Source: a virus. Taken from it: DNA of 64,000 bases. How positions within the stretch are numbered: position 1 is the first letter of the stretch; each line of letters opens with the position of its first letter. Of the stretch, positions 1 through 64,000 are shown in pieces. A program made the translations under genes and the position numbers. The notes under the pieces were generated by a model, which saw only the letters and a list, made by a program, of their open reading frames with translations, did not search any database and had not been told where the DNA came from. The stretch is from IMG/VR virus record IMGVR_UViG_3300037089_000424; one strand, written 5' to 3'.

Positions 1-81
1 CACTTCAGAGAGAGGCTCTCGCTTGAAGAGAGTGTATAGCCCTTCGCCCGTAATCTTGACAGTGATCTTCCTATTGGCCAT
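1..81 (-). CDS. 5' end of a gene that runs off the window (MANRKITVKITGEGLYTLFKREPLSEV...)
   Basis: ATG at 81-79 preceded by AAGGAGG; frame open to the window edge. Confidence 0.65.
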   Translation of the reverse strand, partial: MANRKITVKITGEGLYTLFKREPLSEV

Positions 82-96
82 AACGCCTCCTTATAC

Positions 97-120
97 AATG
101 AAATCCTCTAGACACGAGTT
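97..120 (-). promoter_or_regulatory. copy 1 of bipartite motif AAC-N14-TTTCATT (candidate phage-sigma promoter)
   Basis: minus strand AAC TCGTGTCTAGAGGA TTTCATT, just upstream of the AGGAGG RBS of the gene starting at 81. Confidence 0.55.
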
Positions 121-2754
121 TCAACGGAACTGACTAGGCACAACGAAACTACAGGTCATCGGTGTTGTACGCTCCAACTCAATCATGTGGCCAAGATCCT
201 TGTCTGTCAACTTAAAATCAACATCGAATGGCACCTTGCAATACCACCCGATTTTCTCTTTCAGGAAGTCTCGGTCGGTCATGAACTCGTAAAGCTTAGG
301 GATCACATCGTCAGTTTCCTTACGGTGTACCATGAGATAATTGGCGTCGTGGACCACATTGATAGGCTTCGTTTTCATTCTATTCTTCATGAGCCACTTT
401 GCCATCCGATTGCCAGCCACCCATGTGAGATCTGAAGCGTCGCCCTGAATAGGCGCATTTATTCCTTGACGAACAGCTTCGTTTGCGGCACCCGGCCTAG
501 AGTCATCTACAGCAGGCAGGTGTCTGATGCGGCCAAAGTAAGATACCACAAATTTGTTAGCCCGGATAAGCTCTTCTTGGTCATACCGATACTGCAAGCA
601 GTTGTCGTATTTACCAAAATACCGATCAATGAATTGTTGGGCTTTCTTAAGTGGCCAACCCATGTCAGCAGCCAAGGCTCTGGCAGAGCGACCATAGAGT
701 AAACCAAAGGATATGGCGTTCTTAGAGAAGTTCCTCTGATCCTTTGTTACTTGCTCTTCTGGAATCTCGAATCCAGCTGCTGCGCCCATCCGATGAGGAT
801 CCTTACCAGCCAGGAACTCTTCTAACATCTTGTCATCGTTAGCTCTGTCACAAAAGAGACGCATCTCGAGTTGTTTCTCGTCACCTTCCAGAAATAGATA
901 GTCATCGCTGTCCGGAACGAACTGCGCTTTCAGAACGGAAGCGATATGGACTCTACTTGGGAAGTTCTCGTGATTAGGATTTTCACTCGAGACCCTTCCA
1001 GTCAGAGTACCATGTACTTTGAACGACGTATGGGTCTTGTCATCACTCCCAATCCAACCATCCACAGGCAGAACGTATTTTGTATAGCCATAATAGAATT
1101 CATTTCTCTTGAAGATGAGTTGCAACGTTCTGTCATTCCTGTGCCTACGCTCAAGCCTTTGAAGGGACTTCTTGTTAACAGAAGGCTTGCCTGTTTTCGT
1201 CTCTAAGACTGGCTCCCAATCCTTGACTTTGAACAAGAGAGTACGAATGGTCTCGGTATTGAATTTGACGCCTTTCCAAGACTTCGTGAACAGTTCTATG
1301 GCTTTGGCCTTGGGATTCTTAGGCTCTCTCTTATAGTTTTGGACCCTCCCAAGAATCTTCTTCATCAGATTCCATTTATAGATGGCCTCAACTTTTTTGA
1401 AGTCCCCAAAGCCGCGAATCTGGTCCTCATACTCTTTTATTTTCTGCGGAAAGAGCTCAAGCAACCTGTCATTCTCTTCACGAGAGATCTTTACGCCATT
1501 AATCTCCAGATAGCAAGCTAATTCGTTGTGCCACATGATTGGGAACCGAAATGGATTCTCGTACAGACCTTGCTTCACCAATCGATGCTTGACAATGGCC
1601 AACATCCTCCAGTCTGCAATGCAATCCCTGCCATTATAGTCGTACAAGATATCGGCCGGCACAAGGCACAGATTTCCACCATGTTCTGGATTAGTTTCTG
1701 GATGGTCTCTCTGGTAAACTCTGAGAGGTTCATCATACCCGCCCATATCTAGTTTCCACGCCCATTGCTTCAATCCGTGGGTGCCCTTCTGTTCGTTCAG
1801 AGCATAAGAGCCAAGGCCAGTGTCAAGCCAATAGTTCCGCAACCAGATTCCGTGTAGGACATACATATACACACGGTCGTACTTGCCAAACTGCAGTGCG
1901 AACCTGATGTGTTCGTCCTCCCAAAGCTCTTTGATCGCTTCCAGACACTCTTCAGGAGAGACGTGGATCTTCTTCCCAAGAGAGCCAATTCTCGAGTGTA
2001 TAGGATAACAGGCCGCAGACCATTCATCCCAGCCAAAACCAACAACGCCAACGACAGGCTTGATAAAGCGATTGAATGGGCTGAGCGTGCTACCCTCGAT
2101 ATCCGTTGTTAGGATAATTTGTTTCTTCAAAAAATCCGTTGTCTCTTGAAGCTGCTTCTTGTCTTTGACAACGTCACACTTGAACTTGCTTTTCTTTAGA
2201 GAGACATTCCTCTTAGTATCGTTACCCAATTCTTTGGCCGCTCTCAGCGCCTGGAGGAAATCTCTCTCGTTCTTCGGAACGTCTCTCAAGACATAGCTAG
2301 GATGGACGACGCAGATGTAAGCACGGCCATGCGCCCGGAACACCTCACCATTCAGGCGCGTGATGCCCGTCCTATTGAGGACTGATTTTATGGCGACGTT
2401 GCCAAGCAAGACTACGACCTTTGGATTGTAGAAATGGATCTCTCGAAGGATCTTAGCTCGGCAGAACTCTATGGCATATTTGTGGGCCTGGATATTGTTG
2501 TTCGGAGGTCGGCACCTGACAGCATTAGAGAAGCGGCATTTCTGAATCAGGAACCCAAGCTCCTCAATCTTCTCACGAAGATATTGCCCAATCTTACCGA
2601 TGAAAGGAAATCCTCGGTTGTCCTCTTCCGCACCGGGAGCCTCGCCCACAAAGAGGAAGACTGGATTCTCTGAACCTTCGCCATTCATGACAACAGACTT
2701 GCACGTGCGAAAGAGGCCACACTTTAGGCAGTCTTCATCCGACTTTCTTGTCAT
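121..2754 (-). CDS. polA: family A DNA polymerase with N-terminal family-4 uracil-DNA-glycosylase-like domain and 3'-5' exonuclease
   Basis: CxxC and GEAPG, NAVRCRPP, VHPSY (UDG4); TDIEG (ExoI); TGRVSSENPN, DEKQLEMR (motif A), KNAISFGLLYG (motif B), NAPIQGDASD, VHD (motif C); start moved to ATG 2754 behind GAGGG. Confidence 0.95.
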   Translation of the reverse strand: MTRKSDEDCLKCGLFRTCKSVVMNGEGSENPVFLFVGEAPGAEEDNRGFPFIGKIGQYLREKIEELGFLIQKCRFSNAVRCRPPNNNIQAHKYAIEFCRAKILREIHFYNPKVVVLLGNVAIKSVLNRTGITRLNGEVFRAHGRAYICVVHPSYVLRDVPKNERDFLQALRAAKELGNDTKRNVSLKKSKFKCDVVKDKKQLQETTDFLKKQIILTTDIEGSTLSPFNRFIKPVVGVVGFGWDEWSAACYPIHSRIGSLGKKIHVSPEECLEAIKELWEDEHIRFALQFGKYDRVYMYVLHGIWLRNYWLDTGLGSYALNEQKGTHGLKQWAWKLDMGGYDEPLRVYQRDHPETNPEHGGNLCLVPADILYDYNGRDCIADWRMLAIVKHRLVKQGLYENPFRFPIMWHNELACYLEINGVKISREENDRLLELFPQKIKEYEDQIRGFGDFKKVEAIYKWNLMKKILGRVQNYKREPKNPKAKAIELFTKSWKGVKFNTETIRTLLFKVKDWEPVLETKTGKPSVNKKSLQRLERRHRNDRTLQLIFKRNEFYYGYTKYVLPVDGWIGSDDKTHTSFKVHGTLTGRVSSENPNHENFPSRVHIASVLKAQFVPDSDDYLFLEGDEKQLEMRLFCDRANDDKMLEEFLAGKDPHRMGAAAGFEIPEEQVTKDQRNFSKNAISFGLLYGRSARALAADMGWPLKKAQQFIDRYFGKYDNCLQYRYDQEELIRANKFVVSYFGRIRHLPAVDDSRPGAANEAVRQGINAPIQGDASDLTWVAGNRMAKWLMKNRMKTKPINVVHDANYLMVHRKETDDVIPKLYEFMTDRDFLKEKIGWYCKVPFDVDFKLTDKDLGHMIELERTTPMTCSFVVPSQFR

Positions 2755-3277
2755 TAGAGCCCTCTGTTCCAAGACTCTGAATATTCTTCAGCCAAGCATC
2801 AAACTCCATCGGTGCCACAGCCGCTTGCCAGCTGAGAGCTTTGATCGCGTACACTGCCAAATCGCCAAGGGTCTCAGTAAGAGTTTCTTCGGCCTCACTG
2901 TCTCCCCCAGCCACAGCATCAATTCGGTCAAACTTCCGAGCTATGTTTGCAAAGATCCCTGGCCAACCACGCCTACACCAAGACGCTTGGTAGTGTTTGC
3001 CTTTGAATGCCTCCAATTTTGTGAGGAAGGCACACATAGCTGCAAACAAAGAAGCACTCTCACAATTTCCATTGACAGGAAGATAGAATTGTGCAACCAA
3101 AGAATCCGGTGAGGAGACCATCGAGATAGCGTTCCTGAAGCCTATTTCGGCAGCTTGAACTAATTCATCTCCATCAGTCGGCCTTCTGATAGCTGCTTCG
3201 CGAGAGGCTTCGTAGATTCCCTTCTCGAGCTTCTGTTTTTCTTCTTTCAGCTTTTGCAATGTAGCTTCATCCAACAT
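2735..3277 (-). CDS. nucleotide-modification-associated domain protein (Nmad1/DUF1599-like helical domain)
   Basis: KGKHYQASW...GIFANIARKFDRI...ETLGDLAVYAI pattern; true start ATG 3277 behind AAGGAGG. Confidence 0.6.
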   Translation of the reverse strand: MLDEATLQKLKEEKQKLEKGIYEASREAAIRRPTDGDELVQAAEIGFRNAISMVSSPDSLVAQFYLPVNGNCESASLFAAMCAFLTKLEAFKGKHYQASWCRRGWPGIFANIARKFDRIDAVAGGDSEAEETLTETLGDLAVYAIKALSWQAAVAPMEFDAWLKNIQSLGTEGSNDKKVG

Positions 3278-4427
3278 GGTTAGGTTCCTCCTTCCTGAAT
3301 TTGAGAACGATCTCTTTCGCGAGAGGATTCTTATCAATCTGTCCCTTGTAGAAATCCAGCACCAACCACTTGAACAACTCTGGAAGAGATGCAATCGAAC
3401 CCATGAGCCAGGCATACTGGTCTGGAGTGAATACTGCTCCTGTCTTCACAGAGCAGTAGATGAGAAGCATCTTTGGTATAAGGAGGCCCCAGTAGCCAAC
3501 CCCTGGCAAGATATTTGCATAATGCAATGGGTCAACGAGATTCCCCTTTCCGTAAGCTTCAACCAATTGGTTGACATAGTCGATTGTCGGCTTCAGCTTC
3601 TCGTCAGATATGGGCTCAAAACTAGAGATCTTGCAGGCCACTAAGCCTTGAACGCCTACACTGCGCACAACGGATCCTAGAGCGTCTGACTGATTGGTGT
3701 CAGAAGGATGGATTAGTATTGCGTCATGAATCGTGCCCCTGCCTTCATACTCAGCATACACATGAAGATTCTGGACGAAATAGGTTATCGCTCCACACTG
3801 CACACCAAGATTACCTGCAACCAGGGCCAGCAAGTGGGTAAATTGGACGGCATTATAGGGAGTGCCCCAAATGATATCATTAGAACGGATAGCGACAGAC
3901 ATATTCAGCTTGCCATCCCGAAGCGAGAAAGCCACCCAATTGTTACAAGGGTAGTCATTTGACTCTGGCTTATTGTCAGAGATTGGGTCCCACAAGGAGA
4001 TAATCGCTTGTCTGGAAAAGGGGTCTTCCTTGAGCTTGTTACAGACAGCCTCTATCTGATCCACGTAGATAGAATGGCCTACATAGCTGCCTCTACAATC
4101 CCGAATCCTCTTGCCGTAGGCCCCATGAAAATCAGGCTGGCCTTCATCAGCAAACTTCCTCATGTTAGAGTTGAAGAAGGATATCCACTCCACATTTCCG
4201 TTACCAGAGAGAATCCATATAACCTCAGCCAGAGCGAAGAAGATGTTGAACCTCCGGCCCGGAATCTTCATAAAGCAGGCGCCAGGTGTCTCATACTGAA
4301 GAACCACAGGCACTGTCATCTCGATGCATCGCCGATCACGAACTGTGACTTGCCTACCATGGGCAATCAGATCAGCGAACAATTCTTGGTAGAACGAACC
4401 TAATCCTACTCCGGAATAGACCTTCAT
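3267..4427 (-). CDS. thymidylate-synthase-family enzyme, probably dUMP hydroxymethylase
   Basis: FALAEVIWILSG, GAYGKRI, SRQAIISLWDP, DYPCN, IRSNDIIWGTPYN (Asn = dUMP specificity), NLHVY; long C-terminal extension; next to aGPT-Pplase1. Confidence 0.85.
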   Translation of the reverse strand: MKVYSGVGLGSFYQELFADLIAHGRQVTVRDRRCIEMTVPVVLQYETPGACFMKIPGRRFNIFFALAEVIWILSGNGNVEWISFFNSNMRKFADEGQPDFHGAYGKRIRDCRGSYVGHSIYVDQIEAVCNKLKEDPFSRQAIISLWDPISDNKPESNDYPCNNWVAFSLRDGKLNMSVAIRSNDIIWGTPYNAVQFTHLLALVAGNLGVQCGAITYFVQNLHVYAEYEGRGTIHDAILIHPSDTNQSDALGSVVRSVGVQGLVACKISSFEPISDEKLKPTIDYVNQLVEAYGKGNLVDPLHYANILPGVGYWGLLIPKMLLIYCSVKTGAVFTPDQYAWLMGSIASLPELFKWLVLDFYKGQIDKNPLAKEIVLKFRKEEPNHVG

Positions 4428-4672
4428 TCCTTGACTCCTCTCTTCTTTAGATAGTCCACTAGATCCTGGACCGTGACAAACTTTTGGGCATCCCCATCAT
4501 CTATCTCGGCAATCTCGAAGATCTCTTCCAGATCGATTACCAACTCTACCAAGTCAATAGGGTCGGCTCCTAGATCTTCATTGAGCTTGGATTTCAGCAT
4601 GACCTCTTCTTCAGACGAACCAAGTTGCTCTACGACGATTCTTCTGACCCGATCTTCAAGAATTTCCGCCAT
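4424..4672 (-). CDS. acyl-carrier-protein-like protein lacking the phosphopantetheine serine
   Basis: RVRRIVVEQLG...EDLGADPIDLVELVIDLEEIFEI...TVQDLVDYL matches AcpP except DSLD is DPID. Confidence 0.85.
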   Translation of the reverse strand: MAEILEDRVRRIVVEQLGSSEEEVMLKSKLNEDLGADPIDLVELVIDLEEIFEIAEIDDGDAQKFVTVQDLVDYLKKRGVKE

Positions 4673-4692
4673 ATTTAGATCCCCCTTATAAG

Positions 4693-4717
4693 AATGAAAC
4701 CCCTCGATGGGCAGGTT
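4693..4717 (-). promoter_or_regulatory. copy 2 of AAC-N15-TTTCATT motif
   Basis: AAC CTGCCCATCGAGGGG TTTCATT upstream of the AAGGGGG RBS of the ACP-like gene. Confidence 0.5.
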
Positions 4718-4912
4718 ACGATTTCCTAGGAAATCTCTGAATAGGAAAGTTTAGGTTGGCAAATTGTCCATGAAAGAGGAGCGCAGCCGCATCGTATGTC
4801 TGAGCAGCTTCAATAATGTCAGCATAAGTTCCTAAATAGACCCTCCTGCCTTTGCTGAGGTCTATTCGAGATTGCCACAGCCTTTCGCGAAGGTCAAAGA
4901 AATCCTCTTCAT
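4716..4912 (-). pseudogene. AP2 DNA-binding domain remnant of an HNH-AP2 homing endonuclease
   Basis: WQSRIDLSKGRRVYLGTYADIIEAAQTYDAAALLFHGQFANLNFP is AP2-like; the coupled ATG at 4912 is out of frame with the domain by one base. Confidence 0.65.
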
Positions 4913-5928
4913 GACTTCGCCTTGAACAGCGATCCGTGGTAGAGTTCGTCATCTCGCGGAGTGAACTTTATTCTGGCCTTACCACAGTTGTGTCTCATCT
5001 TCCAAATCTTAGCGAAGCAACACAGTGAGTGTTCGATCTCCCGTAGAGTGAGCCTCTTCTCTTTGCCGCCCACAACCAGATATGGGAATTTCAGGCCAAG
5101 CCTCTCAAAGTGCTGCTCCTGCTCAGTACAAAGCTTCTTGATTGCATCGACGAAGGAAACATAGCTTCTGTCCGGAAAGATGATTGAGATCCCGACCTTG
5201 CAGCCAGGCCCAGGATTGACAAAATCGTTGTGGGTGAAAGGGATTGCACCTACCATGACGAGGTCTGTCAGAACTTCATAAGAGATAAAATTTCCAATGC
5301 AGGGCACTATCATCAAGCGCTCATACACTGCCTCCAGTGTAGGTGCATATTTCACTGCAAGGAATAGATCTTCGATGTTCGAAATAGTGTAATTCAGAAC
5401 TTCGATGTATTTGTCAATCTTAGAGGATCCAATCTCATGTGTGGGGAGTGTGAGGTGGGCACTCGTGAAGACAGGCTTGCCCGCCTTCTTGAGTTCACGG
5501 AGGCTATTGCCAAATTTAACAGGGTCGTACTCAGTGCAAGACGGAACACCTCCTACAGCTTCAAATGTCTCCACTCGATTCAGGAGTCTATACACAATCG
5601 TTCGCCATAAGAGGTTCATCTTTGCGTTATCAAGATCATCATCGCGATGGACGACCTTCTCTACATCATGGTACTCAACAGCGATGTGCTCGTTGTACCA
5701 AATTGTGCCACGGTCAAGCTGGCGGTAGATATTTTCGAACTTGTAGTGTTGAAGAATCGGATCTTTTGTCCATGGCGGAGGCTCCTTTTTGAGAAATCGC
5801 CGCACCCAGATGGAGTGCCTCTCAAACATGAACGTGTAGAACTCATCCAGATGTTTCTGGACCACCTTAACCTTTGGTAATTCCCTCCAAGGGCGATACC
5901 GATCCTTGCTACTCATTGGGGCCTCCAA
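4909..5928 (-). CDS. alpha-glutamyl/putrescinyl-thymine pyrophosphorylase clade 1 (aGPT-Pplase1, amino:DNA transferase family)
   Basis: FERHSIW...PPPWTKDPILQHYKFENIYRQLDRGT N-terminal signature; GNFISYEVLTDL and GPGCKVG HhH-like region; EHSLCCFAK. Confidence 0.85.
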   Translation of the reverse strand: MEAPMSSKDRYRPWRELPKVKVVQKHLDEFYTFMFERHSIWVRRFLKKEPPPWTKDPILQHYKFENIYRQLDRGTIWYNEHIAVEYHDVEKVVHRDDDLDNAKMNLLWRTIVYRLLNRVETFEAVGGVPSCTEYDPVKFGNSLRELKKAGKPVFTSAHLTLPTHEIGSSKIDKYIEVLNYTISNIEDLFLAVKYAPTLEAVYERLMIVPCIGNFISYEVLTDLVMVGAIPFTHNDFVNPGPGCKVGISIIFPDRSYVSFVDAIKKLCTEQEQHFERLGLKFPYLVVGGKEKRLTLREIEHSLCCFAKIWKMRHNCGKARIKFTPRDDELYHGSLFKAKS

Positions 5929-5943
5929 AACATTTCAAAAACA

Positions 5944-6183
5944 CTATATTCCAGAGCTCAGCATGGTCAATCCACATCGTCGGCAACGGTCAGCAGTTGT
6001 GTAAGTAACAGTATTCAAACACAATGTGATATCTTCCCAATCGTGTCGCTTAATCCAGAATTGCCACCAATGCTTCTTTGGATCGGAACAAGGTGTAACA
6101 ATAGAATTCATTGTTGCAATCTGCCCGCTTCTTGACATTCCTGGCTTGATTTGCGCGATCTGCTCTTCCCAAGTTGGTGCCAT
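5944..6183 (-). CDS. small hypothetical protein with H...CxxC tail (DUF1660-like)
   Basis: ATG 6183 behind GGAGG; RHDW...RCRRCG. Confidence 0.55.
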   Translation of the reverse strand: MAPTWEEQIAQIKPGMSRSGQIATMNSIVTPCSDPKKHWWQFWIKRHDWEDITLCLNTVTYTTADRCRRCGLTMLSSGI

Positions 6184-6304
6184 GCTAGCCTCCATTTAGA
6201 AGATTACCACTCGTTTTCGACAGGCTCGGTGATCCCCCTGTCTTACCCTGTTAGACGTGTCCCAGATTCTTTTAGTTTCTTAGGAACCACAAGGCATCAC
6301 CTCC

Positions 6305-6499
6305 TCAAGAGCCATCCTCCATGATGAATCGGACAATGATTTTGACCTTCTCACATCCCTTTGGGATGACACTCTTGCTGATGTAGAGATTTGAGAAGCC
6401 AGCCTTCTTGCCCTTCTCTTCGTTCGCCTTGAACCGAACGCTTCTCTTGCAGACCTTGTCGACTTTCATGAACACAGACCTTTTGTTGGCTTCTTCCAT
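6305..6499 (-). CDS. small basic hypothetical protein
   Basis: ATG 6499 behind AAAGGAGG. Confidence 0.6.
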   Translation of the reverse strand: MEEANKRSVFMKVDKVCKRSVRFKANEEKGKKAGFSNLYISKSVIPKGCEKVKIIVRFIMEDGS

Positions 6500-6512
6500 A
6501 CAATTTCCTCCT

Positions 6513-7592
6513 TTAGATGAAATTGACGTGATCGGGAGCATCGTCTGTAGGCAATTCTCCCAAGACAAGATACGCTTGCAGACTCTTGTTAGCTTGGTTC
6601 AACTGACAGAGCGGAGTGCACTCGTGCGTGTCAATCGACGTATGCAGTTCCAGCCTTCTATGGCCCTTCCAAATATCAATGAATGATTCGTCTTTGATGT
6701 TCCCGAGGACCATTTTTGGGTCTTCCTTATATGCACAGCAAAAGAAGACTTCCCCTGTCGCACCAATCACTGTCTCGAAGGCATGCGCGTGACACCGATG
6801 ATAAGTGCGACCCCAATTCTTCTCAAGAACATCCTTGAACTGACCCTCTGTTGCTAGGACCTTGAACTTGTCAGTTGTGAAGTCCTGTTTTGCTATCTTC
6901 ATGTGATAGAAGATTTCTTCCCACGCAGCAAGATCTTTAGCCTGTAGAATCTCTACTTGATGATAAGGTCTGTACTGACAGTAGTCTATGCCAAGCTTCG
7001 CGCACAGCTGGGCAAAGCTATAGATGTCCATCATCGTCCTTGGCGCCGTAAGATACCCAGCACCAATGGTGCAAGATCCACCATACCGCCCCTTGTAGTC
7101 TGCCATCGCAACCAGATTGAGGCATATTTTCTTGAAATCTGCTGGTCCGGCTCCGTGCGTCAACATATGCTGTGCCATGCAACTTGCGTCCAGACTGACT
7201 CGAACCCAAGTGCAGATATCTATAAAGAATCCTGGGTCCGTCAACAAGGTGCCATTCGTGATCAAACCAACCTGTATCCCAAGGTCTTTCGCAAGTTGCA
7301 TTGCGCCACGAGTGGCTGGATTCACGAGAGGCTCGCCACCGCCAGAAAATGTGATTGCCTTCAGACCGATGTGGCTAAAGTCCTCTATCAATCTGGCCAT
7401 ATCTGAATAAGAGAGGCTGTTGCTGTTCGTGGCGAGCAAGCCTTTGAATATGCAATCCGGACACTCGTGATTGCATGCATTCGTTGGGTCAAGTTTGCAC
7501 GAAATTGGCCAAGCGTCAGTTGGTGATTTGTGCCATTCCCTAACCCTTTCAGCGTGGTACATGATTTTGTTTGGTTTGAACTGATTCATCAC
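6513..7592 (-). CDS. radical SAM protein with SPASM/twitch domain
   Basis: CNHECPDC (CxxxCxxC), FSGGGEPL, ITNGTLL; C-terminal RC...GEVFFCC...LGNIKDESFIDIW...CTPLC. Confidence 0.92.
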   Translation of the reverse strand: MMNQFKPNKIMYHAERVREWHKSPTDAWPISCKLDPTNACNHECPDCIFKGLLATNSNSLSYSDMARLIEDFSHIGLKAITFSGGGEPLVNPATRGAMQLAKDLGIQVGLITNGTLLTDPGFFIDICTWVRVSLDASCMAQHMLTHGAGPADFKKICLNLVAMADYKGRYGGSCTIGAGYLTAPRTMMDIYSFAQLCAKLGIDYCQYRPYHQVEILQAKDLAAWEEIFYHMKIAKQDFTTDKFKVLATEGQFKDVLEKNWGRTYHRCHAHAFETVIGATGEVFFCCAYKEDPKMVLGNIKDESFIDIWKGHRRLELHTSIDTHECTPLCQLNQANKSLQAYLVLGELPTDDAPDHVNFI

Positions 7593-8004
7593 TCCTCCTC
7601 AGTTGTTCAAGTTTCTCATCAATCTGCTTGATCTCTGTTCGCTTGGCTACGAGAAGCTCGCTTATCGCAGCCAACCTCTTGCGGGCCTCTTCCTGACGGA
7701 TCCGTTTCTCGAGTTCTTGTCGACGATACATTCTTCGCTCTCGCCGACAGTCGGCACAAAGATTTGGCAGAGTCAGCTGCCTACCTCTCCACCAATCCAC
7801 TTCTTTCTCAGCCATCTCTATCTTCTTGCCACATTTGCGGCACAAGGATTCGTAAACTATCCATTTTCTCGTAATTGCATCTCCTTTCATTATTTCATTA
7901 TCGCTAAGACCAAATCTGCCACATCCGGAACAGAGCCCATAGGTATTCTCTTTAGGAGCACCACAGTTCCAGCATGGCCCAGACGGAAGTCTTGGATTAA
8001 TCAT
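7549..8004 (-). CDS. zinc-ribbon protein (double CxxC plus zf-trcl-like domain) with coiled-coil tail
   Basis: CWNCG..CSGCG; CRKCGKKIEMAEKEVDWW...PNLCADCRRERR. Confidence 0.7.
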   Translation of the reverse strand: MINPRLPSGPCWNCGAPKENTYGLCSGCGRFGLSDNEIMKGDAITRKWIVYESLCRKCGKKIEMAEKEVDWWRGRQLTLPNLCADCRRERRMYRRQELEKRIRQEEARKRLAAISELLVAKRTEIKQIDEKLEQLRRSDESVQTKQNHVPR

Positions 8005-9442
8005 ATCTTGGCCACCTCCTCATTCTTGAAAATTGGATCTTCCGTGGATGCCTACACAAAATTTCATATTTCCCGCCACAATCTGTGCACCGAAGCTTGG
8101 ATGCAACGGCCCCTTGTGCGGCAAGTTCTGCACCACAAGAGTAGCACACTCGTGGGCAATACAAAAATGAGTCCGGATTGTCAAGCAGTCTGGCTTTGAG
8201 ACGCTCTGCTGGATTTCCTTCTCTCAAAACTTCTTTGTACGCTCGAAGATATTGAACGTGTCGTTCGTACTGATGCAAGTCAACACCTTCGTACGTTTCA
8301 ATGATACGGCCAAGTCTGCCCATGATCAGGTCTTCCTTATTCTCTCTAAGCTTCTCGATGCCGGCCCATTCTGCTTCCCACATACATTTCCTCTTGCCAT
8401 AATCCAGACCAACAACAAAGTCAATCATGTCATGGCCATTGGCTGGCACAACGTATAATGAACTTGGAATTTTTGGCATGTACTCGCCATACTGATGTGT
8501 GACGTCACTGTCAAAATGGAAAGCATTGTCGACCAAGAGCACCGTTCCTGAACTCAAGACTTCGTAGAACCTTGGCGCCAGATTTGCTGTCTGGACGAAC
8601 TTGGGCCCACCGATATGCACAACGCAAGCAGCCGTGTTGAGGTGCCCTCGACTGGTCCCTTGAGCAGTCTTGCCTAGAAATTTGGCGTGAGGCAGCTTGT
8701 TGGACACAGATTGTGGCCAATTGCCATAGATAGCAACGTGGCCTGGATAGTCGTAATATGATAAGAACATCTGCATCCGGGAACGGTGGTTCCCAATGTA
8801 CATGAGATCCCACTCCGGATGTTTGCAGAAAGGCAACGGATCCTCGATTCCTAGGATCGGTGTAGGAAAATTCTCAGCCGGGATATGCAGACTTTCATAT
8901 GGCCAACGCATCGTGCTACAGATCTTCGTAAAGACTTTGGGCTTGAAAGCCTGTACCAGCACAACCCATGTTTTGTCGCGAGTCAGATCCAGAGAGGGCG
9001 CCATCTTGTAGTATCCGGGCATGAAATAAGATTCGACTCCAAATGACTCCAGCGTGAAGACGAAGCCAAGGTCAATGTCATGCTCGAAATATAGGACCAA
9101 TCCTTCATAGCCCGCAATGACCTTGTTGGCCAGCACGATATACGGTATGTGATCTTTGCCAGCGAAGGTTGTGTTCGTTGGGCCACACTCTACAAGAAGA
9201 ACATCCAGATCCTTCGTATGGCCGAATGGACGATATGTAAGTTGCTTAGGGAAGCGTTTCTGCAGAGCCTTGAACGCTTCCCAATGTGCTTTTCCGATCT
9301 CAGACAAGACGACAATCTCGACGCCATTCTTCAAAAGACACTGCCAAAGACGAACACGTATGCGGCTGCCACCTGACGACGTACCTTTTTGTGACAAGTC
9401 CAGATGAAAAGCTTGTCCATACTTAAGAGTACCAAGCCGCAT
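7997..9442 (-). CDS. GT-B glycosyltransferase resembling T4 DNA beta-glucosyltransferase, with C-terminal Zn ribbon
   Basis: DLMYIGNHRSR...VAIYGN...AKFLGK...VVHIGG..F...APRFYEVLSSGTVLLVDNAF parallels the BGT C-lobe as I recall it (DVIYGGSFR...FTGK...LRVWETMASDAVMLIDEEF); C-terminal CYSCG...CTDCGG. Confidence 0.7.
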   Translation of the reverse strand: MRLGTLKYGQAFHLDLSQKGTSSGGSRIRVRLWQCLLKNGVEIVVLSEIGKAHWEAFKALQKRFPKQLTYRPFGHTKDLDVLLVECGPTNTTFAGKDHIPYIVLANKVIAGYEGLVLYFEHDIDLGFVFTLESFGVESYFMPGYYKMAPSLDLTRDKTWVVLVQAFKPKVFTKICSTMRWPYESLHIPAENFPTPILGIEDPLPFCKHPEWDLMYIGNHRSRMQMFLSYYDYPGHVAIYGNWPQSVSNKLPHAKFLGKTAQGTSRGHLNTAACVVHIGGPKFVQTANLAPRFYEVLSSGTVLLVDNAFHFDSDVTHQYGEYMPKIPSSLYVVPANGHDMIDFVVGLDYGKRKCMWEAEWAGIEKLRENKEDLIMGRLGRIIETYEGVDLHQYERHVQYLRAYKEVLREGNPAERLKARLLDNPDSFLYCPRVCYSCGAELAAQGAVASKLRCTDCGGKYEILCRHPRKIQFSRMRRWPRYD

Positions 9443-9459
9443 ACGTGTCTCCCCATTTC

Positions 9460-9873
9460 TCAGGATACATTATCCAACTTGTCAGCAATCTCCTGAAGAC
9501 GACTGTAGAGCACCTCGTCCGTCATGTTCGATGTGACAAATTCTTCCGAGAGTGCCCGTATCTCTTCAGCAACATCGCCAACAGTGGGGTTGGTGCTATT
9601 GCTTACCTTGGATGACTCCTTGGCCGACTTTCTCTTAGCTCGACATTCGGGACACCGTTTGGGCATAGAGAAGTTCTCGCCCTCTCTCTCCTTCTTTGCC
9701 ACCAGGTCCTGCCACCACTTGTATTCCTTGGCAGTCATGATGATTTCTTTGCTACATTCGATACATGTGCCCGCAGTGACACTAGCACCATCACCTTGAA
9801 TCTCGGGAGATCTCTCTTCTGCCTGCTCCTCCCAGCGAGGGTTCCCTCTCATTTTATTCATTGCGTGAGACAT
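9460..9873 (-). CDS. zf-trcl-like zinc-ribbon protein (paralog of 7549..8004)
   Basis: CIECSKEIIMTAKEYKWW...PKRCPECRAKRK. Confidence 0.7.
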   Translation of the reverse strand: MSHAMNKMRGNPRWEEQAEERSPEIQGDGASVTAGTCIECSKEIIMTAKEYKWWQDLVAKKEREGENFSMPKRCPECRAKRKSAKESSKVSNSTNPTVGDVAEEIRALSEEFVTSNMTDEVLYSRLQEIADKLDNVS

Positions 9874-10708
9874 TCTTCAACTCCTCCTTCCGGAGCCCCT
9901 GGATGTTGTTGTTAGTTGTCAAAACTTCGTGCAGAAATCTGGATGCAGACAGCACCAATCCGCTTTCTGAAGCAAAATGAGCTATTGCCAACAAATCCTT
10001 TGGCAAGCACTTTCCGCCAAATCCACGCTCATCGGTAACAATAGTGTGAGACCGGCCCATCCGGCCATCCATAAGCCAAGCTTCTCGCAGAACGTTGTAG
10101 TCAACACCCACAGAGTCGGCCAAGATCTTGAACACATTGCAGAACGTCACCTTTGTAGCCAGGAAAGCATTCTCCATATACTTGACAAGCTCAGCGGTAC
10201 GACTATCAACGAGCATGACTCGGAGTTCAGGCCCATGAATATGCCGAAATATGTCCGCCACCTCCTGAGCTTTCTTTAAATCATCGGTGACGCCAAGGAT
10301 GAGGAACGGAGGACCATCCTCATAAGGGTGAGACGAGAGGAAGTTTCGCTCGCCAATGAACTCTGGCGCAAATACGACGGACGACTCACCCTCCATCCAA
10401 CGAGTCATCAATCTTCGACAGGTTCCAGGCAACACTGTGGACCTGATACAAACAGTTGGGCACTTGATCCAAACAAAGATTTCTCTCAGTATCGAGAGAT
10501 CCTGATCTCCATTCTCTTCTGTGGGAGTTGGGACACAGACGAAAGCAATGTCACAGGCATTGACTTCCCCTATTGGAGCAGACTGTGCCAACAGATATGG
10601 AGGATCGTATAGAGCCTTGACCACGCAAACTGACTCGTGCGCCTTTCTCAAGAAGTTGAGCATGTGGGTTCCCACATAGCCGCAGCCAACGATCGCTATT
10701 GTTTTCAT
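9854..10708 (-). CDS. ugd: UDP-glucose/GDP-mannose 6-dehydrogenase family, short form without the C-terminal domain
   Basis: MKTIAIVGCGYVG Rossmann motif, VCVPTP, IRSTVLPGT, PEF, AELVKYMENAFLATKVTFCN, GFGGKCLPKD; ATG 10708 behind GGAGGAAG. Confidence 0.9.
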   Translation of the reverse strand: MKTIAIVGCGYVGTHMLNFLRKAHESVCVVKALYDPPYLLAQSAPIGEVNACDIAFVCVPTPTEENGDQDLSILREIFVWIKCPTVCIRSTVLPGTCRRLMTRWMEGESSVVFAPEFIGERNFLSSHPYEDGPPFLILGVTDDLKKAQEVADIFRHIHGPELRVMLVDSRTAELVKYMENAFLATKVTFCNVFKILADSVGVDYNVLREAWLMDGRMGRSHTIVTDERGFGGKCLPKDLLAIAHFASESGLVLSASRFLHEVLTTNNNIQGLRKEELKNVSRNE

Positions 10709-10995
10709 GCTGGTTTCTTCCTCCTTTTTGGTTTTGACTCCGTCGTCTTCAGTGTACGAGGATCTGTGTATGACATTCCTGCCATCAGAGTGATCCTCTT
10801 TGCTATTTCGTAGAGAGCAGGGATTTCCTTCCGCATGATAGTTCCCTTCTTTGCGCAAGCCAAGACAGTACGCCTAGAACTCCAAAGGACGTTCCAATGC
10901 TTGAGTTGATAGTTGGCCTCCTTCACAGCCATCCTGATCTCAGAGATAGCATTGTCAAGATGGCAATTTACTACATTCAGTGCTTCTCTTCTCAT
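10705..10995 (-). CDS. hypothetical protein
   Basis: ATG behind AAAAGGAG; ATGA overlap with the ugd-like gene. Confidence 0.6.
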   Translation of the reverse strand: MRREALNVVNCHLDNAISEIRMAVKEANYQLKHWNVLWSSRRTVLACAKKGTIMRKEIPALYEIAKRITLMAGMSYTDPRTLKTTESKPKRRKKPA

Positions 10996-11094
10996 AGAAG
11001 CTCCTTTTGAATGAAAGTGGTTTGGAGAGAAGGTCTCGAACCTTCGTTGATGGGTCCAAAGTCCATTGGCCTACCCCCCTAACCAACCTCCGAG

Positions 11095-11130
11095 CAAGAA
11101 ATGTGTGGGGCAGAGTTTCCCCTGCCCCAC
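11095..11130 (-). terminator. rho-independent terminator candidate
   Basis: 9-bp stem GTGGGGCAG/CTGCCCCAC (11105-11113, 11122-11130) followed by ACATTTCTT on the minus strand. Confidence 0.6.
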
Positions 11131-11171
11131 TGGAGTTACACGACTTCACTAGGACTACACGACGTCAGGGA

Positions 11172-12239
11172 TCATTCTTCTTCTTCTTCACTGGCCTTCA
11201 TCTTCATCTTTGCCTTCTTGAAGATGATGCGCAGTTTCTTGCCGAGGAATTTCACATTGCCCTTGAACTCGTATTTGCCCTTGCCAGCAGGTTTCCAGTC
11301 GGTAGACTTCATGCCGATGGCCGCAGGCTTGAGCCGAGTCAAAAGACGAACGACAAATCCCTCATCGCGATTCGCTCTGGCAATCCGAGCGAATCTCTTG
11401 CCGGCGATGGAAACGAAGAACAACGGTTTCTTGGCTTTCTGGGTGAGTTCACCACCAAGTTTCTTGTACCGAGACCTGTTCAAGATTGACTGCAAGGTCT
11501 CAGACAGGCCAGTGGACTTCGGTGCGGATTCCTTCTCCGACCGATCCTCCCTTTCCTTCTTGGCTTTCTTCTTGGCTTTCTTCACAGTACCTCCGCCTTC
11601 TTCCTTCTTGGCTTTCATGACTGTATTGCAATTATCGGATTCCAGACATTGTCTGCATTCCGGAACGTCTGGGTCGCGGAATTTGCCAAAGCAGTCCTGT
11701 ACACCAGGAGGGATGGGTGAGGACGGCGGACGAGGAGTATAACTCTCGGGATCGATCCGGACCAGGTTGGATTTCTTCCCGCCCTTTTCCTCCTCATCTT
11801 CGTCCTCGTCTTCGTCGTCAGTTTCTTCGTCATCCTCATCCGAGTCTTCATCTTCGTCATCGTCATCGGACTTCTTTTTCTTCTTTTTGGGTTTGTCGTC
11901 TTCGTCTTCATCCGAATCATCATCGGAGTCATCGGAGTCATCATCGTCATCGTCCGAGTCTTCATCTTCGTCATCGTCATCGGACTTCTTTTTCTTCTTT
12001 TTGGGTTTGTCGTCTTCGTCTTCATCCGAATCATCATCGGAGTCATCGGAGTCATCATCGTCATCGTCGGAGTCATCGGAGTCGTCGGAGTCATCATCAT
12101 CGGAGTCGTCGGAATCGTCATCATCTTCATCATCCGACTTCTTTTTCTTCTTTGGTTCTTCGTCGTCATCATCAGCATCTGGCGCTGACTTCCCTTTCTT
12201 GGCCTTGTTGTGCTTTTTCTTTTTTCCTACATTTTTCAT
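11172..12239 (-). CDS. protein with long Asp-rich/Lys-block disordered N-terminus, Cys4 motif and basic C-terminal domain
   Basis: alternating D/S and K blocks; PIPPGVQDCFGKFRDPDVPECRQCLESDNC; ATG behind AGGGAGG. Confidence 0.8.
   Translation of the reverse strand: MKNVGKKKKHNKAKKGKSAPDADDDDEEPKKKKKSDDEDDDDSDDSDDDDSDDSDDSDDDDDDSDDSDDDSDEDEDDKPKKKKKKSDDDDEDEDSDDDDDDSDDSDDDSDEDEDDKPKKKKKKSDDDDEDEDSDEDDEETDDEDEDEDEEEKGGKKSNLVRIDPESYTPRPPSSPIPPGVQDCFGKFRDPDVPECRQCLESDNCNTVMKAKKEEGGGTVKKAKKKAKKEREDRSEKESAPKSTGLSETLQSILNRSRYKKLGGELTQKAKKPLFFVSIAGKRFARIARANRDEGFVVRLLTRLKPAAIGMKSTDWKPAGKGKYEFKGNVKFLGKKLRIIFKKAKMKMKASEEEEE
11840..12067. repeat. exact tandem duplication, 2 x 114 bp (38 codons), inside the acidic protein
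   Basis: 11840-11953 is identical to 11954-12067. Confidence 0.9.
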
Positions 12240-12816
12240 TCAGTCCTCCCTTTAGTCGTGTATATACGGATCGGATTTCTTGAAGATAACGTCTTGCGTC
12301 TGCTACAGAAATGCTCATGGCCTGTCGGATGTGGCGTGGTTTAATCACGAACTTCTTCCAGCCTTGTACTAGAATACCCATAGAGTTGAGTTTGTTTCTC
12401 CGACAGAAATCTCGCCAGGCTGTTTCAGTCACCTCCTCTCCAGGGTCAATGATCGCTTCCATGAATTTGTAGGCTCCGGAGGATAGGTGTGGCTTGTACC
12501 CTTTCGTCCAGAACCATGTTACCCTTGAATGGTCCTGATGAGACAATTTGTGAGGCTCTACAGCATCCAGATCAACCTCCTGTCCACGACGCATCTCTTG
12601 GTTTCGAAAACGAATCATTTTCTTATAATGGTTATACAAAGCTCGCTTGAAATATCGAGCGAACCGTTCTTCCCCGGTTGGGAATTTGTTGCAACAACGA
12701 ACCAATACAAGCAGGCCCTCGCCAACCAAATCGTCTCTCTCCATTCGATAGTTTCCCCGAATGGAGTACCGTCTGGCTGCCCACTTGATGAGATTCTGAA
12801 ATCTACGAAGAGCCAC
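12172..12816 (-). CDS. phage-encoded sigma-70-family (region 2) RNA polymerase sigma factor
   Basis: LIKWAARRY...ERDDLVGEGLLVLVRCCNKF...FARYFKRALYNHYKKMIR; GTG start has no obvious RBS (see frameshift finding). Confidence 0.8.
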   Translation of the reverse strand: MALRRFQNLIKWAARRYSIRGNYRMERDDLVGEGLLVLVRCCNKFPTGEERFARYFKRALYNHYKKMIRFRNQEMRRGQEVDLDAVEPHKLSHQDHSRVTWFWTKGYKPHLSSGAYKFMEAIIDPGEEVTETAWRDFCRRNKLNSMGILVQGWKKFVIKPRHIRQAMSISVADARRYLQEIRSVYTRLKGGLNEKCRKKEKAQQGQEREVSARC

Positions 12817-12832
12817 TTCTACACTGTAAATT

Positions 12833-12919
12833 TCAGAAGCGGGGAAATCGCTGGACAGCAGTCGAGATTCTCGGGAACCTTTTCTTCCCGACTCTTGGAA
12901 ATCTCACTACCTTAGCCAT
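12833..12919 (-). CDS. 28-aa peptide MAKVVRFPRVGKKRFPRISTAVQRFPRF (leader peptide or frameshifted N-terminus of the sigma factor)
   Basis: strong AGGAGG RBS then ATG 12919; three RFPR copies written with different synonymous codons. Confidence 0.6.
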   Translation of the reverse strand: MAKVVRFPRVGKKRFPRISTAVQRFPRF

Positions 12920-13472
12920 TCCTACCTCCTTTCTTCGCTCGGACAGCCCTCTTGCTACGAAGGACCACTGAACGATTGGTCCGTGTTTTCCGCTTTCGTT
13001 GACGGATATGTATAGTCTTTCTGGACTCAGTTCTAGCGAGACCAACCTTGCTTGTGGGCTGCGACGTCTTGCCAACTCGAGAGTGCGCTCGACGCAAGAG
13101 CTTAATACCTTTGGCAAATCTGCCAGGCATACTCTCTGTGCCAATGTAGAACCCACATCTGAGGCACTTGACTTGTCCTTTATTGACATCGAGCACCTCC
13201 AATTTTCCAATTCTACAATGACACTGCTGACTTGGCTTCAGTCTAGGCCACCGCAGCGGACGAGGATATCTCTTCATCAGCCGTGGTAAGCGTATGGTGA
13301 ACATTGCCCAGGTCCAATTCTCCCTCTCAAATCTCCTATCAAGATTGAAGACCTGGACACCCCACTCCGGGAGGACTTTGTGTATCTCCCCAGTCATCCC
13401 TGAAACTTGGTGCACGACCCGACTACCTGGTACAAGACCATTCTGCCTGGCTAGGGCAAGATCCATAGTCAC
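12912..13472 (-). CDS. hypothetical protein (SH3-like N-terminus, CxC...CxxC Zn ribbon, basic tail)
   Basis: LVPGSRVVHQVSGMTGEIHKV; CHCRIG...KCLRCG; AAAGGAGG RBS. Confidence 0.65.
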   Translation of the reverse strand: MTMDLALARQNGLVPGSRVVHQVSGMTGEIHKVLPEWGVQVFNLDRRFERENWTWAMFTIRLPRLMKRYPRPLRWPRLKPSQQCHCRIGKLEVLDVNKGQVKCLRCGFYIGTESMPGRFAKGIKLLRRAHSRVGKTSQPTSKVGLARTESRKTIHIRQRKRKTRTNRSVVLRSKRAVRAKKGGRNG

Positions 13473-13477
13473 CTCCT

Positions 13478-13639
13478 TTACATGCTCCCATCATTTATCA
13501 TGCACATGTCAGCGCGTTTGCCATCAATATAGCAACCAGGACGGCCACACTTGTAGACCGGAAACTTTCTATTTCCAGATTGCATATACCCTATTAGCAC
13601 CTTTTTGTGAAATCCTAAAAGACACAACAATCGTCCCAT
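13478..13639 (-). CDS. DUF1660-like small protein
   Basis: MGRLLCLLGFHKK...YKCGRPGC; ATG 13639 behind AAAGGAGG. Confidence 0.6.
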   Translation of the reverse strand: MGRLLCLLGFHKKVLIGYMQSGNRKFPVYKCGRPGCYIDGKRADMCMINDGSM

Positions 13640-13709
13640 AATTTTATCCTCCTTTGGGAGTATTCCCAGAGCGCGATATTTCACACGCTCTGGGTTGCAG
13701 AAGGACGAC

Positions 13710-14510
13710 TCAATCCTGATTCTTCTTGGACTTCTTGGTCTTCTTGCCTTTCTTCTTTTTCTTGATGTTCACAACGGGCAGGTCGGCAACAAAGTCCTTG
13801 AGTTCACGGAATGGGCGAAATCGCAGCCGGTTGCTGGCGGGCTTGGCCTTGAAAATAGCAGGCTTCTTGGTGAAGGGATTGATGCCCTTGCGTTTCTCAC
13901 GCGCAGGCTTGTAAGCAATCCTGAGCTTGCCCAGCCCAGGGAGACGGAAGGCTCTTTCAGCCTTGAGATTGCTCTTGACAACAGTCATCAGTGCGTCATA
14001 GATAGCACGCACGATCTTTCTCGGTTGGCCACTTTCAGTGGCGAGATCAGCGAGTAGTGACATAGAAGTTGGTTCTCCTTTGTTTGAATTGAATTTTATT
14101 AAGACCCTTCCTTCTGGGTCTTCCACTTGCTCTGAATCGAAATTCTCCTGCAGGAAACCAAGTGCCTTCTGCGAGAGAGTTGAGACCTTTCTGCCTTCCA
14201 GACACTTGGGTACCATTTTGAAAGCGTCTGATGGCAGCATAGACCAATAAGAAATTCCAAATTCGCGGAATATGTTCACCAATTCTCTTTCCGCAACAGT
14301 CAAGCCTTTCTTGCGTTGGCGGCGGATCGCTCGTGCCGAATCAAAGAGTCTCTGCTTCTCGAGACGATCTCGTCGTGTCTGTATTTCCTCTGGCGTGCCA
14401 AAGTGAAGTTGGATTCGCCGCGCTGATGTGAGACCTGCAAATTTCCTCTTCCGCTTCAGAATAACACGCTTGTTAAGAGTTACTTTCGAGACGTTCGAGA
14501 CGTTGGCCAT
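13710..14510 (-). CDS. HU/IHF-family DNA-binding protein with ~150-aa basic N-terminal extension
   Basis: LLADLATESGQPRKIVRAIYDAL...FRLPGLGKLRIAYKPAREKRKGINPFTKKPAIFKAKPASNRLRFRPFRELKDFV; internal in-frame ATG 14063 has its own AAAGGAG. Confidence 0.9.
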   Translation of the reverse strand: MANVSNVSKVTLNKRVILKRKRKFAGLTSARRIQLHFGTPEEIQTRRDRLEKQRLFDSARAIRRQRKKGLTVAERELVNIFREFGISYWSMLPSDAFKMVPKCLEGRKVSTLSQKALGFLQENFDSEQVEDPEGRVLIKFNSNKGEPTSMSLLADLATESGQPRKIVRAIYDALMTVVKSNLKAERAFRLPGLGKLRIAYKPAREKRKGINPFTKKPAIFKAKPASNRLRFRPFRELKDFVADLPVVNIKKKKKGKKTKKSKKNQD

Positions 14511-14516
14511 TTTGCC

Positions 14517-14810
14517 TCACTTTTGTGTTTTGAGATATGCTAGCAACGCTTGCCCATGCTTACAGATGAAGTCCTCCAATCCCAAAACGATGAGTAGAGC
14601 CTGAAACTTGCCGACGGGACAGTCGCAGAGGACGATTGGTGCTTTCAATTTCTCGCCCATTCCGGACGCTCCTCGTACGACCTGCACCCAATAGACTTCA
14701 CCAGAATCTGGGCTCGTCACCTTGTACACATCGAATTTGTAACCCGATGGCTTGTTGAGACGCATCACATCGTTCAGAGGACGCTTGTCAAACACCCATG
14801 TTCCTGACAT
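14517..14810 (-). CDS. SWIM zinc-finger protein
   Basis: YKVTSPDSGEVYWV...LCDCPVGKF...ICKHGQALL (CxC...CxH). Confidence 0.75.
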   Translation of the reverse strand: MSGTWVFDKRPLNDVMRLNKPSGYKFDVYKVTSPDSGEVYWVQVVRGASGMGEKLKAPIVLCDCPVGKFQALLIVLGLEDFICKHGQALLAYLKTQK

Positions 14811-14827
14811 CTAGACACCTCCTCATT

Positions 14828-15421
14828 TTATCCTTTTATTCCTCCTGCAAATCCTGTTGGTGTTACAGGGAAATCATGCCCTTCTTTTTCTTTCGGGCTA
14901 GACTCTGTCGTTGTCGGCTCAGGAGAATCCAAATTATCACTGTTGATAATTGGATCATCGTCTTTGCCAGCAGCCAAGTGTACCAGCAAAGTATCAAGGT
15001 CATCGTCTATCCTTTCGGTCATGTCCTCGAGACGATGAACTCTTGCAGGCAAATTCGGGGCAGGCCCTTCAGAATCATCAGAAGTGAAATATGCAAGGAC
15101 CCTTTCCTCAATCATCTTCTGATTTGTCACAACCCTCCGCTCGAGACGATGAACCTTCCATAGCAAACCAGGGCTGGATTCATCGGAAGGGTCTCCCAGA
15201 ACCTTGACCTTGTCCTGGAGAGCACCGACCAGCAATACCACCGGCGCTAGTTGCTCTCGGAGCTCGACAATCGTCTTGAGATATGCATCAACCGATGTCT
15301 TGAGGATAGCGGCAATAGTCTCAACCTGTCCAATTCTAACAACAAGATCCTTATTACTCTCAACAGCGTTCCGGCAAGCTTGTGACAAAGTCACGCTACC
15401 CTCCTTGAGCATCTTAGCCAT
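14828..15421 (-). CDS. coiled-coil hypothetical protein
   Basis: heptad-rich sequence; AAAAGGAGG RBS. Confidence 0.7.
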   Translation of the reverse strand: MAKMLKEGSVTLSQACRNAVESNKDLVVRIGQVETIAAILKTSVDAYLKTIVELREQLAPVVLLVGALQDKVKVLGDPSDESSPGLLWKVHRLERRVVTNQKMIEERVLAYFTSDDSEGPAPNLPARVHRLEDMTERIDDDLDTLLVHLAAGKDDDPIINSDNLDSPEPTTTESSPKEKEGHDFPVTPTGFAGGIKG

Positions 15422-15617
15422 GAGAGTTTACCTCCTTTTCAATGAATGTCTTGCAGACCAGGTCACGCACCTCTTGCGGCATCACAGCCTGGCACCGCAA
15501 GTCTGAGAGAACGTGAGGGACAAATCTTGCCCCAACAAATCTCCGAATGTACCGAAGGGTCGTTGTATAACGTGGGTCTGAATGGTCCACACACTTGTAG
15601 AATGTTGCTGCATTCAT
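15414..15617 (-). CDS. hypothetical protein
   Basis: tightly packed between neighbouring genes. Confidence 0.55.
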   Translation of the reverse strand: MNAATFYKCVDHSDPRYTTTLRYIRRFVGARFVPHVLSDLRCQAVMPQEVRDLVCKTFIEKEVNSHG

Positions 15618-15626
15618 CTAGTCACC

Positions 15627-15977
15627 TTATCTTTTGAAGATTTTGACAGGAACGCCTGCCTTCCTGGCTTGCTCTACCATATTCTTGGTACCCTTACTCT
15701 TCTCGATGTTCGAGTGGAACGCAAGAACCAAGTCTGGCTTCCCCTCAACGAGCATCTGCCGATTACGGACATGGCCAGCAGCCTTCCCATATAGATTCCA
15801 CAGAGCCGGGAATGGCTTGACTTGAATACCCAAGGACTCCGCTGCGACCCTTCCAAAAATGTCCGCGCCACTTGCCTCTCCTTCTATCACACAGCGAACG
15901 CCCTCAAGCTTCAGAAGTTCACGCTTGACGGCATGGCCATCCTTCCAATGACGATCGCCACAAATCAAGACTCTCAT
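15627..15977 (-). CDS. SLOG-family protein (YspA/DUF2493-like)
   Basis: MRVLICGDR...VIEGEASGADIFG...W..YGKAAGHVRNRQML...LVLAF...SKGTKNMVEQA. Confidence 0.9.
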   Translation of the reverse strand: MRVLICGDRHWKDGHAVKRELLKLEGVRCVIEGEASGADIFGRVAAESLGIQVKPFPALWNLYGKAAGHVRNRQMLVEGKPDLVLAFHSNIEKSKGTKNMVEQARKAGVPVKIFKR

Positions 15978-15979
15978 GG

Positions 15980-16207
15980 CTACCTCCCTCTTGGAGTCAG
16001 ATGCTTAACAAGGGACACTTTGAACGCACACGTCTCAAACTCATAGCAGTATAGACTACAAGTGTCAACATGAGGATCGTTGTATTTCCCAAAACAATCC
16101 GTGACGCCAGGAGGGATTGGAGTTGGTGGAGCTTTTGGGGCATAGACGCCAGCATCAATTTGGCTTTGATCTCCTCTGTCAACTCTTTTCCTTGTTGCCT
16201 TTTCCAT
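15980..16207 (-). CDS. small Cys-rich protein sharing a domain with 11172..12239
   Basis: PIPPGVTDCFGKYNDPHVDTCSLYCYEFETC; AAGGAG RBS. Confidence 0.7.
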   Translation of the reverse strand: MEKATRKRVDRGDQSQIDAGVYAPKAPPTPIPPGVTDCFGKYNDPHVDTCSLYCYEFETCAFKVSLVKHLTPRGR

Positions 16208-16214
16208 GTTTGTC

Positions 16215-16465
16215 TCCTTCTTGGAGTCTCTCGCTCCATTGCTGCTCTGCTACAAATTCCTGGCTTTTAGTGCCTGGAGGAAACACAGACAAATGCCAGG
16301 CCGGAGGCAGGCGAGGCCAATCGCCTTAGCAGAGCAGCAATGGAGGGACACACAACAGTGTCCACTCCAAACAGTTGCCACCAGGATCATCGCCGCCCTC
16401 AAGACATTATGCAGGTGCATTGGGGAGCACCTACACCTGAGGCTGTTCGGCTCCCTTGGTGGCAA
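16215..16465 (-). ncRNA. candidate structured non-coding RNA / long-stem processing site
   Basis: perfect 19-bp inverted repeat (16234-16252 / 16327-16345) enclosing smaller hairpins, plus two more hairpins upstream; no convincing ORF. Confidence 0.45.
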
Positions 16466-16468
16466 ATT

Positions 16469-16618
16469 TTATTTCGCAACTGAATCAAGATACTTCCTGA
16501 GGACACGAGCTACAAATTCCTGCACCGAGAGGTGTTCTCCGGCAGCTTGCGCCTTACACCCCCACATCAAATCCGCAGGAACCCTAACGCCAGTGTATTT
16601 CAGTTTCTTGGCTGACAC
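16469..16618 (-). CDS. 49-aa ribbon-helix-helix (Arc/CopG-like) protein, missed by the ORF track
   Basis: GTG 16618 behind AAAGGGG; KYTGVRVPADLMWGCKAQAAGEHLSVQEFVARVLRKYL. Confidence 0.7.
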   Translation of the reverse strand: MSAKKLKYTGVRVPADLMWGCKAQAAGEHLSVQEFVARVLRKYLDSVAK

Positions 16619-16647
16619 TTGAGTCCCCTTTCAGGGAATGAAATATG

Positions 16648-16812
16648 TCACAACTCGCAATGTTTCACGATGAGAACCAAAAGCAGGAGCCCAATCGCAA
16701 GATAGAAGGCCATACGTGTGAATCGGCATATCCAACACTTCCATGGATCATGTGTGCTTCCGACATGCCTCTCGTCAATAGCACTGTCAATGCGATCGAG
16801 AATGTTTGACAT
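16648..16812 (-). CDS. small membrane protein
   Basis: ATG 16812 behind GGAGGAAG; CWIC followed by hydrophobic FYLAIGLLLLVLIV. Confidence 0.6.
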   Translation of the reverse strand: MSNILDRIDSAIDERHVGSTHDPWKCWICRFTRMAFYLAIGLLLLVLIVKHCEL

Positions 16813-17095
16813 CTTCTTCCTCCTTCCCGATGTCCCGAGAATCTTGCTCTGCTGCAACATATACTTGAAGATCCTCTACCATGCTAGTAAGATTGCGGCG
16901 TGTAGCTCTGCCATCAAGAACTTTGTTTAAGCGCCGAATAAAGCGACGGAGATCAGCATTTGTGCTCCGAGAAAACAGAGACTGACACCGCGAAGTGTGT
17001 GCCAGAGCTTTGGCGATTCGATAGTGCTCGCTTGCTAGATATTCACAAACACACACTAATTCGTTTCCATATTTGAACGGAAAGTCATTTGCCAC
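16787..17095 (-). CDS. hypothetical protein
   Basis: GTG 17095 behind AAGGAGG. Confidence 0.6.
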   Translation of the reverse strand: MANDFPFKYGNELVCVCEYLASEHYRIAKALAHTSRCQSLFSRSTNADLRRFIRRLNKVLDGRATRRNLTSMVEDLQVYVAAEQDSRDIGKEEEDVKHSRSH

Positions 17096-17112
17096 GAGAT
17101 TTCCTCCTTGAG

Positions 17113-17142
17113 AAAAGGTTGGGGAGCGAGGAGCGCTCCCCA
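17113..17142 (-). terminator. rho-independent terminator candidate
   Basis: TGGGGAGCG/CGCTCCCCA stem followed by ACCTTTT on the minus strand. Confidence 0.6.
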
Positions 17143-17173
17143 CAATCTTCACACGCTGAAACTTGCCGGCCGA

Positions 17174-17509
17174 CTACTCCTCATCGGTCTTCTTGGTCTT
17201 CTTGGACTTCTTCGGCTTGGCAACCTTCATCTTCTTGGCGTCTTTCAGAAGTTCCTGGATACCCTTCGAAAGAGCATCGAAATTGCCGGCGAGTTTGGCA
17301 AAGCCTTCCACCTTGAACACGTGCTTGGCCAAACGAGATTCCAGAGTGCTGACCTTCTTCAGAGACCGGAGGACCAGGCGACGCTCTTTCTTGAACGCTT
17401 TCCGTGTCTTCTTGAGCTGACGCTTGGCCAGACGTGCTGCCTTCTTCGCCTGGACAGCAGCCTTCTTTGAGCTGGTAGCTTTCTTGGACTTCTTGATTTT
17501 GGTTTTCAT
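17174..17509 (-). CDS. Lys/Ala-rich histone-H1-like basic protein
   Basis: KKSKKATSSKKAAVQAKKAARLAKRQLKK...; AAGGAG RBS. Confidence 0.7.
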   Translation of the reverse strand: MKTKIKKSKKATSSKKAAVQAKKAARLAKRQLKKTRKAFKKERRLVLRSLKKVSTLESRLAKHVFKVEGFAKLAGNFDALSKGIQELLKDAKKMKVAKPKKSKKTKKTDEE

Positions 17510-17530
17510 GGTAGTAATACTCCTTCTCCC

Positions 17531-17569
17531 CAGTTAGCGTGATAGGGGCACGATATGTGACTTCCGATT
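17531..17569 (-). promoter_or_regulatory. copy A of a 39-bp upstream element (3 mismatches to copy B)
   Basis: matches 17851-17889; both copies precede genes that begin MKTK. Confidence 0.65.
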
Positions 17570-17577
17570 TCGGAAGA

Positions 17578-17660
17578 TCTAGATTTCTTGCAACTCTTTC
17601 ATGACCTTGCTGAAAGGAAGGTCTAGATTTTTTGCAACTCTTTCACGACCTTGCTGAAAG
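17578..17660. repeat. 39-bp direct repeat duplicating the 3' end of ORF 17623..17826
   Basis: 17578-17616 vs 17622-17660, 2 mismatches. Confidence 0.85.
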
Positions 17661-17826
17661 CAGCCTGGCACTTCTTAGAGCCAACATACCCAGGATACTT
17701 GCGCTGGGCTTTCTTCCATGCTTCTGAAAGTACCTCAGTGCTGCAGTCAAATAAGTAGAAAACCAATCCGCTTACCTCTGACTCACTGAAATATGTCCTC
17801 TTCACTTTTTCAGTTTTGGTTTTCAT
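17623..17826 (-). CDS. hypothetical protein
   Basis: ATG with GGAG RBS, directly after the repeated element. Confidence 0.65.
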   Translation of the reverse strand: MKTKTEKVKRTYFSESEVSGLVFYLFDCSTEVLSEAWKKAQRKYPGYVGSKKCQAAFSKVVKELQKI

Positions 17827-17850
17827 GGTAAAGGATACTCCAATTCTCTC

Positions 17851-17889
17851 CAGTTAGCGTGGTGGGGACACGATATGTGACTTCCGATT
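17851..17889 (-). promoter_or_regulatory. copy B of the 39-bp upstream element
   Basis: AATCGGAAGTCACATATCGTG-N7-CACGCTAACTG. Confidence 0.65.
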
Positions 17890-17901
17890 ACTGGCTAAGC
17901 T

Positions 17902-18123
17902 CTACGAGACACTCCAATTCTTCCTCCAATCTCGGCCCATGGATTGGATTGCTATCTGCAATTTCAACTCCGACTTCTTGATAGAGATTGATGGATAGTA
18001 GTCATCTTTCCGCACCAACTTCTTGGCATCTTTTACAGCTTGCTCTCCATTTTTTGCAAGAACCACTTTCTTGCAAAAAGAGCCATACCAAGTGTCACGA
18101 AACTTCACCCGATAGACTTTCAC
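17902..18123 (-). CDS. hypothetical protein
   Basis: GTG behind AAAGGAGG. Confidence 0.65.
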   Translation of the reverse strand: MKVYRVKFRDTWYGSFCKKVVLAKNGEQAVKDAKKLVRKDDYYPSISIKKSELKLQIAIQSMGRDWRKNWSVS

Positions 18124-18134
18124 AACAACCTCCT

Positions 18135-19562
18135 TTACTGAACAACAGTGGCATTCACATTCTTAATCGGAATCGCTGCAACGAGAGCAGCGTCCGACAC
18201 CGGACCATCAGCCGGAACAGCAGAGGTATTCTCCCCAAGAGCGATGCTTTCCGCAATCATCCGAGCGATATCTGTCTCTTGGCAGAAAGGCGAATGCAAA
18301 CGCTGCATGCCAGCTTGTGACGGAGAGATGTAGAACATGTCCCCCCGATCTATCAATTGCTCCGCGCCCTTCCGGCCAAGTATCGTACGAGAGTCCCCAT
18401 CGCCAGGAACACGGAACGACAGGCGAGCAGGGAAATTGACCTTGACCTTTCCGGGCAAAACATCGACGCTGGGCCTCTGGGTAGCAGCAATGACGTGGAT
18501 CCCAGCAGCGCGGGCCATCGAACTTATCTCGGCCATCGACCTGATGAAGAGCTTCTTTTCCTGGAGGATCAGGTCAGCCATTTCGTCAATGACCAAGACC
18601 CAATAAGGCAGCCGATCCTTGGGGTCCAACTGTGAATTGAGTTCTTTCAGATTCTTGACCTTGCGGATCTGCAGATAAGACATCCGCCGACGCATTTCCA
18701 GAACGATCTTCTCCATCAAAGCCAAAGCTTCGTACACTCCTGCAACTGGCTCCGAAGCCACATGAGGCAAATCTTTGTATGGCAGGAGCTCCACTGACTT
18801 CGGATCAATCATATACAACTGGAGCTCTTTGGGTGACCGAATATGGGTCAATGAGTTGATGATCCCATTGAGCAACACAGACTTGCCCGAATTTGTAGAC
18901 CCTGCGATGAGCAGATGAGGCAGCAGAGTCAGGTCTTCCAAGAACGGGTCACCATTGGCACGGATGCCAAGATTGAGAGGCAACGCCATGTCATAACGAT
19001 GGGCCAGAACATTTTTCAAGGTCGCTTTGAAATCCACAACTTTGTGCTCCTTGTTCGGAACCGTGATTCCGACACAACCTTTGCCAGGGATCCTCTGGAC
19101 GGTGACCGCATCGGCTGGGATAGCAACAGCCAAGTCTTCGTGAACGGATTTCAGCCGCCTGACACGAGTGAAACGTTCTGGTACAAATTCGTATTCAGTA
19201 ACGATTGGGCCGGAGTTGATGGCGACAACCTTGCCGGTGACTTCCATGTCAGCACATTTCTCTTCGATCAACTTGACGACCCTTTTCTGCTCGGGATCCC
19301 ACTGAGGAATCAGACGAGGGAACCGCTGGGTTTTGCCGGTTGGGGGAACCACGAAAGGCTTCTGGGAGAAAGTTGTGACAGTGGTAAACCAACCGATGGA
19401 TTCGACACGCGAGTATTCCTTTGCCAAGGCTGTCAGAATACGCTTGGATTCCTTCACCTTTTCCTTCTGACTAGGAACATCTCGCTCGAAGACCAATAGC
19501 TCAAGCTGCTTGGCCTTCTTGTTGAAGACGGTGGCAACGAAATTCTGGAAATGATTTTCCAT
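18135..19562 (-). CDS. ftsK: FtsK/SpoIIIE-family DNA translocase (motor domain only)
   Basis: PHLLIAGSTNSGKS, IDPKSVEL, VIDEMADL, ARAAGIHVIAATQRPSVDV, DSRTILG..GAEQL...GDM; ATG 19562 behind AAAGGAG; no TM or gamma domain. Confidence 0.95.
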   Translation of the reverse strand: MENHFQNFVATVFNKKAKQLELLVFERDVPSQKEKVKESKRILTALAKEYSRVESIGWFTTVTTFSQKPFVVPPTGKTQRFPRLIPQWDPEQKRVVKLIEEKCADMEVTGKVVAINSGPIVTEYEFVPERFTRVRRLKSVHEDLAVAIPADAVTVQRIPGKGCVGITVPNKEHKVVDFKATLKNVLAHRYDMALPLNLGIRANGDPFLEDLTLLPHLLIAGSTNSGKSVLLNGIINSLTHIRSPKELQLYMIDPKSVELLPYKDLPHVASEPVAGVYEALALMEKIVLEMRRRMSYLQIRKVKNLKELNSQLDPKDRLPYWVLVIDEMADLILQEKKLFIRSMAEISSMARAAGIHVIAATQRPSVDVLPGKVKVNFPARLSFRVPGDGDSRTILGRKGAEQLIDRGDMFYISPSQAGMQRLHSPFCQETDIARMIAESIALGENTSAVPADGPVSDAALVAAIPIKNVNATVVQ

Positions 19563-19622
19563 GGTAGATAATCTCCTTTGATTTCTAGGATGGATGACCA
19601 TCCTGGTTGTCACAGCACTGAG

Positions 19623-19805
19623 TTAGTTGGCCTTCGAATTGAGAAGCTGTTGCCCTTCTTTTTCGAGGATCTCGTCAACGAAGTCGTAGCCTTCACGAAG
19701 AGAGTCGAACGGAAAGAAATAGAAATCCCCTTCCTTGCCAACTGCTAGACGTGTCTCTCCGCATTGGGAGATTTGTGCTTCAATAATCAAATTTGGTTTG
19801 GCCAT
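19623..19805 (-). CDS. hypothetical protein
   Basis: ATG 19805 behind AGGAGG. Confidence 0.6.
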   Translation of the reverse strand: MAKPNLIIEAQISQCGETRLAVGKEGDFYFFPFDSLREGYDFVDEILEKEGQQLLNSKAN

Positions 19806-19825
19806 TTTTGCCTCCTGGAAGTTTG

Positions 19826-20227
19826 TCATGCTTTTGAAATTCGCCTACTCACCCTCTTGATCTTGGCCTTTGTCCAGGTCCGTGCCGCTGGGTGAAGTAT
19901 CTTCAGGACTCTGGCATTCTTCGGACGATAGCCGCAGTCGCGATATGTCCTCTGAGCAATCTTGCCACATACGAGGAGCACATCGATTCCAATCCTTTCT
20001 TCAAGCCTACGAAGATTCTCGGCAAGCCAGTCAGGATCAGGATTGCCATGTTTCCTTGCGTTGTTGACATACTCACAGCAGGCGTTTGTGACAAAGAGTT
20101 TCGCGTCGCCGCCTATGAGCCGATACAGACGCCGTCCGCTGTGATTGTAGGGATTAATGCAGAAGAAGCGCGGTGCATGACCTTCTCCTCCCCACATAGT
20201 ATCCAGAACCGCAACTATTTTCTTCAT
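19826..20227 (-). CDS. stand-alone uracil-DNA-glycosylase-superfamily-like protein
   Basis: NHSGRRL, FVTNAC, VLLVCGKIAQ, LHPAAR parallel UDG-fold motifs. Confidence 0.6.
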   Translation of the reverse strand: MKKIVAVLDTMWGGEGHAPRFFCINPYNHSGRRLYRLIGGDAKLFVTNACCEYVNNARKHGNPDPDWLAENLRRLEERIGIDVLLVCGKIAQRTYRDCGYRPKNARVLKILHPAARTWTKAKIKRVSRRISKA

Positions 20228-20249
20228 GTCTCACACCCTTGCCATTCTG

Positions 20250-20369
20250 TCATATCCCTCGTCGGTCATTCGCTTTTCTCTGATGGTAGCTGAGAGGCGA
20301 CACCCAGGCTGTTGGTGTACTCGGAGTGTGTGGCGCATTCGTAGGATTGACTACGTTGGTAGTTGCCAT
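20250..20369 (-). CDS. possible 39-aa peptide (MATTNVVNPTNAPHTPSTPTAWVSPLSYHQRKANDRRGI)
   Basis: GGAG RBS then ATG 20369; fills the gap between two genes. Confidence 0.35.
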   Translation of the reverse strand: MATTNVVNPTNAPHTPSTPTAWVSPLSYHQRKANDRRGI

Positions 20370-20381
20370 AGACTAAACTCC

Positions 20382-20894
20382 TTATTGTTCTGTCGCGTTC
20401 GTCTCCAAGTCATCGAGCTCCCCATCTGCGTCATAGATGCGAACTTCCGCAAGATCGTGGTGCTTGGCAGCCATCTTAAAATTTCCCTTCTTGGCAAATG
20501 CAGTTGCTTTAGCCATATGCGTATCCGCCATGCCAAGAAGATTGTCAGCTTGGCCGGTATCACCAAGCTCAGATGCCCCATTAGATCTATCATAGACAGC
20601 AGCAAGTTGCCCTTTGAGATCTTTGTGCCGATCATTATGCTCTTTCTTACTTCCATAGAGGTCATGAAAGCTCTTTGCCGACATCTTCTTTTCGTCGTAA
20701 TTTGCCGTCACTGGACGAACTTGCTGGGCCTGAGCTTTCTCCAGAGCCTTGTTGAGACGAGCGACTTCACACTTCAGAACGTCGATGCACATGTCCAACT
20801 TGTAGTGGCCAGCCTTTCGCAGCAACGTATTAGCCTGCGTGTTAGACATGCCACATCTCGAGCACCTGAATCTATCAATTGATTTCTTGGCCAT
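20382..20894 (-). CDS. hypothetical helical protein with N-terminal CxxC
   Basis: ATG 20894 behind GGAGGTGA; CSRCG; His-rich helices. Confidence 0.7.
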   Translation of the reverse strand: MAKKSIDRFRCSRCGMSNTQANTLLRKAGHYKLDMCIDVLKCEVARLNKALEKAQAQQVRPVTANYDEKKMSAKSFHDLYGSKKEHNDRHKDLKGQLAAVYDRSNGASELGDTGQADNLLGMADTHMAKATAFAKKGNFKMAAKHHDLAEVRIYDADGELDDLETNATEQ

Positions 20895-20990
20895 GATACT
20901 CACCTCCAAATATCGACGTAGGACGTCACCCGATTTGTTTCAGCGAGTAGAGCCGTCCATCTCTGAACGGTTCTAGTCGCTGGAAGGTTC

Positions 20991-21206
20991 TCAGTGAAGG
21001 AACCTTCCCAACGACTGTAATCTTTTTGGTTTTGGGCATAGCAGATAAGCGCTCACCTTCGCTCGGACTCTATCAAAGTCCTGGAAGTATTTCGGAGAAC
21101 CTACAGGTTTGCCACGCCATATTTGGCATTGTGGCTTTGGTTTGTCCTTGGTCTCCTCACGTGGTTTCATCTGATAGTGGATCAGGTGGGTGGCTTTAGT
21201 ACCCAT
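20991..21206 (-). CDS. hypothetical basic protein
   Basis: ORF track only; weak RBS. Confidence 0.4.
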   Translation of the reverse strand: MGTKATHLIHYQMKPREETKDKPKPQCQIWRGKPVGSPKYFQDFDRVRAKVSAYLLCPKPKRLQSLGRFLH

Positions 21207-21209
21207 CTA

Positions 21210-21772
21210 CTACTTATCAGAATCGGACTCGGATTGTCCTTACCACGGTTCTCGTGTCTGGCCAAGCGGACCAGCCTACTGAAAGGCCACCAGCTACGAA
21301 GGTCTTGGCCACCATCACCAACATGCCTTCTGGGCGTCGTCCGTTTCATCAGACACTAGCCTGTTCCACTATGGCAGACAGAAAACCTTGCGGCTCCTGC
21401 GGCCAACCGAGTCCTCTGTGGGGAAAACTTTTCCCTCATAGGAGGTTCGCTTGGTCTAGTGGAACTTTGTATGTTACCTTTCGCCGGCTGCCTACCGTCT
21501 CAGCCTAAGTCTCCTGTTGGACTTTACGTCTAGGGATCCTTGCGTAAGACTGAGCATCTTGGCTTTGAATCAGACGTCCCTTTATTTCCAGCCGTACCCT
21601 GCGGTGCTCTCCCTAAATGAAGCCGAAGCAACGGGAACCGTGGCCCTAACTGGTTTACACGTGGCGCCTGACCACTGCCTGAAAGGTTTGATTTGTCAAA
21701 GGACGTTTAAGGGTCAGCTACTTTTGGACTCGCCGTCCGGGTATCCGTTGCCCCCTATTCACTTCTTACTTA
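21210..21772 (-). ncRNA. candidate ~560-nt structured non-coding RNA
   Basis: no credible minus-strand ORF; several long-range complementary pairs; sigma70-like promoter directly upstream. Confidence 0.55.
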
Positions 21773-21779
21773 GGGTATT

Positions 21780-21808
21780 ATGTTACTATTTCTAGGTTCC
21801 AATGTAAA
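21780..21808 (-). promoter_or_regulatory. sigma70-like promoter TTTACA-17bp-TAACAT
   Basis: -35 at 21808-21803, -10 at 21785-21780, exact 17-bp spacer. Confidence 0.6.
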
Positions 21809-21822
21809 GAAAAATCTTGGTA

Positions 21823-21845
21823 TAAAATCCCGAGTAATCCTCGGG
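21823..21845 (-). terminator. terminator candidate ending the primase/methyltransferase transcript
   Basis: CCCGAG/CTCGGG stem followed by ATTTTAT. Confidence 0.5.
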
Positions 21846-21862
21846 TCTCGTCGCGATGAGCC

Positions 21863-22168
21863 TCACAGAACACTCAGCCTTCTCGGGGTTTCTCCGACTG
21901 CGAGGTCTCCAAAATCATCAGACAAAATCCTTACATACTTGCGAAGGCGCTTTGCTAATTTCGCAGTGTGAGAACCGTACCACCGCACCCAGCCGCCACC
22001 ATCGAACTCATGGAAAGACCCTCCGAACAGAACGAAGATCCGCCTCGGAAGACTACCGCGCATCCAGAGTGAGACATACGGTACACCCTGATGGATGTGG
22101 ATCTTAGCCTTCGCATCGAACACACCAGCATAGTATGACAAGCTTCTGTGTGTCAACTTCTCACTCAT
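21863..22168 (-). CDS. single-motif LAGLIDADG-like protein, catalytic acid replaced
   Basis: LSYYAGVFDAKAKIHI resembles YLAGFFDGEGSI; ATG 22168. Confidence 0.6.
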   Translation of the reverse strand: MSEKLTHRSLSYYAGVFDAKAKIHIHQGVPYVSLWMRGSLPRRIFVLFGGSFHEFDGGGWVRWYGSHTAKLAKRLRKYVRILSDDFGDLAVGETPRRLSVL

Positions 22169-22871
22169 AGATTTTCCTTTTATAGACAGCCAACGTATGC
22201 CTCCCAACAGGGACAATTCCCACACCCTTTCTGTGGTAGAGACCGAACCTTGGCTCTCTAACAGCCACAAATCCCTGGGAAAGAATTCGCTTGTGTAATT
22301 TGACAGCCAGAGGCCCAACGACAGCTTTGGGTTGGAAGTGAATCTCAATCGCCAACCTCTTAACGAATTTTGGCAAGATGGTATTGAACAGTAGGTCGTA
22401 CTCGCCACCCTCGCAATCGCATTTGACTTTGTCTGGCCGATATTTCCGTAGCAACTTGAGAAATTGGATCGCTCGCACGATGACCGGCTTGCGACCTCTC
22501 ATCGGAAGCAAAGTGTGCAACCCCCTGGACTTGTGAGTGTTTCTATACAGAGTCACCTTCCAACTCGTCACCTTGCTAGAAACTACCGCTCTGTTGATCC
22601 GTGTGATCTTGCCGAACCCTATAGTGTTCTTCCTGAGTAGCCCGAAGTTGTCTGAATCCGGCTCCACAGAAATGACTCTTGCCACACCCAGAGCCTCGGC
22701 ATGGCGAGCGAACCCTCCAACGTGGCCACCGATGTCCAGCACCACATCTCCAGAAGTCAAGTTCAATAATCGATATTCGGTTCTGGCTCCAGACACAAGC
22801 TGATTGTCGGTGGTTCCTCTCCTACAAAAGAGACCGTGGTGCTTGAACAATTTAGTAAACAGTCGGCTCAT
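22161..22871 (-). CDS. FkbM-like SAM-dependent methyltransferase
   Basis: VVLDIGGHVGGF, ISVEPDSDNFGLLRKN, KVKCDCEGGEYDLL; ATG 22871 behind GGGAGAGG. Confidence 0.85.
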   Translation of the reverse strand: MSRLFTKLFKHHGLFCRRGTTDNQLVSGARTEYRLLNLTSGDVVLDIGGHVGGFARHAEALGVARVISVEPDSDNFGLLRKNTIGFGKITRINRAVVSSKVTSWKVTLYRNTHKSRGLHTLLPMRGRKPVIVRAIQFLKLLRKYRPDKVKCDCEGGEYDLLFNTILPKFVKRLAIEIHFQPKAVVGPLAVKLHKRILSQGFVAVREPRFGLYHRKGVGIVPVGRHTLAVYKRKIYE

Positions 22872-23817
22872 AAGTCTTCCTCTCCCAAGGGTGCGGATCC
22901 TGAAGTAGGATCTGCATTCGACTGTCTTTGAAATATGGCTGAGCCTGCTCGATGATGTCCCAAGCTGCTTGGCGGCCGACATCGTTGATGTCAACATCAG
23001 GTGGGAACTTGGCTATCTTGACAATAGGCAAAATGCCAGCCAGTCGGTCAGCAATCTTGACTGACTCAGGCCAAGCGTCACGATCCAAAGCAACCACAAC
23101 ACCCTCCAAACATTTTTCATACACTAGGATACGATGCAACTGCGCATCGGACAGAGACTTCCCAAATATAGCGAAGACAAGCCGTTTGGAATGCTCGAAT
23201 GATCCGATGGTCAAAGCATTGATGATGGACTCAACCAAAATGATCTTCTTTGGCCGCCGGGCCACCCCAACACAATAGACAAGCTCGCTCTTGTAGCTTG
23301 CCTTTGGATTATAGAACTTTGGTTCACGCTTCTTGTATCGCCTACCCTGCCACCAGACGACTTCTCCTTCTGCATTGAAGACTGGGAATATGATGTATCC
23401 CCAACTCCTGCCACTTCGACAGTATCCGACTTGCATCATGTCAAGGAGTTTCTTATTAAGGCCACGAGACGCGAGATATGAATAGACACTCTCCCGAATG
23501 GGATTCTCCAAATCCTTCAGGAGTTCAAATTCCTCCGGAAGCTTGACTTCTGTTTCTTCACTCTCAATAACAGTTGTAACATAGCTGGTTGGGAGTTTAC
23601 CACCGACGAATGTGGACAAGCGTGCTGCGTTCACACCGTGTTTGCTGACATGCCATTTACAATCCTGATGGAAGCAACAGCCCAAACCGTTCGATGTATT
23701 GATGTACAGTTTGAACTCGGTGTCTTCACAACGAGGGCAACACGCACGGAAGCCTTCGTTCGTCTCTTTGACAACAGCAAACAGATTCTGCAGATATGAG
23801 AAGTCACCTTGAATCAT
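22852..23817 (-). CDS. dnaG: DNA primase (Zn finger + Toprim)
   Basis: CCPRC...LYIN...CCFHQDC; YLASRGL; IIFPVFN..GEVVWWQGR; ILVESIINAL; VALDRDA. Confidence 0.9.
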   Translation of the reverse strand: MIQGDFSYLQNLFAVVKETNEGFRACCPRCEDTEFKLYINTSNGLGCCFHQDCKWHVSKHGVNAARLSTFVGGKLPTSYVTTVIESEETEVKLPEEFELLKDLENPIRESVYSYLASRGLNKKLLDMMQVGYCRSGRSWGYIIFPVFNAEGEVVWWQGRRYKKREPKFYNPKASYKSELVYCVGVARRPKKIILVESIINALTIGSFEHSKRLVFAIFGKSLSDAQLHRILVYEKCLEGVVVALDRDAWPESVKIADRLAGILPIVKIAKFPPDVDINDVGRQAAWDIIEQAQPYFKDSRMQILLQDPHPWERKTYEPTVY

Positions 23818-25106
23818 TCGCTTTTCCTCAATTCAGACATGGCATAGATTGACCGATCCATCTTTATTGGGATGACTCCTCCCCGGCCAACATCCCGAGC
23901 GTACGACAAGATAAGTCTCGCTCGTTCAGGCTTCACTTGCGCTTCCGCATTACTTTGACAAAGAGCAATGAGAAAGTCTAGCACCCAAAACTGTGATATG
24001 TCCTCTGCAAAATCTTTGGGCCCAAGAATCTCCTTTTCCAGTGCAGCCCTGTTACCTTTTGAGGCTGTCCAAATCGGGATACTCTTGGTGCATGCTAATC
24101 CTCTCAGATCAATAGCAGCTTGACCGATATTCATGCGTCGTTCCTCGAATTTCTCATTTGGCTGGAACAGATACAAGTAATCCACAACTAACAGATCAAC
24201 CTTGTGACCCTGTTCCTCAAGCTCGTCCAGCCATGCTTCGATATCACGGATTCTCGCCCTCCCAGTTGGGAACTGCTTGATGAAAAGTTTCCCTTTCACC
24301 TGATGAAGAGAGATCCTAAGCCTCTTCCGTGCCTTAACTCTAGCTCTCTTGGACCTTGTCAACTCATTAGCTGGAACACCAGACATAAGAGCATCAATTC
24401 TACGACGATATTTCTTGGCAGAAATCTCTCCTGTTGCAATAGCCACTGTCTTCTTCTGCCACATGGCCCCAGCAGCAATGTCCCCAAGGATAGTAGATTG
24501 TCCTGCCTTTGGGGATGCAAGAATAATGGCTAGTTCGCCACCGCCAAGACCTCCAGCCATGTACTTGTCAAGAGTCGGGAAATAGAATGTCCTGATAACA
24601 TTCACTCGATCTTCCCGCCATCGGTCTCTAGCTGTAATATCTTTCCAATATTCTACACCGAGATCAGATTCCTGACCGAATGCTGCTAGATCATGAAACC
24701 GTTTGATTGCATTATCATAATGCCTAGCATTGACATCCTTCTCTGCTTCCGCCAAGGCGTCTCGGAACTTCATATCCTTGGCAAACTCGATGGCTTGGTT
24801 CAAGATGACAATCTTGTCCCGAAGCTTATCCCCATAGACCAGACGGATCTCGTGACGATATGCTCGCCAGAGCTCTCGTCTCTTCCTACCAAGCCAAGCC
24901 TTGACAATTTCAGACAACGTGCTTCGCGAGAGGGTTATTGGTTCCTTGTGATGAGCGTAGATTTCCTTGACGAGTCTGGCGATATCTGTCAAGATTGGCG
25001 ATGCAAAGAACTTAGGCTCTACCAGACTCATCATCTTCGCAGGTTCTCTGATCAGCAAAGCCACAATCTTTCTCTGGAAGACATCACTCCACCCGTATTC
25101 AGCCAC
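23814..25106 (-). CDS. dnaB: DnaB/T4-gp41-like replicative helicase (Walker A reads GQS)
   Basis: TLDKYMAGGLGGGELAIILASPKAGQST, FIKQFPTG, LLVVDYL, LRGLA...PIWTAS. Confidence 0.88.
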   Translation of the reverse strand: MAEYGWSDVFQRKIVALLIREPAKMMSLVEPKFFASPILTDIARLVKEIYAHHKEPITLSRSTLSEIVKAWLGRKRRELWRAYRHEIRLVYGDKLRDKIVILNQAIEFAKDMKFRDALAEAEKDVNARHYDNAIKRFHDLAAFGQESDLGVEYWKDITARDRWREDRVNVIRTFYFPTLDKYMAGGLGGGELAIILASPKAGQSTILGDIAAGAMWQKKTVAIATGEISAKKYRRRIDALMSGVPANELTRSKRARVKARKRLRISLHQVKGKLFIKQFPTGRARIRDIEAWLDELEEQGHKVDLLVVDYLYLFQPNEKFEERRMNIGQAAIDLRGLACTKSIPIWTASKGNRAALEKEILGPKDFAEDISQFWVLDFLIALCQSNAEAQVKPERARLILSYARDVGRGGVIPIKMDRSIYAMSELRKSE

Positions 25107-25126
25107 TACTGAATCCTCCTAACTAC

Positions 25127-25150
25127 AATGAAACCCTCTATCTAGAGGTT
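25127..25150 (-). promoter_or_regulatory. copy 3 of AAC-N14-TTTCATT motif
   Basis: AAC CTCTAGATAGAGGG TTTCATT followed by GTAGTTAGGAGG and the helicase start. Confidence 0.55.
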
Positions 25151-25797
25151 CTAGCTGTCTCAATGATTCTCTTTCCAAAATCTTTATTAGCCAATATGTA
25201 TCTTGCTCTGCTCTTGATCATGTCTATTTCTTCTCTTGGCAAATCGTCATAGACATGAGAAGAGTACAAAGCCATGTACCAAGGACTGAGGAACCTGTGC
25301 TGCGCAAAGATAATGTCATTGATTGAGAGGCCAGTGACTTCTTGAATCTGAGCAACATGATCTCTAGAGTTGATTACTCCATCCAGAACTCGTTTCTCAT
25401 TGACTTTATTTGTCCCAAGACCTTTCTTCCACTCATCCTCAGTTGTGTAATGTTTACGTTGCTTCTTCTCGAGCCAACCAAAAATCTCCATCGCTTTCTC
25501 ACTAGCCAAGAATGTCGGAGGTGGCAGATACTTTGTCTGCTTGAAATATCCGTACTCAGACATCACCTTCAAGTACAGAGTTGGTTCAATCTTCTTGAAA
25601 CACAATTCCTTAGCCAAAACCAGAAAGCTCTGTGCAGCGAACTTGCCCCTCTTAGTCTTCAGAATATCAAAACTTCTGACTGCATAGAGTTCTGGCTTCC
25701 TTTTGATGGAGAGTGTGTTATACACTCGATGCAGGATCTTGGCTGTGATCTTTTCAGCGGCTGTGAGTCTGAACCTTGGAAATCTTCTGGCCTTCAT
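25138..25797 (-). CDS. hypothetical replication-module protein
   Basis: ATG 25797 behind GAGGA; upstream of the helicase; starts MKARRFPRF. Confidence 0.7.
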   Translation of the reverse strand: MKARRFPRFRLTAAEKITAKILHRVYNTLSIKRKPELYAVRSFDILKTKRGKFAAQSFLVLAKELCFKKIEPTLYLKVMSEYGYFKQTKYLPPPTFLASEKAMEIFGWLEKKQRKHYTTEDEWKKGLGTNKVNEKRVLDGVINSRDHVAQIQEVTGLSINDIIFAQHRFLSPWYMALYSSHVYDDLPREEIDMIKSRARYILANKDFGKRIIETARTSR

Positions 25798-26057
25798 TGA
25801 TTCCTCGCCCATGCTCGATTGATCCGACGAGAGCGCTTCTGAATATCTCTTCTAGCCTTTCTTCTCATCTTGAAGAGGCGTTTACTTCTATTGACACGGT
25901 GACCATGACGAAGGCGACTTCTACGTTTCCACTCTGTGGGGCTGGCTGGGCTAACTTCTGGTTCTGGTTTCTTAGGAAATATACCTTCCATGATATCTCG
26001 AAGTAGCTCTCCGATACCACGCTTCTTCTTTTCCCGGTCTCCTCTAAGAATATTCAC
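25794..26057 (-). CDS. small Arg/Lys-rich protein
   Basis: GTG behind AGAGGTG; ATGA-type overlap with the next gene. Confidence 0.55.
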   Translation of the reverse strand: MNILRGDREKKKRGIGELLRDIMEGIFPKKPEPEVSPASPTEWKRRSRLRHGHRVNRSKRLFKMRRKARRDIQKRSRRINRAWARNQ

Positions 26058-26246
26058 CTTTTCACCTCTCTTCTACAGGATGTGTGTGCTCTAACACAAA
26101 TCGTCGTTCTTCAGACGATTTGTAGTAAAGACTTAGCAGCATATACTGACTACAAGCATATAAGTGTACTGGAGCCTCATGACACTCCTTACAGCAAAGG
26201 ACACCCGGTCATGCTAGGGCATGCTTGCGCGCGCATGGAGCCTTAC

Positions 26247-26612
26247 TTAGCCCTTAGCTAAGGGGTCCTCTCCTTCTTTTGGAGCCGGAGACCTGAGATT
26301 AATGAGCTCTGTGTAATTCTTTTCGTCATCTTCCAGGAACTTGAAGTCCTGTGCCACATAGCCAACCAATCTCATCCATGCCCCTTGATCTCTCAATAAC
26401 GGCTGCATCTTTCTCACGAGCTCCAGTTCAAAAAGCTCTCCGATGATGGTCTTTGAGATATGATTTGCGAGGACACGAGACTGTGTGGCCAGGACCTTGC
26501 TCGTGATGTCGTACTTGTTTTTCTTATGGAAATCCGAGGCTTCCATTATGGCTCTCTCAATCAGATTGTTCAGATTATGAACAGTGTAAATTAGTTTCTC
26601 TGCTTCAGACAT
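26247..26612 (-). CDS. hypothetical protein
   Basis: ATG behind AGGAGGG. Confidence 0.7.
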   Translation of the reverse strand: MSEAEKLIYTVHNLNNLIERAIMEASDFHKKNKYDITSKVLATQSRVLANHISKTIIGELFELELVRKMQPLLRDQGAWMRLVGYVAQDFKFLEDDEKNYTELINLRSPAPKEGEDPLAKG

Positions 26613-27597
26613 CGTCCCTCCTACGAATCACCTTAATTTTACAGATTTTCTCGTCCAAGAACCAACGAAATCTAGCTAAGGAATGCCTCGCTAGATAGTC
26701 ATTGTGTAAGTCCAAAAAATCAGTAATAAAGACGACGTTCTTTCCAGTGGCTTTCTTTCTCAACACACGTCCCATGCGTTGAATTGTCAATTCCCATGAA
26801 AGTCCTGCAGCGGCATTGATCCAACTATCTACGCCACCTGCAATGTCTTCGCCAACATCAAAAATCGGAGAAGCAATCAGAACAGGAAGCCTCCCTTTAA
26901 TGAAATCCTTCTTTACACACTTTCTTACATATAGCGGAGTACCCCCGAAAATAAATTCTACAGGTGCTTCCATTTTCTTTCTGAAGGCAGCCAACAATAT
27001 CCGGCCATGCTTCACTCTGCCAACAGTGATCAGAACTCTTAAGCCCTTGGCCATATAGCGAAATGCTTCTCGCAGAACTAATCTGTTCCGGGCAACATTG
27101 GTTACAATTGCTTCGCGATATGATTGCATATAATTCCCGAACACCTCGTCTGCTTTTGGTTCCACAAGACGAATAATTGGCCGTGCAGACCTCCCAAGGG
27201 CTACGAGCTCTCTATTCTTGATCCTTGCTATTACTGGACCCACCAAACTCTCGTAGAGAAGCATCTTCTCTAGATTGGATTCATCAATTGTGCCTGAAAG
27301 ACCAAATCGCATCCTGGCTGAACATCTGGATGCTATTGACTTCAGCTGTCGTCGTTTATTAACATGGATTTCATCTATTATGAGAATATCGCAAGAAGAG
27401 AGAAATCTTTTGAATTGGAAAGAAGACTCAACAAGCCTGGCTGCTGTTTGCACAGTCGCCACCAAGACTCCCTTCTCAGGGATCTTACGATTGCCACCGC
27501 CCAAATTGTGAACAGACAGACTTAGATATTTCTTGAACATGCCACAAGCCTGTACCATAAGTCCGGCCCTGTGTACAAGATAGAGGGCATTCGTCAT
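26605..27597 (-). CDS. C-terminal part of UvsW-like SF2 helicase (motifs Ia-VI)
   Basis: ALYLVHR, LVATVQT, IIDEIH, FGLSGT, DVGEDI, IQRMGRVLR; ATG 27597 overlaps the stop of the 62-aa ORF. Confidence 0.85.
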   Translation of the reverse strand: MTNALYLVHRAGLMVQACGMFKKYLSLSVHNLGGGNRKIPEKGVLVATVQTAARLVESSFQFKRFLSSCDILIIDEIHVNKRRQLKSIASRCSARMRFGLSGTIDESNLEKMLLYESLVGPVIARIKNRELVALGRSARPIIRLVEPKADEVFGNYMQSYREAIVTNVARNRLVLREAFRYMAKGLRVLITVGRVKHGRILLAAFRKKMEAPVEFIFGGTPLYVRKCVKKDFIKGRLPVLIASPIFDVGEDIAGGVDSWINAAAGLSWELTIQRMGRVLRKKATGKNVVFITDFLDLHNDYLARHSLARFRWFLDEKICKIKVIRRRDDV

Positions 27598-27782
27598 TGT
27601 AGTTGTGCACCTAATTCGATTAAATCTGAACGATGAAATAGAGAGCGCTCGCTCTTCTTCAAAGGCCACCAAAGCGCATCGAGTAAAATGTTTAGAAGCA
27701 TTCTTGTGGATCTTTGGCCCCTTGTTTTCGTAGCACATATTCTTCTATGCCACTCTGTTCTCTCGTAAACCCCAACAGGCAT
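27594..27782 (-). mobile_element. 62-aa ORF with NUMOD3-like N-terminus, probable homing-endonuclease remnant splitting the helicase
   Basis: MPVGVYERTEWHRRI resembles NUMOD3-type starts; it lies exactly between helicase motif I and motif Ia. Confidence 0.5.
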
Positions 27783-27784
27783 TG

Positions 27785-28294
27785 TTATTTTCCTTTCTGA
27801 TGGTCTACTTCAGCAATGATTCCAGCAGCAATGATCGTCTTCCCTGCGTTGGTAGCACAATGTATGATCCCAGATTTCTTTCTTAACGCAATTCTAAGTA
27901 CAGAAATCTGTTCTGGTCTGATTTCTACCTTTTCTCTGAACCGAAATCTGGCTCCTTCTTCAGACAACACCAAATGTTTCCTAAAATCGGTTACACGATA
28001 TGGGATCCGCAGAGTCTTCAAGTGTCTAACGACACGTCTAAGCAAGCCAGTGCCAAAGCTATTTCCTCTCAATTCATAGAATTTGATGTAGCCACTCTCT
28101 GCCTTGACCTTGGCAATCCTTTTGTCTCTCTCATCTGAAGAGAGATAGAAGGAGCCTACCACTTTTCGGATGATGTGCTGCATCTTCCAGTAGGCATTTT
28201 TGTCTTTCACACGAAGGCACTGGAACATGGTCTCCAGTTGTTTCTTCGGTCCGCTGAAATAAGTCCGAGATGGCCTAACTTCAAGCGATATCAC
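27785..28294 (-). CDS. N-terminal part of UvsW-like SF2 helicase (through Walker A)
   Basis: SGYIKFY...FGTGLL...IRPEQ...SGIIHCATNAGKT followed by a stop; GTG 28294 behind AAGGA. Confidence 0.8.
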   Translation of the reverse strand: MISLEVRPSRTYFSGPKKQLETMFQCLRVKDKNAYWKMQHIIRKVVGSFYLSSDERDKRIAKVKAESGYIKFYELRGNSFGTGLLRRVVRHLKTLRIPYRVTDFRKHLVLSEEGARFRFREKVEIRPEQISVLRIALRKKSGIIHCATNAGKTIIAAGIIAEVDHQKGK

Positions 28295-28865
28295 GAATGA
28301 GATCCTTACAGCGAATGTGAGTCTCGAAGTAAGACTCTGCACGCTCCTGTTCCTTTGTCTTCCCCAACCGTGGGCACCGAATCAGACGCACGAAACGCTT
28401 CGTACGCGAGAAACGAACAGCCCGCCGTGGGAACCTCTTACGATTCATATTTGCCTCCTTAATCATGCTGAGCCAGAGTTTCCCCCAGACACAAGTTGGG
28501 GGTCTGACCATCTCATATCCAGAACCATAACACGGCATGCTGTTGTCGATGTCTTTCTCGGGTCTTGACCTATTGTGTAAATAGAGCCGTCGTAAGAGGT
28601 CTGTCCGATTCCCTTCGTCTGACAGGCCACAGTTAAAACAAGCCTCTCTGAGACGATCTGTTTTGAGGGTGACCAGCCATGCCAAGAGCCTTTCAAATCT
28701 CTCACAAATCACTTGGCCAGAAGAGACTTTCAGAGGATATCTCTCCCGCAGATGGGCTAGAAGCAAGAAGTCGTCAGATCTGTCAGTATTTTTGAGTCTA
28801 GGGAATCTGAGCTTCGTGAATCTTCGGTAGATCACAGGTGAAGGTTTCGGTCGTCTCATCCGCAT
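28281..28865 (-). CDS. SAP-domain protein with two RFPR motifs
   Basis: LKTDRLREACFNCGLSDEGNRTDLLRRL matches the SAP pattern; ATG 28865 behind AGGAGG; second in-frame ATG 28448 behind AAGGAGG. Confidence 0.65.
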   Translation of the reverse strand: MRMRRPKPSPVIYRRFTKLRFPRLKNTDRSDDFLLLAHLRERYPLKVSSGQVICERFERLLAWLVTLKTDRLREACFNCGLSDEGNRTDLLRRLYLHNRSRPEKDIDNSMPCYGSGYEMVRPPTCVWGKLWLSMIKEANMNRKRFPRRAVRFSRTKRFVRLIRCPRLGKTKEQERAESYFETHIRCKDLIRDIA

Positions 28866-28888
28866 AGGTGATATCGTCCTCCTAACAC

Positions 28889-28912
28889 AATGAAACCCTC
28901 TTAAGAAGAGTT
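28889..28912 (-). promoter_or_regulatory. copy 4 of AAC-N14-TTTCATT motif
   Basis: AAC TCTTCTTAAGAGGG TTTCATT followed by GTGTTAGGAGG. Confidence 0.55.
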
Positions 28913-29113
28913 TTTCCGGAGTATTGGGGGGAGTGACGCGCCAGGAAGGCCACTGCTGCTTGGGAGAAAAATAGCTGATCTGAACGAATATACTACACAG
29001 GTCTCTGCCGAGACGAGGGTCACCATAACAGGTATGCGGGTTAACCCTGTCTTGCCCCCAGCGAGCAGCCAGAGCACGACAGGGTTCCCGCATGAGGGTC
29101 TCTACGCGATCGC

Positions 29114-29440
29114 TTAGACCGTCTTAGTCACCGGAACAGAGGGTGTCTGAATGGTAGGATAAAGGATTTTGTAGATGATCTTGATGCCCGTCCAATTTAG
29201 AGCCAGAGCCTTCAAGAAGGCATAAGCATTCATGTGCATTGAGAGGTCGCCTGTGTCAGAAGAAAACGAATATGCAAATCCGGCCGTCACAGCAGCAGAA
29301 GCGACAACGGCTGCAATCCTGTTCACCCAAGGAGTCCCTTTCGAGATCCATGCTAGAGCAGGACCCTTTGACGTCTTTGCGACCTGGACAATCTCTACGC
29401 TGACATAATTCCAAAATAACTGAATTGCGACTTGATCCAT
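29114..29440 (-). CDS. putative holin / small membrane protein
   Basis: two hydrophobic segments; last gene of the tail module. Confidence 0.45.
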   Translation of the reverse strand: MDQVAIQLFWNYVSVEIVQVAKTSKGPALAWISKGTPWVNRIAAVVASAAVTAGFAYSFSSDTGDLSMHMNAYAFLKALALNWTGIKIIYKILYPTIQTPSVPVTKTV

Positions 29441-29449
29441 AGAACCTCC

Positions 29450-31066
29450 TCAAGATTTCAAAGCATAACTCTGGATAGGGGATATCAAAGGAGTATCTTG
29501 CCCAGGAGAGATAGTGACATGAGCAGACTGAGCCGTAATTTGATCCGTAGTGGTATCCACAGAAGCTTTCCTGAGATACCAAGTGTACCAGACAGGGCTG
29601 ACAAAAACATAAGATCGATTTCCAAGAAGAGTCAGCAGAAAAGAAGGATATTCATTCACATATAAATCTGATCGACTATTCGTAAATGTCAATTCTGTGA
29701 TCGTACCTGCTACCTGCATAAAACACTTCACAGTGCCATAGACTGGATTATACGAACCATCCAATGTCACGGACAGCCACTCAAAAGATAGTTTGGTTGG
29801 AGTTCGTCCTACAACAAAAGAAGGTTTGATCAGCACTCCGCTCTGATAGAGAGCCCCGTATCCATACTCGATACTCAGAGTCCCTTGAGTTGTGAATCCA
29901 GATTCAGTGCTCTTAGTACCAATGGCAACATAGCTCAAACTCCCTACTGTATAAAGTCCAGGAGAAGAAGTCCCAGCTTGATTCATTCCAAATACAAGAG
30001 TGCTCAGTGTCTTGACAGTCTGGCTAAATATGGCGAAAGCCTCTGTCTGTGGTGCTCCTTGAATGATGATTGGGTAGGAAACGTCTCCAGAAGTACCAGT
30101 CCCTGCTTGTGGAAATTGATTTGCAAGGCTCTCCTGGAAGACAGCCAAATTGTCTGTTGCTGTGAAAAGCTTTTGGCAGACAAGGCCAAAGACATTCCCA
30201 TAGTGGCCTCCACCGACGTTTGTTATAATTGCGTAAGTCACAGACTCTGTAGTCAACCACATAGGGTTGCCATCATTATCGATTGCAAGATCTTTGAGTT
30301 GTTGGCCTTCACTAGGAGAGAATGTATCAGAGATACCAAGAAGAGAAGGATCCCGAGTAACATCTGATCTGCTAGTAATTGTTGGATAACACTGATTTGG
30401 TATCGTGTCTAATGAGGAGTAGTAAGATGCCTGCACAACGATCTCTTGGAGGAGCGTGTAGCCAGTGAGATAGAACACAGCCGTCTTGAAGGGAACCGCA
30501 CTCCCTTTCCCAAGTGTTTTGCCAATGTGGTATGTCTGCACGATGTAATTGATCTCTGGTGTCCCATCGTAGATAATCCCATCAGGATATGTGGGCTCTA
30601 TGCCAAGTACAAGATATTCTGCATTTGGGGACAATCTTACATAGGTGTCACGAATTCCTGTAGCTGCGAGTTTGCTCAGCAGATTTTCAGTATCAAGTTC
30701 AAGTAGGAATGCGCTACCCAAGTCCTGAAGAAAGACGCTGGCCACTCCCAGATTCGCGCCAGCACCTGCCATCCTCAACACCCCTCCTGTGAATAAAGGA
30801 GACTTCTCCATCACAACAAGATTTGGGGCTGGACTTGTTGGCAACACTGCGTATGAACCATTGGCCGGCATGGCCAATACCTCCTGACCAATGACAACTG
30901 GAAAAGTCGCTGTACCAAATACGATCCCCGAGTCCAACAAGACAGACACAGTGCCATCGGAATTCAGCTTAGACACATGGCCAATACGATTTCTGCCAAT
31001 CGAGTCGCCACGCACAGTCAATGTATCTAGAATATGGTTCTTGACCAAGTCTCTAATCTCACTCAT
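29450..31066 (-). CDS. tail tip / baseplate protein with N-terminal OB-fold-like segment
   Basis: GHVSKLNSDGTVSVLLDSG; beta-rich body; position in the tail module. Confidence 0.6.
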   Translation of the reverse strand: MSEIRDLVKNHILDTLTVRGDSIGRNRIGHVSKLNSDGTVSVLLDSGIVFGTATFPVVIGQEVLAMPANGSYAVLPTSPAPNLVVMEKSPLFTGGVLRMAGAGANLGVASVFLQDLGSAFLLELDTENLLSKLAATGIRDTYVRLSPNAEYLVLGIEPTYPDGIIYDGTPEINYIVQTYHIGKTLGKGSAVPFKTAVFYLTGYTLLQEIVVQASYYSSLDTIPNQCYPTITSRSDVTRDPSLLGISDTFSPSEGQQLKDLAIDNDGNPMWLTTESVTYAIITNVGGGHYGNVFGLVCQKLFTATDNLAVFQESLANQFPQAGTGTSGDVSYPIIIQGAPQTEAFAIFSQTVKTLSTLVFGMNQAGTSSPGLYTVGSLSYVAIGTKSTESGFTTQGTLSIEYGYGALYQSGVLIKPSFVVGRTPTKLSFEWLSVTLDGSYNPVYGTVKCFMQVAGTITELTFTNSRSDLYVNEYPSFLLTLLGNRSYVFVSPVWYTWYLRKASVDTTTDQITAQSAHVTISPGQDTPLISPIQSYALKS

Positions 31067-31302
31067 ACAGCGATCCTCTTCCCATCAGCAGTTACCAGTA
31101 TAACAATCTCTCCGAGGTTGCGAACCTTGGGGGTGCCACACGCAGAATAGACTGTACCATCGGATGCCTGAACATCCACGGTACCATCCGAATTGACAGC
31201 TGTAATCGCACCTTGCATATTTGGAACCTGCTTATTCACAGCAGCCTGCTCATCCAAAACTTCTTGAACGAGTTGTTTGATCAGATCTGTTAGTTCAGAC
31301 AT
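31063..31302 (-). CDS. small gpV-like OB-fold baseplate protein
   Basis: GAITAVNSDGTVDVQASDG, paralogous to the N-terminus of 29450..31066. Confidence 0.55.
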   Translation of the reverse strand: MSELTDLIKQLVQEVLDEQAAVNKQVPNMQGAITAVNSDGTVDVQASDGTVYSACGTPKVRNLGEIVILVTADGKRIAV

Positions 31303-31305
31303 AGG

Positions 31306-34101
31306 TCATATCCCCGACGGAATCACAGCATACTCGCCTTCAACTCTGCCATTGCCCAAGACTTCAGCAGAAATAGAAATCACAACACCACCACGACTCA
31401 GATTCAGAGACACAGTGTTTATGCGCCCACAATCCGAAACAGCAGCAGAAGGCACCATGAGATGGTCGCCAGGTTGAGGCAACTGCCCATGGTAGATCTG
31501 GCTCACAGAAGTCTGCATCTTAGGAGAGTTCCTCTTGGCAAACGCTGCGAGCGCTGTGTTAATGAACGAAGCAGACAGCTTCACACTATTCGACTGTGTG
31601 AAGATCTCAACTTCTGGTGGTATGGCATTTGGATTTGTAGGATCTGCTCCGGGTGCCAGAGTCTGCATTGGCACAGCCTTAGGAAACGTCCAGAGCTCCA
31701 TTGGAACGCTGTAGAAGCCAATGTCGGCCGTAGCACTCTGCCCACTTGGGGGATAAAGAACCAAAGCAGTTTTCACATCAACCTGAGTGTCTGTAAGAAT
31801 GTCCGACACGAATTCCTCGTCGGCAGAAAATCCGAACAGCCCATTCTCTATACTGCCGCCTAGAATAAGGAAAACGTTCGGCCCATCCTGATTGCCAGCT
31901 GTGACAGGGCTGGCAACAAATGTTGAAACACTCCCAAATCCGCTCTTCGCCGGCAGGTTCATGTCCTTAACCAATCGTGTAAAATAAGTTATACCCCGCA
32001 TATTTCCAGGAGTGCTTGGCGATGGAATCTCTTTCCAGTATCTTGGAACAGATGGGCTGGGGTTAGAAAGATCAGTGCTCGCCGGGTCAGGTGCCCATTC
32101 CTCATAAGAGCCTTCCACCATCCATCCATCTGGTATCGGTATGAAGTCTGTTCCTCCTGTACCAAGAGGAGATCCTGCCTGAACGGTCGTCCGAGACTGT
32201 TTCCGGGCATGCTGCTCATCGTATATGAATTGTCCACCCAGATTCATGGACAATGGGTTGAGATAGACAGGATGGTCACTTGTGTAGTCTATAGATTGAT
32301 TCAACGACACTAGATCGTCGTCGCCCACAATCCACACCTCCCCAATTCCCAAAGGCAGATACTCTCCAGCATTCACAACGTAGATCGTATTCTTATACAC
32401 GATCACGTCATTTAGGAAATTGCCAGCCAATTGTTGGATGCCCTGTAGGGATTGACCTCTGAAGTTGTAGCTTCTCATTGGTCCATCCGCGCCAAGCCAC
32501 TGTGCAGGTAACCCAAATCTAGCAGCCAGCGTCGACGCGAGTATGTCGTAGCCATATCCTATCGGAGTAGCATCATTGAGCATTGCAACGAAGGTCCTGA
32601 CTGTCGCAGCATAGGGCAGGATCGGCCCAGAGATCGTGTCAACCAACCCTCCTGTACTCGATCCTCTACCCACATTCTTAACGACAGCAAATCTGCCATT
32701 TGGTAGCGTGAGAACCGTATCCTCCGGAGGAAGGACAGTGGTGTTTCTGATCAGACTGACAGAGAAACTCCCCCCTGTAAGATTGAAGGTCGTGTTCACA
32801 GAAACACAATTATCCTCAGTGATGAATTGCTGACTTGGCAGCAAGATCTTCAATGACGGGAGAAGGATATCTTTTGTTGTCACTGACGGCCTCCCAGGAG
32901 CCTGTTCTACCCACACGTCGATGCTGTGAGATATCTCGTACCCAAAGACCAGCGCTGCATCTAAAGTATGCACCCTGGACTGAAGGTACACAATTTGAAT
33001 TACAACATCGAGTTCATGAGTGACACTTGGCTGCGCTTGTAGATAAACGTCCAATTCATGGATGACTTCCAAAGCAAATGAAAGGAGATATGCATCAAGA
33101 GAGTGACTGACACTTGTCTCTGCAAATATGTCTGCGTCCAACCTGTGTTGGCGATCAGATCCAGTTTGTAGATAGACATCCAACTCATGGCTTTCAGTCT
33201 CTTCTACAAATATGAGAGCGTCTAAATCATGACTTGGATTCTGCTCAGTCTGGACCACAACATCCAGGTCATGAGATACGTCAGACACAGCCTGAATGCT
33301 AGAGTCTAAGAAATGCACACTGGTTGCGAGAGCCAGCAACACACAATCCAAGCCATGAGAGAAAGAAGACTCTGTTTGGATGATTGCGTCTAAGTCATGG
33401 TTCGCCTCTTCTATGAATTGAAGAGTCACATCCAGATTATGGCCCTCACTAAATTCAATCTGGATGACCACATCTAAAGAATGGCTACACTCTGCAACAG
33501 TTTGTACGATAGCGTCTAGAGTGTGTGATACATCTACATTTGTGACAACGAGGATAGCATCTAGATCGTGAGTATCTGTCTGGTCAGCCTTGATTTCTAC
33601 ATCTACATCTAGAGAATGGACAGAGGTTCCTGTGGCCTGAATCGTGCAGTCAAGATTGTGTTGAGAGCTATTCAAGATTTGGATACATGCATCCAAATTG
33701 TGGCTCTCAATTGGTTGCGATTGCAGATAGCAATCCAATCCATGGGCTAAGATTGGAATTGGCTGGATATACGAATCTAGACCATGAGACTTGTCTTCGT
33801 CTAAAACTAAGGTTGCATCTAAAGCATGAAATCTATATCCAGAAGTTCGTATATCTACATCAAGCCCATGGGCCACATCTTGTGGGCCAGAGATCACGAC
33901 GTCTAGACTATGACTATCGCTAGGTGTAAGTTGGATGTAAACATCTAGACCATGAGATGTTTCATAGATCGGAGAGGTGAAAACGAGATATACATCCAAT
34001 CCATGGACTACAGAATTGACGACTAACGCAGCCTGATTTGGAGGGGCCTGGTCAAGAAGATACGTTCCTGGGACAATTCCCGAGTTGCCGTAGGCAGGCA
34101 T
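31306..34101 (-). CDS. tail protein: 26 HxLD repeats plus a baseplate-hub-like C-terminal region
   Basis: repeats counted in the translation; C-terminal region with SFSVSL and ISISAEV strands typical of hub proteins (inferred). Confidence 0.65.
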   Translation of the reverse strand: MPAYGNSGIVPGTYLLDQAPPNQAALVVNSVVHGLDVYLVFTSPIYETSHGLDVYIQLTPSDSHSLDVVISGPQDVAHGLDVDIRTSGYRFHALDATLVLDEDKSHGLDSYIQPIPILAHGLDCYLQSQPIESHNLDACIQILNSSQHNLDCTIQATGTSVHSLDVDVEIKADQTDTHDLDAILVVTNVDVSHTLDAIVQTVAECSHSLDVVIQIEFSEGHNLDVTLQFIEEANHDLDAIIQTESSFSHGLDCVLLALATSVHFLDSSIQAVSDVSHDLDVVVQTEQNPSHDLDALIFVEETESHELDVYLQTGSDRQHRLDADIFAETSVSHSLDAYLLSFALEVIHELDVYLQAQPSVTHELDVVIQIVYLQSRVHTLDAALVFGYEISHSIDVWVEQAPGRPSVTTKDILLPSLKILLPSQQFITEDNCVSVNTTFNLTGGSFSVSLIRNTTVLPPEDTVLTLPNGRFAVVKNVGRGSSTGGLVDTISGPILPYAATVRTFVAMLNDATPIGYGYDILASTLAARFGLPAQWLGADGPMRSYNFRGQSLQGIQQLAGNFLNDVIVYKNTIYVVNAGEYLPLGIGEVWIVGDDDLVSLNQSIDYTSDHPVYLNPLSMNLGGQFIYDEQHARKQSRTTVQAGSPLGTGGTDFIPIPDGWMVEGSYEEWAPDPASTDLSNPSPSVPRYWKEIPSPSTPGNMRGITYFTRLVKDMNLPAKSGFGSVSTFVASPVTAGNQDGPNVFLILGGSIENGLFGFSADEEFVSDILTDTQVDVKTALVLYPPSGQSATADIGFYSVPMELWTFPKAVPMQTLAPGADPTNPNAIPPEVEIFTQSNSVKLSASFINTALAAFAKRNSPKMQTSVSQIYHGQLPQPGDHLMVPSAAVSDCGRINTVSLNLSRGGVVISISAEVLGNGRVEGEYAVIPSGI
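32915..34010 (-). repeat. 26 protein repeats, ~14-aa period, consensus (S/T)-H-x-L-D-(V/A/C)-x-(I/L)
   Basis: degenerate at DNA level, strict His-x-Leu/Ile-Asp at protein level. Confidence 0.9.
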
Positions 34102-34146
34102 TTTTCATCTCGCTGACCATTTTAGAAATCGCTCTGTACCATTCCC

Positions 34147-37050
34147 TTAAGAAAGTTGGTACTCAAACCAATGGGTCAATGCATTTGCGGCGTCCCCACC
34201 AATGGTGTAGAACTCCCCCAACATCGGCCACGCGAGCCCCACCTGGGGAGCGTTAGCGGCGCATTCCACGCGATAGAACTTATGGGTTTCCCTGCCACTG
34301 TTCAGGTTTATCACGCTGCCCCACATCGAATAGATGTTGGACAGGCTGGTTGGGGTGCACGTCACGGAGACGAACAGGTCATACCGCTGGTTGTTCACAT
34401 AAGTTGGGTCGCTTATGACCGCTATTGTGGATATAGACCACCGCGATTGCGGCGCGGCCAGCAAGTCCGCAGACTGTACGCCGTTGAACGGCATCGTCCA
34501 CTCATAGCGGTGGGTTACCGCAGGCGCATTCGTAGCGGTGAACTGATAGTAGTATCCTGCCGGGACCAGGAACCACACGGTCACCACACCGGACACGGTG
34601 GGGCTGGCCGCGACGAAGACCGCCGTGGCGGGGTTCGACGCCGAATCGCAGGCGACCGTAACGACGGGGATGGTTCCACCTCCGGTGAGGACCACCGCCA
34701 CGAACTTCGCCGTGGTCGCCGTGTTGTGGTAGGGGGTTGCCAGCGTTCCGCCCAGGTCAGCAGACATCGTAATAGCGCCACTGTTGGTCGCACACCCGGA
34801 ACAAGTCATTTCACCCCACATCTCATTGGTCGGGGCCGTCCCTGATGATGTGACTTCATAATAATAATTATTAGGAACGCAGAACGAAAACACCCCGTAG
34901 TATCCCCCTGCCGCCGAACTTGACGCCACCATGTTGCCTGCCGCCACCAGCCCGGCGGATGCACTGGCGACATAGCATGAAAGCACGGTGCTGGAAGCTC
35001 CGTTTGTGTATGAGCCGAATACAATCTTCCCGTACCCGGAAGTGTTCTGATAGACCGTACCAAACTGCCTCTGGGTTGCGGCGGCACCGTTCGAGTAAAA
35101 TGCCCTTGTAAACAATTCCTGTGTACCCGAACCAGTAGGCCCGGTTGGGCCAGTCGCTCCTATATCACCTGCGCGTATCCATTCCATCACCAAAGCATCG
35201 AGATTTGTTGGAATTGTGCCAGCAACATAGGCAACAGTGACTGTGTAATATGTTGTGTTGTTTGTCACCGAATTGACACTGAAGATACAGAATGGTGTGC
35301 CAGCATTTGAATTTTCTTTGATTAGCACATAACCTTTAATTGTACCTGTCGAATCCGCCCAATGACTTATGAACGATGCAAAATTGACGCCGTTCACATC
35401 CAAGACGTTGATAAATAAATTAGCAACGGACCCAATTGTAGCATTGTCAAATCGCAAGCTACCGTTGTTAGTAATTCCTGCCGAAGTAGTGCTGTCAAAC
35501 TGATAGCGTAAACCACCTTTGTCTCCCTGGGGACCCGTTGACCCAGTGTTTCCTTGAACTCCTGCTGAGAGCCACACGGCAGCCTTGACGAGGGAAACGG
35601 GGTTCGTGCCGTTCAGGGCGACACTCTCGGTATAGGTTCCAACGGCGACAACCGACCTTTCCGTCACGGCGATGTAGCTGCCGGCCAGAATGCGGGCGAC
35701 AGCAGCCGTATCGGTGGTCGTGGCGGAGGTGATGACCGGGTGGGCGGCATACTGGCACAATGATGAGAACGAGATGAGGAAGTCTTTTGGGTTTGTCGTC
35801 GTCACAGAAACGGCCGGCAGTCCGCCAAGTGCGGTCTCCCACTGCTCGCAGGGAGACATTGTGCCGTTATATTCCGCAGCCGCGATGCAGTAGCCAATTC
35901 CTGATCCCACCTCGCCACTTACGGTGTTCGCTCCCGCTTTGCACCCGAACGCAGCCCATACCTGAATCTGTGCCCCTACACCACTGTTGTAGTGGCCAAG
36001 ATAGGTGTAAAGATTGCCCTGTGAGTCCGTGGGCGCCCCGAAGTTTACGCTGAAGCCGCTGGCACCGGAGGCGATGATGGCGAAAAGGGTATTTCCTGCC
36101 TGATTGGCTGTGGCAAAGGCACAGGACTCGGTGCTTCCCCATGCGCTTCCACAGGATTGGATGTAGGTGGCGCTGACACCAACGCCAATCGGCCCCTCTG
36201 CGCCTGCAGGACCAGCTGGGCCAGCAGGTCCAACTGGACCAGCCCCGCCAGTTGGGAGTAGATACATAGCAAACTCAGGCGAATAGTCTGCTACAGAATC
36301 TACAGTCTCAGTGCCCCCAGTATAGGAAAATGCCACTAGCTCAACATAGTCATTTTCATTCAGGAACCACACCGTAGCAACATCTTGATCAATCTCTACT
36401 CCTTTGCCGTTCACTGACGCGATGATTGTGCTGCCATTCAGGAGGAGATATGCCTGTGTCCCATCTGCAACACCACCTGCCCAAGATATGTTCCCAGCAA
36501 TGATGTAAACTCCAGTGACAGGAGCAGTCAGCCGAGTAGGATAAGGCAGTGAATAGACATTGCTGTAATTGAATCTCTGTGTGTCAAACGATATTGGTAC
36601 AGGAGTCCGATCTCCTACAGAAGTAGATGTTGACTTGTAAACTCTGGCGCCTACAGCTTGGCCCGGATTTGTGCCCAAGACAGTCTCAATTGCATTGATC
36701 TCGGCTGCAATTTGATTATGAGCAATCGCTGTTATTCTGGCTTCTACAGTGGCGCCTATTGAGTGAGAGACGGCAGTTGTCCCTTCGTATCCTCTTCCGA
36801 TCGTCCCAACTGTCAATATGTCACTGGATCTGGAAGAAATAAATATGATCTCATCATCAATCGAGATCACAAAATTGTCACTTGGGAATACTGAGCCTTG
36901 GCCAGAAGAAACACTAATAGAAGTGCTTGACGATGTGATACCAGATGCTAGAGTAGGACTATTCTGAGAAGGCACTTTATTCTTCTGGTTCAGAAGGTCT
37001 GCCACTCCTGCGACAGCTCCCGGATATTTGGCTGTTGCTGAAAATGGCAT
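34147..37050 (-). CDS. tail fibre / receptor-binding protein (C1q-like domain, collagen GXY, three tandem knob-like modules)
   Basis: GARVY...ISFDT...TRLTAPVTGVYII (C1q-like); GPVGPAGPAGPAGAEGPIG; repeated (T/P)YxN...VPxxYYY...HxxEW modules. Confidence 0.85.
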   Translation of the reverse strand: MPFSATAKYPGAVAGVADLLNQKNKVPSQNSPTLASGITSSSTSISVSSGQGSVFPSDNFVISIDDEIIFISSRSSDILTVGTIGRGYEGTTAVSHSIGATVEARITAIAHNQIAAEINAIETVLGTNPGQAVGARVYKSTSTSVGDRTPVPISFDTQRFNYSNVYSLPYPTRLTAPVTGVYIIAGNISWAGGVADGTQAYLLLNGSTIIASVNGKGVEIDQDVATVWFLNENDYVELVAFSYTGGTETVDSVADYSPEFAMYLLPTGGAGPVGPAGPAGPAGAEGPIGVGVSATYIQSCGSAWGSTESCAFATANQAGNTLFAIIASGASGFSVNFGAPTDSQGNLYTYLGHYNSGVGAQIQVWAAFGCKAGANTVSGEVGSGIGYCIAAAEYNGTMSPCEQWETALGGLPAVSVTTTNPKDFLISFSSLCQYAAHPVITSATTTDTAAVARILAGSYIAVTERSVVAVGTYTESVALNGTNPVSLVKAAVWLSAGVQGNTGSTGPQGDKGGLRYQFDSTTSAGITNNGSLRFDNATIGSVANLFINVLDVNGVNFASFISHWADSTGTIKGYVLIKENSNAGTPFCIFSVNSVTNNTTYYTVTVAYVAGTIPTNLDALVMEWIRAGDIGATGPTGPTGSGTQELFTRAFYSNGAAATQRQFGTVYQNTSGYGKIVFGSYTNGASSTVLSCYVASASAGLVAAGNMVASSSAAGGYYGVFSFCVPNNYYYEVTSSGTAPTNEMWGEMTCSGCATNSGAITMSADLGGTLATPYHNTATTAKFVAVVLTGGGTIPVVTVACDSASNPATAVFVAASPTVSGVVTVWFLVPAGYYYQFTATNAPAVTHRYEWTMPFNGVQSADLLAAPQSRWSISTIAVISDPTYVNNQRYDLFVSVTCTPTSLSNIYSMWGSVINLNSGRETHKFYRVECAANAPQVGLAWPMLGEFYTIGGDAANALTHWFEYQLS

Positions 37051-37051
37051 A

Positions 37052-39271
37052 TCAATATCCTCTCTCGCCAGTTGTCAAATCGCTCCTCTGTTGCAAGATC
37101 ATCTGAAGCTCGTACACCGTAGGATCTGTGCCAGTGATATATTTCGCCCGGAATGAACTGGCTGATGGTGCAAATACAACGTTGTAGGTCTTACCAAGAG
37201 CTTGCATCGGCACAGGAGTAATAGAGTCCATCGCTCCGTTATATTGACTGATGAGCCTCTGACGATATGGCCAAGACAGATTCGCATTTCCTAACTGCTG
37301 GCCATAGAGTTCTAGTCTGGCATACCCAATCTGATGAGTGCCAAATGTCTCCTCCAGAGATTGCATGCTCATCCAATCAATGATACAAGTGATTGTGAAT
37401 TCCTGGACCAAGAAGACCTTGATCTTGTCGCTTATGATATCGTCTTCGAAATCATTATTCGCAACCGTTGTCACATCGGTTGTTGTCACACCATCTACGA
37501 CAGTCGTGACCGTCTTAGTTACAGTCTGTCTTACCTGTCCTGTGACAGGATCAGCAAATGTTTTCGTTTCAGCCACTGTAGTCGTAATCGTGACCTGCCC
37601 AACCTCGTTCGTTGCGGTCTCAATCGCAGTTTCTACACTGTCTCCTGTCAGATTGTCAACAACTGTCGTTGTAACAGTGGAAGACCCATCAGGATATCTT
37701 GTAGTCGTGACTGTAGTTGTCTGCAAGCCATTGAAGTCAGACTCACTGTCTGTAACGATTGTCCCGGCTTCCTGAGTTCCAATCACTTCAGTATAAGTCT
37801 GAATGACCTCGCCTGTTGGCTTCGTCGCTGTCTGATCTGTGATCTTAGCCAAGATTGGATTACCAAACGAATCTACAGTAGCACCATTCAGAGAGCTTGG
37901 AACGATCTGCGTATCGGTCTCGGTAGTGGTAGTCCCCTCTACCTCCCCGCCAGCCCACTCCTCATTTGGCTGCCCAAACCACTGATAGAATTCCATACCT
38001 TTCAAGTTCCTCACCCGAATCGGTTGGAGGTTCTCTCGAGTAGGCGGCTGTGAGGAGACAACTTTCTTCTCGATGGTGTGTCTAATACCATTTTCAGTGT
38101 TGGTTTGAATTTGCCGCTTGACTTCTTTTCCGCTCTTGGAAGTCTCGGTAACAGACGCAGTCACTGTGGACATGCCTTCATCCTGAACAGTTACAGTAGT
38201 GATTGTCGTGTCCTGAACCTGTTTGATCTGGCGAGTTGTTGTCGTAGTTCTACCAACTGGGCTTGTATGTGTGGTGATTTCGGTGCTGATGACAATGCCG
38301 CCAGCTGCCTCGTCAACACGCCTCATCCACTGCTTGGTTCGGGTTTGATAGCTCGTGACACCAGCGATGAAGCTCGTTATGATCAGATTGATGCCATTCA
38401 CAGATATGAGAGAGATCGGCCTGTACACGCCGAGAGCTTCCTGGCTAGACAGGAAGTCTATGCCGATGTCCTTCCCAGGGTCTTGCTTTGAATTTTGTCC
38501 CGGAACACTTGATACAGCCCACAAGGCCAACTTGACGAAGCTCGTGTCAGGAAATCTAAGTGATATGCCAGGCTGGAGACCCTGTACACCCAGAATGCCA
38601 AGTCGGACATAACTCAAATTTCCCAATGAGATCAAGACATCCATGCTGTGGGTTGGCAAGTCACACAGAAAAGTCGTCAGCCCAAGTTTGACATATCCTT
38701 CAGTCTGCCTACTTGCCGACAATCCAAGCTTGACATAGTCTTCGGTTACAGGCGTCGCGGTCAGAGCCAGATTCACAAACCCAAATCCCGGAGCCAACCC
38801 ATCAATGTTGAGGTTGACAGTATTAGCGGGATCTCCAGGAAATATGGCGTCAAGCTCAAGGTTCACATATGCTAGCGATTGAATACTTCCTGAGGAAAGA
38901 GCGTATGCATCTATACTATGAGATGCGGATACATTTGGAGTGTCAATACATGCATCAACATTATGAGAAAGAGTCTCATCTGGCAGCGTTATCGCGACAT
39001 TTACAACGCATGTGGTATAGCCATCTGACGGATTCTGGGCTTTCACTGTATAATCAGCCGCAGCAGTTGGAGTTGTAGGAGTTCCTGAGATAATCCCTGT
39101 GCTAGAATCTATGCCTAATGCGGTTGGGAGAGAAGGGCTTACAGAGAACACAGGCGCAGGGGATCCCCACTGTGTCATCGAGGGATCATTAGGCGTGATC
39201 GCTGTGCCAGCAGTGTAGGACGCAGGATTGGTAGCATAAGTAAGTCCAGTTGGCACTACAATAACAGGCAC
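37052..39271 (-). CDS. minor tail protein with N-terminal He_PIG-type Ig domain, HxxD/YVxL repeats and Thr-rich region
   Basis: PTGLTYATNPASYTAGTAITP...FSVSPSLPTALGIDSSTGIISGTPT...YTVKAQN. Confidence 0.75.
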   Translation of the reverse strand: MPVIVVPTGLTYATNPASYTAGTAITPNDPSMTQWGSPAPVFSVSPSLPTALGIDSSTGIISGTPTTPTAAADYTVKAQNPSDGYTTCVVNVAITLPDETLSHNVDACIDTPNVSASHSIDAYALSSGSIQSLAYVNLELDAIFPGDPANTVNLNIDGLAPGFGFVNLALTATPVTEDYVKLGLSASRQTEGYVKLGLTTFLCDLPTHSMDVLISLGNLSYVRLGILGVQGLQPGISLRFPDTSFVKLALWAVSSVPGQNSKQDPGKDIGIDFLSSQEALGVYRPISLISVNGINLIITSFIAGVTSYQTRTKQWMRRVDEAAGGIVISTEITTHTSPVGRTTTTTRQIKQVQDTTITTVTVQDEGMSTVTASVTETSKSGKEVKRQIQTNTENGIRHTIEKKVVSSQPPTRENLQPIRVRNLKGMEFYQWFGQPNEEWAGGEVEGTTTTETDTQIVPSSLNGATVDSFGNPILAKITDQTATKPTGEVIQTYTEVIGTQEAGTIVTDSESDFNGLQTTTVTTTRYPDGSSTVTTTVVDNLTGDSVETAIETATNEVGQVTITTTVAETKTFADPVTGQVRQTVTKTVTTVVDGVTTTDVTTVANNDFEDDIISDKIKVFLVQEFTITCIIDWMSMQSLEETFGTHQIGYARLELYGQQLGNANLSWPYRQRLISQYNGAMDSITPVPMQALGKTYNVVFAPSASSFRAKYITGTDPTVYELQMILQQRSDLTTGERGY

Positions 39272-39285
39272 AGTGGTTCTCCCTC

Positions 39286-39669
39286 TTACACAGCTTGGAG
39301 CTTAGGAACTCTGTGATTTGCTTTCTTGCCTTCTTTCAGAATGTTCTTGGCATATTTGAATTCTGATGCGCTGAAGTGGCGAATGAAGATGTTACCTGTA
39401 AACTCCATCCTGATTTCCACTACGACTCCCAACTCTTCATTGATGCCGCCAATGATCTCAGCAACGACCTGTCCTGGCTGAAGAGCAACAGCAGCAGCCT
39501 CACAGACGAAGTAGTATTTGTCGTAGTCCGACGAGAGATTCAAGTACATCTTGTGGATTCCAGGATGTAGGAGCTGAACTCCAGTAATCCTTCTATCAGC
39601 AGGTAAATCCATCCAAGTAGACGTCTTAGAACTTATTGTAGATCCGTCTTCAAAATTAGCCAGCCACAC
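39286..39669 (-). CDS. hypothetical tail-module protein
   Basis: GTG 39669 behind GAGGAGG. Confidence 0.65.
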   Translation of the reverse strand: MWLANFEDGSTISSKTSTWMDLPADRRITGVQLLHPGIHKMYLNLSSDYDKYYFVCEAAAVALQPGQVVAEIIGGINEELGVVVEIRMEFTGNIFIRHFSASEFKYAKNILKEGKKANHRVPKLQAV

Positions 39670-39683
39670 TTTTATACCCTCCT

Positions 39684-40316
39684 CTATGTATTTGTCACCC
39701 AGATTTCTGCGGCGTCGAGTACTCCGGATGTTGGTTTGGTGAAGCCGAGACTGGCAGAAGTTGCACCAGCATCGGTGCCACGAATAACTGCGCCAGCCGA
39801 GCCAGGAGTGATGGTTGTCCAAACAGGAGCCCCCTCAGTTCCGCCACCGGAATTGTCATTAAATTGCCATGTAAGCTGTGGCGCTGTACCTGAGTATGAA
39901 TATCTGACAGCGATGACCCCATTGCATGTGTTGATACTCGGGACGGCCATGTCAGATGGTAATTCCCAATCCAGATTGAATCTCACATTCTGGCCCCCAG
40001 ACGGAACAGCCACACTGAGATTGACATAGCTAGTCCTTCCCTGCAAACGATTCGCCACAGCGCCACCCGATACAACTGAGGGCTTCCAAGCAGAACTGGC
40101 TGGTGCCGCATCAGTAGTCGCAACTCCAGACAAATATGGCTTGGTTCCGTTTACAGGAGTTCCTGTAAACATTTCTTTCGTGGTGGTGCCAAATGTAGAA
40201 TCGTCCCATGCCTCAAGTGAAGGTATTGAGGACAAAGCCTGCGAGAACGTCACTCGCAAGACATTCTGGGCTTGGCTGTTATTGCCGCCCCCAGTTACTT
40301 TCGACGGGATACTCAC
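39684..40316 (-). CDS. putative virion structural protein
   Basis: G/S/T-rich beta protein directly after the tape measure gene. Confidence 0.6.
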   Translation of the reverse strand: MSIPSKVTGGGNNSQAQNVLRVTFSQALSSIPSLEAWDDSTFGTTTKEMFTGTPVNGTKPYLSGVATTDAAPASSAWKPSVVSGGAVANRLQGRTSYVNLSVAVPSGGQNVRFNLDWELPSDMAVPSINTCNGVIAVRYSYSGTAPQLTWQFNDNSGGGTEGAPVWTTITPGSAGAVIRGTDAGATSASLGFTKPTSGVLDAAEIWVTNT

Positions 40317-40329
40317 GTTGTGTTACCTC

Positions 40330-43300
40330 CTAATAGGGTTTGAGCTCTGCAACGATCGTGCTCTTCACGAAATTGGCAGTCAGCTGCCCTGTGTTTTGGT
40401 CCATCTCTACTTTGAGAGTTCCGCCACCCTGGACCGCTTCTTTGATTGCGGCAGCATTCGCCGATTGCTTCTGGCCGAAATCAGCGAATGTCTTTCCGAT
40501 TGCGTCTGGGATAGTGCCCAATTTGTCAACAGCATCTTTTAGATCGCTTACTGCTTTTGTTAAGGCACCTCCTCCAAGAGTCTCAACAGACTCGCCAAGA
40601 GATCGGGCACCATACGGAGGTTGTGCAGGCGTCCCAATTCCTGTAGCCAGTGCAGGCTCTCGCTGAGGAACATTGCCAGGAGGAGTCAAGATCCCAGTTC
40701 CAGTCTGACCTGTAATCAGACGAGTCCCATTTGCTATTGCACTACTGAATGCCTGAATGTTTGGTACAGTCCCAAGCAAAACATCGCGTAGTCGTACAGC
40801 GATATCCACAAAGGACGTGTCAAGCCTGGGAATCTCAGTCCCTCTTGCCAAATTGCTTGTAGCCAACCCTTCCGCAGGTGATGTGAGACTGCCAATTACA
40901 GGCTGGGCTTCGCCATAAGCTCTGACGTCGAGCCCTCCAGTGGCTTTCTTGAGGATTCCCTTGGCGACATCTATGAAGTCAGTCAGAGTCGCAGGGATCT
41001 CGTCTCCCATCTGTTTCAATTGCTGGTATTGACCCAGCGCAGCCTGAGATATCTTCACAGCGAACTCTCTCTGTTCGCCTGTTCCCCCATACTGGCCAAA
41101 TTCTTGAGCTTTGCGATATACATCTCGCTGTTGAAGCTCGGCCTCTCTTTGGGCTTCTTCCCATGTTTCTTGTTTGCCGCCACCCTTGGAAACCTTACGC
41201 ATCTCGTCGAAATTTGACTGGATACTCTTGGTGTAGTTGAGAGCATAGTTCAGCCGCTGGTCATACAGTTGTTTGTCAAGATCTGCGATACCAGTGAGGA
41301 TCTTCATTTCCTCTTCGGCATTGCCCTTCACGAATGCGAGCTTCTGCTTCTGATACTCAATCTCATCTTGCAGACTGATGAAGCGCATCTTCTTGACAAA
41401 ATTGACCTGCTCGTCGAACTGTTTCAGTTGCAGTTCTCTTACCTTGACTAGCTCCTGAGCTCCTTGCATGAGATTTCCGGCACCGATCTCCTGAGCAGCA
41501 CGTTGTTTCCTGAAGTTGATCTCATCGTCAACACGAGCGAAGCCAAGTTGCTTTGCGACGGTCATCAATTGATCTTCATACTGACGTCTCTTGGTGAAGA
41601 TCTGCGCCTCAAGCTTCAGACGCTCGTCACCCACGATCCTCTCATCGCCAAGCTTCTCCTGCAAGAGCTTTAGCTCATTCTCGATCCCCAAAGCTCCTAT
41701 GGCCTTCAGTGAGAGCTCTTCCTGCTGATACATATCTGTGACAAGTTTAGCGGACTCTTGCGTCACTCTAGTACGCAACTTCAGGATCTCATTTTCCTTC
41801 TCAAGTCTCTGAGATTCCGTCAGGCCACCGCCCTCTAGCTGACCTTGCATAGCGGCCATTCTCTCTTCAAGAACCTGCCTTTCTTCTTGCAAAGCTTCTC
41901 TGCGCTGCTGGAGAGTGACGAGGCCAAGCTTTTCGGCAGCAGTTGTCAAGGTAACTCTCTGCTCTTCCATCCTGACAATTTGCTCTTCTTCTTGGAGAGT
42001 CTTTTGCGCAGCTTCCTGTCTTTTCTCTTCCTCCCCTGTAAGTTTCTTGGACTCTTCAGCTGCCTTCTGCATACCCAAGAATATGGCCGCAGTACCTTTC
42101 TCAACTCCGCCAAGCCAGTTTGGTAGGAATTCGCGGACCTTTATGAATGCCCAAGTGATCTGATCTGAGAAGATTTGACCAATCTGATATGCTGCCGGAA
42201 CAAGAGAGAATAGCATGATCGGTAGCGCTGCCGCTCCAAGAGCTTTGCCTAGAGTCCCTCCAGCCGCTGCCGCTGCGCCACCCGCTGCGCCAGCAGCTTG
42301 GCCTGTTGTTTCTGCTGCTCCTGCTGCTGTGGCTGCTCCTTTCGCAACGACATTAGCACCCAAAGCAGCCGTCTGTCTCTGTATAGCAGCGGTATGCGCT
42401 TCAGTTGCCACCGTTCCTACAGCTTCTCCTGCCGACATTTCTCCAAGAGCGAAATTCAGATTCCGCATGACTTTGTCTAGACTCTCAATATGGAGGCCCA
42501 TCCGCGCAGCGAAAGCTGTAAGTGTCCCAAGGGAGCTCCCCGCAAATAAGAGGGCTGCCCCAAGCGCGAGGGCTGGCGCAACGAGCAAACCAAATACAGC
42601 CGCAAGTTTTGTTAGCTCAGGATGAGTGCCCGCAAATTTGCTGACTGCTTGAACTATGCCCGCAATCTTGTCTGTGAACTCGATCAACATGGGCAAAACC
42701 TTCTCGCCCAACTGCATTTCCAAGCCGCGCAGAGATTGGCTTAGGCCAGCTGCGGCAGCTTCGTATTCCTTGCCCAATTTGCCAGCTGCTTCGTCAACAG
42801 CAACACCAGACTCTTGGACGCTTGTCTTGAACTTGTCAAACTGTTCGTTGCTCATTCTCAAGACTTCCAGCATCTTACCACCGCGACGAACTCCAAATAT
42901 CTCCTGTGCAATTTGCAGTTGTTGCAGAGCGTCGCCAGTGGCACTGACTTTCTGGCGGGCCACGTCCAGAACTTGGCCTACCGTCAAGACATTTCCTTGC
43001 AGATCCCGCATGGGCCCAAGTGTCCTACCCAACTTAGTGTGGAAAGGATCTAATGCATTAGAAGCCTGCTTGATCTGGTAAGCTAGCATCATTACAGACC
43101 GCGCAGCCTGCTCATGTCCAATTCCAACACGTTCCATAACGCCAACATATGTAGATGCTTCCTTTGTACCCATTCCCATCTCATGGCTGAGGTCTTCCAT
43201 CTCACGAGTCAGCTGAGCAGTGTGGAGCACTACCTCCCGCATCGCAGCGGCTACGGTGACCGCTAGGGCTGTAGCAATTCCTATAGCCATAGTTGAAAAG

Positions 43301-43425
43301 TGGCCAGCGATTTTCTCTGTTGTCTCTTCTGCCTGCTCCTCGGCCTTATGGAGACCCTGCTCGAATTTCTCCGAGGAGACCTCCATACCAAAAAGAGCTT
43401 TCATGACATCTATTGCTTCAGGCAC
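40330..43425 (-). CDS. tail tape measure protein
   Basis: 1031 aa, Ala-rich helical, hydrophobic segments, follows the G/GT chaperones. Confidence 0.9.
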   Translation of the reverse strand: MPEAIDVMKALFGMEVSSEKFEQGLHKAEEQAEETTEKIAGHFSTMAIGIATALAVTVAAAMREVVLHTAQLTREMEDLSHEMGMGTKEASTYVGVMERVGIGHEQAARSVMMLAYQIKQASNALDPFHTKLGRTLGPMRDLQGNVLTVGQVLDVARQKVSATGDALQQLQIAQEIFGVRRGGKMLEVLRMSNEQFDKFKTSVQESGVAVDEAAGKLGKEYEAAAAGLSQSLRGLEMQLGEKVLPMLIEFTDKIAGIVQAVSKFAGTHPELTKLAAVFGLLVAPALALGAALLFAGSSLGTLTAFAARMGLHIESLDKVMRNLNFALGEMSAGEAVGTVATEAHTAAIQRQTAALGANVVAKGAATAAGAAETTGQAAGAAGGAAAAAGGTLGKALGAAALPIMLFSLVPAAYQIGQIFSDQITWAFIKVREFLPNWLGGVEKGTAAIFLGMQKAAEESKKLTGEEEKRQEAAQKTLQEEEQIVRMEEQRVTLTTAAEKLGLVTLQQRREALQEERQVLEERMAAMQGQLEGGGLTESQRLEKENEILKLRTRVTQESAKLVTDMYQQEELSLKAIGALGIENELKLLQEKLGDERIVGDERLKLEAQIFTKRRQYEDQLMTVAKQLGFARVDDEINFRKQRAAQEIGAGNLMQGAQELVKVRELQLKQFDEQVNFVKKMRFISLQDEIEYQKQKLAFVKGNAEEEMKILTGIADLDKQLYDQRLNYALNYTKSIQSNFDEMRKVSKGGGKQETWEEAQREAELQQRDVYRKAQEFGQYGGTGEQREFAVKISQAALGQYQQLKQMGDEIPATLTDFIDVAKGILKKATGGLDVRAYGEAQPVIGSLTSPAEGLATSNLARGTEIPRLDTSFVDIAVRLRDVLLGTVPNIQAFSSAIANGTRLITGQTGTGILTPPGNVPQREPALATGIGTPAQPPYGARSLGESVETLGGGALTKAVSDLKDAVDKLGTIPDAIGKTFADFGQKQSANAAAIKEAVQGGGTLKVEMDQNTGQLTANFVKSTIVAELKPY

Positions 43426-43882
43426 GTTGCTTCTCCAACCAGTATTTCCTACAAATCTCTGCCATCGAAACTCCGTCCTTGTCTTTTATGACTTCAAAGT
43501 GCTCTTTGATAGCATTGAAAGACTCAGGATCAGAATGGATTCTCAGAGCGATGTTTGGTACCCGACCCACGCCAGTCTGATCCCGTATGACGATCCTGGC
43601 AGCTTTCACTACATCACTCTTGCTCGGGTCCGTTATGACAACCTTTTCTGGCCCCTTCTCTTCAGAACTCTTTGCCACTATTGGACGGTCGAACTTTTCT
43701 GGCTTGGGCTGCTTCCGTCTGTAGTTTGCTGCGATGTATCGCTGGAACTGGGGGAAGGTGAGCTTTGCGACCTGCCGAGGGCTGAACTTGTACTCAGTGG
43801 CAAAGAACTCAAAAGCGTCATCCCAAAAGTAGTCGTTAGAATCTCTATCAGTTTGTCCACTCCCGGCAGAAGTCGAAAATTT
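43418..43882 (-). CDS. tail assembly chaperone GT extension (-1 frame)
   Basis: FWDDAFEFFATEYKFSPRQVAKLTFPQF is typical of T-region sequences; entered through the slippery heptamer at 43882-43876. Confidence 0.75.
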   Translation of the reverse strand, partial: KFSTSAGSGQTDRDSNDYFWDDAFEFFATEYKFSPRQVAKLTFPQFQRYIAANYRRKQPKPEKFDRPIVAKSSEEKGPEKVVITDPSKSDVVKAARIVIRDQTGVGRVPNIALRIHSDPESFNAIKEHFEVIKDKDGVSMAEICRKYWLEKQRA

Positions 43883-44271
43883 CTTACCACTTCCTCCAGT
43901 TCGTTGACCTCTACAAAGGTCATAACGCAACGGCGCAACGTTGGTGTGTCAAGATACTCTTCAAAGAACTCTTTTGTGAGATCCTTATTCACCGACTCAT
44001 GGGTATCAGGATCTTTGATATCTGCAAAGACACGATAGCAGATATCGATGAAGTCCAAACTCTTGAGGATATCAGCAATGAATCGCATTAGGTCTGGTGT
44101 CTTCTCTTGATCTGCCACCATATCCCTTGTGCGCTCATAGACCTTTTCCTCAATCGCAGCCTGTATCTTCCGGAGCCGACTGAGTGGAAGAGGCATCATA
44201 ATGAGCTTTCTCCCACCCAGTTCAACTTCTTTTCCGCGAGAGAGCCAAGCTTCAATCTCAGGCTTCTTCAT
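43678..44271 (-). CDS. tail assembly chaperone G
   Basis: between tail tube and tape measure genes; ATG 44271 behind GAGGAGGG. Confidence 0.8.
   Translation of the reverse strand: MKKPEIEAWLSRGKEVELGGRKLIMMPLPLSRLRKIQAAIEEKVYERTRDMVADQEKTPDLMRFIADILKSLDFIDICYRVFADIKDPDTHESVNKDLTKEFFEEYLDTPTLRRCVMTFVEVNELEEVVRNFRLLPGVDKLIEILTTTFGMTLLSSLPLSTSSALGRSQSSPSPSSSDTSQQTTDGSSPSQKSSTVQ
43876..43882 (-). other. -1 programmed frameshift site A AAT TTT
   Basis: X XXY YYZ heptamer in the G frame (AGA AAT TTT) where the -1 frame is open to 43418. Confidence 0.75.
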
Positions 44272-44309
44272 GGATTCCCTCCTCAAGTCTCGCGTTCGCG
44301 AGGCTCAAT

Positions 44310-44876
44310 TTAACTGATAGGCATCACGAACACATCGAATTCTCCAAGCTGATTTCCAGGCGCATTGGTTGACATGTGTTTGAACTCGAACGTCGCGTCC
44401 ATGATTGTCTCGCGTTGCTCTGGGAAGGGCAGACGCAGTTCCAAAGGAGGATACACCGAATATCCCGTCACAGCGATGTATCCTTGCTCAGGCGTGGGGT
44501 GCTCGAATCTGAAATTAGAGAACGGCATGTTCGAGCTTCCACCAAAGGTCTGCACATAGAGAGTTCCGCCGCCAGATGCAGAACCCTGAACAGTGACGGC
44601 TCCGTTTGTGAAGTTCCGGAAATAGAGGGCGAGGCTTGTCGCCTGGATTTCCAGCAAAGGAGTCACAACATTGCAAGTCTCTTCCAAAGTGAAACGACGG
44701 AGCAGGATCAAAGGATTACCACCCTTAACATCGTACGGACGCATTGTGTAGTTGAATGATGCGTCCCCTTTGACCTGGCCGAGATTAACCAATGGGTTCC
44801 CATAGAGTACAAGACCATTGCCGAGAAGGATATTTCTCTCGTCAATGAGTTGTAACAGTCCACTTGTTTGTGGCAT
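44310..44876 (-). CDS. major tail (tube) protein
   Basis: NLGQVKGDASFNY...TPLLEI...L gene order and size (188 aa). Confidence 0.8.
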   Translation of the reverse strand: MPQTSGLLQLIDERNILLGNGLVLYGNPLVNLGQVKGDASFNYTMRPYDVKGGNPLILLRRFTLEETCNVVTPLLEIQATSLALYFRNFTNGAVTVQGSASGGGTLYVQTFGGSSNMPFSNFRFEHPTPEQGYIAVTGYSVYPPLELRLPFPEQRETIMDATFEFKHMSTNAPGNQLGEFDVFVMPIS

Positions 44877-44889
44877 TGAATTCTCCTCC

Positions 44890-45372
44890 TTAGTACCAAC
44901 TCTGGCTGATTGCTTCCACTCTGAACGTCACGGGCAAGTGGTAAGTCTTGCTCGTTTCTTCAAAGACCGGGCCAGGATTCTCTATCTCGTAAGAACGCTG
45001 GATAGCCACACCGTCTCCAGACCAGTTCGTGTTCTGGAATCCAGCAAAGACATATTGATAGATAAGCCCAACCAATTTCCTTGCGTCCACAGGCTTGATC
45101 TTAGCACTGCCAACCCAGATATCAATTCGCAGACTGAGATGCCTATAGACGTTGACCATGTTGTCTGGAGAACCCTCCGAGTAAACACAAATCACAGGAA
45201 AAACCGGAGATGCACCTTGCTCTGGCAAAGTTCCCATCACCATATTCGGAACTGTCAACCCAGTGTAGGGATCCGGAATCTTCGCAAACATATTCTGGAT
45301 AGCAGCCGGCAACGAGTTGTAAACGTCCGTCCTAAGCACGTTCAGCGCCAATCTTGTCACTTTCTCACTCAT
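44890..45372 (-). CDS. tail terminator / completion protein
   Basis: FPVICVYSEG...LRIDIW...YHLPVTFRVE; position before the tube gene. Confidence 0.7.
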   Translation of the reverse strand: MSEKVTRLALNVLRTDVYNSLPAAIQNMFAKIPDPYTGLTVPNMVMGTLPEQGASPVFPVICVYSEGSPDNMVNVYRHLSLRIDIWVGSAKIKPVDARKLVGLIYQYVFAGFQNTNWSGDGVAIQRSYEIENPGPVFEETSKTYHLPVTFRVEAISQSWY

Positions 45373-45381
45373 TGCCCACTC

Positions 45382-45876
45382 CTACCTCTCAACAGTGTGA
45401 ATACGATGCTTGATGCCACGCAACAAGAGCACAAGAGGATTCCACATCACAGATCTGATCTGCTCATAAGCCTTCTCATGAAACCTTCTTGGCCGCATCA
45501 TTGTTGTTCCCCAAATCAAGTGCCGCATTTCCGGAGCATCGCTTACAGCATAGACTGTGAACCTTCTGGAAGTTGTCTCCTCTACAGGACTGAGTTTGAT
45601 ACTCTTCCGTAATCTACCTGATTGGATATGTACATCTCTGTCATCAGAATGGACCCTCTTCCCGCCGCCTTTTCTGGCATACGGATGGCCCAGACGCCTC
45701 AATTCTGCGAGCGTGTGATCGTCTAGGCTGATCACCGACTTCACCTGCTTGATGTAGTCCTTGCCAGTTGCATCCAGACCCTTTAGGATAGCAGCGCGAA
45801 CCAGATTTCCCACGCTGCCAGATCGGATCACGAGTTGGTAGCCAGCGCCTGTAACATCTCTGTCTTGAAGTGCCAT
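45382..45876 (-). CDS. HK97-gp10-like neck/tail completion protein
   Basis: VHIQSGRLRKSI...HLIWGTTMMRPRRF. Confidence 0.7.
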   Translation of the reverse strand: MALQDRDVTGAGYQLVIRSGSVGNLVRAAILKGLDATGKDYIKQVKSVISLDDHTLAELRRLGHPYARKGGGKRVHSDDRDVHIQSGRLRKSIKLSPVEETTSRRFTVYAVSDAPEMRHLIWGTTMMRPRRFHEKAYEQIRSVMWNPLVLLLRGIKHRIHTVER

Positions 45877-46358
45877 TATTGGCCGGCTCCTTGCTCAGTT
45901 CCAGCACGATCGGACCGCCTGAGCGTCGTTCTATAGAATATGATTGGGCTCTGCATTCCCGCTTGAACAGGCTCCAATTGGTCAGCTACAGACCAGAGCT
46001 TTCCGTTCCAAACGATTTCATCGCCAGCATATTCTGGAATCACAGTTCCGTCTGACAGGGTATATGCTGACGAATATCCTTGAATAATGAAAGAGCTAGC
46101 AACATCGAGATCTCCAGTCGTAAAGTAGCCACCTTTGACAGTGTCGAATACTTTGATTTGAGAGAGCCAAACATGACCTGTTCTCACAGCATATCTAGGA
46201 GTCCGAATCATCTCATCAATATTTGCGCTGGACCCAAGAGTGCTATAGCCTGTGAATTTGCGAAACAACACCTGACGATGAAGATAGCTGCCCGCCGCCA
46301 GGAATGAATCCCGCACCAAATTCGAGTCCGAAGCAGTCCAGATATTATCAAGCGACAC
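45876..46358 (-). CDS. head closure / stopper protein
   Basis: GDEIVWNGKLWSV; gene order. Confidence 0.65.
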   Translation of the reverse strand: MSLDNIWTASDSNLVRDSFLAAGSYLHRQVLFRKFTGYSTLGSSANIDEMIRTPRYAVRTGHVWLSQIKVFDTVKGGYFTTGDLDVASSFIIQGYSSAYTLSDGTVIPEYAGDEIVWNGKLWSVADQLEPVQAGMQSPIIFYRTTLRRSDRAGTEQGAGQ

Positions 46359-46364
46359 AGTCTT

Positions 46365-47060
46365 CTACCTCACTGGTATGTAAGTCGACAGTGGCCACCC
46401 TCTCGATGAGATTGCTGGGCGATACTGCCGGCCAAGCCCTTTGAAAAAATCATCTCTCGTAGCCAATCCAACTTTGTGAAGTCGCTCTGCAATGTCATTA
46501 TAGCGCTCTGCCATTGAGGATGGACTGAAAGTGTGATCTCCTGCCTCTGTGTCATATTTGGTTGCAAATCTGGTCCCGAGAGCTTCGGCAACATGATAGC
46601 CGCCAAGGTGCTCAATAGCACTGATCAGAGCATCTGGAATATCGGTAGGAATCGTTGCTGGCTTAGATGTCCCTGTGACACTGTCGAATGAGGTGTAATA
46701 TGCAGAGAAGCCACACTCCCGCGCAGCGCACATTAAGTGGCCATCCATCTCGATGTCATCCATCCAAACAAAACTGCATGTGGCAGAGAGCGAGTCCGTA
46801 TCCACAGGCGCTGTCTTGAACTGAATGATCCCTGTCTTTGCGTTCACAACAGTAAAGTTAGAGGGGTCGACGGGACTGTCATTTACAACTGGGATGATGG
46901 ATGCTGCGATCAGTCGCGGCTGCGGGATCTGGAAAATCGTGTTCACTCCATCGAGATTCCCCAAGAGCGGAGAATACGCGAAGAGGGTCTTTCCATCCAC
47001 AGTATCATCGATCAAGATCCTTCCGGAGGTGATCATATCCTGTTGGCCTATCTGAGACAT
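46365..47060 (-). CDS. head-tail adaptor protein with inserted beta domain
   Basis: RILIDD...SPSSMAERYNDIAERL; gene order. Confidence 0.6.
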   Translation of the reverse strand: MSQIGQQDMITSGRILIDDTVDGKTLFAYSPLLGNLDGVNTIFQIPQPRLIAASIIPVVNDSPVDPSNFTVVNAKTGIIQFKTAPVDTDSLSATCSFVWMDDIEMDGHLMCAARECGFSAYYTSFDSVTGTSKPATIPTDIPDALISAIEHLGGYHVAEALGTRFATKYDTEAGDHTFSPSSMAERYNDIAERLHKVGLATRDDFFKGLGRQYRPAISSRGWPLSTYIPVR

Positions 47061-47070
47061 CAGAGCCCTC

Positions 47071-47286
47071 CTATAGAGATGACACTACGATCGCGTAAGT
47101 CGAAGTCACCACGCCACCGATGGTCACATTCTGGCCAGTTGGATGAATTTTGAGCCGCAGACCCTGCCATTCAAGTGTCTGATCTCCAACACCTGTGCTA
47201 GTTGTAACAACTGGAGAAAATGTTTCATCTCCATTGTCATGAGCCAGAATCCGATAGCCTTGTATTTCGAATGATGAATCCATCAA
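47071..47286 (-). CDS. small virion-module protein
   Basis: GYRILAHDNGDETF...GLRLKIH; related to 47298..47483. Confidence 0.6.
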   Translation of the reverse strand: MMDSSFEIQGYRILAHDNGDETFSPVVTTSTGVGDQTLEWQGLRLKIHPTGQNVTIGGVVTSTYAIVVSSL

Positions 47287-47297
47287 TGCCCTCCTAT

Positions 47298-47483
47298 CTA
47301 AAAATCTCTCCCACCGGCTGCTAGCACAAAGTCATTGGTACTGCCCAGAGTCGTATCTGTGTTCACTGTGTTGACGTTCATAGCAATCCCTCCCAGAGTA
47401 AAGATGCCAAACAGAAAAGTTCCATCTCCATTGTCTATAGTTTTGAGACGAAGTCCTTCAGCTTCTATCGAGGAGTTAGACAT
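47298..47483 (-). CDS. small virion-module protein
   Basis: GLRLKTIDNGDGTF; ATG 47483 behind GGAGGA. Confidence 0.55.
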   Translation of the reverse strand: MSNSSIEAEGLRLKTIDNGDGTFLFGIFTLGGIAMNVNTVNTDTTLGSTNDFVLAAGGRDF

Positions 47484-47531
47484 CCTATCCTCCAGCACGC
47501 TTTGTTATTCGGACTATCGCAGCCAATGATT

Positions 47532-47855
47532 TCATTGACGCCTCTCCTCTAGACCTTTACAAAGCCTCATCTGCTCAAACAACAATTGGTTCTGATTGTC
47601 TATGATCTTCTCCAGCGACCTTGCCTGAACCCTTAGTGTTTCAGCTTGCGCCTCGAACAGAGGTTTCAGAGACCTGCTAATCCCATCTGCTATGGCATTT
47701 GTCAATCTGCTTTCCCAAAGTTCAACTTGCGTACTCATAGGACACTGCGCAGCAGTAGTCACACCATTTTTCCGGGCCTTTAGAAATGCGAACATCTGAG
47801 CTAGGGCGAGGAGCACGAGCGCGCCCCCAATCCCAAGTTGTCCAAAAGTATCCAT
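47532..47855 (-). CDS. membrane-anchored coiled-coil protein (holin-like)
   Basis: N-terminal TM GIGGALVLLALAQMFAFL followed by heptads. Confidence 0.55.
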   Translation of the reverse strand: MDTFGQLGIGGALVLLALAQMFAFLKARKNGVTTAAQCPMSTQVELWESRLTNAIADGISRSLKPLFEAQAETLRVQARSLEKIIDNQNQLLFEQMRLCKGLEERRQ

Positions 47856-47877
47856 TAGGCTTGCCCTCCATCTAGAG

Positions 47878-49086
47878 TTACCCTGCCAGAGCAGACCGTA
47901 TCTCCGCTGCGACTACTTCTGGTGCCAACTGATCCATACAAGGAGAATATTGGCCTTTTCCGTGGCACCCACTCACGTCGATGAAACATCCCACACTGCA
48001 AGATTTCTGCCCGTCCGGAAGCAGGCCAGTCACATAGGGAACACGCAGGCCACGAGCGTGCGGTTGGAAGTGAGCCAAAAATGGGAATGGCTCGTGTGGC
48101 CCATACAAAGAGATTGCTTTCTTCCCTTGTGACAAGCGAACATAGAGAAGCCCTGTGTCAGAAGAGCAAAATAGGTCGGATTCTATCGCTACTGCAGCAG
48201 AATATCTAAGCTTGAAGGCTCCAGAACAGTCAGTCACTTTGCTGCCAAGTTCGCCCCAAGCAGCTGGATCAAATCTGTGATCTAGAATGATCCAATGGTA
48301 AGGCTCATTTTCCAGGATCTTTATCACCTTGCGCCAATGCGGATAGTCTTTGTACACAGTAGACGTGTGTGGTACCAAGGCAATTGGCTTGAGTCCTGCA
48401 TTCCGGACTCCTTGCATGAGTTTTCTAGCGAAGTCTAACTCCTCTTGATGAGGATAGTAATAGACTGTTCTGTTAGGCATCGACTCTGGATCCAAATATG
48501 CGTGTTTACAATACAAGTCTAGCGCCACAAGACGATAGCGATTGATCACCGAATTGCTGGCCTGCTCCATGAACTCTTTCTCGTCGCGATTCAGTTCGCT
48601 GATAGGCTTGTCTGACAGCTTGATCAAGAACTCGTTGAAATATGGCTTCGTCCGCAAATGAATCTTGTAGTCGAAGCCTCCTTTCAGTGGCACGTCGTAA
48701 TCCAGCCAATACCACTCAATGAGTGGATCATACATCTCGAATAGCCTATCCACGTCGTTCCAATGCCAGAGATCGTCTATATCCGGATTCCCTTCGAGAA
48801 TATCGGGGTGATGGCAAACCACAGAGATTTTGACGGTCGGGAACTTCCTTCGTATTTCACGAAGAACTGGTGTCAGATACAACAAATCTCCGATTCCCCA
48901 TGTGTGCTTGACAATCAAGTGCTTGTCATTCAGATCCACATCACCTCTATAGGGTACACGCCTACGCAAGCGATTCTGATACTCGTCCCAATCATACACT
49001 TTCACTTTTTGGCCAAGCGTATTGGTAATGTATTCAGGCTTGGGCTGAGTGACAGCGAATGTGAGTGTCTCGTTTTCGGCCGGCAT
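47878..49086 (-). CDS. GT9 (heptosyltransferase-like) glycosyltransferase
   Basis: GIGDLLYLTPVLREIRRKFP...ILEGNPDID; SDLFCSSDTGLLY...AISLYGP. Confidence 0.88.
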   Translation of the reverse strand: MPAENETLTFAVTQPKPEYITNTLGQKVKVYDWDEYQNRLRRRVPYRGDVDLNDKHLIVKHTWGIGDLLYLTPVLREIRRKFPTVKISVVCHHPDILEGNPDIDDLWHWNDVDRLFEMYDPLIEWYWLDYDVPLKGGFDYKIHLRTKPYFNEFLIKLSDKPISELNRDEKEFMEQASNSVINRYRLVALDLYCKHAYLDPESMPNRTVYYYPHQEELDFARKLMQGVRNAGLKPIALVPHTSTVYKDYPHWRKVIKILENEPYHWIILDHRFDPAAWGELGSKVTDCSGAFKLRYSAAVAIESDLFCSSDTGLLYVRLSQGKKAISLYGPHEPFPFLAHFQPHARGLRVPYVTGLLPDGQKSCSVGCFIDVSGCHGKGQYSPCMDQLAPEVVAAEIRSALAG

Positions 49087-49107
49087 GAATTTCTCTCTCC
49101 TTTTCAG

Positions 49108-49791
49108 TTATGGGTGCCGCACGTTCACCTTCGGGTCAACCCAGAGTTTGTACCCATGCGACCGCATGCTGTCGCAGAAGCTGAGAACTTCCCGCTCGGG
49201 AGGCTCAAATTTACAAACTCTCGCCACATCGCCTCGCACTACGAAACAAGAGCCTGCGTAATCCATTGGATACATGCCATTTGGCGATGGTGTCTTGAAC
49301 ATTGGATGGAATGGCGGTGGGTCGCGAAATCCAATGCCACCAGAACTGTATGCCCATGTGTCGTAGAACATGTGTTCACGATTATCACACAAGCAGAGTG
49401 GAACCACAGCATCGACTTCTTGGAGTCTGTCCAAGAGCCGTATCATAGTCCCAGGTTCCCAAACCAGATCGCTTTCAACATAAATCAATGCTTCGTGAAG
49501 AGATGTGATCTGATCCAGAATACCACTATCTGCGTAGGACTTCTGTCTCTCTCGTTGTTCAATGCACGGACTCCCAGAACCAAATATGGGGCCACCATGC
49601 GCACGCTTCACAACTTGCCCAGGAAATGCTTCGTTCAGCAGATCCCATGTATTGTCAGTGGAATCTCCTTCGACTAAAGCAGCGTCAAAGGAATGCTGAG
49701 GAGCAGCCTGAACCAAGCTTTGGAACAAAGTGACATATCTCTTTACGTACCCTGCAGAGTTGCAGAACACAGATCCAACTGCTACTCGCAT
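49108..49791 (-). CDS. GT-A fold glycosyltransferase (GT2/Anp1-like)
   Basis: LVEGDSTDNTW, LIYVESDL, FYDTWAY, GSCFVV, VDPKVNVRH. Confidence 0.75.
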   Translation of the reverse strand: MRVAVGSVFCNSAGYVKRYVTLFQSLVQAAPQHSFDAALVEGDSTDNTWDLLNEAFPGQVVKRAHGGPIFGSGSPCIEQRERQKSYADSGILDQITSLHEALIYVESDLVWEPGTMIRLLDRLQEVDAVVPLCLCDNREHMFYDTWAYSSGGIGFRDPPPFHPMFKTPSPNGMYPMDYAGSCFVVRGDVARVCKFEPPEREVLSFCDSMRSHGYKLWVDPKVNVRHP

Positions 49792-49806
49792 TGTTATCCT
49801 CCTTTA

Positions 49807-50727
49807 TCATCTAGCACTCCGTAACTGCCAATCGTCGCACTGCAAACGTTGCAAGAGTTCGCGCGCCACTTCACTGTTTCCCAAATAACGAGGAGCATAC
49901 CCATGAGGAAAAGCTGAGGCCATATCCGTCCCCGAAATTTTGCAAGCAGATATGCGATAGCTCGACAATTCTGGATTCAAAACTTTGGTCCATGCTGACA
50001 AGGCAGAGAAATTTGCCAAGCAGTATTGACAACGGGACAATGTAACACAATCGCGGATCGCCTCGTAGGAGAAGATTAGATTCTGGGAAACGTCATGGTT
50101 CAGATATAATTGCGCCCCATCTTTGGAGCGAGCATGATAGTGCATAAGCACTTCCACACGACCATTAGCAAATTCCTTTAGACGATCCATGAATCGAGAT
50201 TCGTCAGAAGCAGCAAAGATACATTTGATGTCCGGGTGTCCCTTCAAGAAATCATCAAGAATGAGCAAAAATTCATCTACAGTAACTGGAGTTGATTCAC
50301 AATGTACACTAAATTGATCAGTTCCTCTATAATGTACACCGAGCGTACCAAGACCGAGATGATTTTGTTGGCAGAACTCATCCACACCATCCACAACAAC
50401 GGGTGCCAAACGGAAGTAAGACGTCCAATATTTGTTTGCTAGACGAAAATCACCACAGAAATGGCGGCCTGCACCGTCCTTGGGATTGAAACGCCAGTGT
50501 AATTCTTCAAGCGAAATGCGTCCTACAGGTTCCGACTCTGGCGCATAGACTGTCTGAAGAACACTAGGAAAGATGTTATAGTCTGGAGGTTCCCCGTATG
50601 ATCGTGATTTTATGTTCCAGACAGCCCTATTCCAACCCTGGCTGTCACAATAAGGCAGTATGTCCAGAATCCAAGAAAATATCTGACCGAACAGCCCAAA
50701 TCCCATGTAATCGCTTTCAATGAACAT
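49807..50727 (-). CDS. NodZ/GT23-like (fucosyltransferase-type GT-B) protein
   Basis: LGVHYRGTD, IFAASDE, DCVTLSRCQYCLANFSALS. Confidence 0.7.
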   Translation of the reverse strand: MFIESDYMGFGLFGQIFSWILDILPYCDSQGWNRAVWNIKSRSYGEPPDYNIFPSVLQTVYAPESEPVGRISLEELHWRFNPKDGAGRHFCGDFRLANKYWTSYFRLAPVVVDGVDEFCQQNHLGLGTLGVHYRGTDQFSVHCESTPVTVDEFLLILDDFLKGHPDIKCIFAASDESRFMDRLKEFANGRVEVLMHYHARSKDGAQLYLNHDVSQNLIFSYEAIRDCVTLSRCQYCLANFSALSAWTKVLNPELSSYRISACKISGTDMASAFPHGYAPRYLGNSEVARELLQRLQCDDWQLRSAR

Positions 50728-50742
50728 CGGGTCCTCCTCAAA

Positions 50743-51402
50743 TCACTTCACAAAAATCCCCACTCCATTATAAACGTGCAATGGAGCGTAGTGGTATCCA
50801 TATGTTTCGGCGAATCTGTCAGCAGCTTGCTTGATCTGACTGCCGAGATCAATGTCATCCAGAAATATCACTTGAGATCCCACCGTATAGCTCCGTATCA
50901 AATCATTCAGACAACCCTCTTCGCTGTGGTCCCCATCGACGATCGTCATTATAGATTTCCCAGCATATTGATTAGAGATAGAATGGCCATGTTCAGCGAA
51001 GAAATCTTGGCTTTTCATGCCAAAGAAACGGAAGATGTTGGGATACCATTCGTTCAACAAGGCGATTCCTAGAGGTCCATTAACGTAACCTTGCGGGACA
51101 GGGTCAACACTCATAAATAATGGCGAAACAGCTTGAGGACGATGTGCGTCAATGTAGGCTAAAAAGGGCTTGTCAGGATTGTGACACTGATCTTCAAACT
51201 GACCAAACCCATCGGCGAGGGCTTCGAGAACGAAAAGCGCCGACTTTCCCCACAAATGTCCGATTTGAATAGTCAAATCGGGTTTGTAAAACTTGACCAA
51301 GGCGTACAAAAATGAAGCCACCTCGTCCACCATCCAGCCACAATTTGTTGAGGCTCCAGTGACTTCCCGTAGTTTTTGGACGCGTTCTGCAAGTCGGATC
51401 AT
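50743..51402 (-). CDS. class I SAM methyltransferase (Methyltransf_24-like)
   Basis: IQIGHLWGKSA, IVDGDHSEEGCLNDL, IFLDD. Confidence 0.8.
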   Translation of the reverse strand: MIRLAERVQKLREVTGASTNCGWMVDEVASFLYALVKFYKPDLTIQIGHLWGKSALFVLEALADGFGQFEDQCHNPDKPFLAYIDAHRPQAVSPLFMSVDPVPQGYVNGPLGIALLNEWYPNIFRFFGMKSQDFFAEHGHSISNQYAGKSIMTIVDGDHSEEGCLNDLIRSYTVGSQVIFLDDIDLGSQIKQAADRFAETYGYHYAPLHVYNGVGIFVK

Positions 51403-51442
51403 GTTATCGCCTCATCAACAATGTTTTCATAGATTCGCCTTC

Positions 51443-52780
51443 TTAATCACGACATATTGTACGAAATAAGGTCGCGAGTTCACGGTGGGCTTTCAGCAAT
51501 TCCTTCTGGCTAATTGTCGAGAGCTCTAGCGACAGTTCTAACTCATCATCATCGAGAAAGAACTCCCACATATTTTCAAAGTGTAGTTTCGCTTCCTTCA
51601 ACTTCACACCAAAGTGTTCAGGATGATTCCAGACCTCACTACCAGGTAAAGGCTGAAACATATGAACGGCTACACTGTTAGGTCTCACGCGCAGAACCCA
51701 TTCACGCATCTCATCGATGGATTGAAGCGTCTCTCCAGGAAAGCCGATGATCAGGAAAGCATGGGCAGCCATGCCACAGTCCTGCGCCTGCTTGATGGCA
51801 TACTCGTTATCTTGAGGAGTCGTCCGCTTGGTCATCATTCGTAAGACAGACTCCGAAGCATGCTCGACACCGAACTGCAATTCACGGCAGCCCTTTTCCC
51901 GAAAGTGATCGAACAGTTCCTTAGTGCAGAGGTTAGGATTAGCTCTAACTGTAGCACGCCACAGGATTCCGTACTCTGCAGCCAGATCGGCCACCCGCTT
52001 AGATCTTTCCTTCTTCATATTGAAGGTGTCGTCATTGAAACGTATTGCTGTCACTCCTACAGAGGCTAAGACTTTGAATTGCTCCTCAACTTGTTCAAGT
52101 GTATGATCGCGGATTACAGTTCTAGCATCAGCACAAAAGGCGCAATCGTAAGGACACCCTCTAGAGCTCATCAGAAACGCAGTTTTTCTTCCTGTTACAT
52201 TGCCATCATGCCTCAGAGTTAGTTGAGGCAGCCGGCCATCCAACATATCGAAAGCCGGCAAAGGCATTTTGGTAACATCTGGCAAAGTTGGAATAAGAAT
52301 TGTACTCATAGGAATCATTCTTTCTGCTCCTACGTGCCAGACGCCAGGAATTCCATCTGGCCCCCCAACTATAAATCTCGGAAGTGTCTCCTCGCACTCG
52401 CCAATCATCAGATAGTCAAAGCCTTCAAAATACTTGGGCTGTTTATACTGCCCATAAGGACCGTTCATGATATAGGTAGCATGAGAGCCACCAAGAATCT
52501 TCACACGGGCTGGCCAAGCTTTCGCCATTTCCGTTGCCCATTGAATCTGTGGCGTCGTCGAAGAAACACCAAGGAAGTCACACTGTGGCATATTTCCAGG
52601 ATGAACGCACATCCTCTTGTTCACGCTGTCCCACGAAGTGACTTCATGCGCGAACATCAATTTGACTTCGTGTCCCACCTTACGCAGTATCGCAGCAAGG
52701 TAAATGATTCCAAGATTGAAATATGTTCTCGGGTCGTTCAAGAACCATGCTGGACTGTCAATGAGCACAACTTTAGCCAT
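51443..52780 (-). CDS. cobalamin-binding radical SAM protein (class B methyltransferase-like)
   Basis: LGIIYLAAIL, LGVSSTT, ILGGSHAT, GECEE, SRGCPYDCAFC, DDTF, FIIGFPGET-like motif. Confidence 0.92.
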   Translation of the reverse strand: MAKVVLIDSPAWFLNDPRTYFNLGIIYLAAILRKVGHEVKLMFAHEVTSWDSVNKRMCVHPGNMPQCDFLGVSSTTPQIQWATEMAKAWPARVKILGGSHATYIMNGPYGQYKQPKYFEGFDYLMIGECEETLPRFIVGGPDGIPGVWHVGAERMIPMSTILIPTLPDVTKMPLPAFDMLDGRLPQLTLRHDGNVTGRKTAFLMSSRGCPYDCAFCADARTVIRDHTLEQVEEQFKVLASVGVTAIRFNDDTFNMKKERSKRVADLAAEYGILWRATVRANPNLCTKELFDHFREKGCRELQFGVEHASESVLRMMTKRTTPQDNEYAIKQAQDCGMAAHAFLIIGFPGETLQSIDEMREWVLRVRPNSVAVHMFQPLPGSEVWNHPEHFGVKLKEAKLHFENMWEFFLDDDELELSLELSTISQKELLKAHRELATLFRTICRD

Positions 52781-52795
52781 CTCAACCTCTACCTT

Positions 52796-53530
52796 TTATT
52801 CTCCAAAATTCTCAAAGTCCAAAGCGTGGGCAAGAATCTTGGTTTTCTCCAAGTTCCGGATCGGATTGGTAACATAGAAGGATTCGGCCCAATTGAGTTG
52901 CCCTTCACTTTTGATGTCTGTTAACAAACCAGACACGCCACCAACACTGGTATCCGAGAATCGGTCAAATGTATGGCCGAGTTTAGCCGAGTAACGATTC
53001 ATGTCTTGAAAGTCCCAGAACTGAAAACCACGGCTCCGCAAGAAAGCATCCACGTCCCCAAAGAGTGCCTGACCTTCATAGAAGGGATTGAACTCCGTTT
53101 CAACTTCGACCATCAAGACCGATTTCAAGGTTTCTTCAGCACCCTTAAGAACTTCTAATTCTGTACCCTGAGTGTCAATTTTCAAGAGGTCCGCCCCTTG
53201 TGGAAAGTATTCTCGAAAGGAATCGAGGGTGCGGATTTCCACACCTTCAACCTTCCCGACCTCTTGAAAAAGCTGATCGATCAGATGCGCATCGTGGCAA
53301 GGCCGCAAGAAGGAGCTGCAGTCTATGCCAGCAGTCTGGTAAAAGGGCGCGCACCCAGATTTTGCTCCCAGGCCACAAGGCAGATACAAGAACTGAGGGT
53401 AGATACTCTGCAGACGATCGCACTCAGCCTTATCTACATCCCACCCAATAACACGAAGATTGGGAAGTCTAAACCAGCGCGGATAAGGTTGATCTCGACA
53501 GCCTACATCCAAAATTATGAACTCATTCAC
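52796..53530 (-). CDS. FkbM-family methyltransferase
   Basis: ILDVGCR, LLKIDTQGTELEVLKGA, YEGQALFGDVDAFLRSRGF. Confidence 0.9.
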   Translation of the reverse strand: MNEFIILDVGCRDQPYPRWFRLPNLRVIGWDVDKAECDRLQSIYPQFLYLPCGLGAKSGCAPFYQTAGIDCSSFLRPCHDAHLIDQLFQEVGKVEGVEIRTLDSFREYFPQGADLLKIDTQGTELEVLKGAEETLKSVLMVEVETEFNPFYEGQALFGDVDAFLRSRGFQFWDFQDMNRYSAKLGHTFDRFSDTSVGGVSGLLTDIKSEGQLNWAESFYVTNPIRNLEKTKILAHALDFENFGE

Positions 53531-54213
53531 ATTTCCCCCACAAAATCAAGAGAGGTATCACATTCCTGATCGGTATTGTGCATACCACGCACCCCAATCT
53601 GCTGGATATAACTCTTCTGCGTTACCCAACGGTCCCCTATGCGCTCTCTACTGTGTAGAATATCAAGCGAGATCCCAACAGGGAACTTGCGATAGTCGAA
53701 ATTCCAGTCTTTCCATTCCTCCCATGTAATCGCTCCAGGTCCGCTGATTGAGGTGACTAACATGTCAACACCCTCAGACTGCAACGTCCTGTGATGCTTC
53801 GTGTTTCCCGAACGATAAACGGACCAGCTTTTAGCATCTGGATGACGGAGGATCAAAGCTCGAAGTTCAGAGAGCCATACTGGATTATAGATGAAGTCGT
53901 CAGCCAAGAAGCACCCATGTGTGATTTCAGGGAACATTCGGAACAAAGAATCAAAACCATATGTCACAGCGGCATCAATATTTGCGGCGTCATACGGCTG
54001 TTGAATGATGACACGGCCAAACCCTGGAAAATCCTCTTGGCTCTCTAAACCTTCAGCATCGAAATGTTCAGACTTAGCAACAAAAAGTAGGATGGGCATA
54101 TGGTCAATCGCCTGTGTCTTTCGCAATGAGGCAAAGGAACGCTTTGCCCATGCTACCCGCTCAGGGTTGTAGAGATATATAGGAAGAACGAATCCGAACT
54201 TGATGTCACTCAT
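53527..54213 (-). CDS. GT-A (GT2-like) glycosyltransferase
   Basis: FVLPIY, CFLADDFIYNPVWL, SYIQQIG; ATG 54213. Confidence 0.7.
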   Translation of the reverse strand: MSDIKFGFVLPIYLYNPERVAWAKRSFASLRKTQAIDHMPILLFVAKSEHFDAEGLESQEDFPGFGRVIIQQPYDAANIDAAVTYGFDSLFRMFPEITHGCFLADDFIYNPVWLSELRALILRHPDAKSWSVYRSGNTKHHRTLQSEGVDMLVTSISGPGAITWEEWKDWNFDYRKFPVGISLDILHSRERIGDRWVTQKSYIQQIGVRGMHNTDQECDTSLDFVGEM

Positions 54214-55343
54214 GATACACCTATCATTTCGCATGCACGCACCCAAAGTGGCATGCTCAATGCAGTGTTCCAGAGAAAATCGCGAGAGCCGGAAAGCCCA
54301 GCAAAGCCCGGAAACTGATCCGAATGCTCTCTAAGTAGCTCACTCAGAGACAGGCATGCTTCTGCATAATTCGCACCTGAAAGTTTCTGCTCAGTCAGCC
54401 AAGGCAAAAATTCTTCGAGCAATCTGATGCCGGTCATTTCATCAGATGCATCTCGCAGATAATCATGATTGTTCCTATGGTGGCACGCCATAGGAGTGCC
54501 AAATCTCACAGTATGCCCGAGGTGCTTGGCACAGACCTGGACAAAATAGCCTTGAAAAATGTCTCCGAGTCTATTCTGAATCACCCCACCCATACGGACG
54601 AACCAATAGGCAGGAATGGCATCTCTTCGGACAGCTGTGTTCTGAGAATTGACAGGAGACCAAGTGCCTGGCGCAAGTACACGACTCCCAACTAACCCTT
54701 CTGCCAAGGCTGGGGCAACACACCAAGTCATGCCATCCAGATCAGGCGATTCGTGCCAGAGGCCAGCATTAATACTCACTGTCACCATCCTCTTGTCCTC
54801 AGAAACAAGGCTACTACGCAACCGATGACGTGCAAAGTACGGAAAGCCTCTAGCATAAAAATTACTCTTCTCTTCTGGCACACCAAATAAGTGACAGGCA
54901 TTGTACCACCCCGTACTTAAGCTAACCTGAGATTCCTCGTGTTCTCCAGCACAGACGATTTCGTGCTCGCCGAAAAAGTCGTATTCAGGAATGGCATAGT
55001 TATCGTCATCGATGGAAATAAGAAAGTCAACACCCTTCTCAAGCGCCATCAAGTAACCGATGTTCCTTCGATTATCAGAATGCAGCGGCACAAAGTGGCC
55101 CAGATCCAAAACAGCTAGAAAATCAGTCTGCTCCTCCAAATCTGGGCAGAGAGTGGCCATGCCTTCAGCAGTCCACTTTCTACATACCGCAAAGATTTCT
55201 TTCGGGGTGCCTTCATCAGGAATGACTATAACAATCACATCGTCAAGACGGCCATATTTCTGGAAGTTCTCGAAGTAACTGCGTAGAACCTCGGGAACGT
55301 GGATTGTCGTCAAGACTATTGCGGCTCTAGGTATTTGGCCCAT
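54210..55343 (-). CDS. RGP/UDP-arabinopyranose-mutase- or STELLO-like GT-A protein
   Basis: AIVLTTIHVP, RRNIGYLMA, ISIDDDNY, RGFPY, PDLDG, INSQN-like, RLGDIF; ATG 55343 behind AGGAG. Confidence 0.75.
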   Translation of the reverse strand: MGQIPRAAIVLTTIHVPEVLRSYFENFQKYGRLDDVIVIVIPDEGTPKEIFAVCRKWTAEGMATLCPDLEEQTDFLAVLDLGHFVPLHSDNRRNIGYLMALEKGVDFLISIDDDNYAIPEYDFFGEHEIVCAGEHEESQVSLSTGWYNACHLFGVPEEKSNFYARGFPYFARHRLRSSLVSEDKRMVTVSINAGLWHESPDLDGMTWCVAPALAEGLVGSRVLAPGTWSPVNSQNTAVRRDAIPAYWFVRMGGVIQNRLGDIFQGYFVQVCAKHLGHTVRFGTPMACHHRNNHDYLRDASDEMTGIRLLEEFLPWLTEQKLSGANYAEACLSLSELLREHSDQFPGFAGLSGSRDFLWNTALSMPLWVRACEMIGVS

Positions 55344-55396
55344 ACGATATCTCCTGATGTGGCAACAGTCAGAAACGGACAAATAGCTAACGTGTA

Positions 55397-56098
55397 CTAG
55401 CCAGGATATTCGACAGCGTACAGACGCTTGCCATCGCCAACGAACGGATTCCTGAATGGCACACCCTTTTCCAGAGCTTTACGGTATGCGCGTACAGCGC
55501 TGTTCTGCTTCCTGAGTGTCTTGATTTCCTTCCTACTCAGAGCCTTGGCCTGTTCAAACTCTCGCGTCTGCTGATCCACGGATGTAGTGTAACCACCTCC
55601 GACTTTCAAATCAATCGCAGTCACCTTTGCTTTGCGCACAATGCCTGCGTTGTCTATGTAGGTTGACTCTTGATATGTGACCGGCCGAGGATGGAGGTTC
55701 TCATAAGCCTTGTACTCTGCCAAAGCAGCATCATACAGCTTTCTAATCTTATCTGCATCTGTTGGAAAATCTACAGGGATGCAGAGATATCCGCATCCGT
55801 GAGAGAAGAGCACCTTCCGTCTTTCTTTGGCATCTTTGCTCCGGGGGTCGCCAATATCTACAGCGACCTTTCGATCAAAATAATAGCGAGAACAAGATGC
55901 GTCCTTGCCAAAAGCATTCTGGATGAAATCTGACTTCCAATTAGAGATATAACCTCCTCCAATTGCAGCAGTCATCGCATCGTTCGCTACTCCAAATTCA
56001 AACTTCGTTACAGGTCCGGTCTTTTCTGGCCCTTCATGTACAGAGCCATCAGCCGCAACTGTCACCTTCTGTTCAACTTTCTGCATCTCAACTTCCAT
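55397..56098 (-). CDS. hypothetical protein, possibly a degenerate DUF559/Vsr-like fold
   Basis: YYFDRKVAVDIGD...ERRKVLFSHGCGYLCIP loosely parallels DUF559; strong GAGGAGG RBS. Confidence 0.55.
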   Translation of the reverse strand: MEVEMQKVEQKVTVAADGSVHEGPEKTGPVTKFEFGVANDAMTAAIGGGYISNWKSDFIQNAFGKDASCSRYYFDRKVAVDIGDPRSKDAKERRKVLFSHGCGYLCIPVDFPTDADKIRKLYDAALAEYKAYENLHPRPVTYQESTYIDNAGIVRKAKVTAIDLKVGGGYTTSVDQQTREFEQAKALSRKEIKTLRKQNSAVRAYRKALEKGVPFRNPFVGDGKRLYAVEYPG

Positions 56099-56111
56099 TT
56101 TCTCCTCCTCT

Positions 56112-56140
56112 ATGTGAAGAGGGACGCCGAAGCGTCCCTC
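56112..56140 (-). terminator. UUCG-capped hairpin after the major capsid gene
   Basis: GAGGGACGC-TTCG-GCGTCCCTC followed by TTCAC. Confidence 0.65.
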
Positions 56141-56190
56141 ATCTGAGAATATATGATTCGGGTCCGCTTTACAGATCCGTGTTCGATTGT

Positions 56191-57267
56191 CTAAGTCGTG
56201 CTCTCAGTCCCATCATCGCCCATGAACAAGAATCGGCTATCGATCATACCGACTTCGAATCGCGAGCGAGACTTGAACCGATACGACTCCATCGTAAACG
56301 AATCACCAGACGCAGGATGCTCCTGGATGATTTCCAATGGGTCACGCCTCTGGAAGACCAGGCAACGCTTGGGATCGCCCAAGATCCATACCCTTGCGGA
56401 TAGGAACCGAGAGATCAAGAGCCTGTACAGGCCTTGGAGAGGATTGACGGTCATCACGTATCCCGTATCTCCAGCAGTCGCAGTCGGAACTGACGGCTGC
56501 AATGTGGAGTTCAGGATCTTGGCCGCAACGAACTTGTCTGTCGGCGACGCCAACAGAGTATTCGGAGTGACCAAGAACTTGTTCCCGAGGGGATCGACGA
56601 TGCTCATCAAAGCAATGTCCGCTGCTTCCAACGTAGGCTGGCTCAAGCGAGCATACGTTGTCGGACGATTGCCTTTTGGTGTGATGCTATAGGTCCCATT
56701 TCCATTTCCTGTGTAAGCATCACTGTAGGTGATATCCGGATCGACCTGGACGCCCTGTTGGGTGAAGCCTGCGCCAATGATCTTGCCCATGACGTAGATT
56801 TCTTCCATGATCTTGAAGTTCTCACCCATCTGTGAAGCTCGGTTCTTGATCTGGCCCGTTTGATCGTCATCGAACAGTTCGCGCTCAAAGGACTCAATCA
56901 TACCGAACTTCACGTTGGTCAGAACTCGGTCCAAGCCAACGATTGGATTATCCTGGAACTTCTGCCCACGATCCGTCCTTCTCGGAAGATTTGGACGGTA
57001 CAGCGGAGCATAGTATTCCTGGAAGCGCCGAGATGTTACCTCGGTTACCAGGTCAGGATATACAACTGGAACCGTCTGGTAGCTGTTGATTGCATAGGAT
57101 TGGATCCCTGCCCTCAACAGCTGGCCAAACGCAGATTCAGCATTTGCTTCCCGAAGCCTCTGGTAGTTATTGTAAGCACTCTCCCGGAGGCGACGGAATG
57201 AAAGCTGAGGGCTGTTCCAGTTGATCTTACTAGCTACAACTTCAACTGGTGAAAGTGGTCGCTTCAT
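56191..57267 (-). CDS. major capsid protein (HK97 fold, Mu gpT-like)
   Basis: FGQLLRAGI, KFGMIESFERELFDDDQTGQI, PNTLLASP, PLQG, FKSRSRFEVG; follows protease and decoration genes. Confidence 0.9.
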   Translation of the reverse strand: MKRPLSPVEVVASKINWNSPQLSFRRLRESAYNNYQRLREANAESAFGQLLRAGIQSYAINSYQTVPVVYPDLVTEVTSRRFQEYYAPLYRPNLPRRTDRGQKFQDNPIVGLDRVLTNVKFGMIESFERELFDDDQTGQIKNRASQMGENFKIMEEIYVMGKIIGAGFTQQGVQVDPDITYSDAYTGNGNGTYSITPKGNRPTTYARLSQPTLEAADIALMSIVDPLGNKFLVTPNTLLASPTDKFVAAKILNSTLQPSVPTATAGDTGYVMTVNPLQGLYRLLISRFLSARVWILGDPKRCLVFQRRDPLEIIQEHPASGDSFTMESYRFKSRSRFEVGMIDSRFLFMGDDGTESTT

Positions 57268-57280
57268 TTGCTCTCCTCCG

Positions 57281-57781
57281 TTAGAATGATGTTAGACCTG
57301 CGAATTGCGGCTTCAGATAGAACAACATCTTCGTGACGCCAGCAGTTGCGGCCTTTCCGGTCGTAGTGCCAGTCGCGACAGCGAAGAAATTCTCGGGCGC
57401 ACAGACGGCGACCACATTAGCAGAGGATGCACCTGTCTTTTGGACCTGCTGAGGGTCCGCAGCGAAGGTGACTGAATCCCCTGGATAATATGTCGCGCTG
57501 TCTGCCACAGTGAACTCGACCAATCCACGAGTTACCACGTTCATGCGCGGCTCCTGCAGATTCTGGTTGAGTGAAGTGATCGGCTGCGTGTCAAGACCAA
57601 CCCCAAGGAATGCAGCAGCGGCTACTGTGCTTTCAGAGTCGCTAGCTACCACGGGGATGGCCACGTGATTCGAAGAGTCCCACTTCAGCATATCACCGCT
57701 GTTGTAGGTCTTCGTGAAATCGATCGGAACCCCACTGACACGCAGTTGTTCGACTTTCACAACATTGAACGGAATGGACAT
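57281..57781 (-). CDS. capsid decoration/cement protein
   Basis: FLGVGLD...VVTRGLVEF...YYPGDSVT (DUF2190-like); lies between protease and MCP. Confidence 0.7.
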   Translation of the reverse strand: MSIPFNVVKVEQLRVSGVPIDFTKTYNSGDMLKWDSSNHVAIPVVASDSESTVAAAAFLGVGLDTQPITSLNQNLQEPRMNVVTRGLVEFTVADSATYYPGDSVTFAADPQQVQKTGASSANVVAVCAPENFFAVATGTTTGKAATAGVTKMLFYLKPQFAGLTSF

Positions 57782-57819
57782 ATTGTCAAGTCCTCCTAGA
57801 AAGTGTCAAACTGCGTTAC

Positions 57820-60333
57820 TTAGTCCTTCATGGGGATTCCGTCGGCTGCAAATCCCTCAACGAGGCCAGAGTTTCCGCCACCCGATTCCATACGGAATGC
57901 ACCGGTGCCCCTGCCTCCATTCCCTTCAACAGATTCACGGAGAGTCGCAACGGTGCTGCGCCGAGCGGATTCGAGCAGCCTTGCAGTCGTTTCGATCTCA
58001 ATGATCTGGTCGTCACGGTTCAGGCCATACAACTTGCGCTGCATGACACGTGCCATGCCGACATCAAGGAGCTCGTTTCTGACAGCTTCGCGAAGCAGCT
58101 TGAACGCTGACCTCTTGGAGTTGTTATATGCGAGGATCCCTGACAGACGCTCATTTTGCCGACGAGCAGCCTTCAGCGATTCGCGAAGGCGAGTAATGCC
58201 GTCTGCCAATTTCCCGATTCGACGATTGGCTTCGTGCGCCACTCGCCGAGCCAGCCGATTCTTGCGGAATTTGCTGGTCTTCAACTTGTAGCTCTTACCA
58301 GAGGCGCCAGTCGATGAGTCTTTGTTTGGAGTCTTGAAGTCCTCATCATATTCACCAATGGCATGAGATGGAAGGGTTGCCTTTCCGGACTTGCCAAAGT
58401 TGCAGGCTTCCTTACTCTTCATACGACGAGCGCGAGACTCAGCGATTGGCCCTTTCCCACCCATTGTGGAGGGGATGGATCCCATTTCGCCACCTTCGTC
58501 TTCCTCGCCTTCATCTTCAAGTCCCTCTTCACCTTCGTCTTCCTCGCCCTCATCTTCGAGAGCTTCCCCGAGGTCGTCGTCGACGCCTTCGCCACCAGCG
58601 CCCATCGCGTCGGCACCGTCACCGTCGTCTCCGTCCCCGTCCCCGTCATCCATCACAGGAGCTTGAGAGCCGTCGCCGTCGTCTTCGAGACCTTCATCAG
58701 CTTCCTCGGTCTCGTCCTCTTCGGCTTCGTCCTCTTCAGCTTCATCTTCCTCAGCTTCCTTCGTGGCGGATGCCTTTACTTTCTTACTTGAGTCCCCGAA
58801 GTCATCGAAGCTCCCCAGATCTTCCCCCTCATCGTCTTCAACGTCCGACTCGGTGGCCAATCTGGTATCTTCCGGCGAAGGCTCGGGCAGATTTTCGTTG
58901 TCAGGTCCCGTTCCTGCCGCAGCCTTGAGCACCTTCTTCTTGCGAAAGCGCAGCTTGGCGCCAGCTTCTTTTGATCCACGGGATGTTTTCAGGCGTGGAC
59001 TTTTCATGGAATCACCACCTCCAGATGGATTGATGTTGGAATATTGCTCTTCGTTCGTTTGCCCTGGTCCTTTCCCGGAGATCGATGAGAAGCCATAGAG
59101 CACTTTAGAAGCTTCGTAGGCTGCTTGCTTGACCTCATCAGGGTTGTCAGAATTATAAGCAGCAACCAAAGAATCTGCGACTTCCTTCGCTTTCTTGGGC
59201 GGTACACCAGACTCTTTGAGATGACTACTCATAACACTCTTACTTACTGATTTCGTCGCACGATTAGAACTTCCCCTTTTGCTCTCGAGCATTTTGTCGA
59301 ATTTCCCCCGAGCCGCTGGCTCGGTAACAACATCAGCAGAGTCTACTCGCTGGAACTCTTCGACATAATTGACAACCTCACCTCCCATGTTAGCAGGGCG
59401 CGTCTTTCCGACAGCATTGATGCTGATGCCAAACAGACCCTTGGCGGATTCGTCCGTCATAATAGTGTCAATCATATCTGTAAGCCACTTGGCTGTTGGA
59501 AAGAAATGGAGCTTGCCACGGAGTCGAGCTTTTCCGTCTCCACCAGTGTCAACAAAACAGTCACTGTACCAGCCAACCAGGTCTTTCATGCTACGTTCAG
59601 GAAGAGTCTTCTCCTGGATCGCGTCAGGATGATCAGAATATGATTTCGAACCATTGAACAACTGAGGAGCTTTCTTGAGAGCCTCGCCACTGTAATAGTT
59701 CTTGTCCTTACTGTTGCCAAGACCCTCGCCTATAATGGTAACAAGGTACACACGACCTTTCGTCTTATGGCCATTTTTCTTTTGAGCATCTTCATGGCCC
59801 TGTTCATGGAAGGAACCATAGCTGGACTCACGGATATTAGATTCCTTGGCACGAGTAGCCTTCTTTCTTTGCTCCGGAGACAATTTGTGCCACTGCAAAT
59901 GGGTGTAATAGGCACCGGATTCTGGATCATACATCTTAGTGTATTTGCCTCTATCGTATGTTGGTCCAGGTGTCCCCTTACGTTGTCCCCACTTCATCCC
60001 CTTCACACCTGCTTCAGCAGCTTTCCTAGATGCGAAGAGAGGCATCTGGCGCTTGACGTCTCGAGATGGAATGATATTTTGAGTAGGCACAGATATCTCC
60101 TCGCCAACATCGAGTTTCACTCTAGTCTTACCATCATCTCGCCCAACAACTTTTCCAATCAGGTGTCTAGACTTTCCAGATGCCGGATCTACACCAGGAA
60201 CGCCAACCACAGACCCTTTCTTCAACTTCTTATGGTGCCACCGTTGTCCTTTAACACCATATTCTTGGAATGGGGCCTTCTTAATACCGGCTCTCTGTAA
60301 TTGGCCCACCGCAGATGAAGAGTTACCCATCAA
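57820..60333 (-). CDS. prohead protease (T4 gp21-like) fused to acidic scaffold and N-terminal extra modules
   Basis: SYSDHP (His), GISINAVG (Ser), DSADVVTEPAARG; long D/E tract and C-terminal coiled coil. Confidence 0.85.
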   Translation of the reverse strand: MMGNSSSAVGQLQRAGIKKAPFQEYGVKGQRWHHKKLKKGSVVGVPGVDPASGKSRHLIGKVVGRDDGKTRVKLDVGEEISVPTQNIIPSRDVKRQMPLFASRKAAEAGVKGMKWGQRKGTPGPTYDRGKYTKMYDPESGAYYTHLQWHKLSPEQRKKATRAKESNIRESSYGSFHEQGHEDAQKKNGHKTKGRVYLVTIIGEGLGNSKDKNYYSGEALKKAPQLFNGSKSYSDHPDAIQEKTLPERSMKDLVGWYSDCFVDTGGDGKARLRGKLHFFPTAKWLTDMIDTIMTDESAKGLFGISINAVGKTRPANMGGEVVNYVEEFQRVDSADVVTEPAARGKFDKMLESKRGSSNRATKSVSKSVMSSHLKESGVPPKKAKEVADSLVAAYNSDNPDEVKQAAYEASKVLYGFSSISGKGPGQTNEEQYSNINPSGGGDSMKSPRLKTSRGSKEAGAKLRFRKKKVLKAAAGTGPDNENLPEPSPEDTRLATESDVEDDEGEDLGSFDDFGDSSKKVKASATKEAEEDEAEEDEAEEDETEEADEGLEDDGDGSQAPVMDDGDGDGDDGDGADAMGAGGEGVDDDLGEALEDEGEEDEGEEGLEDEGEEDEGGEMGSIPSTMGGKGPIAESRARRMKSKEACNFGKSGKATLPSHAIGEYDEDFKTPNKDSSTGASGKSYKLKTSKFRKNRLARRVAHEANRRIGKLADGITRLRESLKAARRQNERLSGILAYNNSKRSAFKLLREAVRNELLDVGMARVMQRKLYGLNRDDQIIEIETTARLLESARRSTVATLRESVEGNGGRGTGAFRMESGGGNSGLVEGFAADGIPMKD

Positions 60334-60374
60334 AGAAGCCCTCTACCTTATCCAGATTCTCTTCATGACGAATC

Positions 60375-60725
60375 TCACGGATTCGGAAGCGTTGCGCAAG
60401 ACTCATTCGAATGGTCACTCTCCGTGATTCCATCGGATGCGACGGCGTCAACGACATAGCACCATTTCTCGCCAGCGAGCACAGACATGTCGTTGAAGTG
60501 AACACCATTGATGATCGCGCCATTCACCAGCAGGTACGGGCCACCCGAAGTCTTGCTTCGATACAGTTTGTAGCCAACTACTCCCGATGTGGCTGAAGCC
60601 GTCCAACTTAGCTCGACCCAATGATTGACGGCGAGCATCAGCTGCACCGTCATCGTTTGTCGCTGGGCCTGCATCAAAACGGTCCAGAACAGCAGTAGTG
60701 CCACGCCCAAGAATTTCAGGTTCAT
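60375..60725 (-). CDS. signal-peptide fibronectin type III protein
   Basis: MNLKFLGVALLLFW signal; VELSWTASATSGVVGYKLYRSKTSGGPY...YVVDAV...ESDHSNE. Confidence 0.85.
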   Translation of the reverse strand: MNLKFLGVALLLFWTVLMQAQRQTMTVQLMLAVNHWVELSWTASATSGVVGYKLYRSKTSGGPYLLVNGAIINGVHFNDMSVLAGEKWCYVVDAVASDGITESDHSNESCATLPNP

Positions 60726-61114
60726 TTCGAGGCTATGACATTACTCGTCTTGATCTGGAGACTAGTGCTCACGCTTCCTGAATCCGTCGCAGTGACTGAA
60801 AAAGTAAACGCGCCAGCCGTGGTGAGCGTTCCAGAAAGCAGCCCAGTTAGCGAAAGCGTGAGACCACCAGGAAGGGTTGAGCCCGGTGACACAGACCATG
60901 TGATCGGAAGGATCCCTCCCGTGGACGTGAGTTGAATGCTGTAACCTTGGCCTATGTATCCGGGAGGCAGTGTGGGATTGGTCGCAATGGCCAGGGCAGC
61001 CGTGACGGTCAAGCTCATCTGCTTCGTCGCTTTTTGCTGCTGCGCCATTGTGCAGGGCGCAGCCATGAACGAGGCAAGCACAAGAAATACAAGGGTGATA
61101 AGAGTCTTTTTCAT
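60722..61114 (-). CDS. signal-peptide He_PIG-type Ig-domain protein
   Basis: MKKTLITLVFLVLASFMAAP signal; TLPPGYIGQGYSIQLTSTGG...WSV..LPGGLTLS..GLLSGTLTTAGAFTFSVTATDS. Confidence 0.85.
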   Translation of the reverse strand: MKKTLITLVFLVLASFMAAPCTMAQQQKATKQMSLTVTAALAIATNPTLPPGYIGQGYSIQLTSTGGILPITWSVSPGSTLPGGLTLSLTGLLSGTLTTAGAFTFSVTATDSGSVSTSLQIKTSNVIASK

Positions 61115-61132
61115 GCGATTCTCCTTGGGATA

Positions 61133-61441
61133 TTAGTAGCCAACATTCGATTGATTTCCATGACGAACAAGACTTCTTATGTTCACACCGACCTTCCTCT
61201 TGTCAGGAATTATGTCTTGCACGTATTGTTGATTCCTGCCCTGAAGATTCTGGTCGGCCTCGCCACGTTGTGCTTTCAAAGCCATGTCCGGTGGCCAATC
61301 AGATATGGCAGAATCTACACCAGGATTCGCTTCCTTGTAATGCTTATTGAACCTTCGGCCACCGCCTTGCATCACTTTTCGTCCAAGCTGCGGGAAGTTG
61401 GGAGAGAACTCGTCTGACTCAAAGTCCCCTCCGCGAAGCAC
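61133..61441 (-). CDS. hypothetical head-module protein
   Basis: GTG start, packed between neighbouring genes. Confidence 0.55.
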   Translation of the reverse strand: MLRGGDFESDEFSPNFPQLGRKVMQGGGRRFNKHYKEANPGVDSAISDWPPDMALKAQRGEADQNLQGRNQQYVQDIIPDKRKVGVNIRSLVRHGNQSNVGY

Positions 61442-62102
61442 GAGTTACTGCTTTGTGGAATATGCCAAATTTCCTTTCGCGGTCTGCCTCCATACTGATC
61501 ATCCCAGCAGTCCTCTTGCGCTCTGCTGACTGAGGATCATCCTGAGGGATGTGCCCAGATGCTATCGGAGGCTTGGGCTTGGAAACAAATCCCAGACCTT
61601 TGACATATTGACCTTGCTTGGCACCTTGCGTGGTAGCATTTTCAACGATCTTTTGCTGTTGCTTCTTGGACTTCAGATGAGACGAGATATGTTCCAGCAA
61701 AGCATTGCGCTGGGACTCTGAGAGGTCGTCGCTGGCCAACAGCATGCGGTGCTCGAGAATATGAGAGTCGTGGATGTCGCCTTCCATTGCTTCATTGATC
61801 TTGCCGGTATGAAGCAGCGTCTTGTGCTCACCATCGATCATCTTAACGAGGTCAGCAGGATAGTTCTTGGACGACGTCTTGTCATTCGTCGGGACACCAC
61901 GAGCAAAGCGCCCACTGTTTTGCGGAGGAGCAGCTTCACGAAGTTTGAAGGTGTCATCGAATGATTCCTCTTCGAATAGAGGCTCAAGTGGTTTCGACTC
62001 TTTCAGTCGTACACCCTCAGGCCTGCCAAAGCTGTCGAACGTGCCAGTCCAGCCCTCTTCTTGGCCAGGAGGTGGATCGAGAAAACTTTGTGTCAATCCC
62101 AT
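61419..62102 (-). CDS. putative internal head protein
   Basis: several xE-S/A sites; GGAG RBS. Confidence 0.6.
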   Translation of the reverse strand: MGLTQSFLDPPPGQEEGWTGTFDSFGRPEGVRLKESKPLEPLFEEESFDDTFKLREAAPPQNSGRFARGVPTNDKTSSKNYPADLVKMIDGEHKTLLHTGKINEAMEGDIHDSHILEHRMLLASDDLSESQRNALLEHISSHLKSKKQQQKIVENATTQGAKQGQYVKGLGFVSKPKPPIASGHIPQDDPQSAERKRTAGMISMEADRERKFGIFHKAVTRASRRGL

Positions 62103-62104
62103 GG

Positions 62105-62557
62105 TTAAGCTCCTCTCTTAGATTTCCTGAAGGCATGCATCCGAGACTCGAAGGAACGATGCTTGGCTCCGTGAAGCCAAGTTCCTATTCTTTCTTCAAA
62201 CCCACTTTCCTTCACACGATTGTAAGCATCAAACGCTTTGTCGTTATTTGTTACGAAAGCAACAACACTGCCATCTGTGATCATTCCGACTCTTGCTCTA
62301 TGATGCCCATCTTGAACCTCATACTTTCCCTTGTGCTTCATAGCCAAAACTGGGGTCATTGGCTTCTTGCCTTCTACAGATTCCTTGTAAAGCTTGACTA
62401 GATATTTCTTGTTAAGAATGCTTGGACTAAACGACTCCGAAGCAGTCAGTCTTTTTGCAGGCACATTCTTGAGTTTGACTCCGTACCGTTTCATCCAAGA
62501 CTGAAATGGCTTAGAGACTTCCCACTTGATTCTTCCTGTTCTAATTCCCCATTTCAT
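62105..62557 (-). CDS. ParB/Srx-like domain protein
   Basis: TPVLAMKHKGKYEVQDGHHRA. Confidence 0.7.
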   Translation of the reverse strand: MKWGIRTGRIKWEVSKPFQSWMKRYGVKLKNVPAKRLTASESFSPSILNKKYLVKLYKESVEGKKPMTPVLAMKHKGKYEVQDGHHRARVGMITDGSVVAFVTNNDKAFDAYNRVKESGFEERIGTWLHGAKHRSFESRMHAFRKSKRGA

Positions 62558-63459
62558 TCCTTTGACACCATGTTCGAAAAGTTGTTGGATTCTTTTTGTC
62601 CTGGCACTCTGTGAGAGATTGGATCTCGCTCTTTTGGCCCACCAAAAGGCTTTCTAGAGCCACTATAAGATTTAACATTATAAGGCGCAAAAGTCTGTGG
62701 CTTTCCTTTGACCCCATCAATCTTGACAAGATGATAATTATGGCCAGGAATCCTTCCTTCGCCTTTCGACCAAAACTTGCCAGTGATCGTACCTGTTTTC
62801 CCAGTGTGGGGACCTGCTATAATCTCGACTCTGCCCCCTTTCCTTGGACCCGAGCCAGGGCCACCCTCTCTTTCAGGGCCAAACGCTTGCCGGCCAAAAG
62901 CTCTGGCAGCTTGAGTCTTGGACTGGAGCTTCATCAAAGGTTTCTTCTGCCGAATATCCTCGGAAGGTTGCTCGCTCTTCTTGGGGACACCACCGATGGG
63001 GTTCTCTCGGCCAGAGTGACCGAACTGACTCTCTTTCTTAGACTGATTGTACTCGGAGACATGATGAGACATCGCAGAGATATGGGCGCGGCCCATCGGT
63101 GTGCCAAGACCATGTTTCTCTGCTTGTTTCTTGTGGTATTCGATGGAGTCTTTGTGAGCCTTTTGCACAACCTTGGGACCAAGGTTGCCGAACTCACCAT
63201 GAGTGGATATGTATTCCTGGAGCTTAGAAGTTGGTCTGCCGAACGCTTCTGCCAATCTATAATGAGCCATGCCTCTCGGAGTTTCTACACCATGCTTCTT
63301 CGCCATCCGTTGATGGAACTTGGAGGCTTCGCCAAGGACACGGCTGAAGGGATTACCCTTGGCTTCTCTCAATCTGCGGATGTCATCGCCAATCACGAAA
63401 GGAGTGAAATTTGCGCCAGCTTCGTCTGGCGTTGCGGCACATTCGGGATATGTCTGCAT
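62554..63459 (-). CDS. putative modular internal head protein (duplicated His-rich helix, KOW-like motif)
   Basis: FHQRMAKKHGVETPRGMAH vs YHKKQAEKHGLGTPMGRAH; EGGPGSGP; VEIIAGPHTGKTGTI. Confidence 0.65.
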   Translation of the reverse strand: MQTYPECAATPDEAGANFTPFVIGDDIRRLREAKGNPFSRVLGEASKFHQRMAKKHGVETPRGMAHYRLAEAFGRPTSKLQEYISTHGEFGNLGPKVVQKAHKDSIEYHKKQAEKHGLGTPMGRAHISAMSHHVSEYNQSKKESQFGHSGRENPIGGVPKKSEQPSEDIRQKKPLMKLQSKTQAARAFGRQAFGPEREGGPGSGPRKGGRVEIIAGPHTGKTGTITGKFWSKGEGRIPGHNYHLVKIDGVKGKPQTFAPYNVKSYSGSRKPFGGPKERDPISHRVPGQKESNNFSNMVSKE

Positions 63460-63523
63460 CGCGGACCCTCCAATCTAACTTACTACCCAGCTTCTGAACT
63501 TGAAGAGTCCACTCTGTGTACTC

Positions 63524-63988
63524 TCACTTTAGGTTGTCAGTCAGAACGATGCCGACTCCGACACCGTGTTTGTCCTCCACTCGTTTCACAAGGTCTTCAA
63601 TCTTTCTGACTTCTCGCCCTTCTGGTGTTTCTACCTTAGCAGCATCGGCAACAGCTATGCGAACTTCGGTATCTTCGACGTCATCTACATAGAGACGTTC
63701 TCGCACAAGAGACACAACTTCAAAGTGGCCTCTCGGCAAAATTGTTTCTGAAACTCGCACATCCTGATACAGGAGTCCTTTCTCGTGAGCCCAACTGGTC
63801 AACGATGTGACAACTTTTGGCACCAAGTCCAGAATATCCTTGTTTACTTCCAAGACTCTAACAATGACGGCATTCCGCTTGTACAAAATATGCGGGTCTA
63901 GACCAAGGAAGTCTTTTCTCTTTTTCTTCTCGACTCGGAAGAAGACCTTGAGCCTATCATGCTCGTCGATAGTTAGGCTGACCCTCAA
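63524..63988 (-). CDS. hypothetical protein
   Basis: ORF track; head module. Confidence 0.6.
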   Translation of the reverse strand: MRVSLTIDEHDRLKVFFRVEKKKRKDFLGLDPHILYKRNAVIVRVLEVNKDILDLVPKVVTSLTSWAHEKGLLYQDVRVSETILPRGHFEVVSLVRERLYVDDVEDTEVRIAVADAAKVETPEGREVRKIEDLVKRVEDKHGVGVGIVLTDNLK

Positions 63989-64000
63989 GTCTCTTGGATC

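Follow-up and report, generated by a model that had tools for sequence, protein, structure and literature searches.

We propose that the DNA of this phage carries O-glycosylated (base-J-like) 5-hydroxymethyluracil (5-hmU) with a tailored sugar, and that a glycosyltransferase (GT) takes the place of an amine-transfer module; we judge this reading somewhat likelier than an even chance. The window, that is the whole stretch of 64,000 nucleotides analysed here (IMG/VR record IMGVR_UViG_3300037089_000424), contains a module for DNA modification and replication from a tailed phage of ~80 kb that is recurrent in peat metagenomes. All genes of the modification unit are tightly packed on the minus strand, from a strong hairpin at 11105-11130 to the end of PolA. 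The features are the following:

121..2754, minus: PolA with a fused N-terminal family-4 uracil-DNA glycosylase (UDG), 877 aa in the public gene call (PF00476 E 5e-64; PF03167 E 4e-24; TIGR00758 E 4e-32)
2735..3277, minus: DUF1599/Nmad1-like protein, 180 aa, conserved downstream of the thymidylate synthase (TS) homologue (PF07659 E 0.2; Atlas features 0.90-0.91)
3267..4427, minus: predicted dUMP hydroxymethylase of SPO1 gp29 type, the TS homologue (PF00303 E 2e-28; phrog_5131 E 7e-65)
4424..4672, minus: acyl carrier protein (ACP)-like protein without the phosphopantetheine Ser (NF002148 E 3e-23; PF00550 E 5e-8)
4716..4952, minus: 78-aa ORF, possible AP2/HNH homing endonuclease remnant (phrog_99 HNH endonuclease E 8e-9; PF00847 E 0.002)
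4909..5928, minus: PF18723 protein (HMUDK_hel, formerly aGPT-Pplase clade 1), HhH-glycosylase-like fold (E 3.5e-58)
5944..6499, minus: two small phage-specific ORFs (about 79-83 aa; 64 aa), no family matches
6513..7589, minus: radical SAM (rSAM) enzyme with a SPASM/twitch-type C-terminal domain (PF04055, PF13186)
7549..8004, minus: zf_Tbcl-like (Zn-ribbon/treble-clef) and coiled-coil protein directly downstream of the GT (PF13451 E 0.002)
7997..9442, minus: T4 beta-glucosyltransferase (BGT)-like GT-B putative DNA glycosyltransferase (family profile versus T4 BGT E 7e-28; AF2/Foldseek)
9460..9873, minus: second zf_Tbcl paralogue, upstream of the GT (PF13451 E 1.3e-6)
9854..10708, minus: short dehydrogenase of the UDP-glucose dehydrogenase (UGDH) family (PF03721, PF00984; TIGR03026 E 2e-41, profile positions 73-296 of 413)
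10705..10995, minus: 96-aa ORF, first gene past the terminator, no family match
11105..11130, minus: terminator-like hairpin, 11-bp stem with 8 GC pairs (consensus scan only)

According to the consensus scan, the hairpin parts an upstream acidic-protein gene from the modification unit. The 96-aa ORF has partial similarity to a 55-aa ORF lying between both GT paralogues of the relative L015. The two small ORFs at 5944..6499 are called as genes in L005-L007, three of four near-identical contigs from other samples (L005-L008), and have no orthologue in the relatives L002 or L015. The 78-aa ORF is not among the public gene calls, no gene is called there in L005-L008, and its phrog_99 match covers the AP2-like part only.

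Probable base replacement and the PF18723 protein

In the proposed pathway, the TS homologue would convert dUMP to 5-hydroxymethyl-dUMP, as homology strongly suggests, and the UDG-fused PolA would build 5-hmU DNA and remove stray uracil, as expected from homology and from the published biochemistry of related polymerases. The best phage match of the TS homologue is SPO1 gp29 (32% over 292 aa), and it has a C-terminal extension of ~160 aa. The invariant KDxPCN, RSND and N192 are common to this protein, SPO1 gp29, SP10 gp188 and PaMx11 gp51, and the YPCN and TPYN motifs are exactly those read in the initial annotation. Following published residue criteria (E. coli positions 143, 169 and 177; PMC13326640), the Asn at the N177 position indicates a uracil substrate, the D169 position holds Asp, which rules out the 5-hydroxycytosine synthase signature, and position 143 is not Leu, as in hydroxymethylases. 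While scores against canonical ThyA models are significant, they lie far below the model cut-offs. Since the whole SPO1 gp29-type active-site signature is present, 5-hmU probably takes the place of T in the phage DNA, as first suggested.

PF18723 and UDG-PolA are hallmarks of 5-hmU phages. The UDG domain of PolA, correctly recognised at the outset, carries the motifs GEAPG (residue 37) and HPS (residue 151), and its orthologues in L002 and L015 are 45-51% identical. The 180-aa neighbour had been called Nmad-like, a weak assignment: its DUF1599/Nmad1 profile match is poor, and its language-model features agree with DUF1599 clusters. L002 and L015 have orthologues of it with 35-38% identity.

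The PF18723 gene was also rightly identified. The family is named HMUDK_hel in the Pfam copy used, and the JGI name of a homologue is 'alpha-glutamyl/putrescinyl thymine pyrophosphorylase clade 1', identical to that in the Nachito record. The AF2 model (pLDDT 92) matches PaMx11 gp46/PUGT (8z2m) with a VIA Z of 10.2 and HhH glycosylases with Z of 7-10. Its E-x-x-L-C motif is conserved, with E299 and C303 invariant and C304 unique to this phage; the EIEHSLC sequence aligns with EVETILC of PUGT, the site of E243 and C247 (PMC11472151). As it is the cysteine of this motif that attacks C6 in clade 2 enzymes, the PF18723 protein is, from its sequence and model, probably an enzyme acting on a flipped 5-substituted uracil, here without a kinase.

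Indeed, the initial annotation saw no 5-hmU kinase in the window, and six-frame searches extended this to 13 kb beyond PolA and to one relative's locus, with no 5-HMUDK homologue. In ~77 kb of the roughly 80 kb genome there is neither a 5-hmU DNA kinase nor an amino-acid:DNA transferase (AADT); neither was found in the window, L010 or L002, and the searches gave no PF18748-type kinase, PF18724 transferase (formerly aGPT-Pplase2) or PLP enzyme. The premise that clade 1 aGPT-Pplases add amines does not hold: the enzymes published as transferring amines or amino acids, M6 gp51, ViI gp247, PaMx11 gp46 and PhiW-14 gp109, are all clade 2, and the clade 1 M6 gp55 could be left out of the reconstitution (PMC8989533).

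The glycosyltransferase and possible sugar tailoring

In the next step, the inverting BGT-like GT would flip 5-hmU out of the duplex and use an NDP-sugar to glycosylate its hydroxyl, the expected product being 5-(glycosyloxymethyl)uracil, similar to base J; this reaction is suggested by the fold, the catalytic residues and the conserved synteny. A Pfam search (including PF09198) with the protein itself gave no match, and the BGT-like assignment made initially was borne out by the family profile, which aligns D122 with the catalytic D100 of T4 BGT, and R291 and E294 with its UDP-binding R269 and E272. The six best Foldseek hits of the AF2 model (pLDDT 89.4) are six T4 BGT entries (TM 0.78), other GT-B enzymes reaching 0.57 or less, and Atlas gives the same assignment. 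Identity to T4 BGT is only about 18%, and a C-terminal extension of ~100 aa, helical with a Zn-ribbon, is extra relative to it. The acceptor could be 5-hmU, a linker or a non-DNA target, and sequence cannot tell which.

The GT, zf_Tbcl, PF18723, TS and UDG-PolA genes are linked in L002, L003 and L004 (GT 44% identical), with no kinase. L015 has the identical core linkage, two GT paralogues (40% and 31%) and no kinase either. The protein at 7549..8004 resembles the single zf_Tbcl gene found between GT and PF18723 in L002 and L015, whose zf_Tbcl genes are also the best match of the upstream paralogue (E 1e-11). In a third relative, a sister phage, PF18724, DAO and an acetyltransferase-PF18748 kinase lie upstream of the zf_Tbcl and PF18723 pair. 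The slot next to this pair is thus occupied by the GT in one lineage and by kinase, transferase, FAD oxidase and acetyltransferase in the other, a swap which argues that sugar transfer replaces amine transfer and is not added to it. Of the hybrid amino and sugar chemistry proposed initially, later sugar addition is supported by the conservation of the GT beside TS and PF18723 in diverged relatives, while the amino-transfer half is not supported, the kinase, PF18724 and PLP enzymes being missing.

More tentatively, the sugar may be tailored by the short dehydrogenase and the rSAM/SPASM enzyme, whose genes are found only in this phage; the dehydrogenase would generate a carboxylate by oxidising a primary alcohol, and either enzyme may act on the donor or on the sugar already attached to DNA. 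Missing from both GT-type relatives (L002, L015), the dehydrogenase, rSAM and ACP genes lie outside the conserved core. The dehydrogenase, described initially as a UDP-sugar dehydrogenase, has 284 aa versus about 410-440 in full-length enzymes: it retains the NAD-binding and central domains and the catalytic Cys motif GFGGKCLPKD, but lacks the UDP-binding C-terminal domain, so that it might be inactive or unable to produce a UDP-uronic acid. It aligns to residues 88-309 of the 444-aa UGDH 3vtf, GFGGKC being kept, and its best phage match is the full-length SP-15 gp146.

The rSAM/SPASM enzyme, as annotated from the start, has CNHECPDC at residues 39-46. Its homologues (28-38% identity) sit among GTs, NDP-sugar enzymes and methyltransferases, some fused to a cytidylyltransferase and others in bacterial polysaccharide loci; it also weakly matches BlsE and DesII. 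This context makes tailoring of a sugar by the rSAM enzyme plausible. The setting of the closest phage homologue is a glycan cluster next to a capsid gene, and not one of DNA modification. The stop of the ACP-like gene overlaps the TS start, and its product does match ACP models, as noted initially, but Pro37 replaces the DSL Ser ('GADPIDLVE'), also in every near-identical contig (L005-L008); from this sequence, it cannot carry phosphopantetheine. The RP13 phage ACP retains the Ser.

A second, larger glycan cluster at 47.9-55.4 kb adjoins the major capsid gene and encodes GT9, GT2-like and RGP-like GTs, FkbM methylases and a B12-rSAM, which indicates that the phage glycosylates something else as well. 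The dehydrogenase and rSAM of the modification unit could feed this capsid-side pathway.

Alternative readings

It is conceivable, though unlikely, that PF18723 activates 5-hmU without a kinase and puts a non-sugar linker on the C5 methylene, as in SP-15, YerA41 and RP13, and that GT, dehydrogenase and rSAM then build and tailor a sugar on this linker and not on the 5-hmU hydroxyl. RP13, with hypermodified T, indeed has PF18723 (E 1.7e-48) and no detectable kinase (PMC13697223), in SP-15-type modifications the sugars are carried by a dihydroxypentyl linker, UGDH and GTs being part of the SP-15 cluster (PMC5977210), and our PF18723 protein retains its catalytic-type E and C motif. However, T4 BGT-type enzymes glycosylate the base hydroxymethyl directly, no linker source is encoded nearby (the sole candidate carrier, the ACP-like protein, being without Ser), the 877-aa polymerase is of SPO1-like size versus ~1300 aa for the SP15-like form (PMC13697223), and the phage DNA sequences normally. 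We give the same low weight to plain 5-hmU DNA, possibly in part reverted to T, with the sugar genes at 6.5-10.7 kb and the capsid-side cluster acting on virion proteins, the host envelope or another non-DNA target. The content of that cluster and the capsid-adjacent and polysaccharide contexts of the rSAM homologues are consistent with this, but the GT is specifically related, by profile, fold and catalytic residues, to a DNA-modifying family, is wedged between replication genes beside PF18723 and TS across 31-44% identity, and trades place with a DNA kinase and transferase module in the sister phage.

That 5-hmU is both aminated via aGPT-Pplase1 and glycosylated, the rSAM tailoring the amine adduct like M6 gp53, is improbable. 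PF18723 is present and looks catalytically intact, and M6 has a radical SAM enzyme whose substrate is glycinyl-T (PMC8989533); against this, every amine or amino-acid transfer shown so far is by clade 2 on phosphorylated 5-hmU (PMC8989533), neither a kinase, a PF18724 transferase nor a PLP decarboxylase was found, and our rSAM belongs to a SPASM family of sugar clusters. More improbable still is an ordinary thymidylate synthase in a chance neighbourhood, with no base replacement: the ThyA scores would fit, but the full signature and C-terminal extension are common to the characterised hydroxymethylase SPO1 gp29, the gene is linked to both 5-hmU hallmarks, and the synteny is kept in three diverged phages.

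Comparison with known systems

Glycosylated 5-hmU, our preferred reading, has partial precedents in SP-15, YerA41 and RP13. The initial view that the gene combination is unlike characterised phages was overstated: the SP-15 T-modification cluster has a UDP-glucose dehydrogenase and GTs (PMC5977210), RP13 has aGPT-Pplase1 without a kinase and a glycosylated-type T modification (PMC13697223), and GT-B enzymes adjoining ThyS homologues have been catalogued in silico (bioRxiv 10.1101/2023.12.21.572611). With SP-15, YerA41, Carin-5 and RP13 our phage shares a UDG-fused PolA and, as we predict, a T-derived base with sugars. Those phages are myoviruses of jumbo type with SP15-like polymerases of 1300 aa, a base-sugar linker and sequencing-resistant DNA, whereas here the genome is ~80 kb, the polymerase SPO1-sized, the UGDH-like protein short and the GT BGT-like. 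Many standard shotgun libraries readily yield an assembly of the genome, which argues against a very bulky polymerase-blocking modification as in YerA41.

The PaMx11, M6 and SP10 cassettes combine a 5-HMUDK kinase, AADT/aGPT-Pplase2, aGPT-Pplase1, a dUMP hydroxymethylase and PolA. Our locus shares their backbone order (modifying enzyme, PF18723, TS, small or HD protein, PolA), hydroxymethylase signature and PF18723 family, but has no kinase, clade 2 transferase, PLP, FAD or acetyltransferase enzyme, and the BGT-like GT and zf_Tbcl protein are in the kinase position. T4 BGT (GT63) acts on 5-hmC DNA, while the predicted acceptor here is 5-hmU, as the phage makes hydroxymethyl-U and not hydroxymethyl-C.

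The predicted product class is identical to base J, O-glycosylated 5-hmU. JBP dioxygenases form the 5-hmU of base J on DNA, an unrelated GT-A enzyme glucosylates it, and ~1% of T is replaced, whereas here 5-hmU would arise as a nucleotide and be incorporated genome-wide.

Layout and occurrence of the modification unit

Up to 16 kb into the window, all genes lie on the minus strand. The unit under study is bounded by a strong terminator-like hairpin and by the end of PolA and holds, in transcription order:

11105-11130, minus strand: strong terminator-like hairpin (start boundary of the unit)
first in transcription order after the hairpin, minus strand: 96-aa ORF
9854-10708, minus strand: short UGDH-like dehydrogenase
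9460-9873, minus strand: zf_Tbcl protein
7997-9442, minus strand: 481-aa glycosyltransferase (GT)
7549-8004, minus strand: second zf_Tbcl/coiled-coil protein
6513-7589, minus strand: radical SAM/SPASM enzyme (rSAM)
between the rSAM and PF18723 genes, minus strand: two small ORFs
4909-5928, minus strand: PF18723 protein, 339 aa
4716-4952, minus strand: 78-aa ORF, possible AP2/HNH remnant
4424-4672, minus strand: ACP-like protein
3267-4427, minus strand: thymidylate-synthase (TS) homologue
2735-3277, minus strand: DUF1599-like protein, 180 aa (p180)
121-2754, minus strand: UDG-fused PolA (other boundary of the unit)

The remainder of the window is phage genome, with genes for FtsK, primase, DnaB, a split helicase, tail proteins and capsid. 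Queried with the region, megablast matched none of 50,697 phage records, indicating that the phage is not a known one. Near-identical contigs (at least 99.98% identity), the longest of 80,449 bp, are present in many peat metagenomes from at least 10 studies, and all samples holding near-identical sequence are peat metagenomes.

The 78-aa ORF at 4716-4952, which sits between the PF18723 gene and the phage-specific ACP gene, matches HNH homing endonucleases solely in their AP2-like DNA-binding part and may be what is left of a mobile element through which the insertion arrived. Directly upstream of the unit, at 11172-12239, a 355-aa protein carries long Asp/Glu-Ser and Lys repeat runs; it is kept in both relatives that encode a related GT (46% identity) and adjoins a sigma-70 region-2 protein and an HU-fusion protein.

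Hydroxymethylase, polymerase and glycosyltransferase

The TS homologue has a TS fold (PF00303, E 2e-28), the catalytic Cys, C161 of its YPCN motif, falls on PCH in alignments to ThyA structures, and its top phage match is SPO1 gp29, described as dUMP hydroxymethylase in the SPO1 record. In an alignment with SPO1 gp29, SP10 gp188, PaMx11 gp51, the Nachito TS and two metagenomic orthologues (n=7), no sequence departs from KDxPCN, RSND or the TPYN Asn, and D158 and D184 (E. coli positions 143 and 169) are likewise invariant in these hydroxymethylase-type proteins. N192 of TPYN is the base-specificity position (E. coli N177) and is common to gp29, SP10 gp188 and PaMx11 gp51. We mapped these positions onto E. 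coli ThyA via PDB alignments and used published diagnostic criteria, by which Asn at 177 goes with uracil and Asp is found in dCMP enzymes, D169N is the mark of 5-hydroxycytosine synthases, and a residue other than Leu at 143 is that of hydroxymethylases (PMC13326640). The window protein keeps C146 and D169, and has Asn at 177 and Asp, not Leu, at 143. Indeed, the Asn indicates uracil rather than cytosine as substrate, and the retained D169 argues against a 5-hydroxycytosine synthase. From its sequence, the assignment of the TS homologue as a dUMP hydroxymethylase is thus well supported. The initial annotation had read the PCN and PYN motifs correctly, and its premise of a 5-hmU phage agrees with these diagnostic residues and with the match to gp29.

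The fusion of UDG to PolA was also correctly recognised. The polymerase has 877 aa by the public gene call, which takes a later start than the 883-aa ORF, and consists only of a family-4 UDG domain with GEAPG and HPS motifs, an exonuclease and a polymerase domain. It resembles the SPO1-type UDG-fused polymerases and, at this size, does not match the SP15-like PolA of ~1300 aa with two large inserts and a CTD (PMC13697223). A second protein of the UDG superfamily, free-standing and of 133 aa, is encoded at 19826-20227 (PF03167, E 1.4e-5). The neighbouring p180, presented before as Nmad-like, is conserved in relatives, but its likeness to DUF1599/Nmad1 is weak.

The GT has no Pfam match, PF09198 included, and this family matches only one of 50 relatives. 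We found 87 relatives among 1.84 billion cluster representatives; a search of viral contigs for loci related to the window GT found none. A profile built from 50 of these relatives matched T4 beta-glucosyltransferase (BGT) at E 7e-28, placing the family-conserved D122 on the catalytic D100, and R291 and E294 on the UDP-binding R269 and E272. The entry of the D100A mutant differs at exactly the D122 column, which confirms the alignment register. With the AF2 model (pLDDT 89.4), the top six Foldseek matches are T4 BGT entries (E 5e-13, TM 0.78), other GT-B enzymes reaching at most 0.57, and an ESM Atlas search agrees with this assignment. Relative to BGT, the C-terminal ~100 residues are extra, predicted as helices and a CxxC...CxxC ribbon. 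Profile and model together confirm the earlier view of the GT as BGT-like in fold and active site.

Related loci and the PF18723 protein

The nearest GT relative (44% identity) lies in a syntenic locus, L002, whose order is HU, sigma, acidic protein, two small genes, GT, zf_Tbcl, PF18723, TS, HD nucleotidase, p180 and UDG-PolA; L003 and L004 come from the same phage. In a more distant phage (L015), two tandem GT paralogues (40% and 31%) are followed by zf_Tbcl, PF18723, TS and UDG-PolA. These tandem BGT-like enzymes, of 500 and 445 aa (L015:6129-9338), suggest a disaccharide or two linkage types. The dehydrogenase, rSAM and ACP genes are absent from L002 and L015, which defines the conserved core as GT, zf_Tbcl, PF18723, TS, p180 and UDG-PolA; the three genes are add-ons of the window phage.

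A sister phage carrying the protein P0115 has the same backbone, with a PF18723 protein 43% identical to ours and the same zf_Tbcl-PF18723 pair. Upstream of that pair, however, it encodes PF18724 (ADDT, renamed aGPT-Pplase2), a DAO-type FAD oxidase and an acetyltransferase-PF18748 kinase fusion, a module that corresponds to the PaMx11-type amino-acid pathway. Compared with the GT-type relatives, this indicates that the GT and the kinase/transferase module alternate in one slot.

The classical system of 5-hmU DNA kinase (PF18748) and amino-acid:DNA transferase (PF18724), both present in the sister phage, was not found in the window. We searched six-frame ORFs for the kinase by phmmer with the Nachito, PaMx11 and SP10 enzymes and by an HMM of all three (--max), and found none in the window, in the 13 kb beyond PolA (L010; with the window about 77 kb of the roughly 80-kb genome) or in the 21-kb locus of the relative (L002), extending the previous remark that no such kinase is visible. 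The only Walker A motifs in the searched DNA belong to FtsK, RecA and similar proteins. Likewise, Pfam scans of the ORFs returned neither PF18748 nor PF18724, phmmer with PaMx11 gp46 detected no transferase, and family scans of the window ORFs revealed no PLP enzyme.

Clade 1 'aGPT-Pplase' proteins were predicted in 2013 and occur in hundreds of phages. The window protein matches PF18723 with 197.7 bits (cut-off 25) over profile positions 2-277 of 281, and we rejected the idea that the Pfam name HMUDK_hel contradicts its earlier designation as aGPT-Pplase1. Indeed, PF18723 is the sole Pfam match of the Nachito protein annotated as aGPT-pyrophosphorylase clade 1, a homologue is named by JGI 'alpha-glutamyl/putrescinyl thymine pyrophosphorylase clade 1', and by synteny the window protein corresponds to PaMx11 gp50 and to the C-terminal half of the kinase gp186 in SP10, the same position at which the SN1 genome note places aGPT-Pplase1 (PMC9476957). 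Addition of glutamate or putrescine, as proposed for clade 1, is contradicted, since the transferases shown to work (M6 gp51, ViI gp247, PaMx11 gp46 and PhiW-14 gp109) all belong to clade 2, and the clade 1 protein M6 gp55 is dispensable in reconstitution (PMC8989533).

What the clade 1 protein may do instead is suggested by its predicted structure. In an alignment of 50 sequences, R37, N66, R69, D72, D222, E299, C303 and K307 are invariant and all are present in the window protein, REIEHSLCEFxKY being the striking motif. Residue 304 is Cys in the window protein only and a near-invariant Glu in the other homologues aligned, so that Cys-Cys replaces Cys-Glu at 303-304; a 79%-identical relative keeps Glu304. 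The AF2 model (pLDDT 92) had no match in the PDB at E <=0.001 by Foldseek, and phmmer against PDB sequences returned noise only. Exhaustive VIA-align placed DUF2419 (Z 10.4) and PaMx11 gp46/PUGT (8z2m; Z 10.2, 215 residues) at the top, followed by ~20 HhH DNA glycosylases, a kinship to HhH proteins and PUGT that is seen only by VIA. In PUGT, E243 binds metal and C247 attacks C6 (PMC11472151), and its EVETILC segment, which holds both residues, lines up with EIEHSLC of the window protein. On the basis of this shared fold and E/C motif, clade 1 is probably a real enzyme attacking a flipped pyrimidine and not merely a helical accessory.

No 5-hmU DNA kinase accompanies PF18723, or is fused to it, in the window, L010 or L002. 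Because PF18723 and zf_Tbcl are common to sugar-type and amine-type cassettes, their role should not depend on the transferred group, and in the window phage it must be kinase-independent. Complex prediction for PF18723 and the zf_Tbcl protein of 9460-9873 scored 0.00, which is evidence neither for nor against binding.

Other PF18723 neighbourhoods were also inspected. In an unrelated ~98-kb phage, an rSAM/SPASM gene, a TAGT-family DNA glycosyltransferase (PF20691), a 117-aa ORF and PF18723 stand in a row beside the portal gene (L017:6905-9948), with no TS gene within 9 kb; this other rSAM was ruled out as specific kin of the window enzyme, the parallel being at superfamily level only. Among PF18723 relatives with context, the closest (P0090, 60% identity) shows neither a GT nor a kinase upstream that Pfam recognises; an unannotated 465-aa protein encoded on its contig, between PolA and the p180 position, could be a relocated GT.

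Sugar-tailoring genes and competing explanations

The dehydrogenase contains the Rossmann and central domains (PF03721 and PF00984), its GCGYVG, KYMEN and GFGGKCLPKD motifs align to UGDH 3vtf, and the catalytic Cys, Lys, Asn and Asp of the family are all kept. The designation as UDP-sugar dehydrogenase holds for these domains and motifs, but not for the C-terminal UDP/GDP-sugar-binding domain: the protein ends at profile position 296/413 and no such domain is encoded alongside. Its top phage match, full length, is SP-15 gp146. Similar short forms occur beside a GT in Microbacterium phage Quhwah and also in Campylobacter phages, where the same truncation indicates that short UGDH-like proteins recur in phages; PF18723 is absent from SP-15 and Quhwah. 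In Quhwah (L022:12412-13931), the 260-aa short UDP-glucose dehydrogenase comes right after the GT, near a ParB-like gene.

The rSAM enzyme had been correctly identified as radical SAM/SPASM, with a CX3CX2C motif (C39, C43, C46) and a SPASM domain (PF13186, E 1.7e-9); as it has five C-terminal Cys only, one or two auxiliary clusters are possible. Its many homologues share 28-38% identity, some being fused to a cytidylyltransferase, and all contexts seen (three loci and the best phage record) are glycan/NDP-sugar loci with GTs, nucleotidyltransferases, epimerases, dehydratases, an aminotransferase, methyltransferases and a transketolase. These contexts point to sugar chemistry and not to the M6 glycinyl-T isomerase type. 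A BlsE-like decarboxylase has weak matches far below cut-offs (TIGR04466, E 3e-6; PDB 7vob, E 8e-4) and was retained for the speculative proposal below alone. The ACP-like protein is ~45% identical to bacterial ACPs with a strong fold-level match, but the Ser of the DSL motif that would carry phosphopantetheine is replaced by Pro37 (GADPIDLVE) in all five contigs, which come from several samples, so the label stands for the fold and not for the carrier site. Its stop codon overlaps the TS start. The ACP of phage RP13 keeps the phosphopantetheine Ser and is encoded away from its PF18723 gene.

To our knowledge, the T-hypermodification routes studied rely either on an amino-acid:DNA transferase together with a DNA kinase or, in SP-15/YerA41, on an uncharacterised linker. 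For the window phage, the best-supported mechanism, which we hold to be somewhat more probable than its negation, is one in which the TS homologue would synthesise 5-hm-dUMP, UDG-PolA would incorporate 5-hmU into DNA, and the BGT-like enzyme would O-glycosylate it after replication, giving a base-J-like nucleotide genome-wide. In this phage, the UGDH-like oxidase and the rSAM are the probable tailoring enzymes for the sugar, working either on the donor or on DNA. From this locus one would expect a phage counterpart of base J, whose sugar may be oxidised or tailored; in the literature searched, we found no characterised phage whose 5-hmU is glycosylated directly. Most useful among the new points is the exchange on the PF18723 backbone: hydroxymethylase, zf_Tbcl, PF18723 and UDG-PolA form a natural series with either the kinase/transferase module or a T4-BGT-like GT, which makes the function of clade 1 'aGPT-Pplase' testable. 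Moreover, DNA glycosyltransferases accepting 5-hmU and enzymes tailoring DNA sugars would be useful reagents for mapping 5-hmU.

As the dehydrogenase has lost its UDP-binding domain, action on the polymer is conceivable. Under this more speculative proposal, which we regard as unlikely, the GT would make glycosyl-5-hmU on DNA, the UGDH-like enzyme would oxidise the bound hexose to a uronic acid and the rSAM would decarboxylate or rearrange it by chemistry similar to that of BlsE/DesII, yielding an undescribed uronic or pentosyl base-J analogue. On this view, clade 1 'aGPT-Pplase' would act on C6 of 5-substituted uracil with no need of a kinase, and the GT-for-kinase swap could reveal its function.

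Glycosylation of 5-hmU by the BGT-like enzyme has to be weighed against other explanations. The gene combination had been thought to lack precedent, which is less so given that the T-modification cluster of SP-15 holds a UGDH and GTs (PMC5977210), that RP13 has PF18723 without a kinase (PMC13697223), as our check of its genome confirmed, and that GT-B enzymes beside ThyS homologues have been counted in metaviromes (bioRxiv 10.1101/2023.12.21.572611). A linker-first pathway as in SP-15 and RP13 has a low probability in our estimate. The PF18723 neighbourhood of RP13 shows no clear BGT-like GT. The hybrid of amine and sugar put forward in the initial annotation retains its sugar half, but its amino-transfer half lacks the kinase, the PF18724 transferase and a PLP enzyme, and clade 1 is dispensable in M6 (PMC8989533), which makes the hybrid very improbable. 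The gene cluster is real and coherent, and that there is no modification at all we find scarcely credible.

The sugar genes might also serve a non-DNA target together with a capsid-proximal glycan cluster at 47.9-55.4 kb. The presence of this cluster and the best phage record for the rSAM, a glycan/NDP-sugar locus, favour such a role, which we judge improbable. Given this second sugar cluster, the dehydrogenase and rSAM (6.5-10.7 kb) are assigned with less certainty. The cluster spans 47878-55382, beside the major capsid gene (56191-57267), and encodes GT9-like, GT2-like and RGP/STELLO-like GTs, an FkbM methyltransferase and a B12-binding radical SAM enzyme; when compared, the two radical SAM enzymes of the window are unrelated beyond the core. 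This cluster probably glycosylates the virion or another non-DNA target.

Follow-up and report, generated by a model that had tools for sequence, protein, structure and literature searches.

RFPR, a clade-specific short linear motif of related phages whose identifiable carriers mostly handle DNA, and a probable anchor or address tag

Introduction

Several kinds of short peptides recur on otherwise unrelated proteins that work on DNA. Prokaryotes possess an AT-hook-like element, Q/R-G-R, in H-NS and Lsr2 (PMC8476142). The tetrapeptide RFPR described here is similar to the AT-hook (R-G-R-P) and to SPKK elements in that a strict core of three or four residues including arginine and proline is set in basic flanks and is present in one to several copies in the disordered tails and linkers of unrelated DNA-handling proteins. 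Unlike the AT-hook, RFPR contains phenylalanine in place of glycine, has a different residue order, is restricted to one phage clade and is preceded two positions upstream by I, V or P; its DNA binding is something that we infer. The AT-hook core G-R-P is not matched by RFPR, and glycine is never found in position 2 in the enriched set.

The peptides that bind sliding clamps, namely bacterial QL[SD]LF, the eukaryotic PIP box QxxLxxFF, APIM ([KR]-[FYW]-[LIVA]-[LIVA]-[KR]) and the C-termini that bind T4 gp45, present a second parallel: one short, usually terminal peptide is common to many DNA enzymes and is conserved amid variable flanks. APIM and RFPR have in common a basic-aromatic-x-x-basic flavour, but RFPR fits none of the clamp-binding consensus sequences, and tandem arrays with a spacing of two residues are atypical of such peptides. 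Nuclear localisation signals, too, are short and basic and mark the ends and linkers of proteins working on DNA; the RFPR core, in contrast, requires Phe and Pro, and no compartment or import machinery is known or was detected for this phage. Proline-rich antimicrobial peptides that act in the ribosome tunnel, which are rich in Pro and Arg with repeated PRP or PP units, are a poor match, given that RFPR has one proline per motif, lacks PRP and PP runs and is located mostly within large enzymes. Finally, an aromatic-Pro-Arg triplet present three times in a short peptide is characteristic of the WPR triceptides, in which the enzyme WprB cross-links the Trp and Arg of each of three W-P-R motifs within the precursor WprA (PMC11851443).

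Enrichment of RFPR in the window and in related phages

In the window (the whole 64,000-nucleotide stretch of viral DNA analyzed here), RFPR is found in frame 5 times, or 8 times if a small ORF is included, against 0.14 copies expected from the overall composition or 0.18 from per-protein composition, in agreement with the estimate of well under one chance copy in the initial annotation. Among 3000 within-protein shuffles of the non-virion proteins of the window, none reached 5 copies. When the entire space of 160,000 tetrapeptides is allowed for, the Poisson p value of 4.6e-7 is reached by the best p value of about 5% of 300 shuffled proteomes, so that enrichment in the window alone is borderline; counted by distinct proteins with the small ORF excluded, it is not significant.

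The enrichment is settled by the counts in related phage contigs, which share 34-62% protein identity with the window. These relatives were recovered by alignment-based scans of viral contigs; scans with single proteins found none, and megablast and tblastn searches of the GenBank phage collection yielded no matches. The clade consists of uncultured phages of ~140 kb with hypermodified thymidine. RFPR is present in 16, 17 and 12 copies in the relatives G001, G002 and G004 (0.33, 0.26 and 0.23 expected, respectively) and is the best-ranked tetrapeptide in each of them, with p values from 1e-14 to 1e-20; a composite of the relatives L008 and L007 contains 11 copies versus 0.11 expected. The control set of 76 other FtsK-bearing phage loci shows no enrichment (1 copy versus 2.4 expected). 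Shuffles and related phages, which the initial annotation had named as a test of its motif, thus leave the claim standing. A search of the literature on RFPR, RYPR and RWPR motifs found nothing relevant.

Chance, composition, a DNA-level element and ribosome-tunnel stalling together have a negligible probability of accounting for this pattern. In their favor are the family-wise significance of only about 0.05 in the window alone and a few out-of-frame RFPR reads. Chance is rejected, given that the enrichment is repeated in four independent relatives (p <1e-14) and missing from the control loci. A DNA-level element is rejected as well: 50 RFPR copies are encoded by 45 distinct 12-mers with codon usage like that of the genome, and the majority of the six-frame occurrences are in the coding frame. 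Given this diversity, selection acts on the peptide and not on the DNA, as had been proposed from the differing codons of the copies in the window, a difference that we also observe. With respect to stalling, a pause motif would not be conserved in the final four or the initial ten positions of so many unrelated proteins, and nothing speaks for the ribosome-tunnel reading that had been offered as an option: across many unrelated proteins, some copies end the chain and others lie in N-terminal segments or linkers.

Form and placement of the motif

There is little doubt that RFPR is a clade-specific short linear motif under protein-level selection and that about 10% of the proteome carries it, in 1-4 copies on flexible termini and on the linkers between domains. 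The extended form is approximately [K/R]-[I/V/P]-x-R-F-P-R, with F occasionally replaced by Y or W. All four positions are coupled: FPR is preceded by R 50 times and by no other residue more than 3 times, and RFP is followed by R 50 times and by no other residue more than twice. The position two upstream is I, V or P in 63% of the copies versus 17%, and the flanks are enriched in K+R (22% versus 13%) and in Pro. Altogether, 39 of 60 copies (65%, versus 26% expected) lie within 30 residues of a protein end, 5 of the 60 form the very C-terminus, and tandem copies are 2-8 residues apart. The motif thus behaves as short linear motifs do, being a conserved island in flexible, variable sequence and occurring in unrelated families with gain and loss.

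Carriers in the window and their orthologs

Every RFPR, RYPR, RWPR and RLPR copy listed in the initial annotation is present, in frame and on the minus strand. Conservation is settled by the ortholog comparisons, where the motif again withstands the check that had been suggested for it: 6 of the 7 window carriers retain it at the same position in orthologs with diverged flanks. Altogether 20 protein families carry RFPR, and 13 of these hold it at the same place in at least two genomes; between orthologs, it is gained and lost and its copy number varies.

The FtsK/SpoIIIE-like ATPase identified with Pfam (18135-19613) contains one RFPR copy (19314-19325, minus strand), about 10 residues before the alpha domain. 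In the aligned column, RFPR is found in P0009 (62% identity) and P0010 (51%), is replaced by KFPR in P0014 (46%), and is absent from P0015, P0016 and P0019; the motif is also present in L011-L014.

In a 224-aa protein encoded upstream of DnaB (25138-25812; probable start 25797), RFPR occupies residue 10 of the N-terminal tail (25774-25785, minus strand), and residues 1-13 have pLDDT <50 in the AF2 model. In a five-row alignment of this family (A2), which comprises homologs at 36-52% identity and the window's own 219-aa copy, R-F-P-R is invariant amid variable flanks; it is also present in L011, L012 and L014. A PDB profile search with this family gave no matches. An Atlas search with the 224-aa protein returned weak leads, the best relevant one being helicase loaders of the T4 gp59 type (0.78), which we do not rely on.

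The SAP-like protein encoded upstream of the SF2 helicase (28281-29093; probable start 28865) contains two copies (28797-28808 and 28425-28436, minus strand). The first aligns exactly with an RFPR of the G001 homolog, and in the C-terminal cluster a degenerate RFSR of the window is opposite RFPR of the homolog. A large protein search with this sequence returned only itself; a homolog at 29% identity was located by synteny, and the gene at this position contains 2-4 RFPR copies in every relative examined.

The 78-aa AP2-like ORF (4716-4952), with a weak Pfam match to AP2 and a PHROG match to HNH endonucleases, has RFPR three residues from its C-terminus (4725-4736, minus strand), and a 169-aa homolog in G001 has the same aligned end, ...NFP-x-RFPR. 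In the 481-aa putative DNA glycosyltransferase (7997-9442), RWPR lies two residues before the stop (8006-8017, minus strand); no ortholog with a complete C-terminus was found for this protein. The 5-hmdU kinase helical-domain protein of the window has lost the motif, which its counterparts in relatives hold at the C-terminus or close to it.

The zinc-ribbon gene and the overlapping +1 frame

In the 186-aa zinc-ribbon protein (12912-13472), the RLPR-x3-RYPR-x2-RWPR cluster (13281-13292, 13260-13271 and 13242-13253, minus strand) lies in the linker between an N-terminal beta-rich region and a Cys-rich zinc ribbon. RYPR and R[FW]PR do not vary among the 4 homologs of alignment A1 and are found in L011-L013, with three FPR copies in L013; in L014, the last copy is degraded to RFAR. 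The AF2 model of this protein (pLDDT 48) is too poor for use.

The three RFPR copies of the small ORF (12893-12904, 12869-12880 and 12839-12850, minus strand, in frame) had been assigned to a 28-aa peptide (12833-12919), whose ORF has its ATG at 12919 behind AAGGAGGT. This peptide is the last third of a conserved coding block of ~85 codons (12833-13087, minus strand) in the +1 frame of the zinc-ribbon gene, which ends in the three copies. Six relatives keep the +1 frame open over 118-162 codons, and the block follows the pattern P-x-AKF...KHG...V-x-V-E-Y-V plus the RFPR tail (alignment A5). Pairwise similarity in this frame gives z values of 4-31 in 13 of 15 pairs (-0.7 and 1.3 in the other two); in the basic tail that the zinc-ribbon frame encodes across the overlap, z is at most 3.6, save one close pair (14.4). 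A PDB profile search with the +1-frame domain produced no matches.

This tail, with its three F-P-R triplets between 12839 and 12904, raises the question of whether RFPR is a substrate for cross-linking in the manner of the WPR triceptides, by the radical SAM/SPASM enzyme encoded in the window (6513-7592). The aromatic-Pro-Arg core matches W-P-R and the number of copies is that of WprA, but we consider this highly improbable. The enzyme scores below all NCBIfam thresholds for peptide maturases (best 74 versus 380 bits; WgkB 37 versus 650), and no cognate maturase, leader peptide or recognition partner accompanies the tail. The radical SAM gene is 5 kb away, inside the thymidine-modification cluster, and radical SAM enzymes in such clusters are known to act on DNA (PMC8989533). 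Furthermore, no radical SAM ortholog was found in three equally RFPR-rich relatives, RFPR resides for the most part in large enzymes, and its first Arg is no less conserved than the other positions.

A DNA anchor or a docking tag

In the window and its relatives, the identifiable carriers are mostly DNA handlers. They include FtsK, a RecA-like recombinase, an HTH protein resembling the small terminase, the portal, modification enzymes (P-loop and helical 5-hmdU DNA kinases, an amino-acid:DNA transferase, and a radical SAM enzyme in a modification cluster), endonuclease VII/NUMOD3 homing endonucleases, the zinc-ribbon protein and small proteins encoded beside the SF2 helicase. The motif had been described as confined to non-virion proteins, which fails for the clade, given that portals of three relatives carry RFPR; its absence from the virion half of the window has no weight either, with only 0.06 copies expected there. 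Very probably, RFPR serves these proteins as a common anchor or address tag.

The interpretation we favor, tentatively and at somewhat less than even chances, is that of an AT-hook-like auxiliary anchor to the phage's own DNA, which we infer from the fact that nearly all identifiable carriers act on DNA. Working like an AT-hook or SPKK element, such an anchor would grip the DNA backbone or groove with its two arginines, the Phe-Pro pair would kink the chain and wedge into the DNA, and several copies in tandem would bind more avidly; the enzymes of replication, recombination, modification, cleavage and packaging would thereby be kept on the hypermodified genome. Modifications at C5 of thymidine fill the major groove and would favor minor-groove contacts. 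The pathway of thymidine hypermodification has been described (PMC5889632; PMC8989533). The close spacing of tandem copies (2-8 residues), the flanks enriched in K/R and Pro, and the location of the motif in stand-alone homing endonucleases, in the linker beside the DNA-binding NUMOD3 repeats, all favor DNA as the ligand. So does the strongly basic character of nearly every conserved early protein, which leaves a doubly basic tag few oppositely charged protein partners. Against this reading, a generic DNA hook need not be clade-specific, a protein pocket would account just as well for the upstream I/V/P preference and the strict, all-or-none core, and a phage metallopeptidase family, which is no evident DNA handler, carries the motif.

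Docking to a pocket on one shared protein, which would recruit DNA enzymes to a replication or packaging centre or compartment in the manner of clamp-binding motifs or nuclear localisation signals, ranks close behind the DNA anchor, as a possibility with roughly one chance in three. Candidate partners are phage proteins that do not carry RFPR themselves (the HU-like DNA-coating protein, DnaB, PolA, the SF2 helicase and a conserved poly-acidic protein) or a protein of the host. In its placement, conservation and turnover, RFPR follows the pattern of a classical short linear motif, and the strict core with its preference at -2 also favors docking. In none of the four genomes does the motif occur in PolA, DnaB, primase, the HU-like protein or the sigma factor; such a pattern would be expected if one of them were the hub, and the lack of RFPR in the core replication proteins speaks for docking and against the DNA anchor. 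In each of the four genomes, the gene for the poly-acidic protein (net charge about -36) adjoins motif-rich genes. Co-folding of the three-copy RFPR tail with it gave a score of 0.00, which was reported as no answer and weighs neither way on binding. On the other side, copies two residues apart do not fit easily into a single globular pocket, one hub would have to serve stand-alone homing endonucleases and the portal as well as replication and modification enzymes, and no partner was identified. No clamp gene was found in the window, DNA_pol3_beta had no match in the incomplete contigs of G001, G002 and G004, and the relatives' contigs, which are 62-72% complete, yielded neither a clamp nor a bacterial-type SSB gene. 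Of the docking or localisation motif directed to a hub that had been postulated initially, the enriched and conserved tag on flexible ends and linkers of DNA-acting proteins thus holds, whereas no hub was found; direct DNA binding accounts for the same facts at least as well.

It appears rather unlikely, yet worth stating, that RFPR is a true address tag, either reading hypermodified phage DNA as distinct from that of the host or sorting enzymes into a compartment or condensate built by the phage. In the former case, recombinase, translocase, endonucleases, terminase and modification enzymes would be directed to phage rather than host DNA; in the latter, the poly-acidic protein would be the candidate scaffold. 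Either would make RFPR a type of linear sorting signal with no described precedent in phages. In phages, peptide tags that extend across the proteome are rare, and they are informative because they show the spatial organisation of viral enzymes, and this one spans replication, recombination, DNA modification, homing endonucleases and packaging. Should RFPR bind DNA, it would constitute a novel, minimal element for doing so, which may be adapted to modified DNA; should it bind protein or localise its carriers, it would expose an unrecognised organising centre of infection. With 4-6 residues that are easily mutated, the tag makes the question of binding directly testable, and it provides a simple sequence handle to DNA-handling proteins among the many unannotated genes of the clade.

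Improbable, finally, is a recognition site for an enzyme, be it protease cleavage, a signal for the timed degradation of early proteins, or modification of Arg or Pro. Exposed ends and linkers are typical of such sites, L007 has the motif in the linker between tandem kinase domains, and the phage metallopeptidase family is conserved in relatives. The five copies formed by the last residues of a protein leave nothing to cut off, close tandem copies would release only di- to octapeptides, and no residue type is significantly preferred at the position that follows the motif (38% hydrophobic versus 32% in the background); moreover, the metallopeptidase itself bears the motif.

Enrichment of RFPR in the window and in related phages

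The window covers part of the genome of an uncultured phage. All of its genes lie on the minus strand, and ORF calling yielded approximately 84 ORFs with 20,200 residues in total. A six-frame scan recovered, in the coding frame, every motif copy listed in the initial annotation. The tetrapeptide Arg-Phe-Pro-Arg (RFPR) itself occurs five times in four ordinary proteins and three more times in a small ORF (12833-12919). Overall composition predicts 0.14 copies and per-protein composition 0.18, in line with the earlier estimate of well under one copy by chance, and none of 3000 within-protein shuffles of non-virion proteins gave five copies. The tetrapeptide had been chosen after being seen and was therefore compared with the best tetrapeptide of each of 300 shuffled proteomes: the count-based p of 4.6e-7 corresponds to about the 5% quantile of the best p values, and, counted by distinct proteins with the small ORF excluded, RFPR is unremarkable. 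Thus, the enrichment seen in the window alone is suggestive, not conclusive. The previously noted absence of RFPR from the virion half is uninformative and carries no weight, as the expected number in that half is just 0.06.

No similar sequence was found among deposited phage genomes. Relatives with syntenic genes and 34-62% protein identity were collected through protein searches of large databases, exact look-ups of the encoding contigs and alignment-seeded scans. Three related contigs, G001 (104 kb), G002 (93 kb) and G004 (62 kb), were taken whole; their CheckV completeness of 62-72% implies genomes of approximately 140 kb. RFPR is observed 16 times in G001 (0.33 expected), 17 times in G002 (0.26 expected) and 12 times in G004 (0.23 expected), and the broader class R[FWY]PR is found, respectively, in 15 of 158, 12 of 133 and 12 of 87 proteins, with RFPR in 15, 12 and 10. 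In all three contigs, RFPR is the top tetrapeptide by distinct proteins (p between 1e-14 and 1e-20) and leads the other tetrapeptides by many orders of magnitude. Two further relatives, taken as a composite, contain 11 copies vs. 0.11 expected, and the control set of 76 other phage loci with an FtsK-like protein contains one copy vs. 2.4 expected. The enrichment, which is apparent both against within-protein shuffles and in the relatives, is genuine and clade-specific.

Selection at the level of the peptide

The 50 in-frame RFPR copies are embedded in 45 different 12-mers and use all six Arg, both Phe and all four Pro codons at approximately genome-wide frequencies, which bears out the original proposal that selection acts on the peptide and not on the DNA. 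Most of the six-frame occurrences fall within called genes, and several of those outside represent either genes overlooked by a simple caller or a +1 overlapping frame (see below). The four positions of the motif are coupled: Arg is found 50 times in xFPR and every other residue at most 3 times, Arg 50 times in RFPx and every other residue at most twice, Phe 50 times in RxPR followed by Tyr (8 times), and Pro 50 times in RFxR followed by Ala (6 times). Upstream of this core, position -2 is Ile, Val or Pro in 63% of the copies (17% background) and position -3 is Lys or Arg in 37% (13% background); no significant residue preference was detected directly after the motif. Nothing in these data supports the alternative of a motif active in the ribosome tunnel that had been raised initially.

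Carriers of the motif and its location within proteins

Genes for replication and DNA modification fill the low-coordinate half of the window. They encode a family A DNA polymerase with a fused UDG-like domain, a thymidylate-synthase-like enzyme, a 5-hmdU DNA kinase helical-domain protein, a radical SAM/SPASM enzyme, UDP-glucose dehydrogenase, an FtsK-like ATPase, DnaB, primase, an SF2 helicase, an HU-like protein and a sigma factor, the gene set of phages that hypermodify thymidine post-replication (PMC5889632, PMC8989533). The SF2 helicase is split over two ORFs in the window (26605-27738 and 27785-28342, minus strand) vs. a single gene for 493-499 aa at the same place in the relatives (L008:6782-8281, L011:1209-2690), in agreement with a separate earlier remark on this gene. 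The thymidine-modification cluster also includes an 82-aa acyl-carrier-protein homolog (4424-4672, minus strand) that scores 81.6 bits with one NCBIfam subfamily model (cut-off 71) and barely exceeds the TIGR00517 equivalog cut-off (71.6 vs. 70.45). Acyl carrier proteins bear phosphopantetheine on the Ser of a DSLD motif; the window homolog reads DPID where this Ser is expected, and it is absent from the corresponding position in the related locus L007.

Beyond the carriers found in the window, the motif occurs in a RecA-like recombinase and an HTH protein similar to small terminases (both in the N-terminal tail), the portal protein (in the C-terminal region), endonuclease VII/NUMOD3 homing endonucleases, P-loop and helical 5-hmdU DNA kinases, an amino-acid:DNA transferase, a radical SAM enzyme of a modification cluster, a phage metallopeptidase and several small proteins. 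In all genomes, it is absent from PolA, DnaB, primase, SF2 helicase, the HU-like protein and the sigma factor, as well as from every tail and capsid protein. The resemblance to WPR triceptides, which are formed by a radical SAM enzyme, is striking (PMC11851443). Such a parallel is nevertheless a weaker reading, given that the radical SAM/SPASM enzyme of the window matches no peptide-maturase family, is located in the DNA-modification cluster and has no ortholog that could be found in relatives equally rich in the motif; radical SAM enzymes of such clusters are known to act on DNA (PMC8989533).

Among 60 R[FWY]PR copies, 15 fall in the first 30 residues of their protein and 24 in the last 30 (13% expected for each); 21 are no more than 12 residues away from the C-terminus, and five comprise the final four residues. 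The placement of copies at the extreme C-terminus and the tight spacing of the arrays argue against a cleavage site or degradation signal, another weaker interpretation. Other copies are found in interdomain linkers, e.g., between the tandem P-loop kinase domains of L007. This locus encodes three consecutive P-loop 5-hmdU DNA kinase domains, in the form of a 400-aa tandem pair and a 205-aa paralog (L007:11908-13709), and RFPR-L-[PK]K precedes the second and third of these domains; no P-loop kinase of this family was identified among the window proteins scanned.

Conservation at orthologous positions

The comparison of orthologs covered the window carriers other than the 481-aa glycosyltransferase-like protein (7997-9442). 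The 224-aa protein encoded upstream of DnaB (25138-25812) retains an invariant RFPR with varying neighbors in a five-row alignment with homologs of 36-52% identity, the motif is found also in three further related loci (L011, L012 and L014), and residues 1-13 lack confident structure in the AF2 model. In the FtsK-like protein (18135-19613), RFPR precedes the alpha domain by approximately 10 residues, both in the window protein and in two homologs; a third (P0014, 46% identity) has KFPR instead, and three others of about the same similarity (48-50% identity) lack the motif. Across four homologs of the 186-aa zinc-ribbon protein (12912-13472), RYPR and R[FW]PR are invariant and the first copy reads R-x-P-[RC]; FPR occurs three times in one relative, and in another the last copy has decayed to RFAR. 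The tail of the AP2-like ORF (4716-4952) aligns with an RFPR at the C-terminus of a 169-aa homolog. In the SAP-like protein (28281-29093), the first RFPR is exactly aligned with that of a homolog at 29% identity, and a decayed RFSR in the C-terminal cluster lies opposite an RFPR of the homolog. Regardless of its sequence, the gene upstream of the SF2 helicase contains 2-4 copies in each relative examined. Altogether, 20 protein families of the window and the three whole contigs bear the motif, and 13 of these share its position between two or more genomes. Of the seven carriers in the window, six retain it at the orthologous position.

A +1 frame overlapping the zinc-ribbon gene

The small ORF with three RFPR copies, initially described as a 28-aa peptide, does not stand alone; it is part of the +1 frame of the zinc-ribbon gene. 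An open stretch of 118-162 codons is present in this frame in the window (12833-13240, minus strand) and in five relatives (L007:5517-5990, L011:14089-14445, L012:17378-17866, L013:8464-8823, L014:14837-15256), and its overlap with the 3' part of the zinc-ribbon gene amounts to 46-97 codons across the six genomes. The +1 frame encodes, directly downstream of the conserved zinc-ribbon end, a protein-conserved block (P-x-AKF, then KHG, then V-x-V-E-Y-V) that is followed by 1-3 RFPR copies and a basic end. Protein-level selection in the overlap acts on the +1 frame: pairwise similarity in this frame reaches z of 4-31 in 13 of 15 pairs, whereas the basic tail that the zinc-ribbon frame encodes there does no better than its composition (z at most 3.6, one close pair excepted). 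No start codon with a ribosome-binding site is common to the six genomes at the beginning of the conserved block. A GGAGG-type site and a start codon precede the short RFPR tail in five of the six, and CCC-A is present at the conserved Pro of the block in all six. The product could be made by (programmed) +1 frameshifting, from an overlapping gene or as a short tail peptide.

A further suggestion, that translation of the sigma factor involves a +1 shift out of the RFPR ORF, concerns 12172-12919 (minus strand) and finds no support in the relatives: in L007 (5880-6917), a 92-aa gene separates the RFPR tail from the gene for the sigma factor, whose product aligns with the window sigma ORF starting at residue 1 of the latter.

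Possible function of the motif

RFPR is a functional, clade-specific short linear motif located on flexible parts of DNA-handling proteins. We favor the possibility that it would anchor its carriers directly to phage DNA, much as an AT-hook does, given that DNA is the one thing common to the carriers, including homing endonucleases that work alone, that the arrays are spaced by only 2-8 residues, and that the flanks are basic and Pro-rich. Furthermore, almost all conserved early proteins are strongly basic, so that a doubly basic tag would find few oppositely charged protein partners. Modification of thymidine in the major groove would favor contacts in the minor groove, which is also consistent with such an anchor.

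Nearly as likely, RFPR could be a tag for docking or localization to one shared partner, as proposed in the initial annotation; the enrichment, the conservation and the location on flexible parts of DNA-handling proteins fit that proposal, and direct binding to DNA accounts for them at least equally well. The all-or-none core and the upstream preference for Ile, Val or Pro would be compatible with binding in a protein pocket. Core replication proteins, being free of the motif, are obvious candidates for the hub, and a conserved acidic protein with a net charge of about -36 is encoded beside motif-rich genes in all four genomes. The motif would act in a way that resembles AT-hooks or clamp-binding peptides, but RFPR fits the consensus of neither, and no gene for a clamp or a bacterial-type SSB was found in the contigs of the relatives. 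A full-text literature search returned no description of an RFPR, RYPR or RWPR motif. RFPR is a proteome-wide short linear tag and, with lower probability, may serve as a sorting signal or as a reader of modified DNA.

The poly-acidic protein of the window (11172-12239, minus strand; 355 aa, net charge -38) contains approximately 150 residues of Asp/Ser/Glu runs interrupted by Lys blocks; next come a conserved domain that contains Cys and, at the C-terminus, a basic domain. This protein is retained in four of four genomes, invariably just after the sigma factor gene, and is similar in style to eukaryotic acidic chaperones.

A second recurrent peptide

Another peptide, [R/K]-L-R-E-[A/S], recurs in the window, with LREA present in seven proteins vs. 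0.48 expected; examples of the recurrent peptide are found in 28281-29093 (aa 147), 56191-57267 (aa 26 and 37), 57820-60333 (aa 715 and 747), 61419-62102 (aa 54) and 62554-63459 (aa 29). Throughout G001, RLRE occurs 15 times in 13 proteins (0.86 expected). Virion proteins are among the carriers, and orthologs of 40-47% identity retain the peptide, which may represent another shared motif or just a favored helix sequence.

Follow-up and report, generated by a model that had tools for sequence, protein, structure and literature searches.

A candidate boxA-led structured RNA downstream of the replication genes in a family of soil phages

The window, by which we mean the whole 64,000-nt stretch of DNA under analysis (IMG/VR record IMGVR_UViG_3300037089_000424), belongs to an uncultured peat-soil phage in which nearly all of the genes seen lie on the minus strand. 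Following that strand, genes for a DnaB-like helicase, a primase and an FkbM-type methyltransferase are succeeded by a 101-aa ORF, by a long gap and by a gene of 170 aa to which no family could be assigned, beyond which come a UDG-like gene and then an FtsK-like gene (Table 1). Since the 170-aa gene begins at an ATG that is preceded by the ribosome-binding site GGAGGTG, the limits of the untranslated stretch on the minus strand are 21862 and 20895 (about 968 nt), not 21210 and 21808. The initial annotation, which had proposed here a structured non-coding RNA of ~560 nt, thus drew its limits too narrowly, the element itself measuring about 880 nt; its description of the locus as the largest gap in the genome is roughly right by a crude measure combining ORFs and codon scores.

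Table 1. Features of the locus on the minus strand of the window, in order of transcription
Feature	Position	Strand	Basis or remark
DnaB-like helicase gene	25106-23814	-	gene order upstream of gap
Primase gene	23817-22852	-	gene order upstream of gap
FkbM-type methyltransferase gene	22997-22161	-	between primase and 101-aa ORF
LAGLIDADG-fold ORF, 101 aa	21863..22168	-	orthologue alignment, profile match
Terminator-like hairpin CCCGAG-GATTA-CTCGGG, then U tract	21829..21845	-	sequence
Sigma-70-type promoter TTTACA-17-TAACAT	21780..21808	-	sequence; equivalents in relatives
Whole untranslated RNA (inferred), about 880 nt	20895..21773	-	inferred start to base before ATG
5' hairpin GGAC-GGCGA-GUCC, 4 bp	21726..21738	-	ends 22 nt before boxA; z +0.4
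boxA-like element ACG-TCCTTTGACAAAT-CA	21689..21706	-	unguided MAFFT; weight matrix
Motif-2 hairpin: G-rich arm, RAGUUU loop, C-rich arm, then GAGRRUUC-like tail	21418..21440	-	alignment
P-a: UCGUU-G-GGAAGGUUC, 9-nt loop, GAACCUUCC-AGCGAC	20976..21014	-	constrained folds
P-b: UAGAACCGUUCA / UGGACGGCUCUA	20948..20975	-	covariation
P-c-like region CUCGCUGAAAC...UCGGG	20925..20946	-	weak copy of relatives' CCGCU-loop-AGCGG hairpin
Ribosome-binding site GGAGGTG	20907-20901	-	precedes ATG 20894 of 170-aa gene
Next gene, 170 aa, no family assigned	20382-20894	-	ATG at 20894

On either side of the gap the gene boundaries called for some attention. A mechanically listed ORF of 181 aa (22161-22408, minus strand) overlaps the methyltransferase gene; the true start of the 101-aa ORF is the ATG at 22168, and the resulting 8-nt overlap with the methyltransferase stop suggests translational coupling. 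Within the 170-aa gene, three contigs otherwise identical to the window (L002, L007 and L008) lack exactly 360 nt (20296-20654, 120 codons in frame), two others (L003 and L010) diverge from it at 20295 and run into a portal-like gene absent from the window, and several stop at 20655, 20600 or 20575. These differences between 20295 and 20655 could reflect indel variation in the population, or else an assembly or recombination junction.

The coding potential of the gap was analysed with a codon-usage log-odds scan in six frames, trained on 21 long genes of the window. From ~21860 to 20900 no coding signal was obtained in any of the six frames, the score being about zero or negative, and no genes had been called in the gap in 10 metagenome contigs that are 100% identical to the window. 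For the 71-aa ORF at 20991-21206, which coincides in part with a conserved RNA module described below, the score is 0.01 per codon.

Examined as a single sequence, the stretch gives little away. The minimum free energy of a 576-nt segment is ordinary (neither the minus strand, with z = -0.75, nor the plus strand, with z = -0.53, being significant), and complementary 7-, 8- and 9-mers number 17, 6 and 2, respectively, against 9.5, 2.4 and 0.5 in shuffles (p about 0.04-0.1); with an ordinary fold energy and a weak k-mer excess, the single-sequence evidence is insufficient to demonstrate structure. The four long-range pairs that the initial annotation had listed by coordinate are indeed exactly complementary, but in number such pairs are barely above what shuffled sequences yield, whereas the short 5' hairpin it had pointed out is present as described. 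Its broader proposal, a structured and promoter-driven non-coding RNA, draws support from other sources, namely the promoter of the relatives, covarying helices and strand-specific G-U pairs, the pairs seen in one sequence being insufficient for it; and the most informative feature of the locus, a boxA leader of the rrn type, had been missed.

A blastn search among 50,697 phage records returned no nucleotide sequence similar to the region. Relatives were therefore sought by other means, with the primase as anchor. Besides IMG/VR contig L001 (92.9 kb), this yielded some 25 loci from metagenomes and a handful of further contigs of viruses. Identity to the window primase among these relatives is 40-51%, and in almost all of them the primase, usually with the small ORF after it, precedes 1-1.8 kb that holds no credible ORF; the only close relative known has 82% identity in a neighbouring protein. 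About 15 of these distantly related soil-phage contigs have a common layout, in which the primase gene is followed by a small LAGLIDADG-fold ORF (usually), a sigma-70-type promoter, a phage-specific hairpin and an rrn-type boxA, and then by 0.8-1.7 kb that is rich in GNRA loops and holds no ORFs, by a 3' module and by the ribosome-binding site of an unrelated next gene.

Between the gap of the window and those of the relatives blastn finds no match, the likeness being at the level of motifs, and tblastx reveals no conservation at the protein level between gaps apart from islands that are conserved as nucleotides. Such islands, short and colinear, are common to the gaps of the relatives; shared 7-mers are about five times commoner than in shuffles, and many of them are GNRA-loop words, for example GCCGCAAGG and GCUGAAA. 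A total of 53 hairpins closed by GNRA and UNCG tetraloops lie on the gene strand, whereas the opposite strand has 26 and shuffles give 19.6. A further hairpin, which we call motif 2, occurs in seven sequences (the window, L015, L018, L020, L027, L034 and L056) and is conserved mostly in sequence. The remaining ~600 nt of the window RNA can be aligned to no relative, and the evidence of covariation covers parts of the molecule outside its 675-nt core. With a mismatch in its boxA, no hairpin adjacent to boxA and a shortened 3' module (21014-20925), the window copy is the weakest of the family, of which it is by this comparison a reduced and divergent member. Taken together, the shared layout, the covarying helices, the strand-specific signals and the lack of coding signal or protein-level conservation show an RNA-level element under selection across the phage family.

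At the 5' side of the gap, the terminator reported in the initial annotation was found as a hairpin followed by a U tract and probably closes the upstream unit of replication genes. The promoter reported there is likewise in place and is conserved in the relatives; it would set the start of transcription near 21773. Over 15 sequences the promoter scores average 8.7 of 12, compared with 6.6 ± 1.4 in control windows, and a score of at least 9.5 is attained by 7 of the 15 against 1.3% of the controls; nearly all of the spacers are 17 nt long. The boxA lies on the transcribed strand in all 15 sequences, at a distance of 26-76 nt from the end of the -10 element (76 nt in the window). At the position of boxB, 14 of the 15 carry a hairpin of 8-10 bp that ends 2-5 nt before boxA (mean z = -2.1 versus shuffles) and has an unrelated sequence in every phage. 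No such hairpin adjoins boxA in the window, where only the 4-bp hairpin located 22 nt upstream is found, possibly a weak stand-in for that of the relatives. RNAalifold yielded no pairs for 5' leaders anchored on boxA, since the register of the hairpin varies from one sequence to another; the evidence for the hairpins therefore consists of the folds of individual sequences compared with shuffles. The word GGUUAG recurs in the stem or loop of these hairpins in L001, L016, L019, L024, L026, L027, L034, L038 and L056, a recurrence that may point to recognition of the sequence and not just of a hairpin; the window instead carries GUUAGGG, some 45 nt downstream of boxA.

Unguided MAFFT alignment resulted in one block that includes the window, YTCTTTGAMAAMT. 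The family motif derived for boxA is GYTCTTTGAMAAMT, to which 14 of 14 relatives conform with small deviations at most, and the window version, GTCCTTTGACAAAT, departs from it by one mismatch, a C at a position that is T in every relative. A weight matrix derived from the 14 relatives gives the window boxA 15.1 bits, as against 21-28 bits in the relatives themselves, and ranks it second among the 128,000 positions of the window; in the 92.9-kb relative L001 the motif occurs once on the gene strand. The top match to the matrix in the window, TTGCTCTTTGTCAAAGTA (16.7 bits, 23968-23951, minus strand), lies inside the DnaB-like ORF and may be due to chance or to function. Another boxA-like word, at 15446-15436, was dropped, as it lies just before a ribosome-binding site and overlaps the upstream ORF.

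The gamma-proteobacterial boxA consensus is GYTCTTTAANA (PMC5725501). The family motif agrees with it in the first seven positions and, like it, continues in an A-rich tail. When TGYTCTTTGAMAAMTAA was scanned in one genome per prokaryotic species, 31 of the 81 matches among the loci listed were found 40-222 nt upstream of a 16S 5' end, one lay before a 23S gene and 21 fell within 450 nt of the end of a contig or locus. Ribosomal RNA operons break assemblies, so that contig ends often fall there. The other 28 of the 81 matches listed are not near rRNA genes, and the motif alone is consequently not proof. Taxa with a boxA of the TGYTCTTTGAMAAMTAA type upstream of 16S include Bacillota, Deltaproteobacteria, Nitrospirota and Ignavibacteriales, the rrn boxA of Bacillus subtilis being of the TGYTCTTTGAMAA type, and several relatives have as their boxA precisely the sequence present upstream of 16S genes. 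A literature search with the boxA variant as a text string retrieved unrelated papers only. As judged from its sequence, the conserved motif is boxA.

A different kind of evidence comes from the 3' ends of the gaps, near which the word (C)AGCGAC recurs, in the window at 20981-20976, with three helices around it. In P-a, an upstream UCGYU pairs with AGCGA; these outer arms are conserved and the inner arms are phage-specific. The latter differ among the six sequences compared and yet all pair, being 5' GGAAGGUUC with 3' GAACCUUCC in the window, GUCGAGAA with UUCUCGAC in L001, GAGGAGGAG with CUCCUCC in L013, GAGGAAAG with CUUUCCUC in L015, GAGAAGGAA with UUUCUUCUC in L018, and GGCAGUCAC with GUGACUGCC in L034. 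The alignment is here too poor for counting pairs, and P-a is therefore based on constrained folds.

Helix P-b was analysed in a plain MAFFT alignment of the window with six other sequences. Its 10 pairs are 98.5% paired and seven of them have changed on both sides; out of 500 shuffles, none was as good on four of five measures and one was on the fifth, and sliding the partner lowers pairing to 36-49%. Several of the pairs are G-U, which holds for the gene strand only, as the opposite strand would have C-A. The covariation that the initial annotation had proposed to look for is thus seen in the 3' module, in an alignment of the window with its relatives. For P-c, the CCGCU-loop-AGCGG hairpin of the relatives is conserved in sequence and hence carries no covariation information. 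When P-b and P-c were modelled from the relatives alone, the covariance model recognised members outside its seed, L027 (E 1e-7), L026 (E 2e-6) and L020 (E 1e-3), and in L027 and L026 the P-b arms form a perfect 10-bp helix of new sequence, that is, with compensatory changes. Applied to the window module, the same model gives 9.9 bits (E 0.01 in a search space of 1.1 kb), and the opposite strand scores higher there, at 12.5 bits, because AGCGA...UCGCU is self-complementary; given this weak score, the homology of the window 3' module is argued from alignment, from the pairing of P-a and P-b and from position.

The 3' module is single-copy in L001, and in 11 of 11 loci a distance of 5-50 nt separates its end from a ribosome-binding site with start codon. 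The genes downstream encode 42-476 aa and are mutually unrelated between phages. The words UCGCU, CAGCGA, CCGCUG and AGCGG of the module allow alternative pairings, either of P-a with P-c or of AGCG with CGCU, by which P-b is extended to 16-20 bp. In two relatives the module lies inside listed ORFs (L027, 5320-5760, 146 aa; L020, 7537-7914, 125 aa); these ORFs are therefore probably spurious, as is probably the 71-aa ORF of the window, and the RNAs of the two relatives exceed the length initially estimated for them. Enclosed by P-a in most relatives is an internal module, AAUCAGGCCC-[variable hairpin]-GGAUACCGCAUGAGUnUCUAGGAA (also AAUCAGGCCC...GGAUACCGCAUGAGU), located at 10090-10150 in L001, 7510-7600 in L018, 1975-2020 in L034, 6830-6860 in L026 and 6190-6275 in L056, where it is duplicated in tandem; no Rfam family matches it. 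As the window P-a closes a loop of just 9 nt, this internal module is absent from the window. A search with RNAduplex for a boxC or a leader-trailer helix gave no consistent partner, long segments always giving low energies, and neither a terminator nor a clear 3' end of the RNA was found. The only pairing detected between leader and 3' region is a perfect 12-bp match in L026 (6102-6113 with 6939-6950), which joins the 5' hairpin region (GGUUAGGGUAGC) to the P-b insert in that phage only.

The 101-aa ORF that precedes the RNA has orthologues of 90-107 aa, for example in L001 (8906-9178), L016, L018 and L027. The profile of this family matches I-MsoI and I-CreI (best E 6.6e-5, others weaker) and PHROG 5046 matches 8 of its 11 members, with no Pfam match for the window ORF. 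In all 11 orthologues the last acidic residue of the LAGLIDADG motif is replaced by Arg or Lys, at a position which, mapped onto I-CreI, we take to be that of the last catalytic Asp, so that the orthologues are probably not active nucleases; this suggests a non-catalytic protein that perhaps binds nucleic acid. The ORF is directly upstream of the RNA in most relatives and is missing at the P0014, P0021 and L056 loci, where the gap is kept, and hence it is not obligatory for the RNA; any link between the two is a matter of speculation.

No known class accounts for the element. In the window gap, the Rfam 15 covariance models that the initial annotation had recommended produced no match at gathering score, and up to E = 10 only chance-level microRNA and snoRNA matches; thirteen loci of relatives gave none either, nor did the L018 gap at E up to 5. 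No model was matched for ROOL, GOLLD, OLE, HEARO, RNase P, tmRNA, introns or riboswitches. Group I and II introns, retrons, CRISPR and tmRNA were rejected as identities on the empty Rfam results and because repeats, a split gene at the flanks and a reverse transcriptase nearby are all lacking.

Among known systems, a close parallel is found in the leaders of rRNA operons. There, the antitermination complex is made of NusA, NusB, NusE, NusG, SuhB and S4, and RNase III cuts the leader-trailer stem. The phage element has the order of the rrn leader, promoter, hairpin and boxA, and not that of the lambda nut sites; the boxA motif is alike, a long untranslated structured RNA follows in both, and there are likewise long duplex stems at the 3' side. 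In the rrn leader the order is boxB, boxA, boxC, and boxB is dispensable in E. coli (PMC10250234). The phage RNA differs in that its body is not rRNA, having no Rfam match, and runs straight into protein-coding genes, in that no boxC or leader-trailer helix is demonstrable, and in that the window boxA has one mismatch.

Early transcription of T7 uses host promoters A1-A3, followed by boxA and by the first early gene, with a leader of a few hundred nt. Host polymerase and a boxA placed after the promoter likewise carry transcription through an untranslated leader in that phage, a leader that to our knowledge is not a conserved 1-kb structured RNA; the element described here, by contrast, follows the replication genes in the middle of the genome and contains modules that covary. 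A boxA element is placed behind the early host promoters of T7 (Savalia 2010, as cited in PMC3709561). GOLLD and ROOL are large (about 0.6-0.8 kb), phage-associated structured RNAs of obscure function (PMC12286853). The comparison with these classes that had been offered at the outset applies as regards size, phage association and the nature of a large structured RNA, but the present RNA does not match their Rfam models and, having no terminator and a 3' end that abuts the next ribosome-binding site, could be an extended structured leader instead of an independent molecule. We know of no GOLLD or ROOL RNA that has a boxA leader or abuts a downstream ribosome-binding site. A boxA in front of CRISPR arrays protects their ribosome-free transcript from Rho. 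In the suhB 5' UTR, too, boxA protects ribosome-free RNA from Rho (PMC5725501). These cases are repeat arrays or short UTRs, and not conserved structured RNAs of ~1 kb.

From the promoter and the rrn-type boxA we argue for transcription by the host polymerase and for Rho resistance conferred by Nus factors, and the lack of a terminator together with a ribosome-binding site that always follows makes an RNA heading a transcription unit the safest reading. We thus favour, with a probability of roughly 0.6, a host-transcribed, Nus/boxA-antiterminated, single-copy structured RNA of ~880 nt at the head of the downstream transcription unit. Host sigma-70 RNA polymerase would start at the promoter at 21808-21780; the nascent boxA-like element would recruit a host antitermination complex centred on NusB and NusE, as on rRNA operons; and the polymerase would then cross ~0.9 kb of ribosome-free RNA without Rho-dependent termination and proceed into the downstream genes. 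The 3' module with P-a, P-b and P-c would most likely be a double-stranded processing site or a site of translation control. The lack of coding signal, the common layout, the covarying helices and the agreement of the motif with bacterial rrn boxA were observed in the sequences, whereas transcription of the region, its binding by Nus factors, its processing and whatever role its body may have are deductions. We regard it as an uncatalogued RNA family that combines a presumed Nus/boxA leader with a large structured body.

A tenable though unlikely alternative is that the ~0.8-kb body is cut at the 3' module, as rRNA is by RNase III, and acts in trans as a stand-alone non-coding RNA, for example as a scaffold, as a decoy for factors of rRNA transcription or ribosome assembly, or as the partner of the inactive LAGLIDADG-fold protein. 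This would agree with a length class of 0.8-1.7 kb and modules that are kept across phages whose primases are 40-50% identical, with the single copy, the many GNRA loops and the conserved internal modules, and with the fact that no conserved downstream gene accompanies the element; in L001 the next gene has a strong promoter of its own after the module, and the closing stem and P-b form a 16-20 bp duplex resembling an RNase III substrate. Against this, neither a terminator nor a defined 3' end was found, the window lacks the conserved internal module, and the constant proximity of the 3' module to a ribosome-binding site fits a role in cis equally well. A more far-reaching version, which we regard as doubtful, sees a class of ~1-kb RNAs that copies the strategy of the host rRNA operon and acts in its own right once released, either by tying up or redirecting host factors of rRNA transcription or ribosome assembly or as a ribonucleoprotein with the dead, maturase-like LAGLIDADG-fold protein.

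That the gap is a transcription-activated replication origin, whose promoter provides an R-loop or primer, seems improbable. Its position directly after the DnaB-like helicase and primase genes and its own promoter would suit such a role, and phage origins often need transcription; but there are no iterons or tandem repeats, the G+C content of 52-54% exceeds the genome mean, an AT-rich stretch for unwinding is lacking, the GC skew shows no switch, and the compensatory changes and strand-specific G-U pairs point to selection at the RNA level. Less probable still is a decayed or unusual coding sequence, or a set of small unannotated proteins (the 71-aa ORF and plus-strand frames of 84 and 92 aa), since, although ORFs of 55-92 aa exist in the gap, the codon scan is flat in all frames, Pfam, PHROGs and tblastx reveal no conserved protein in the short frames, ten gene-caller runs left the stretch empty, and in L027 and L020 the RNA 3' module lies inside such ORFs.

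For annotation, these results mean that gene callers put spurious ORFs of 70-146 aa inside the RNA. Phages have few large structured RNAs, the functions of which are mostly obscure; the one described here carries a readable instruction in its rRNA-type antitermination leader, which makes it tractable together with a 3' module that is defined and natural variants that number at least 15. Should the boxA be functional, phages that infect uncultured bacteria of the soil would use Nus in the manner of rRNA operons without an N-like protein, either making or crossing a long ribosome-free RNA, which would extend this strategy beyond T7 and the lambdoid phages.
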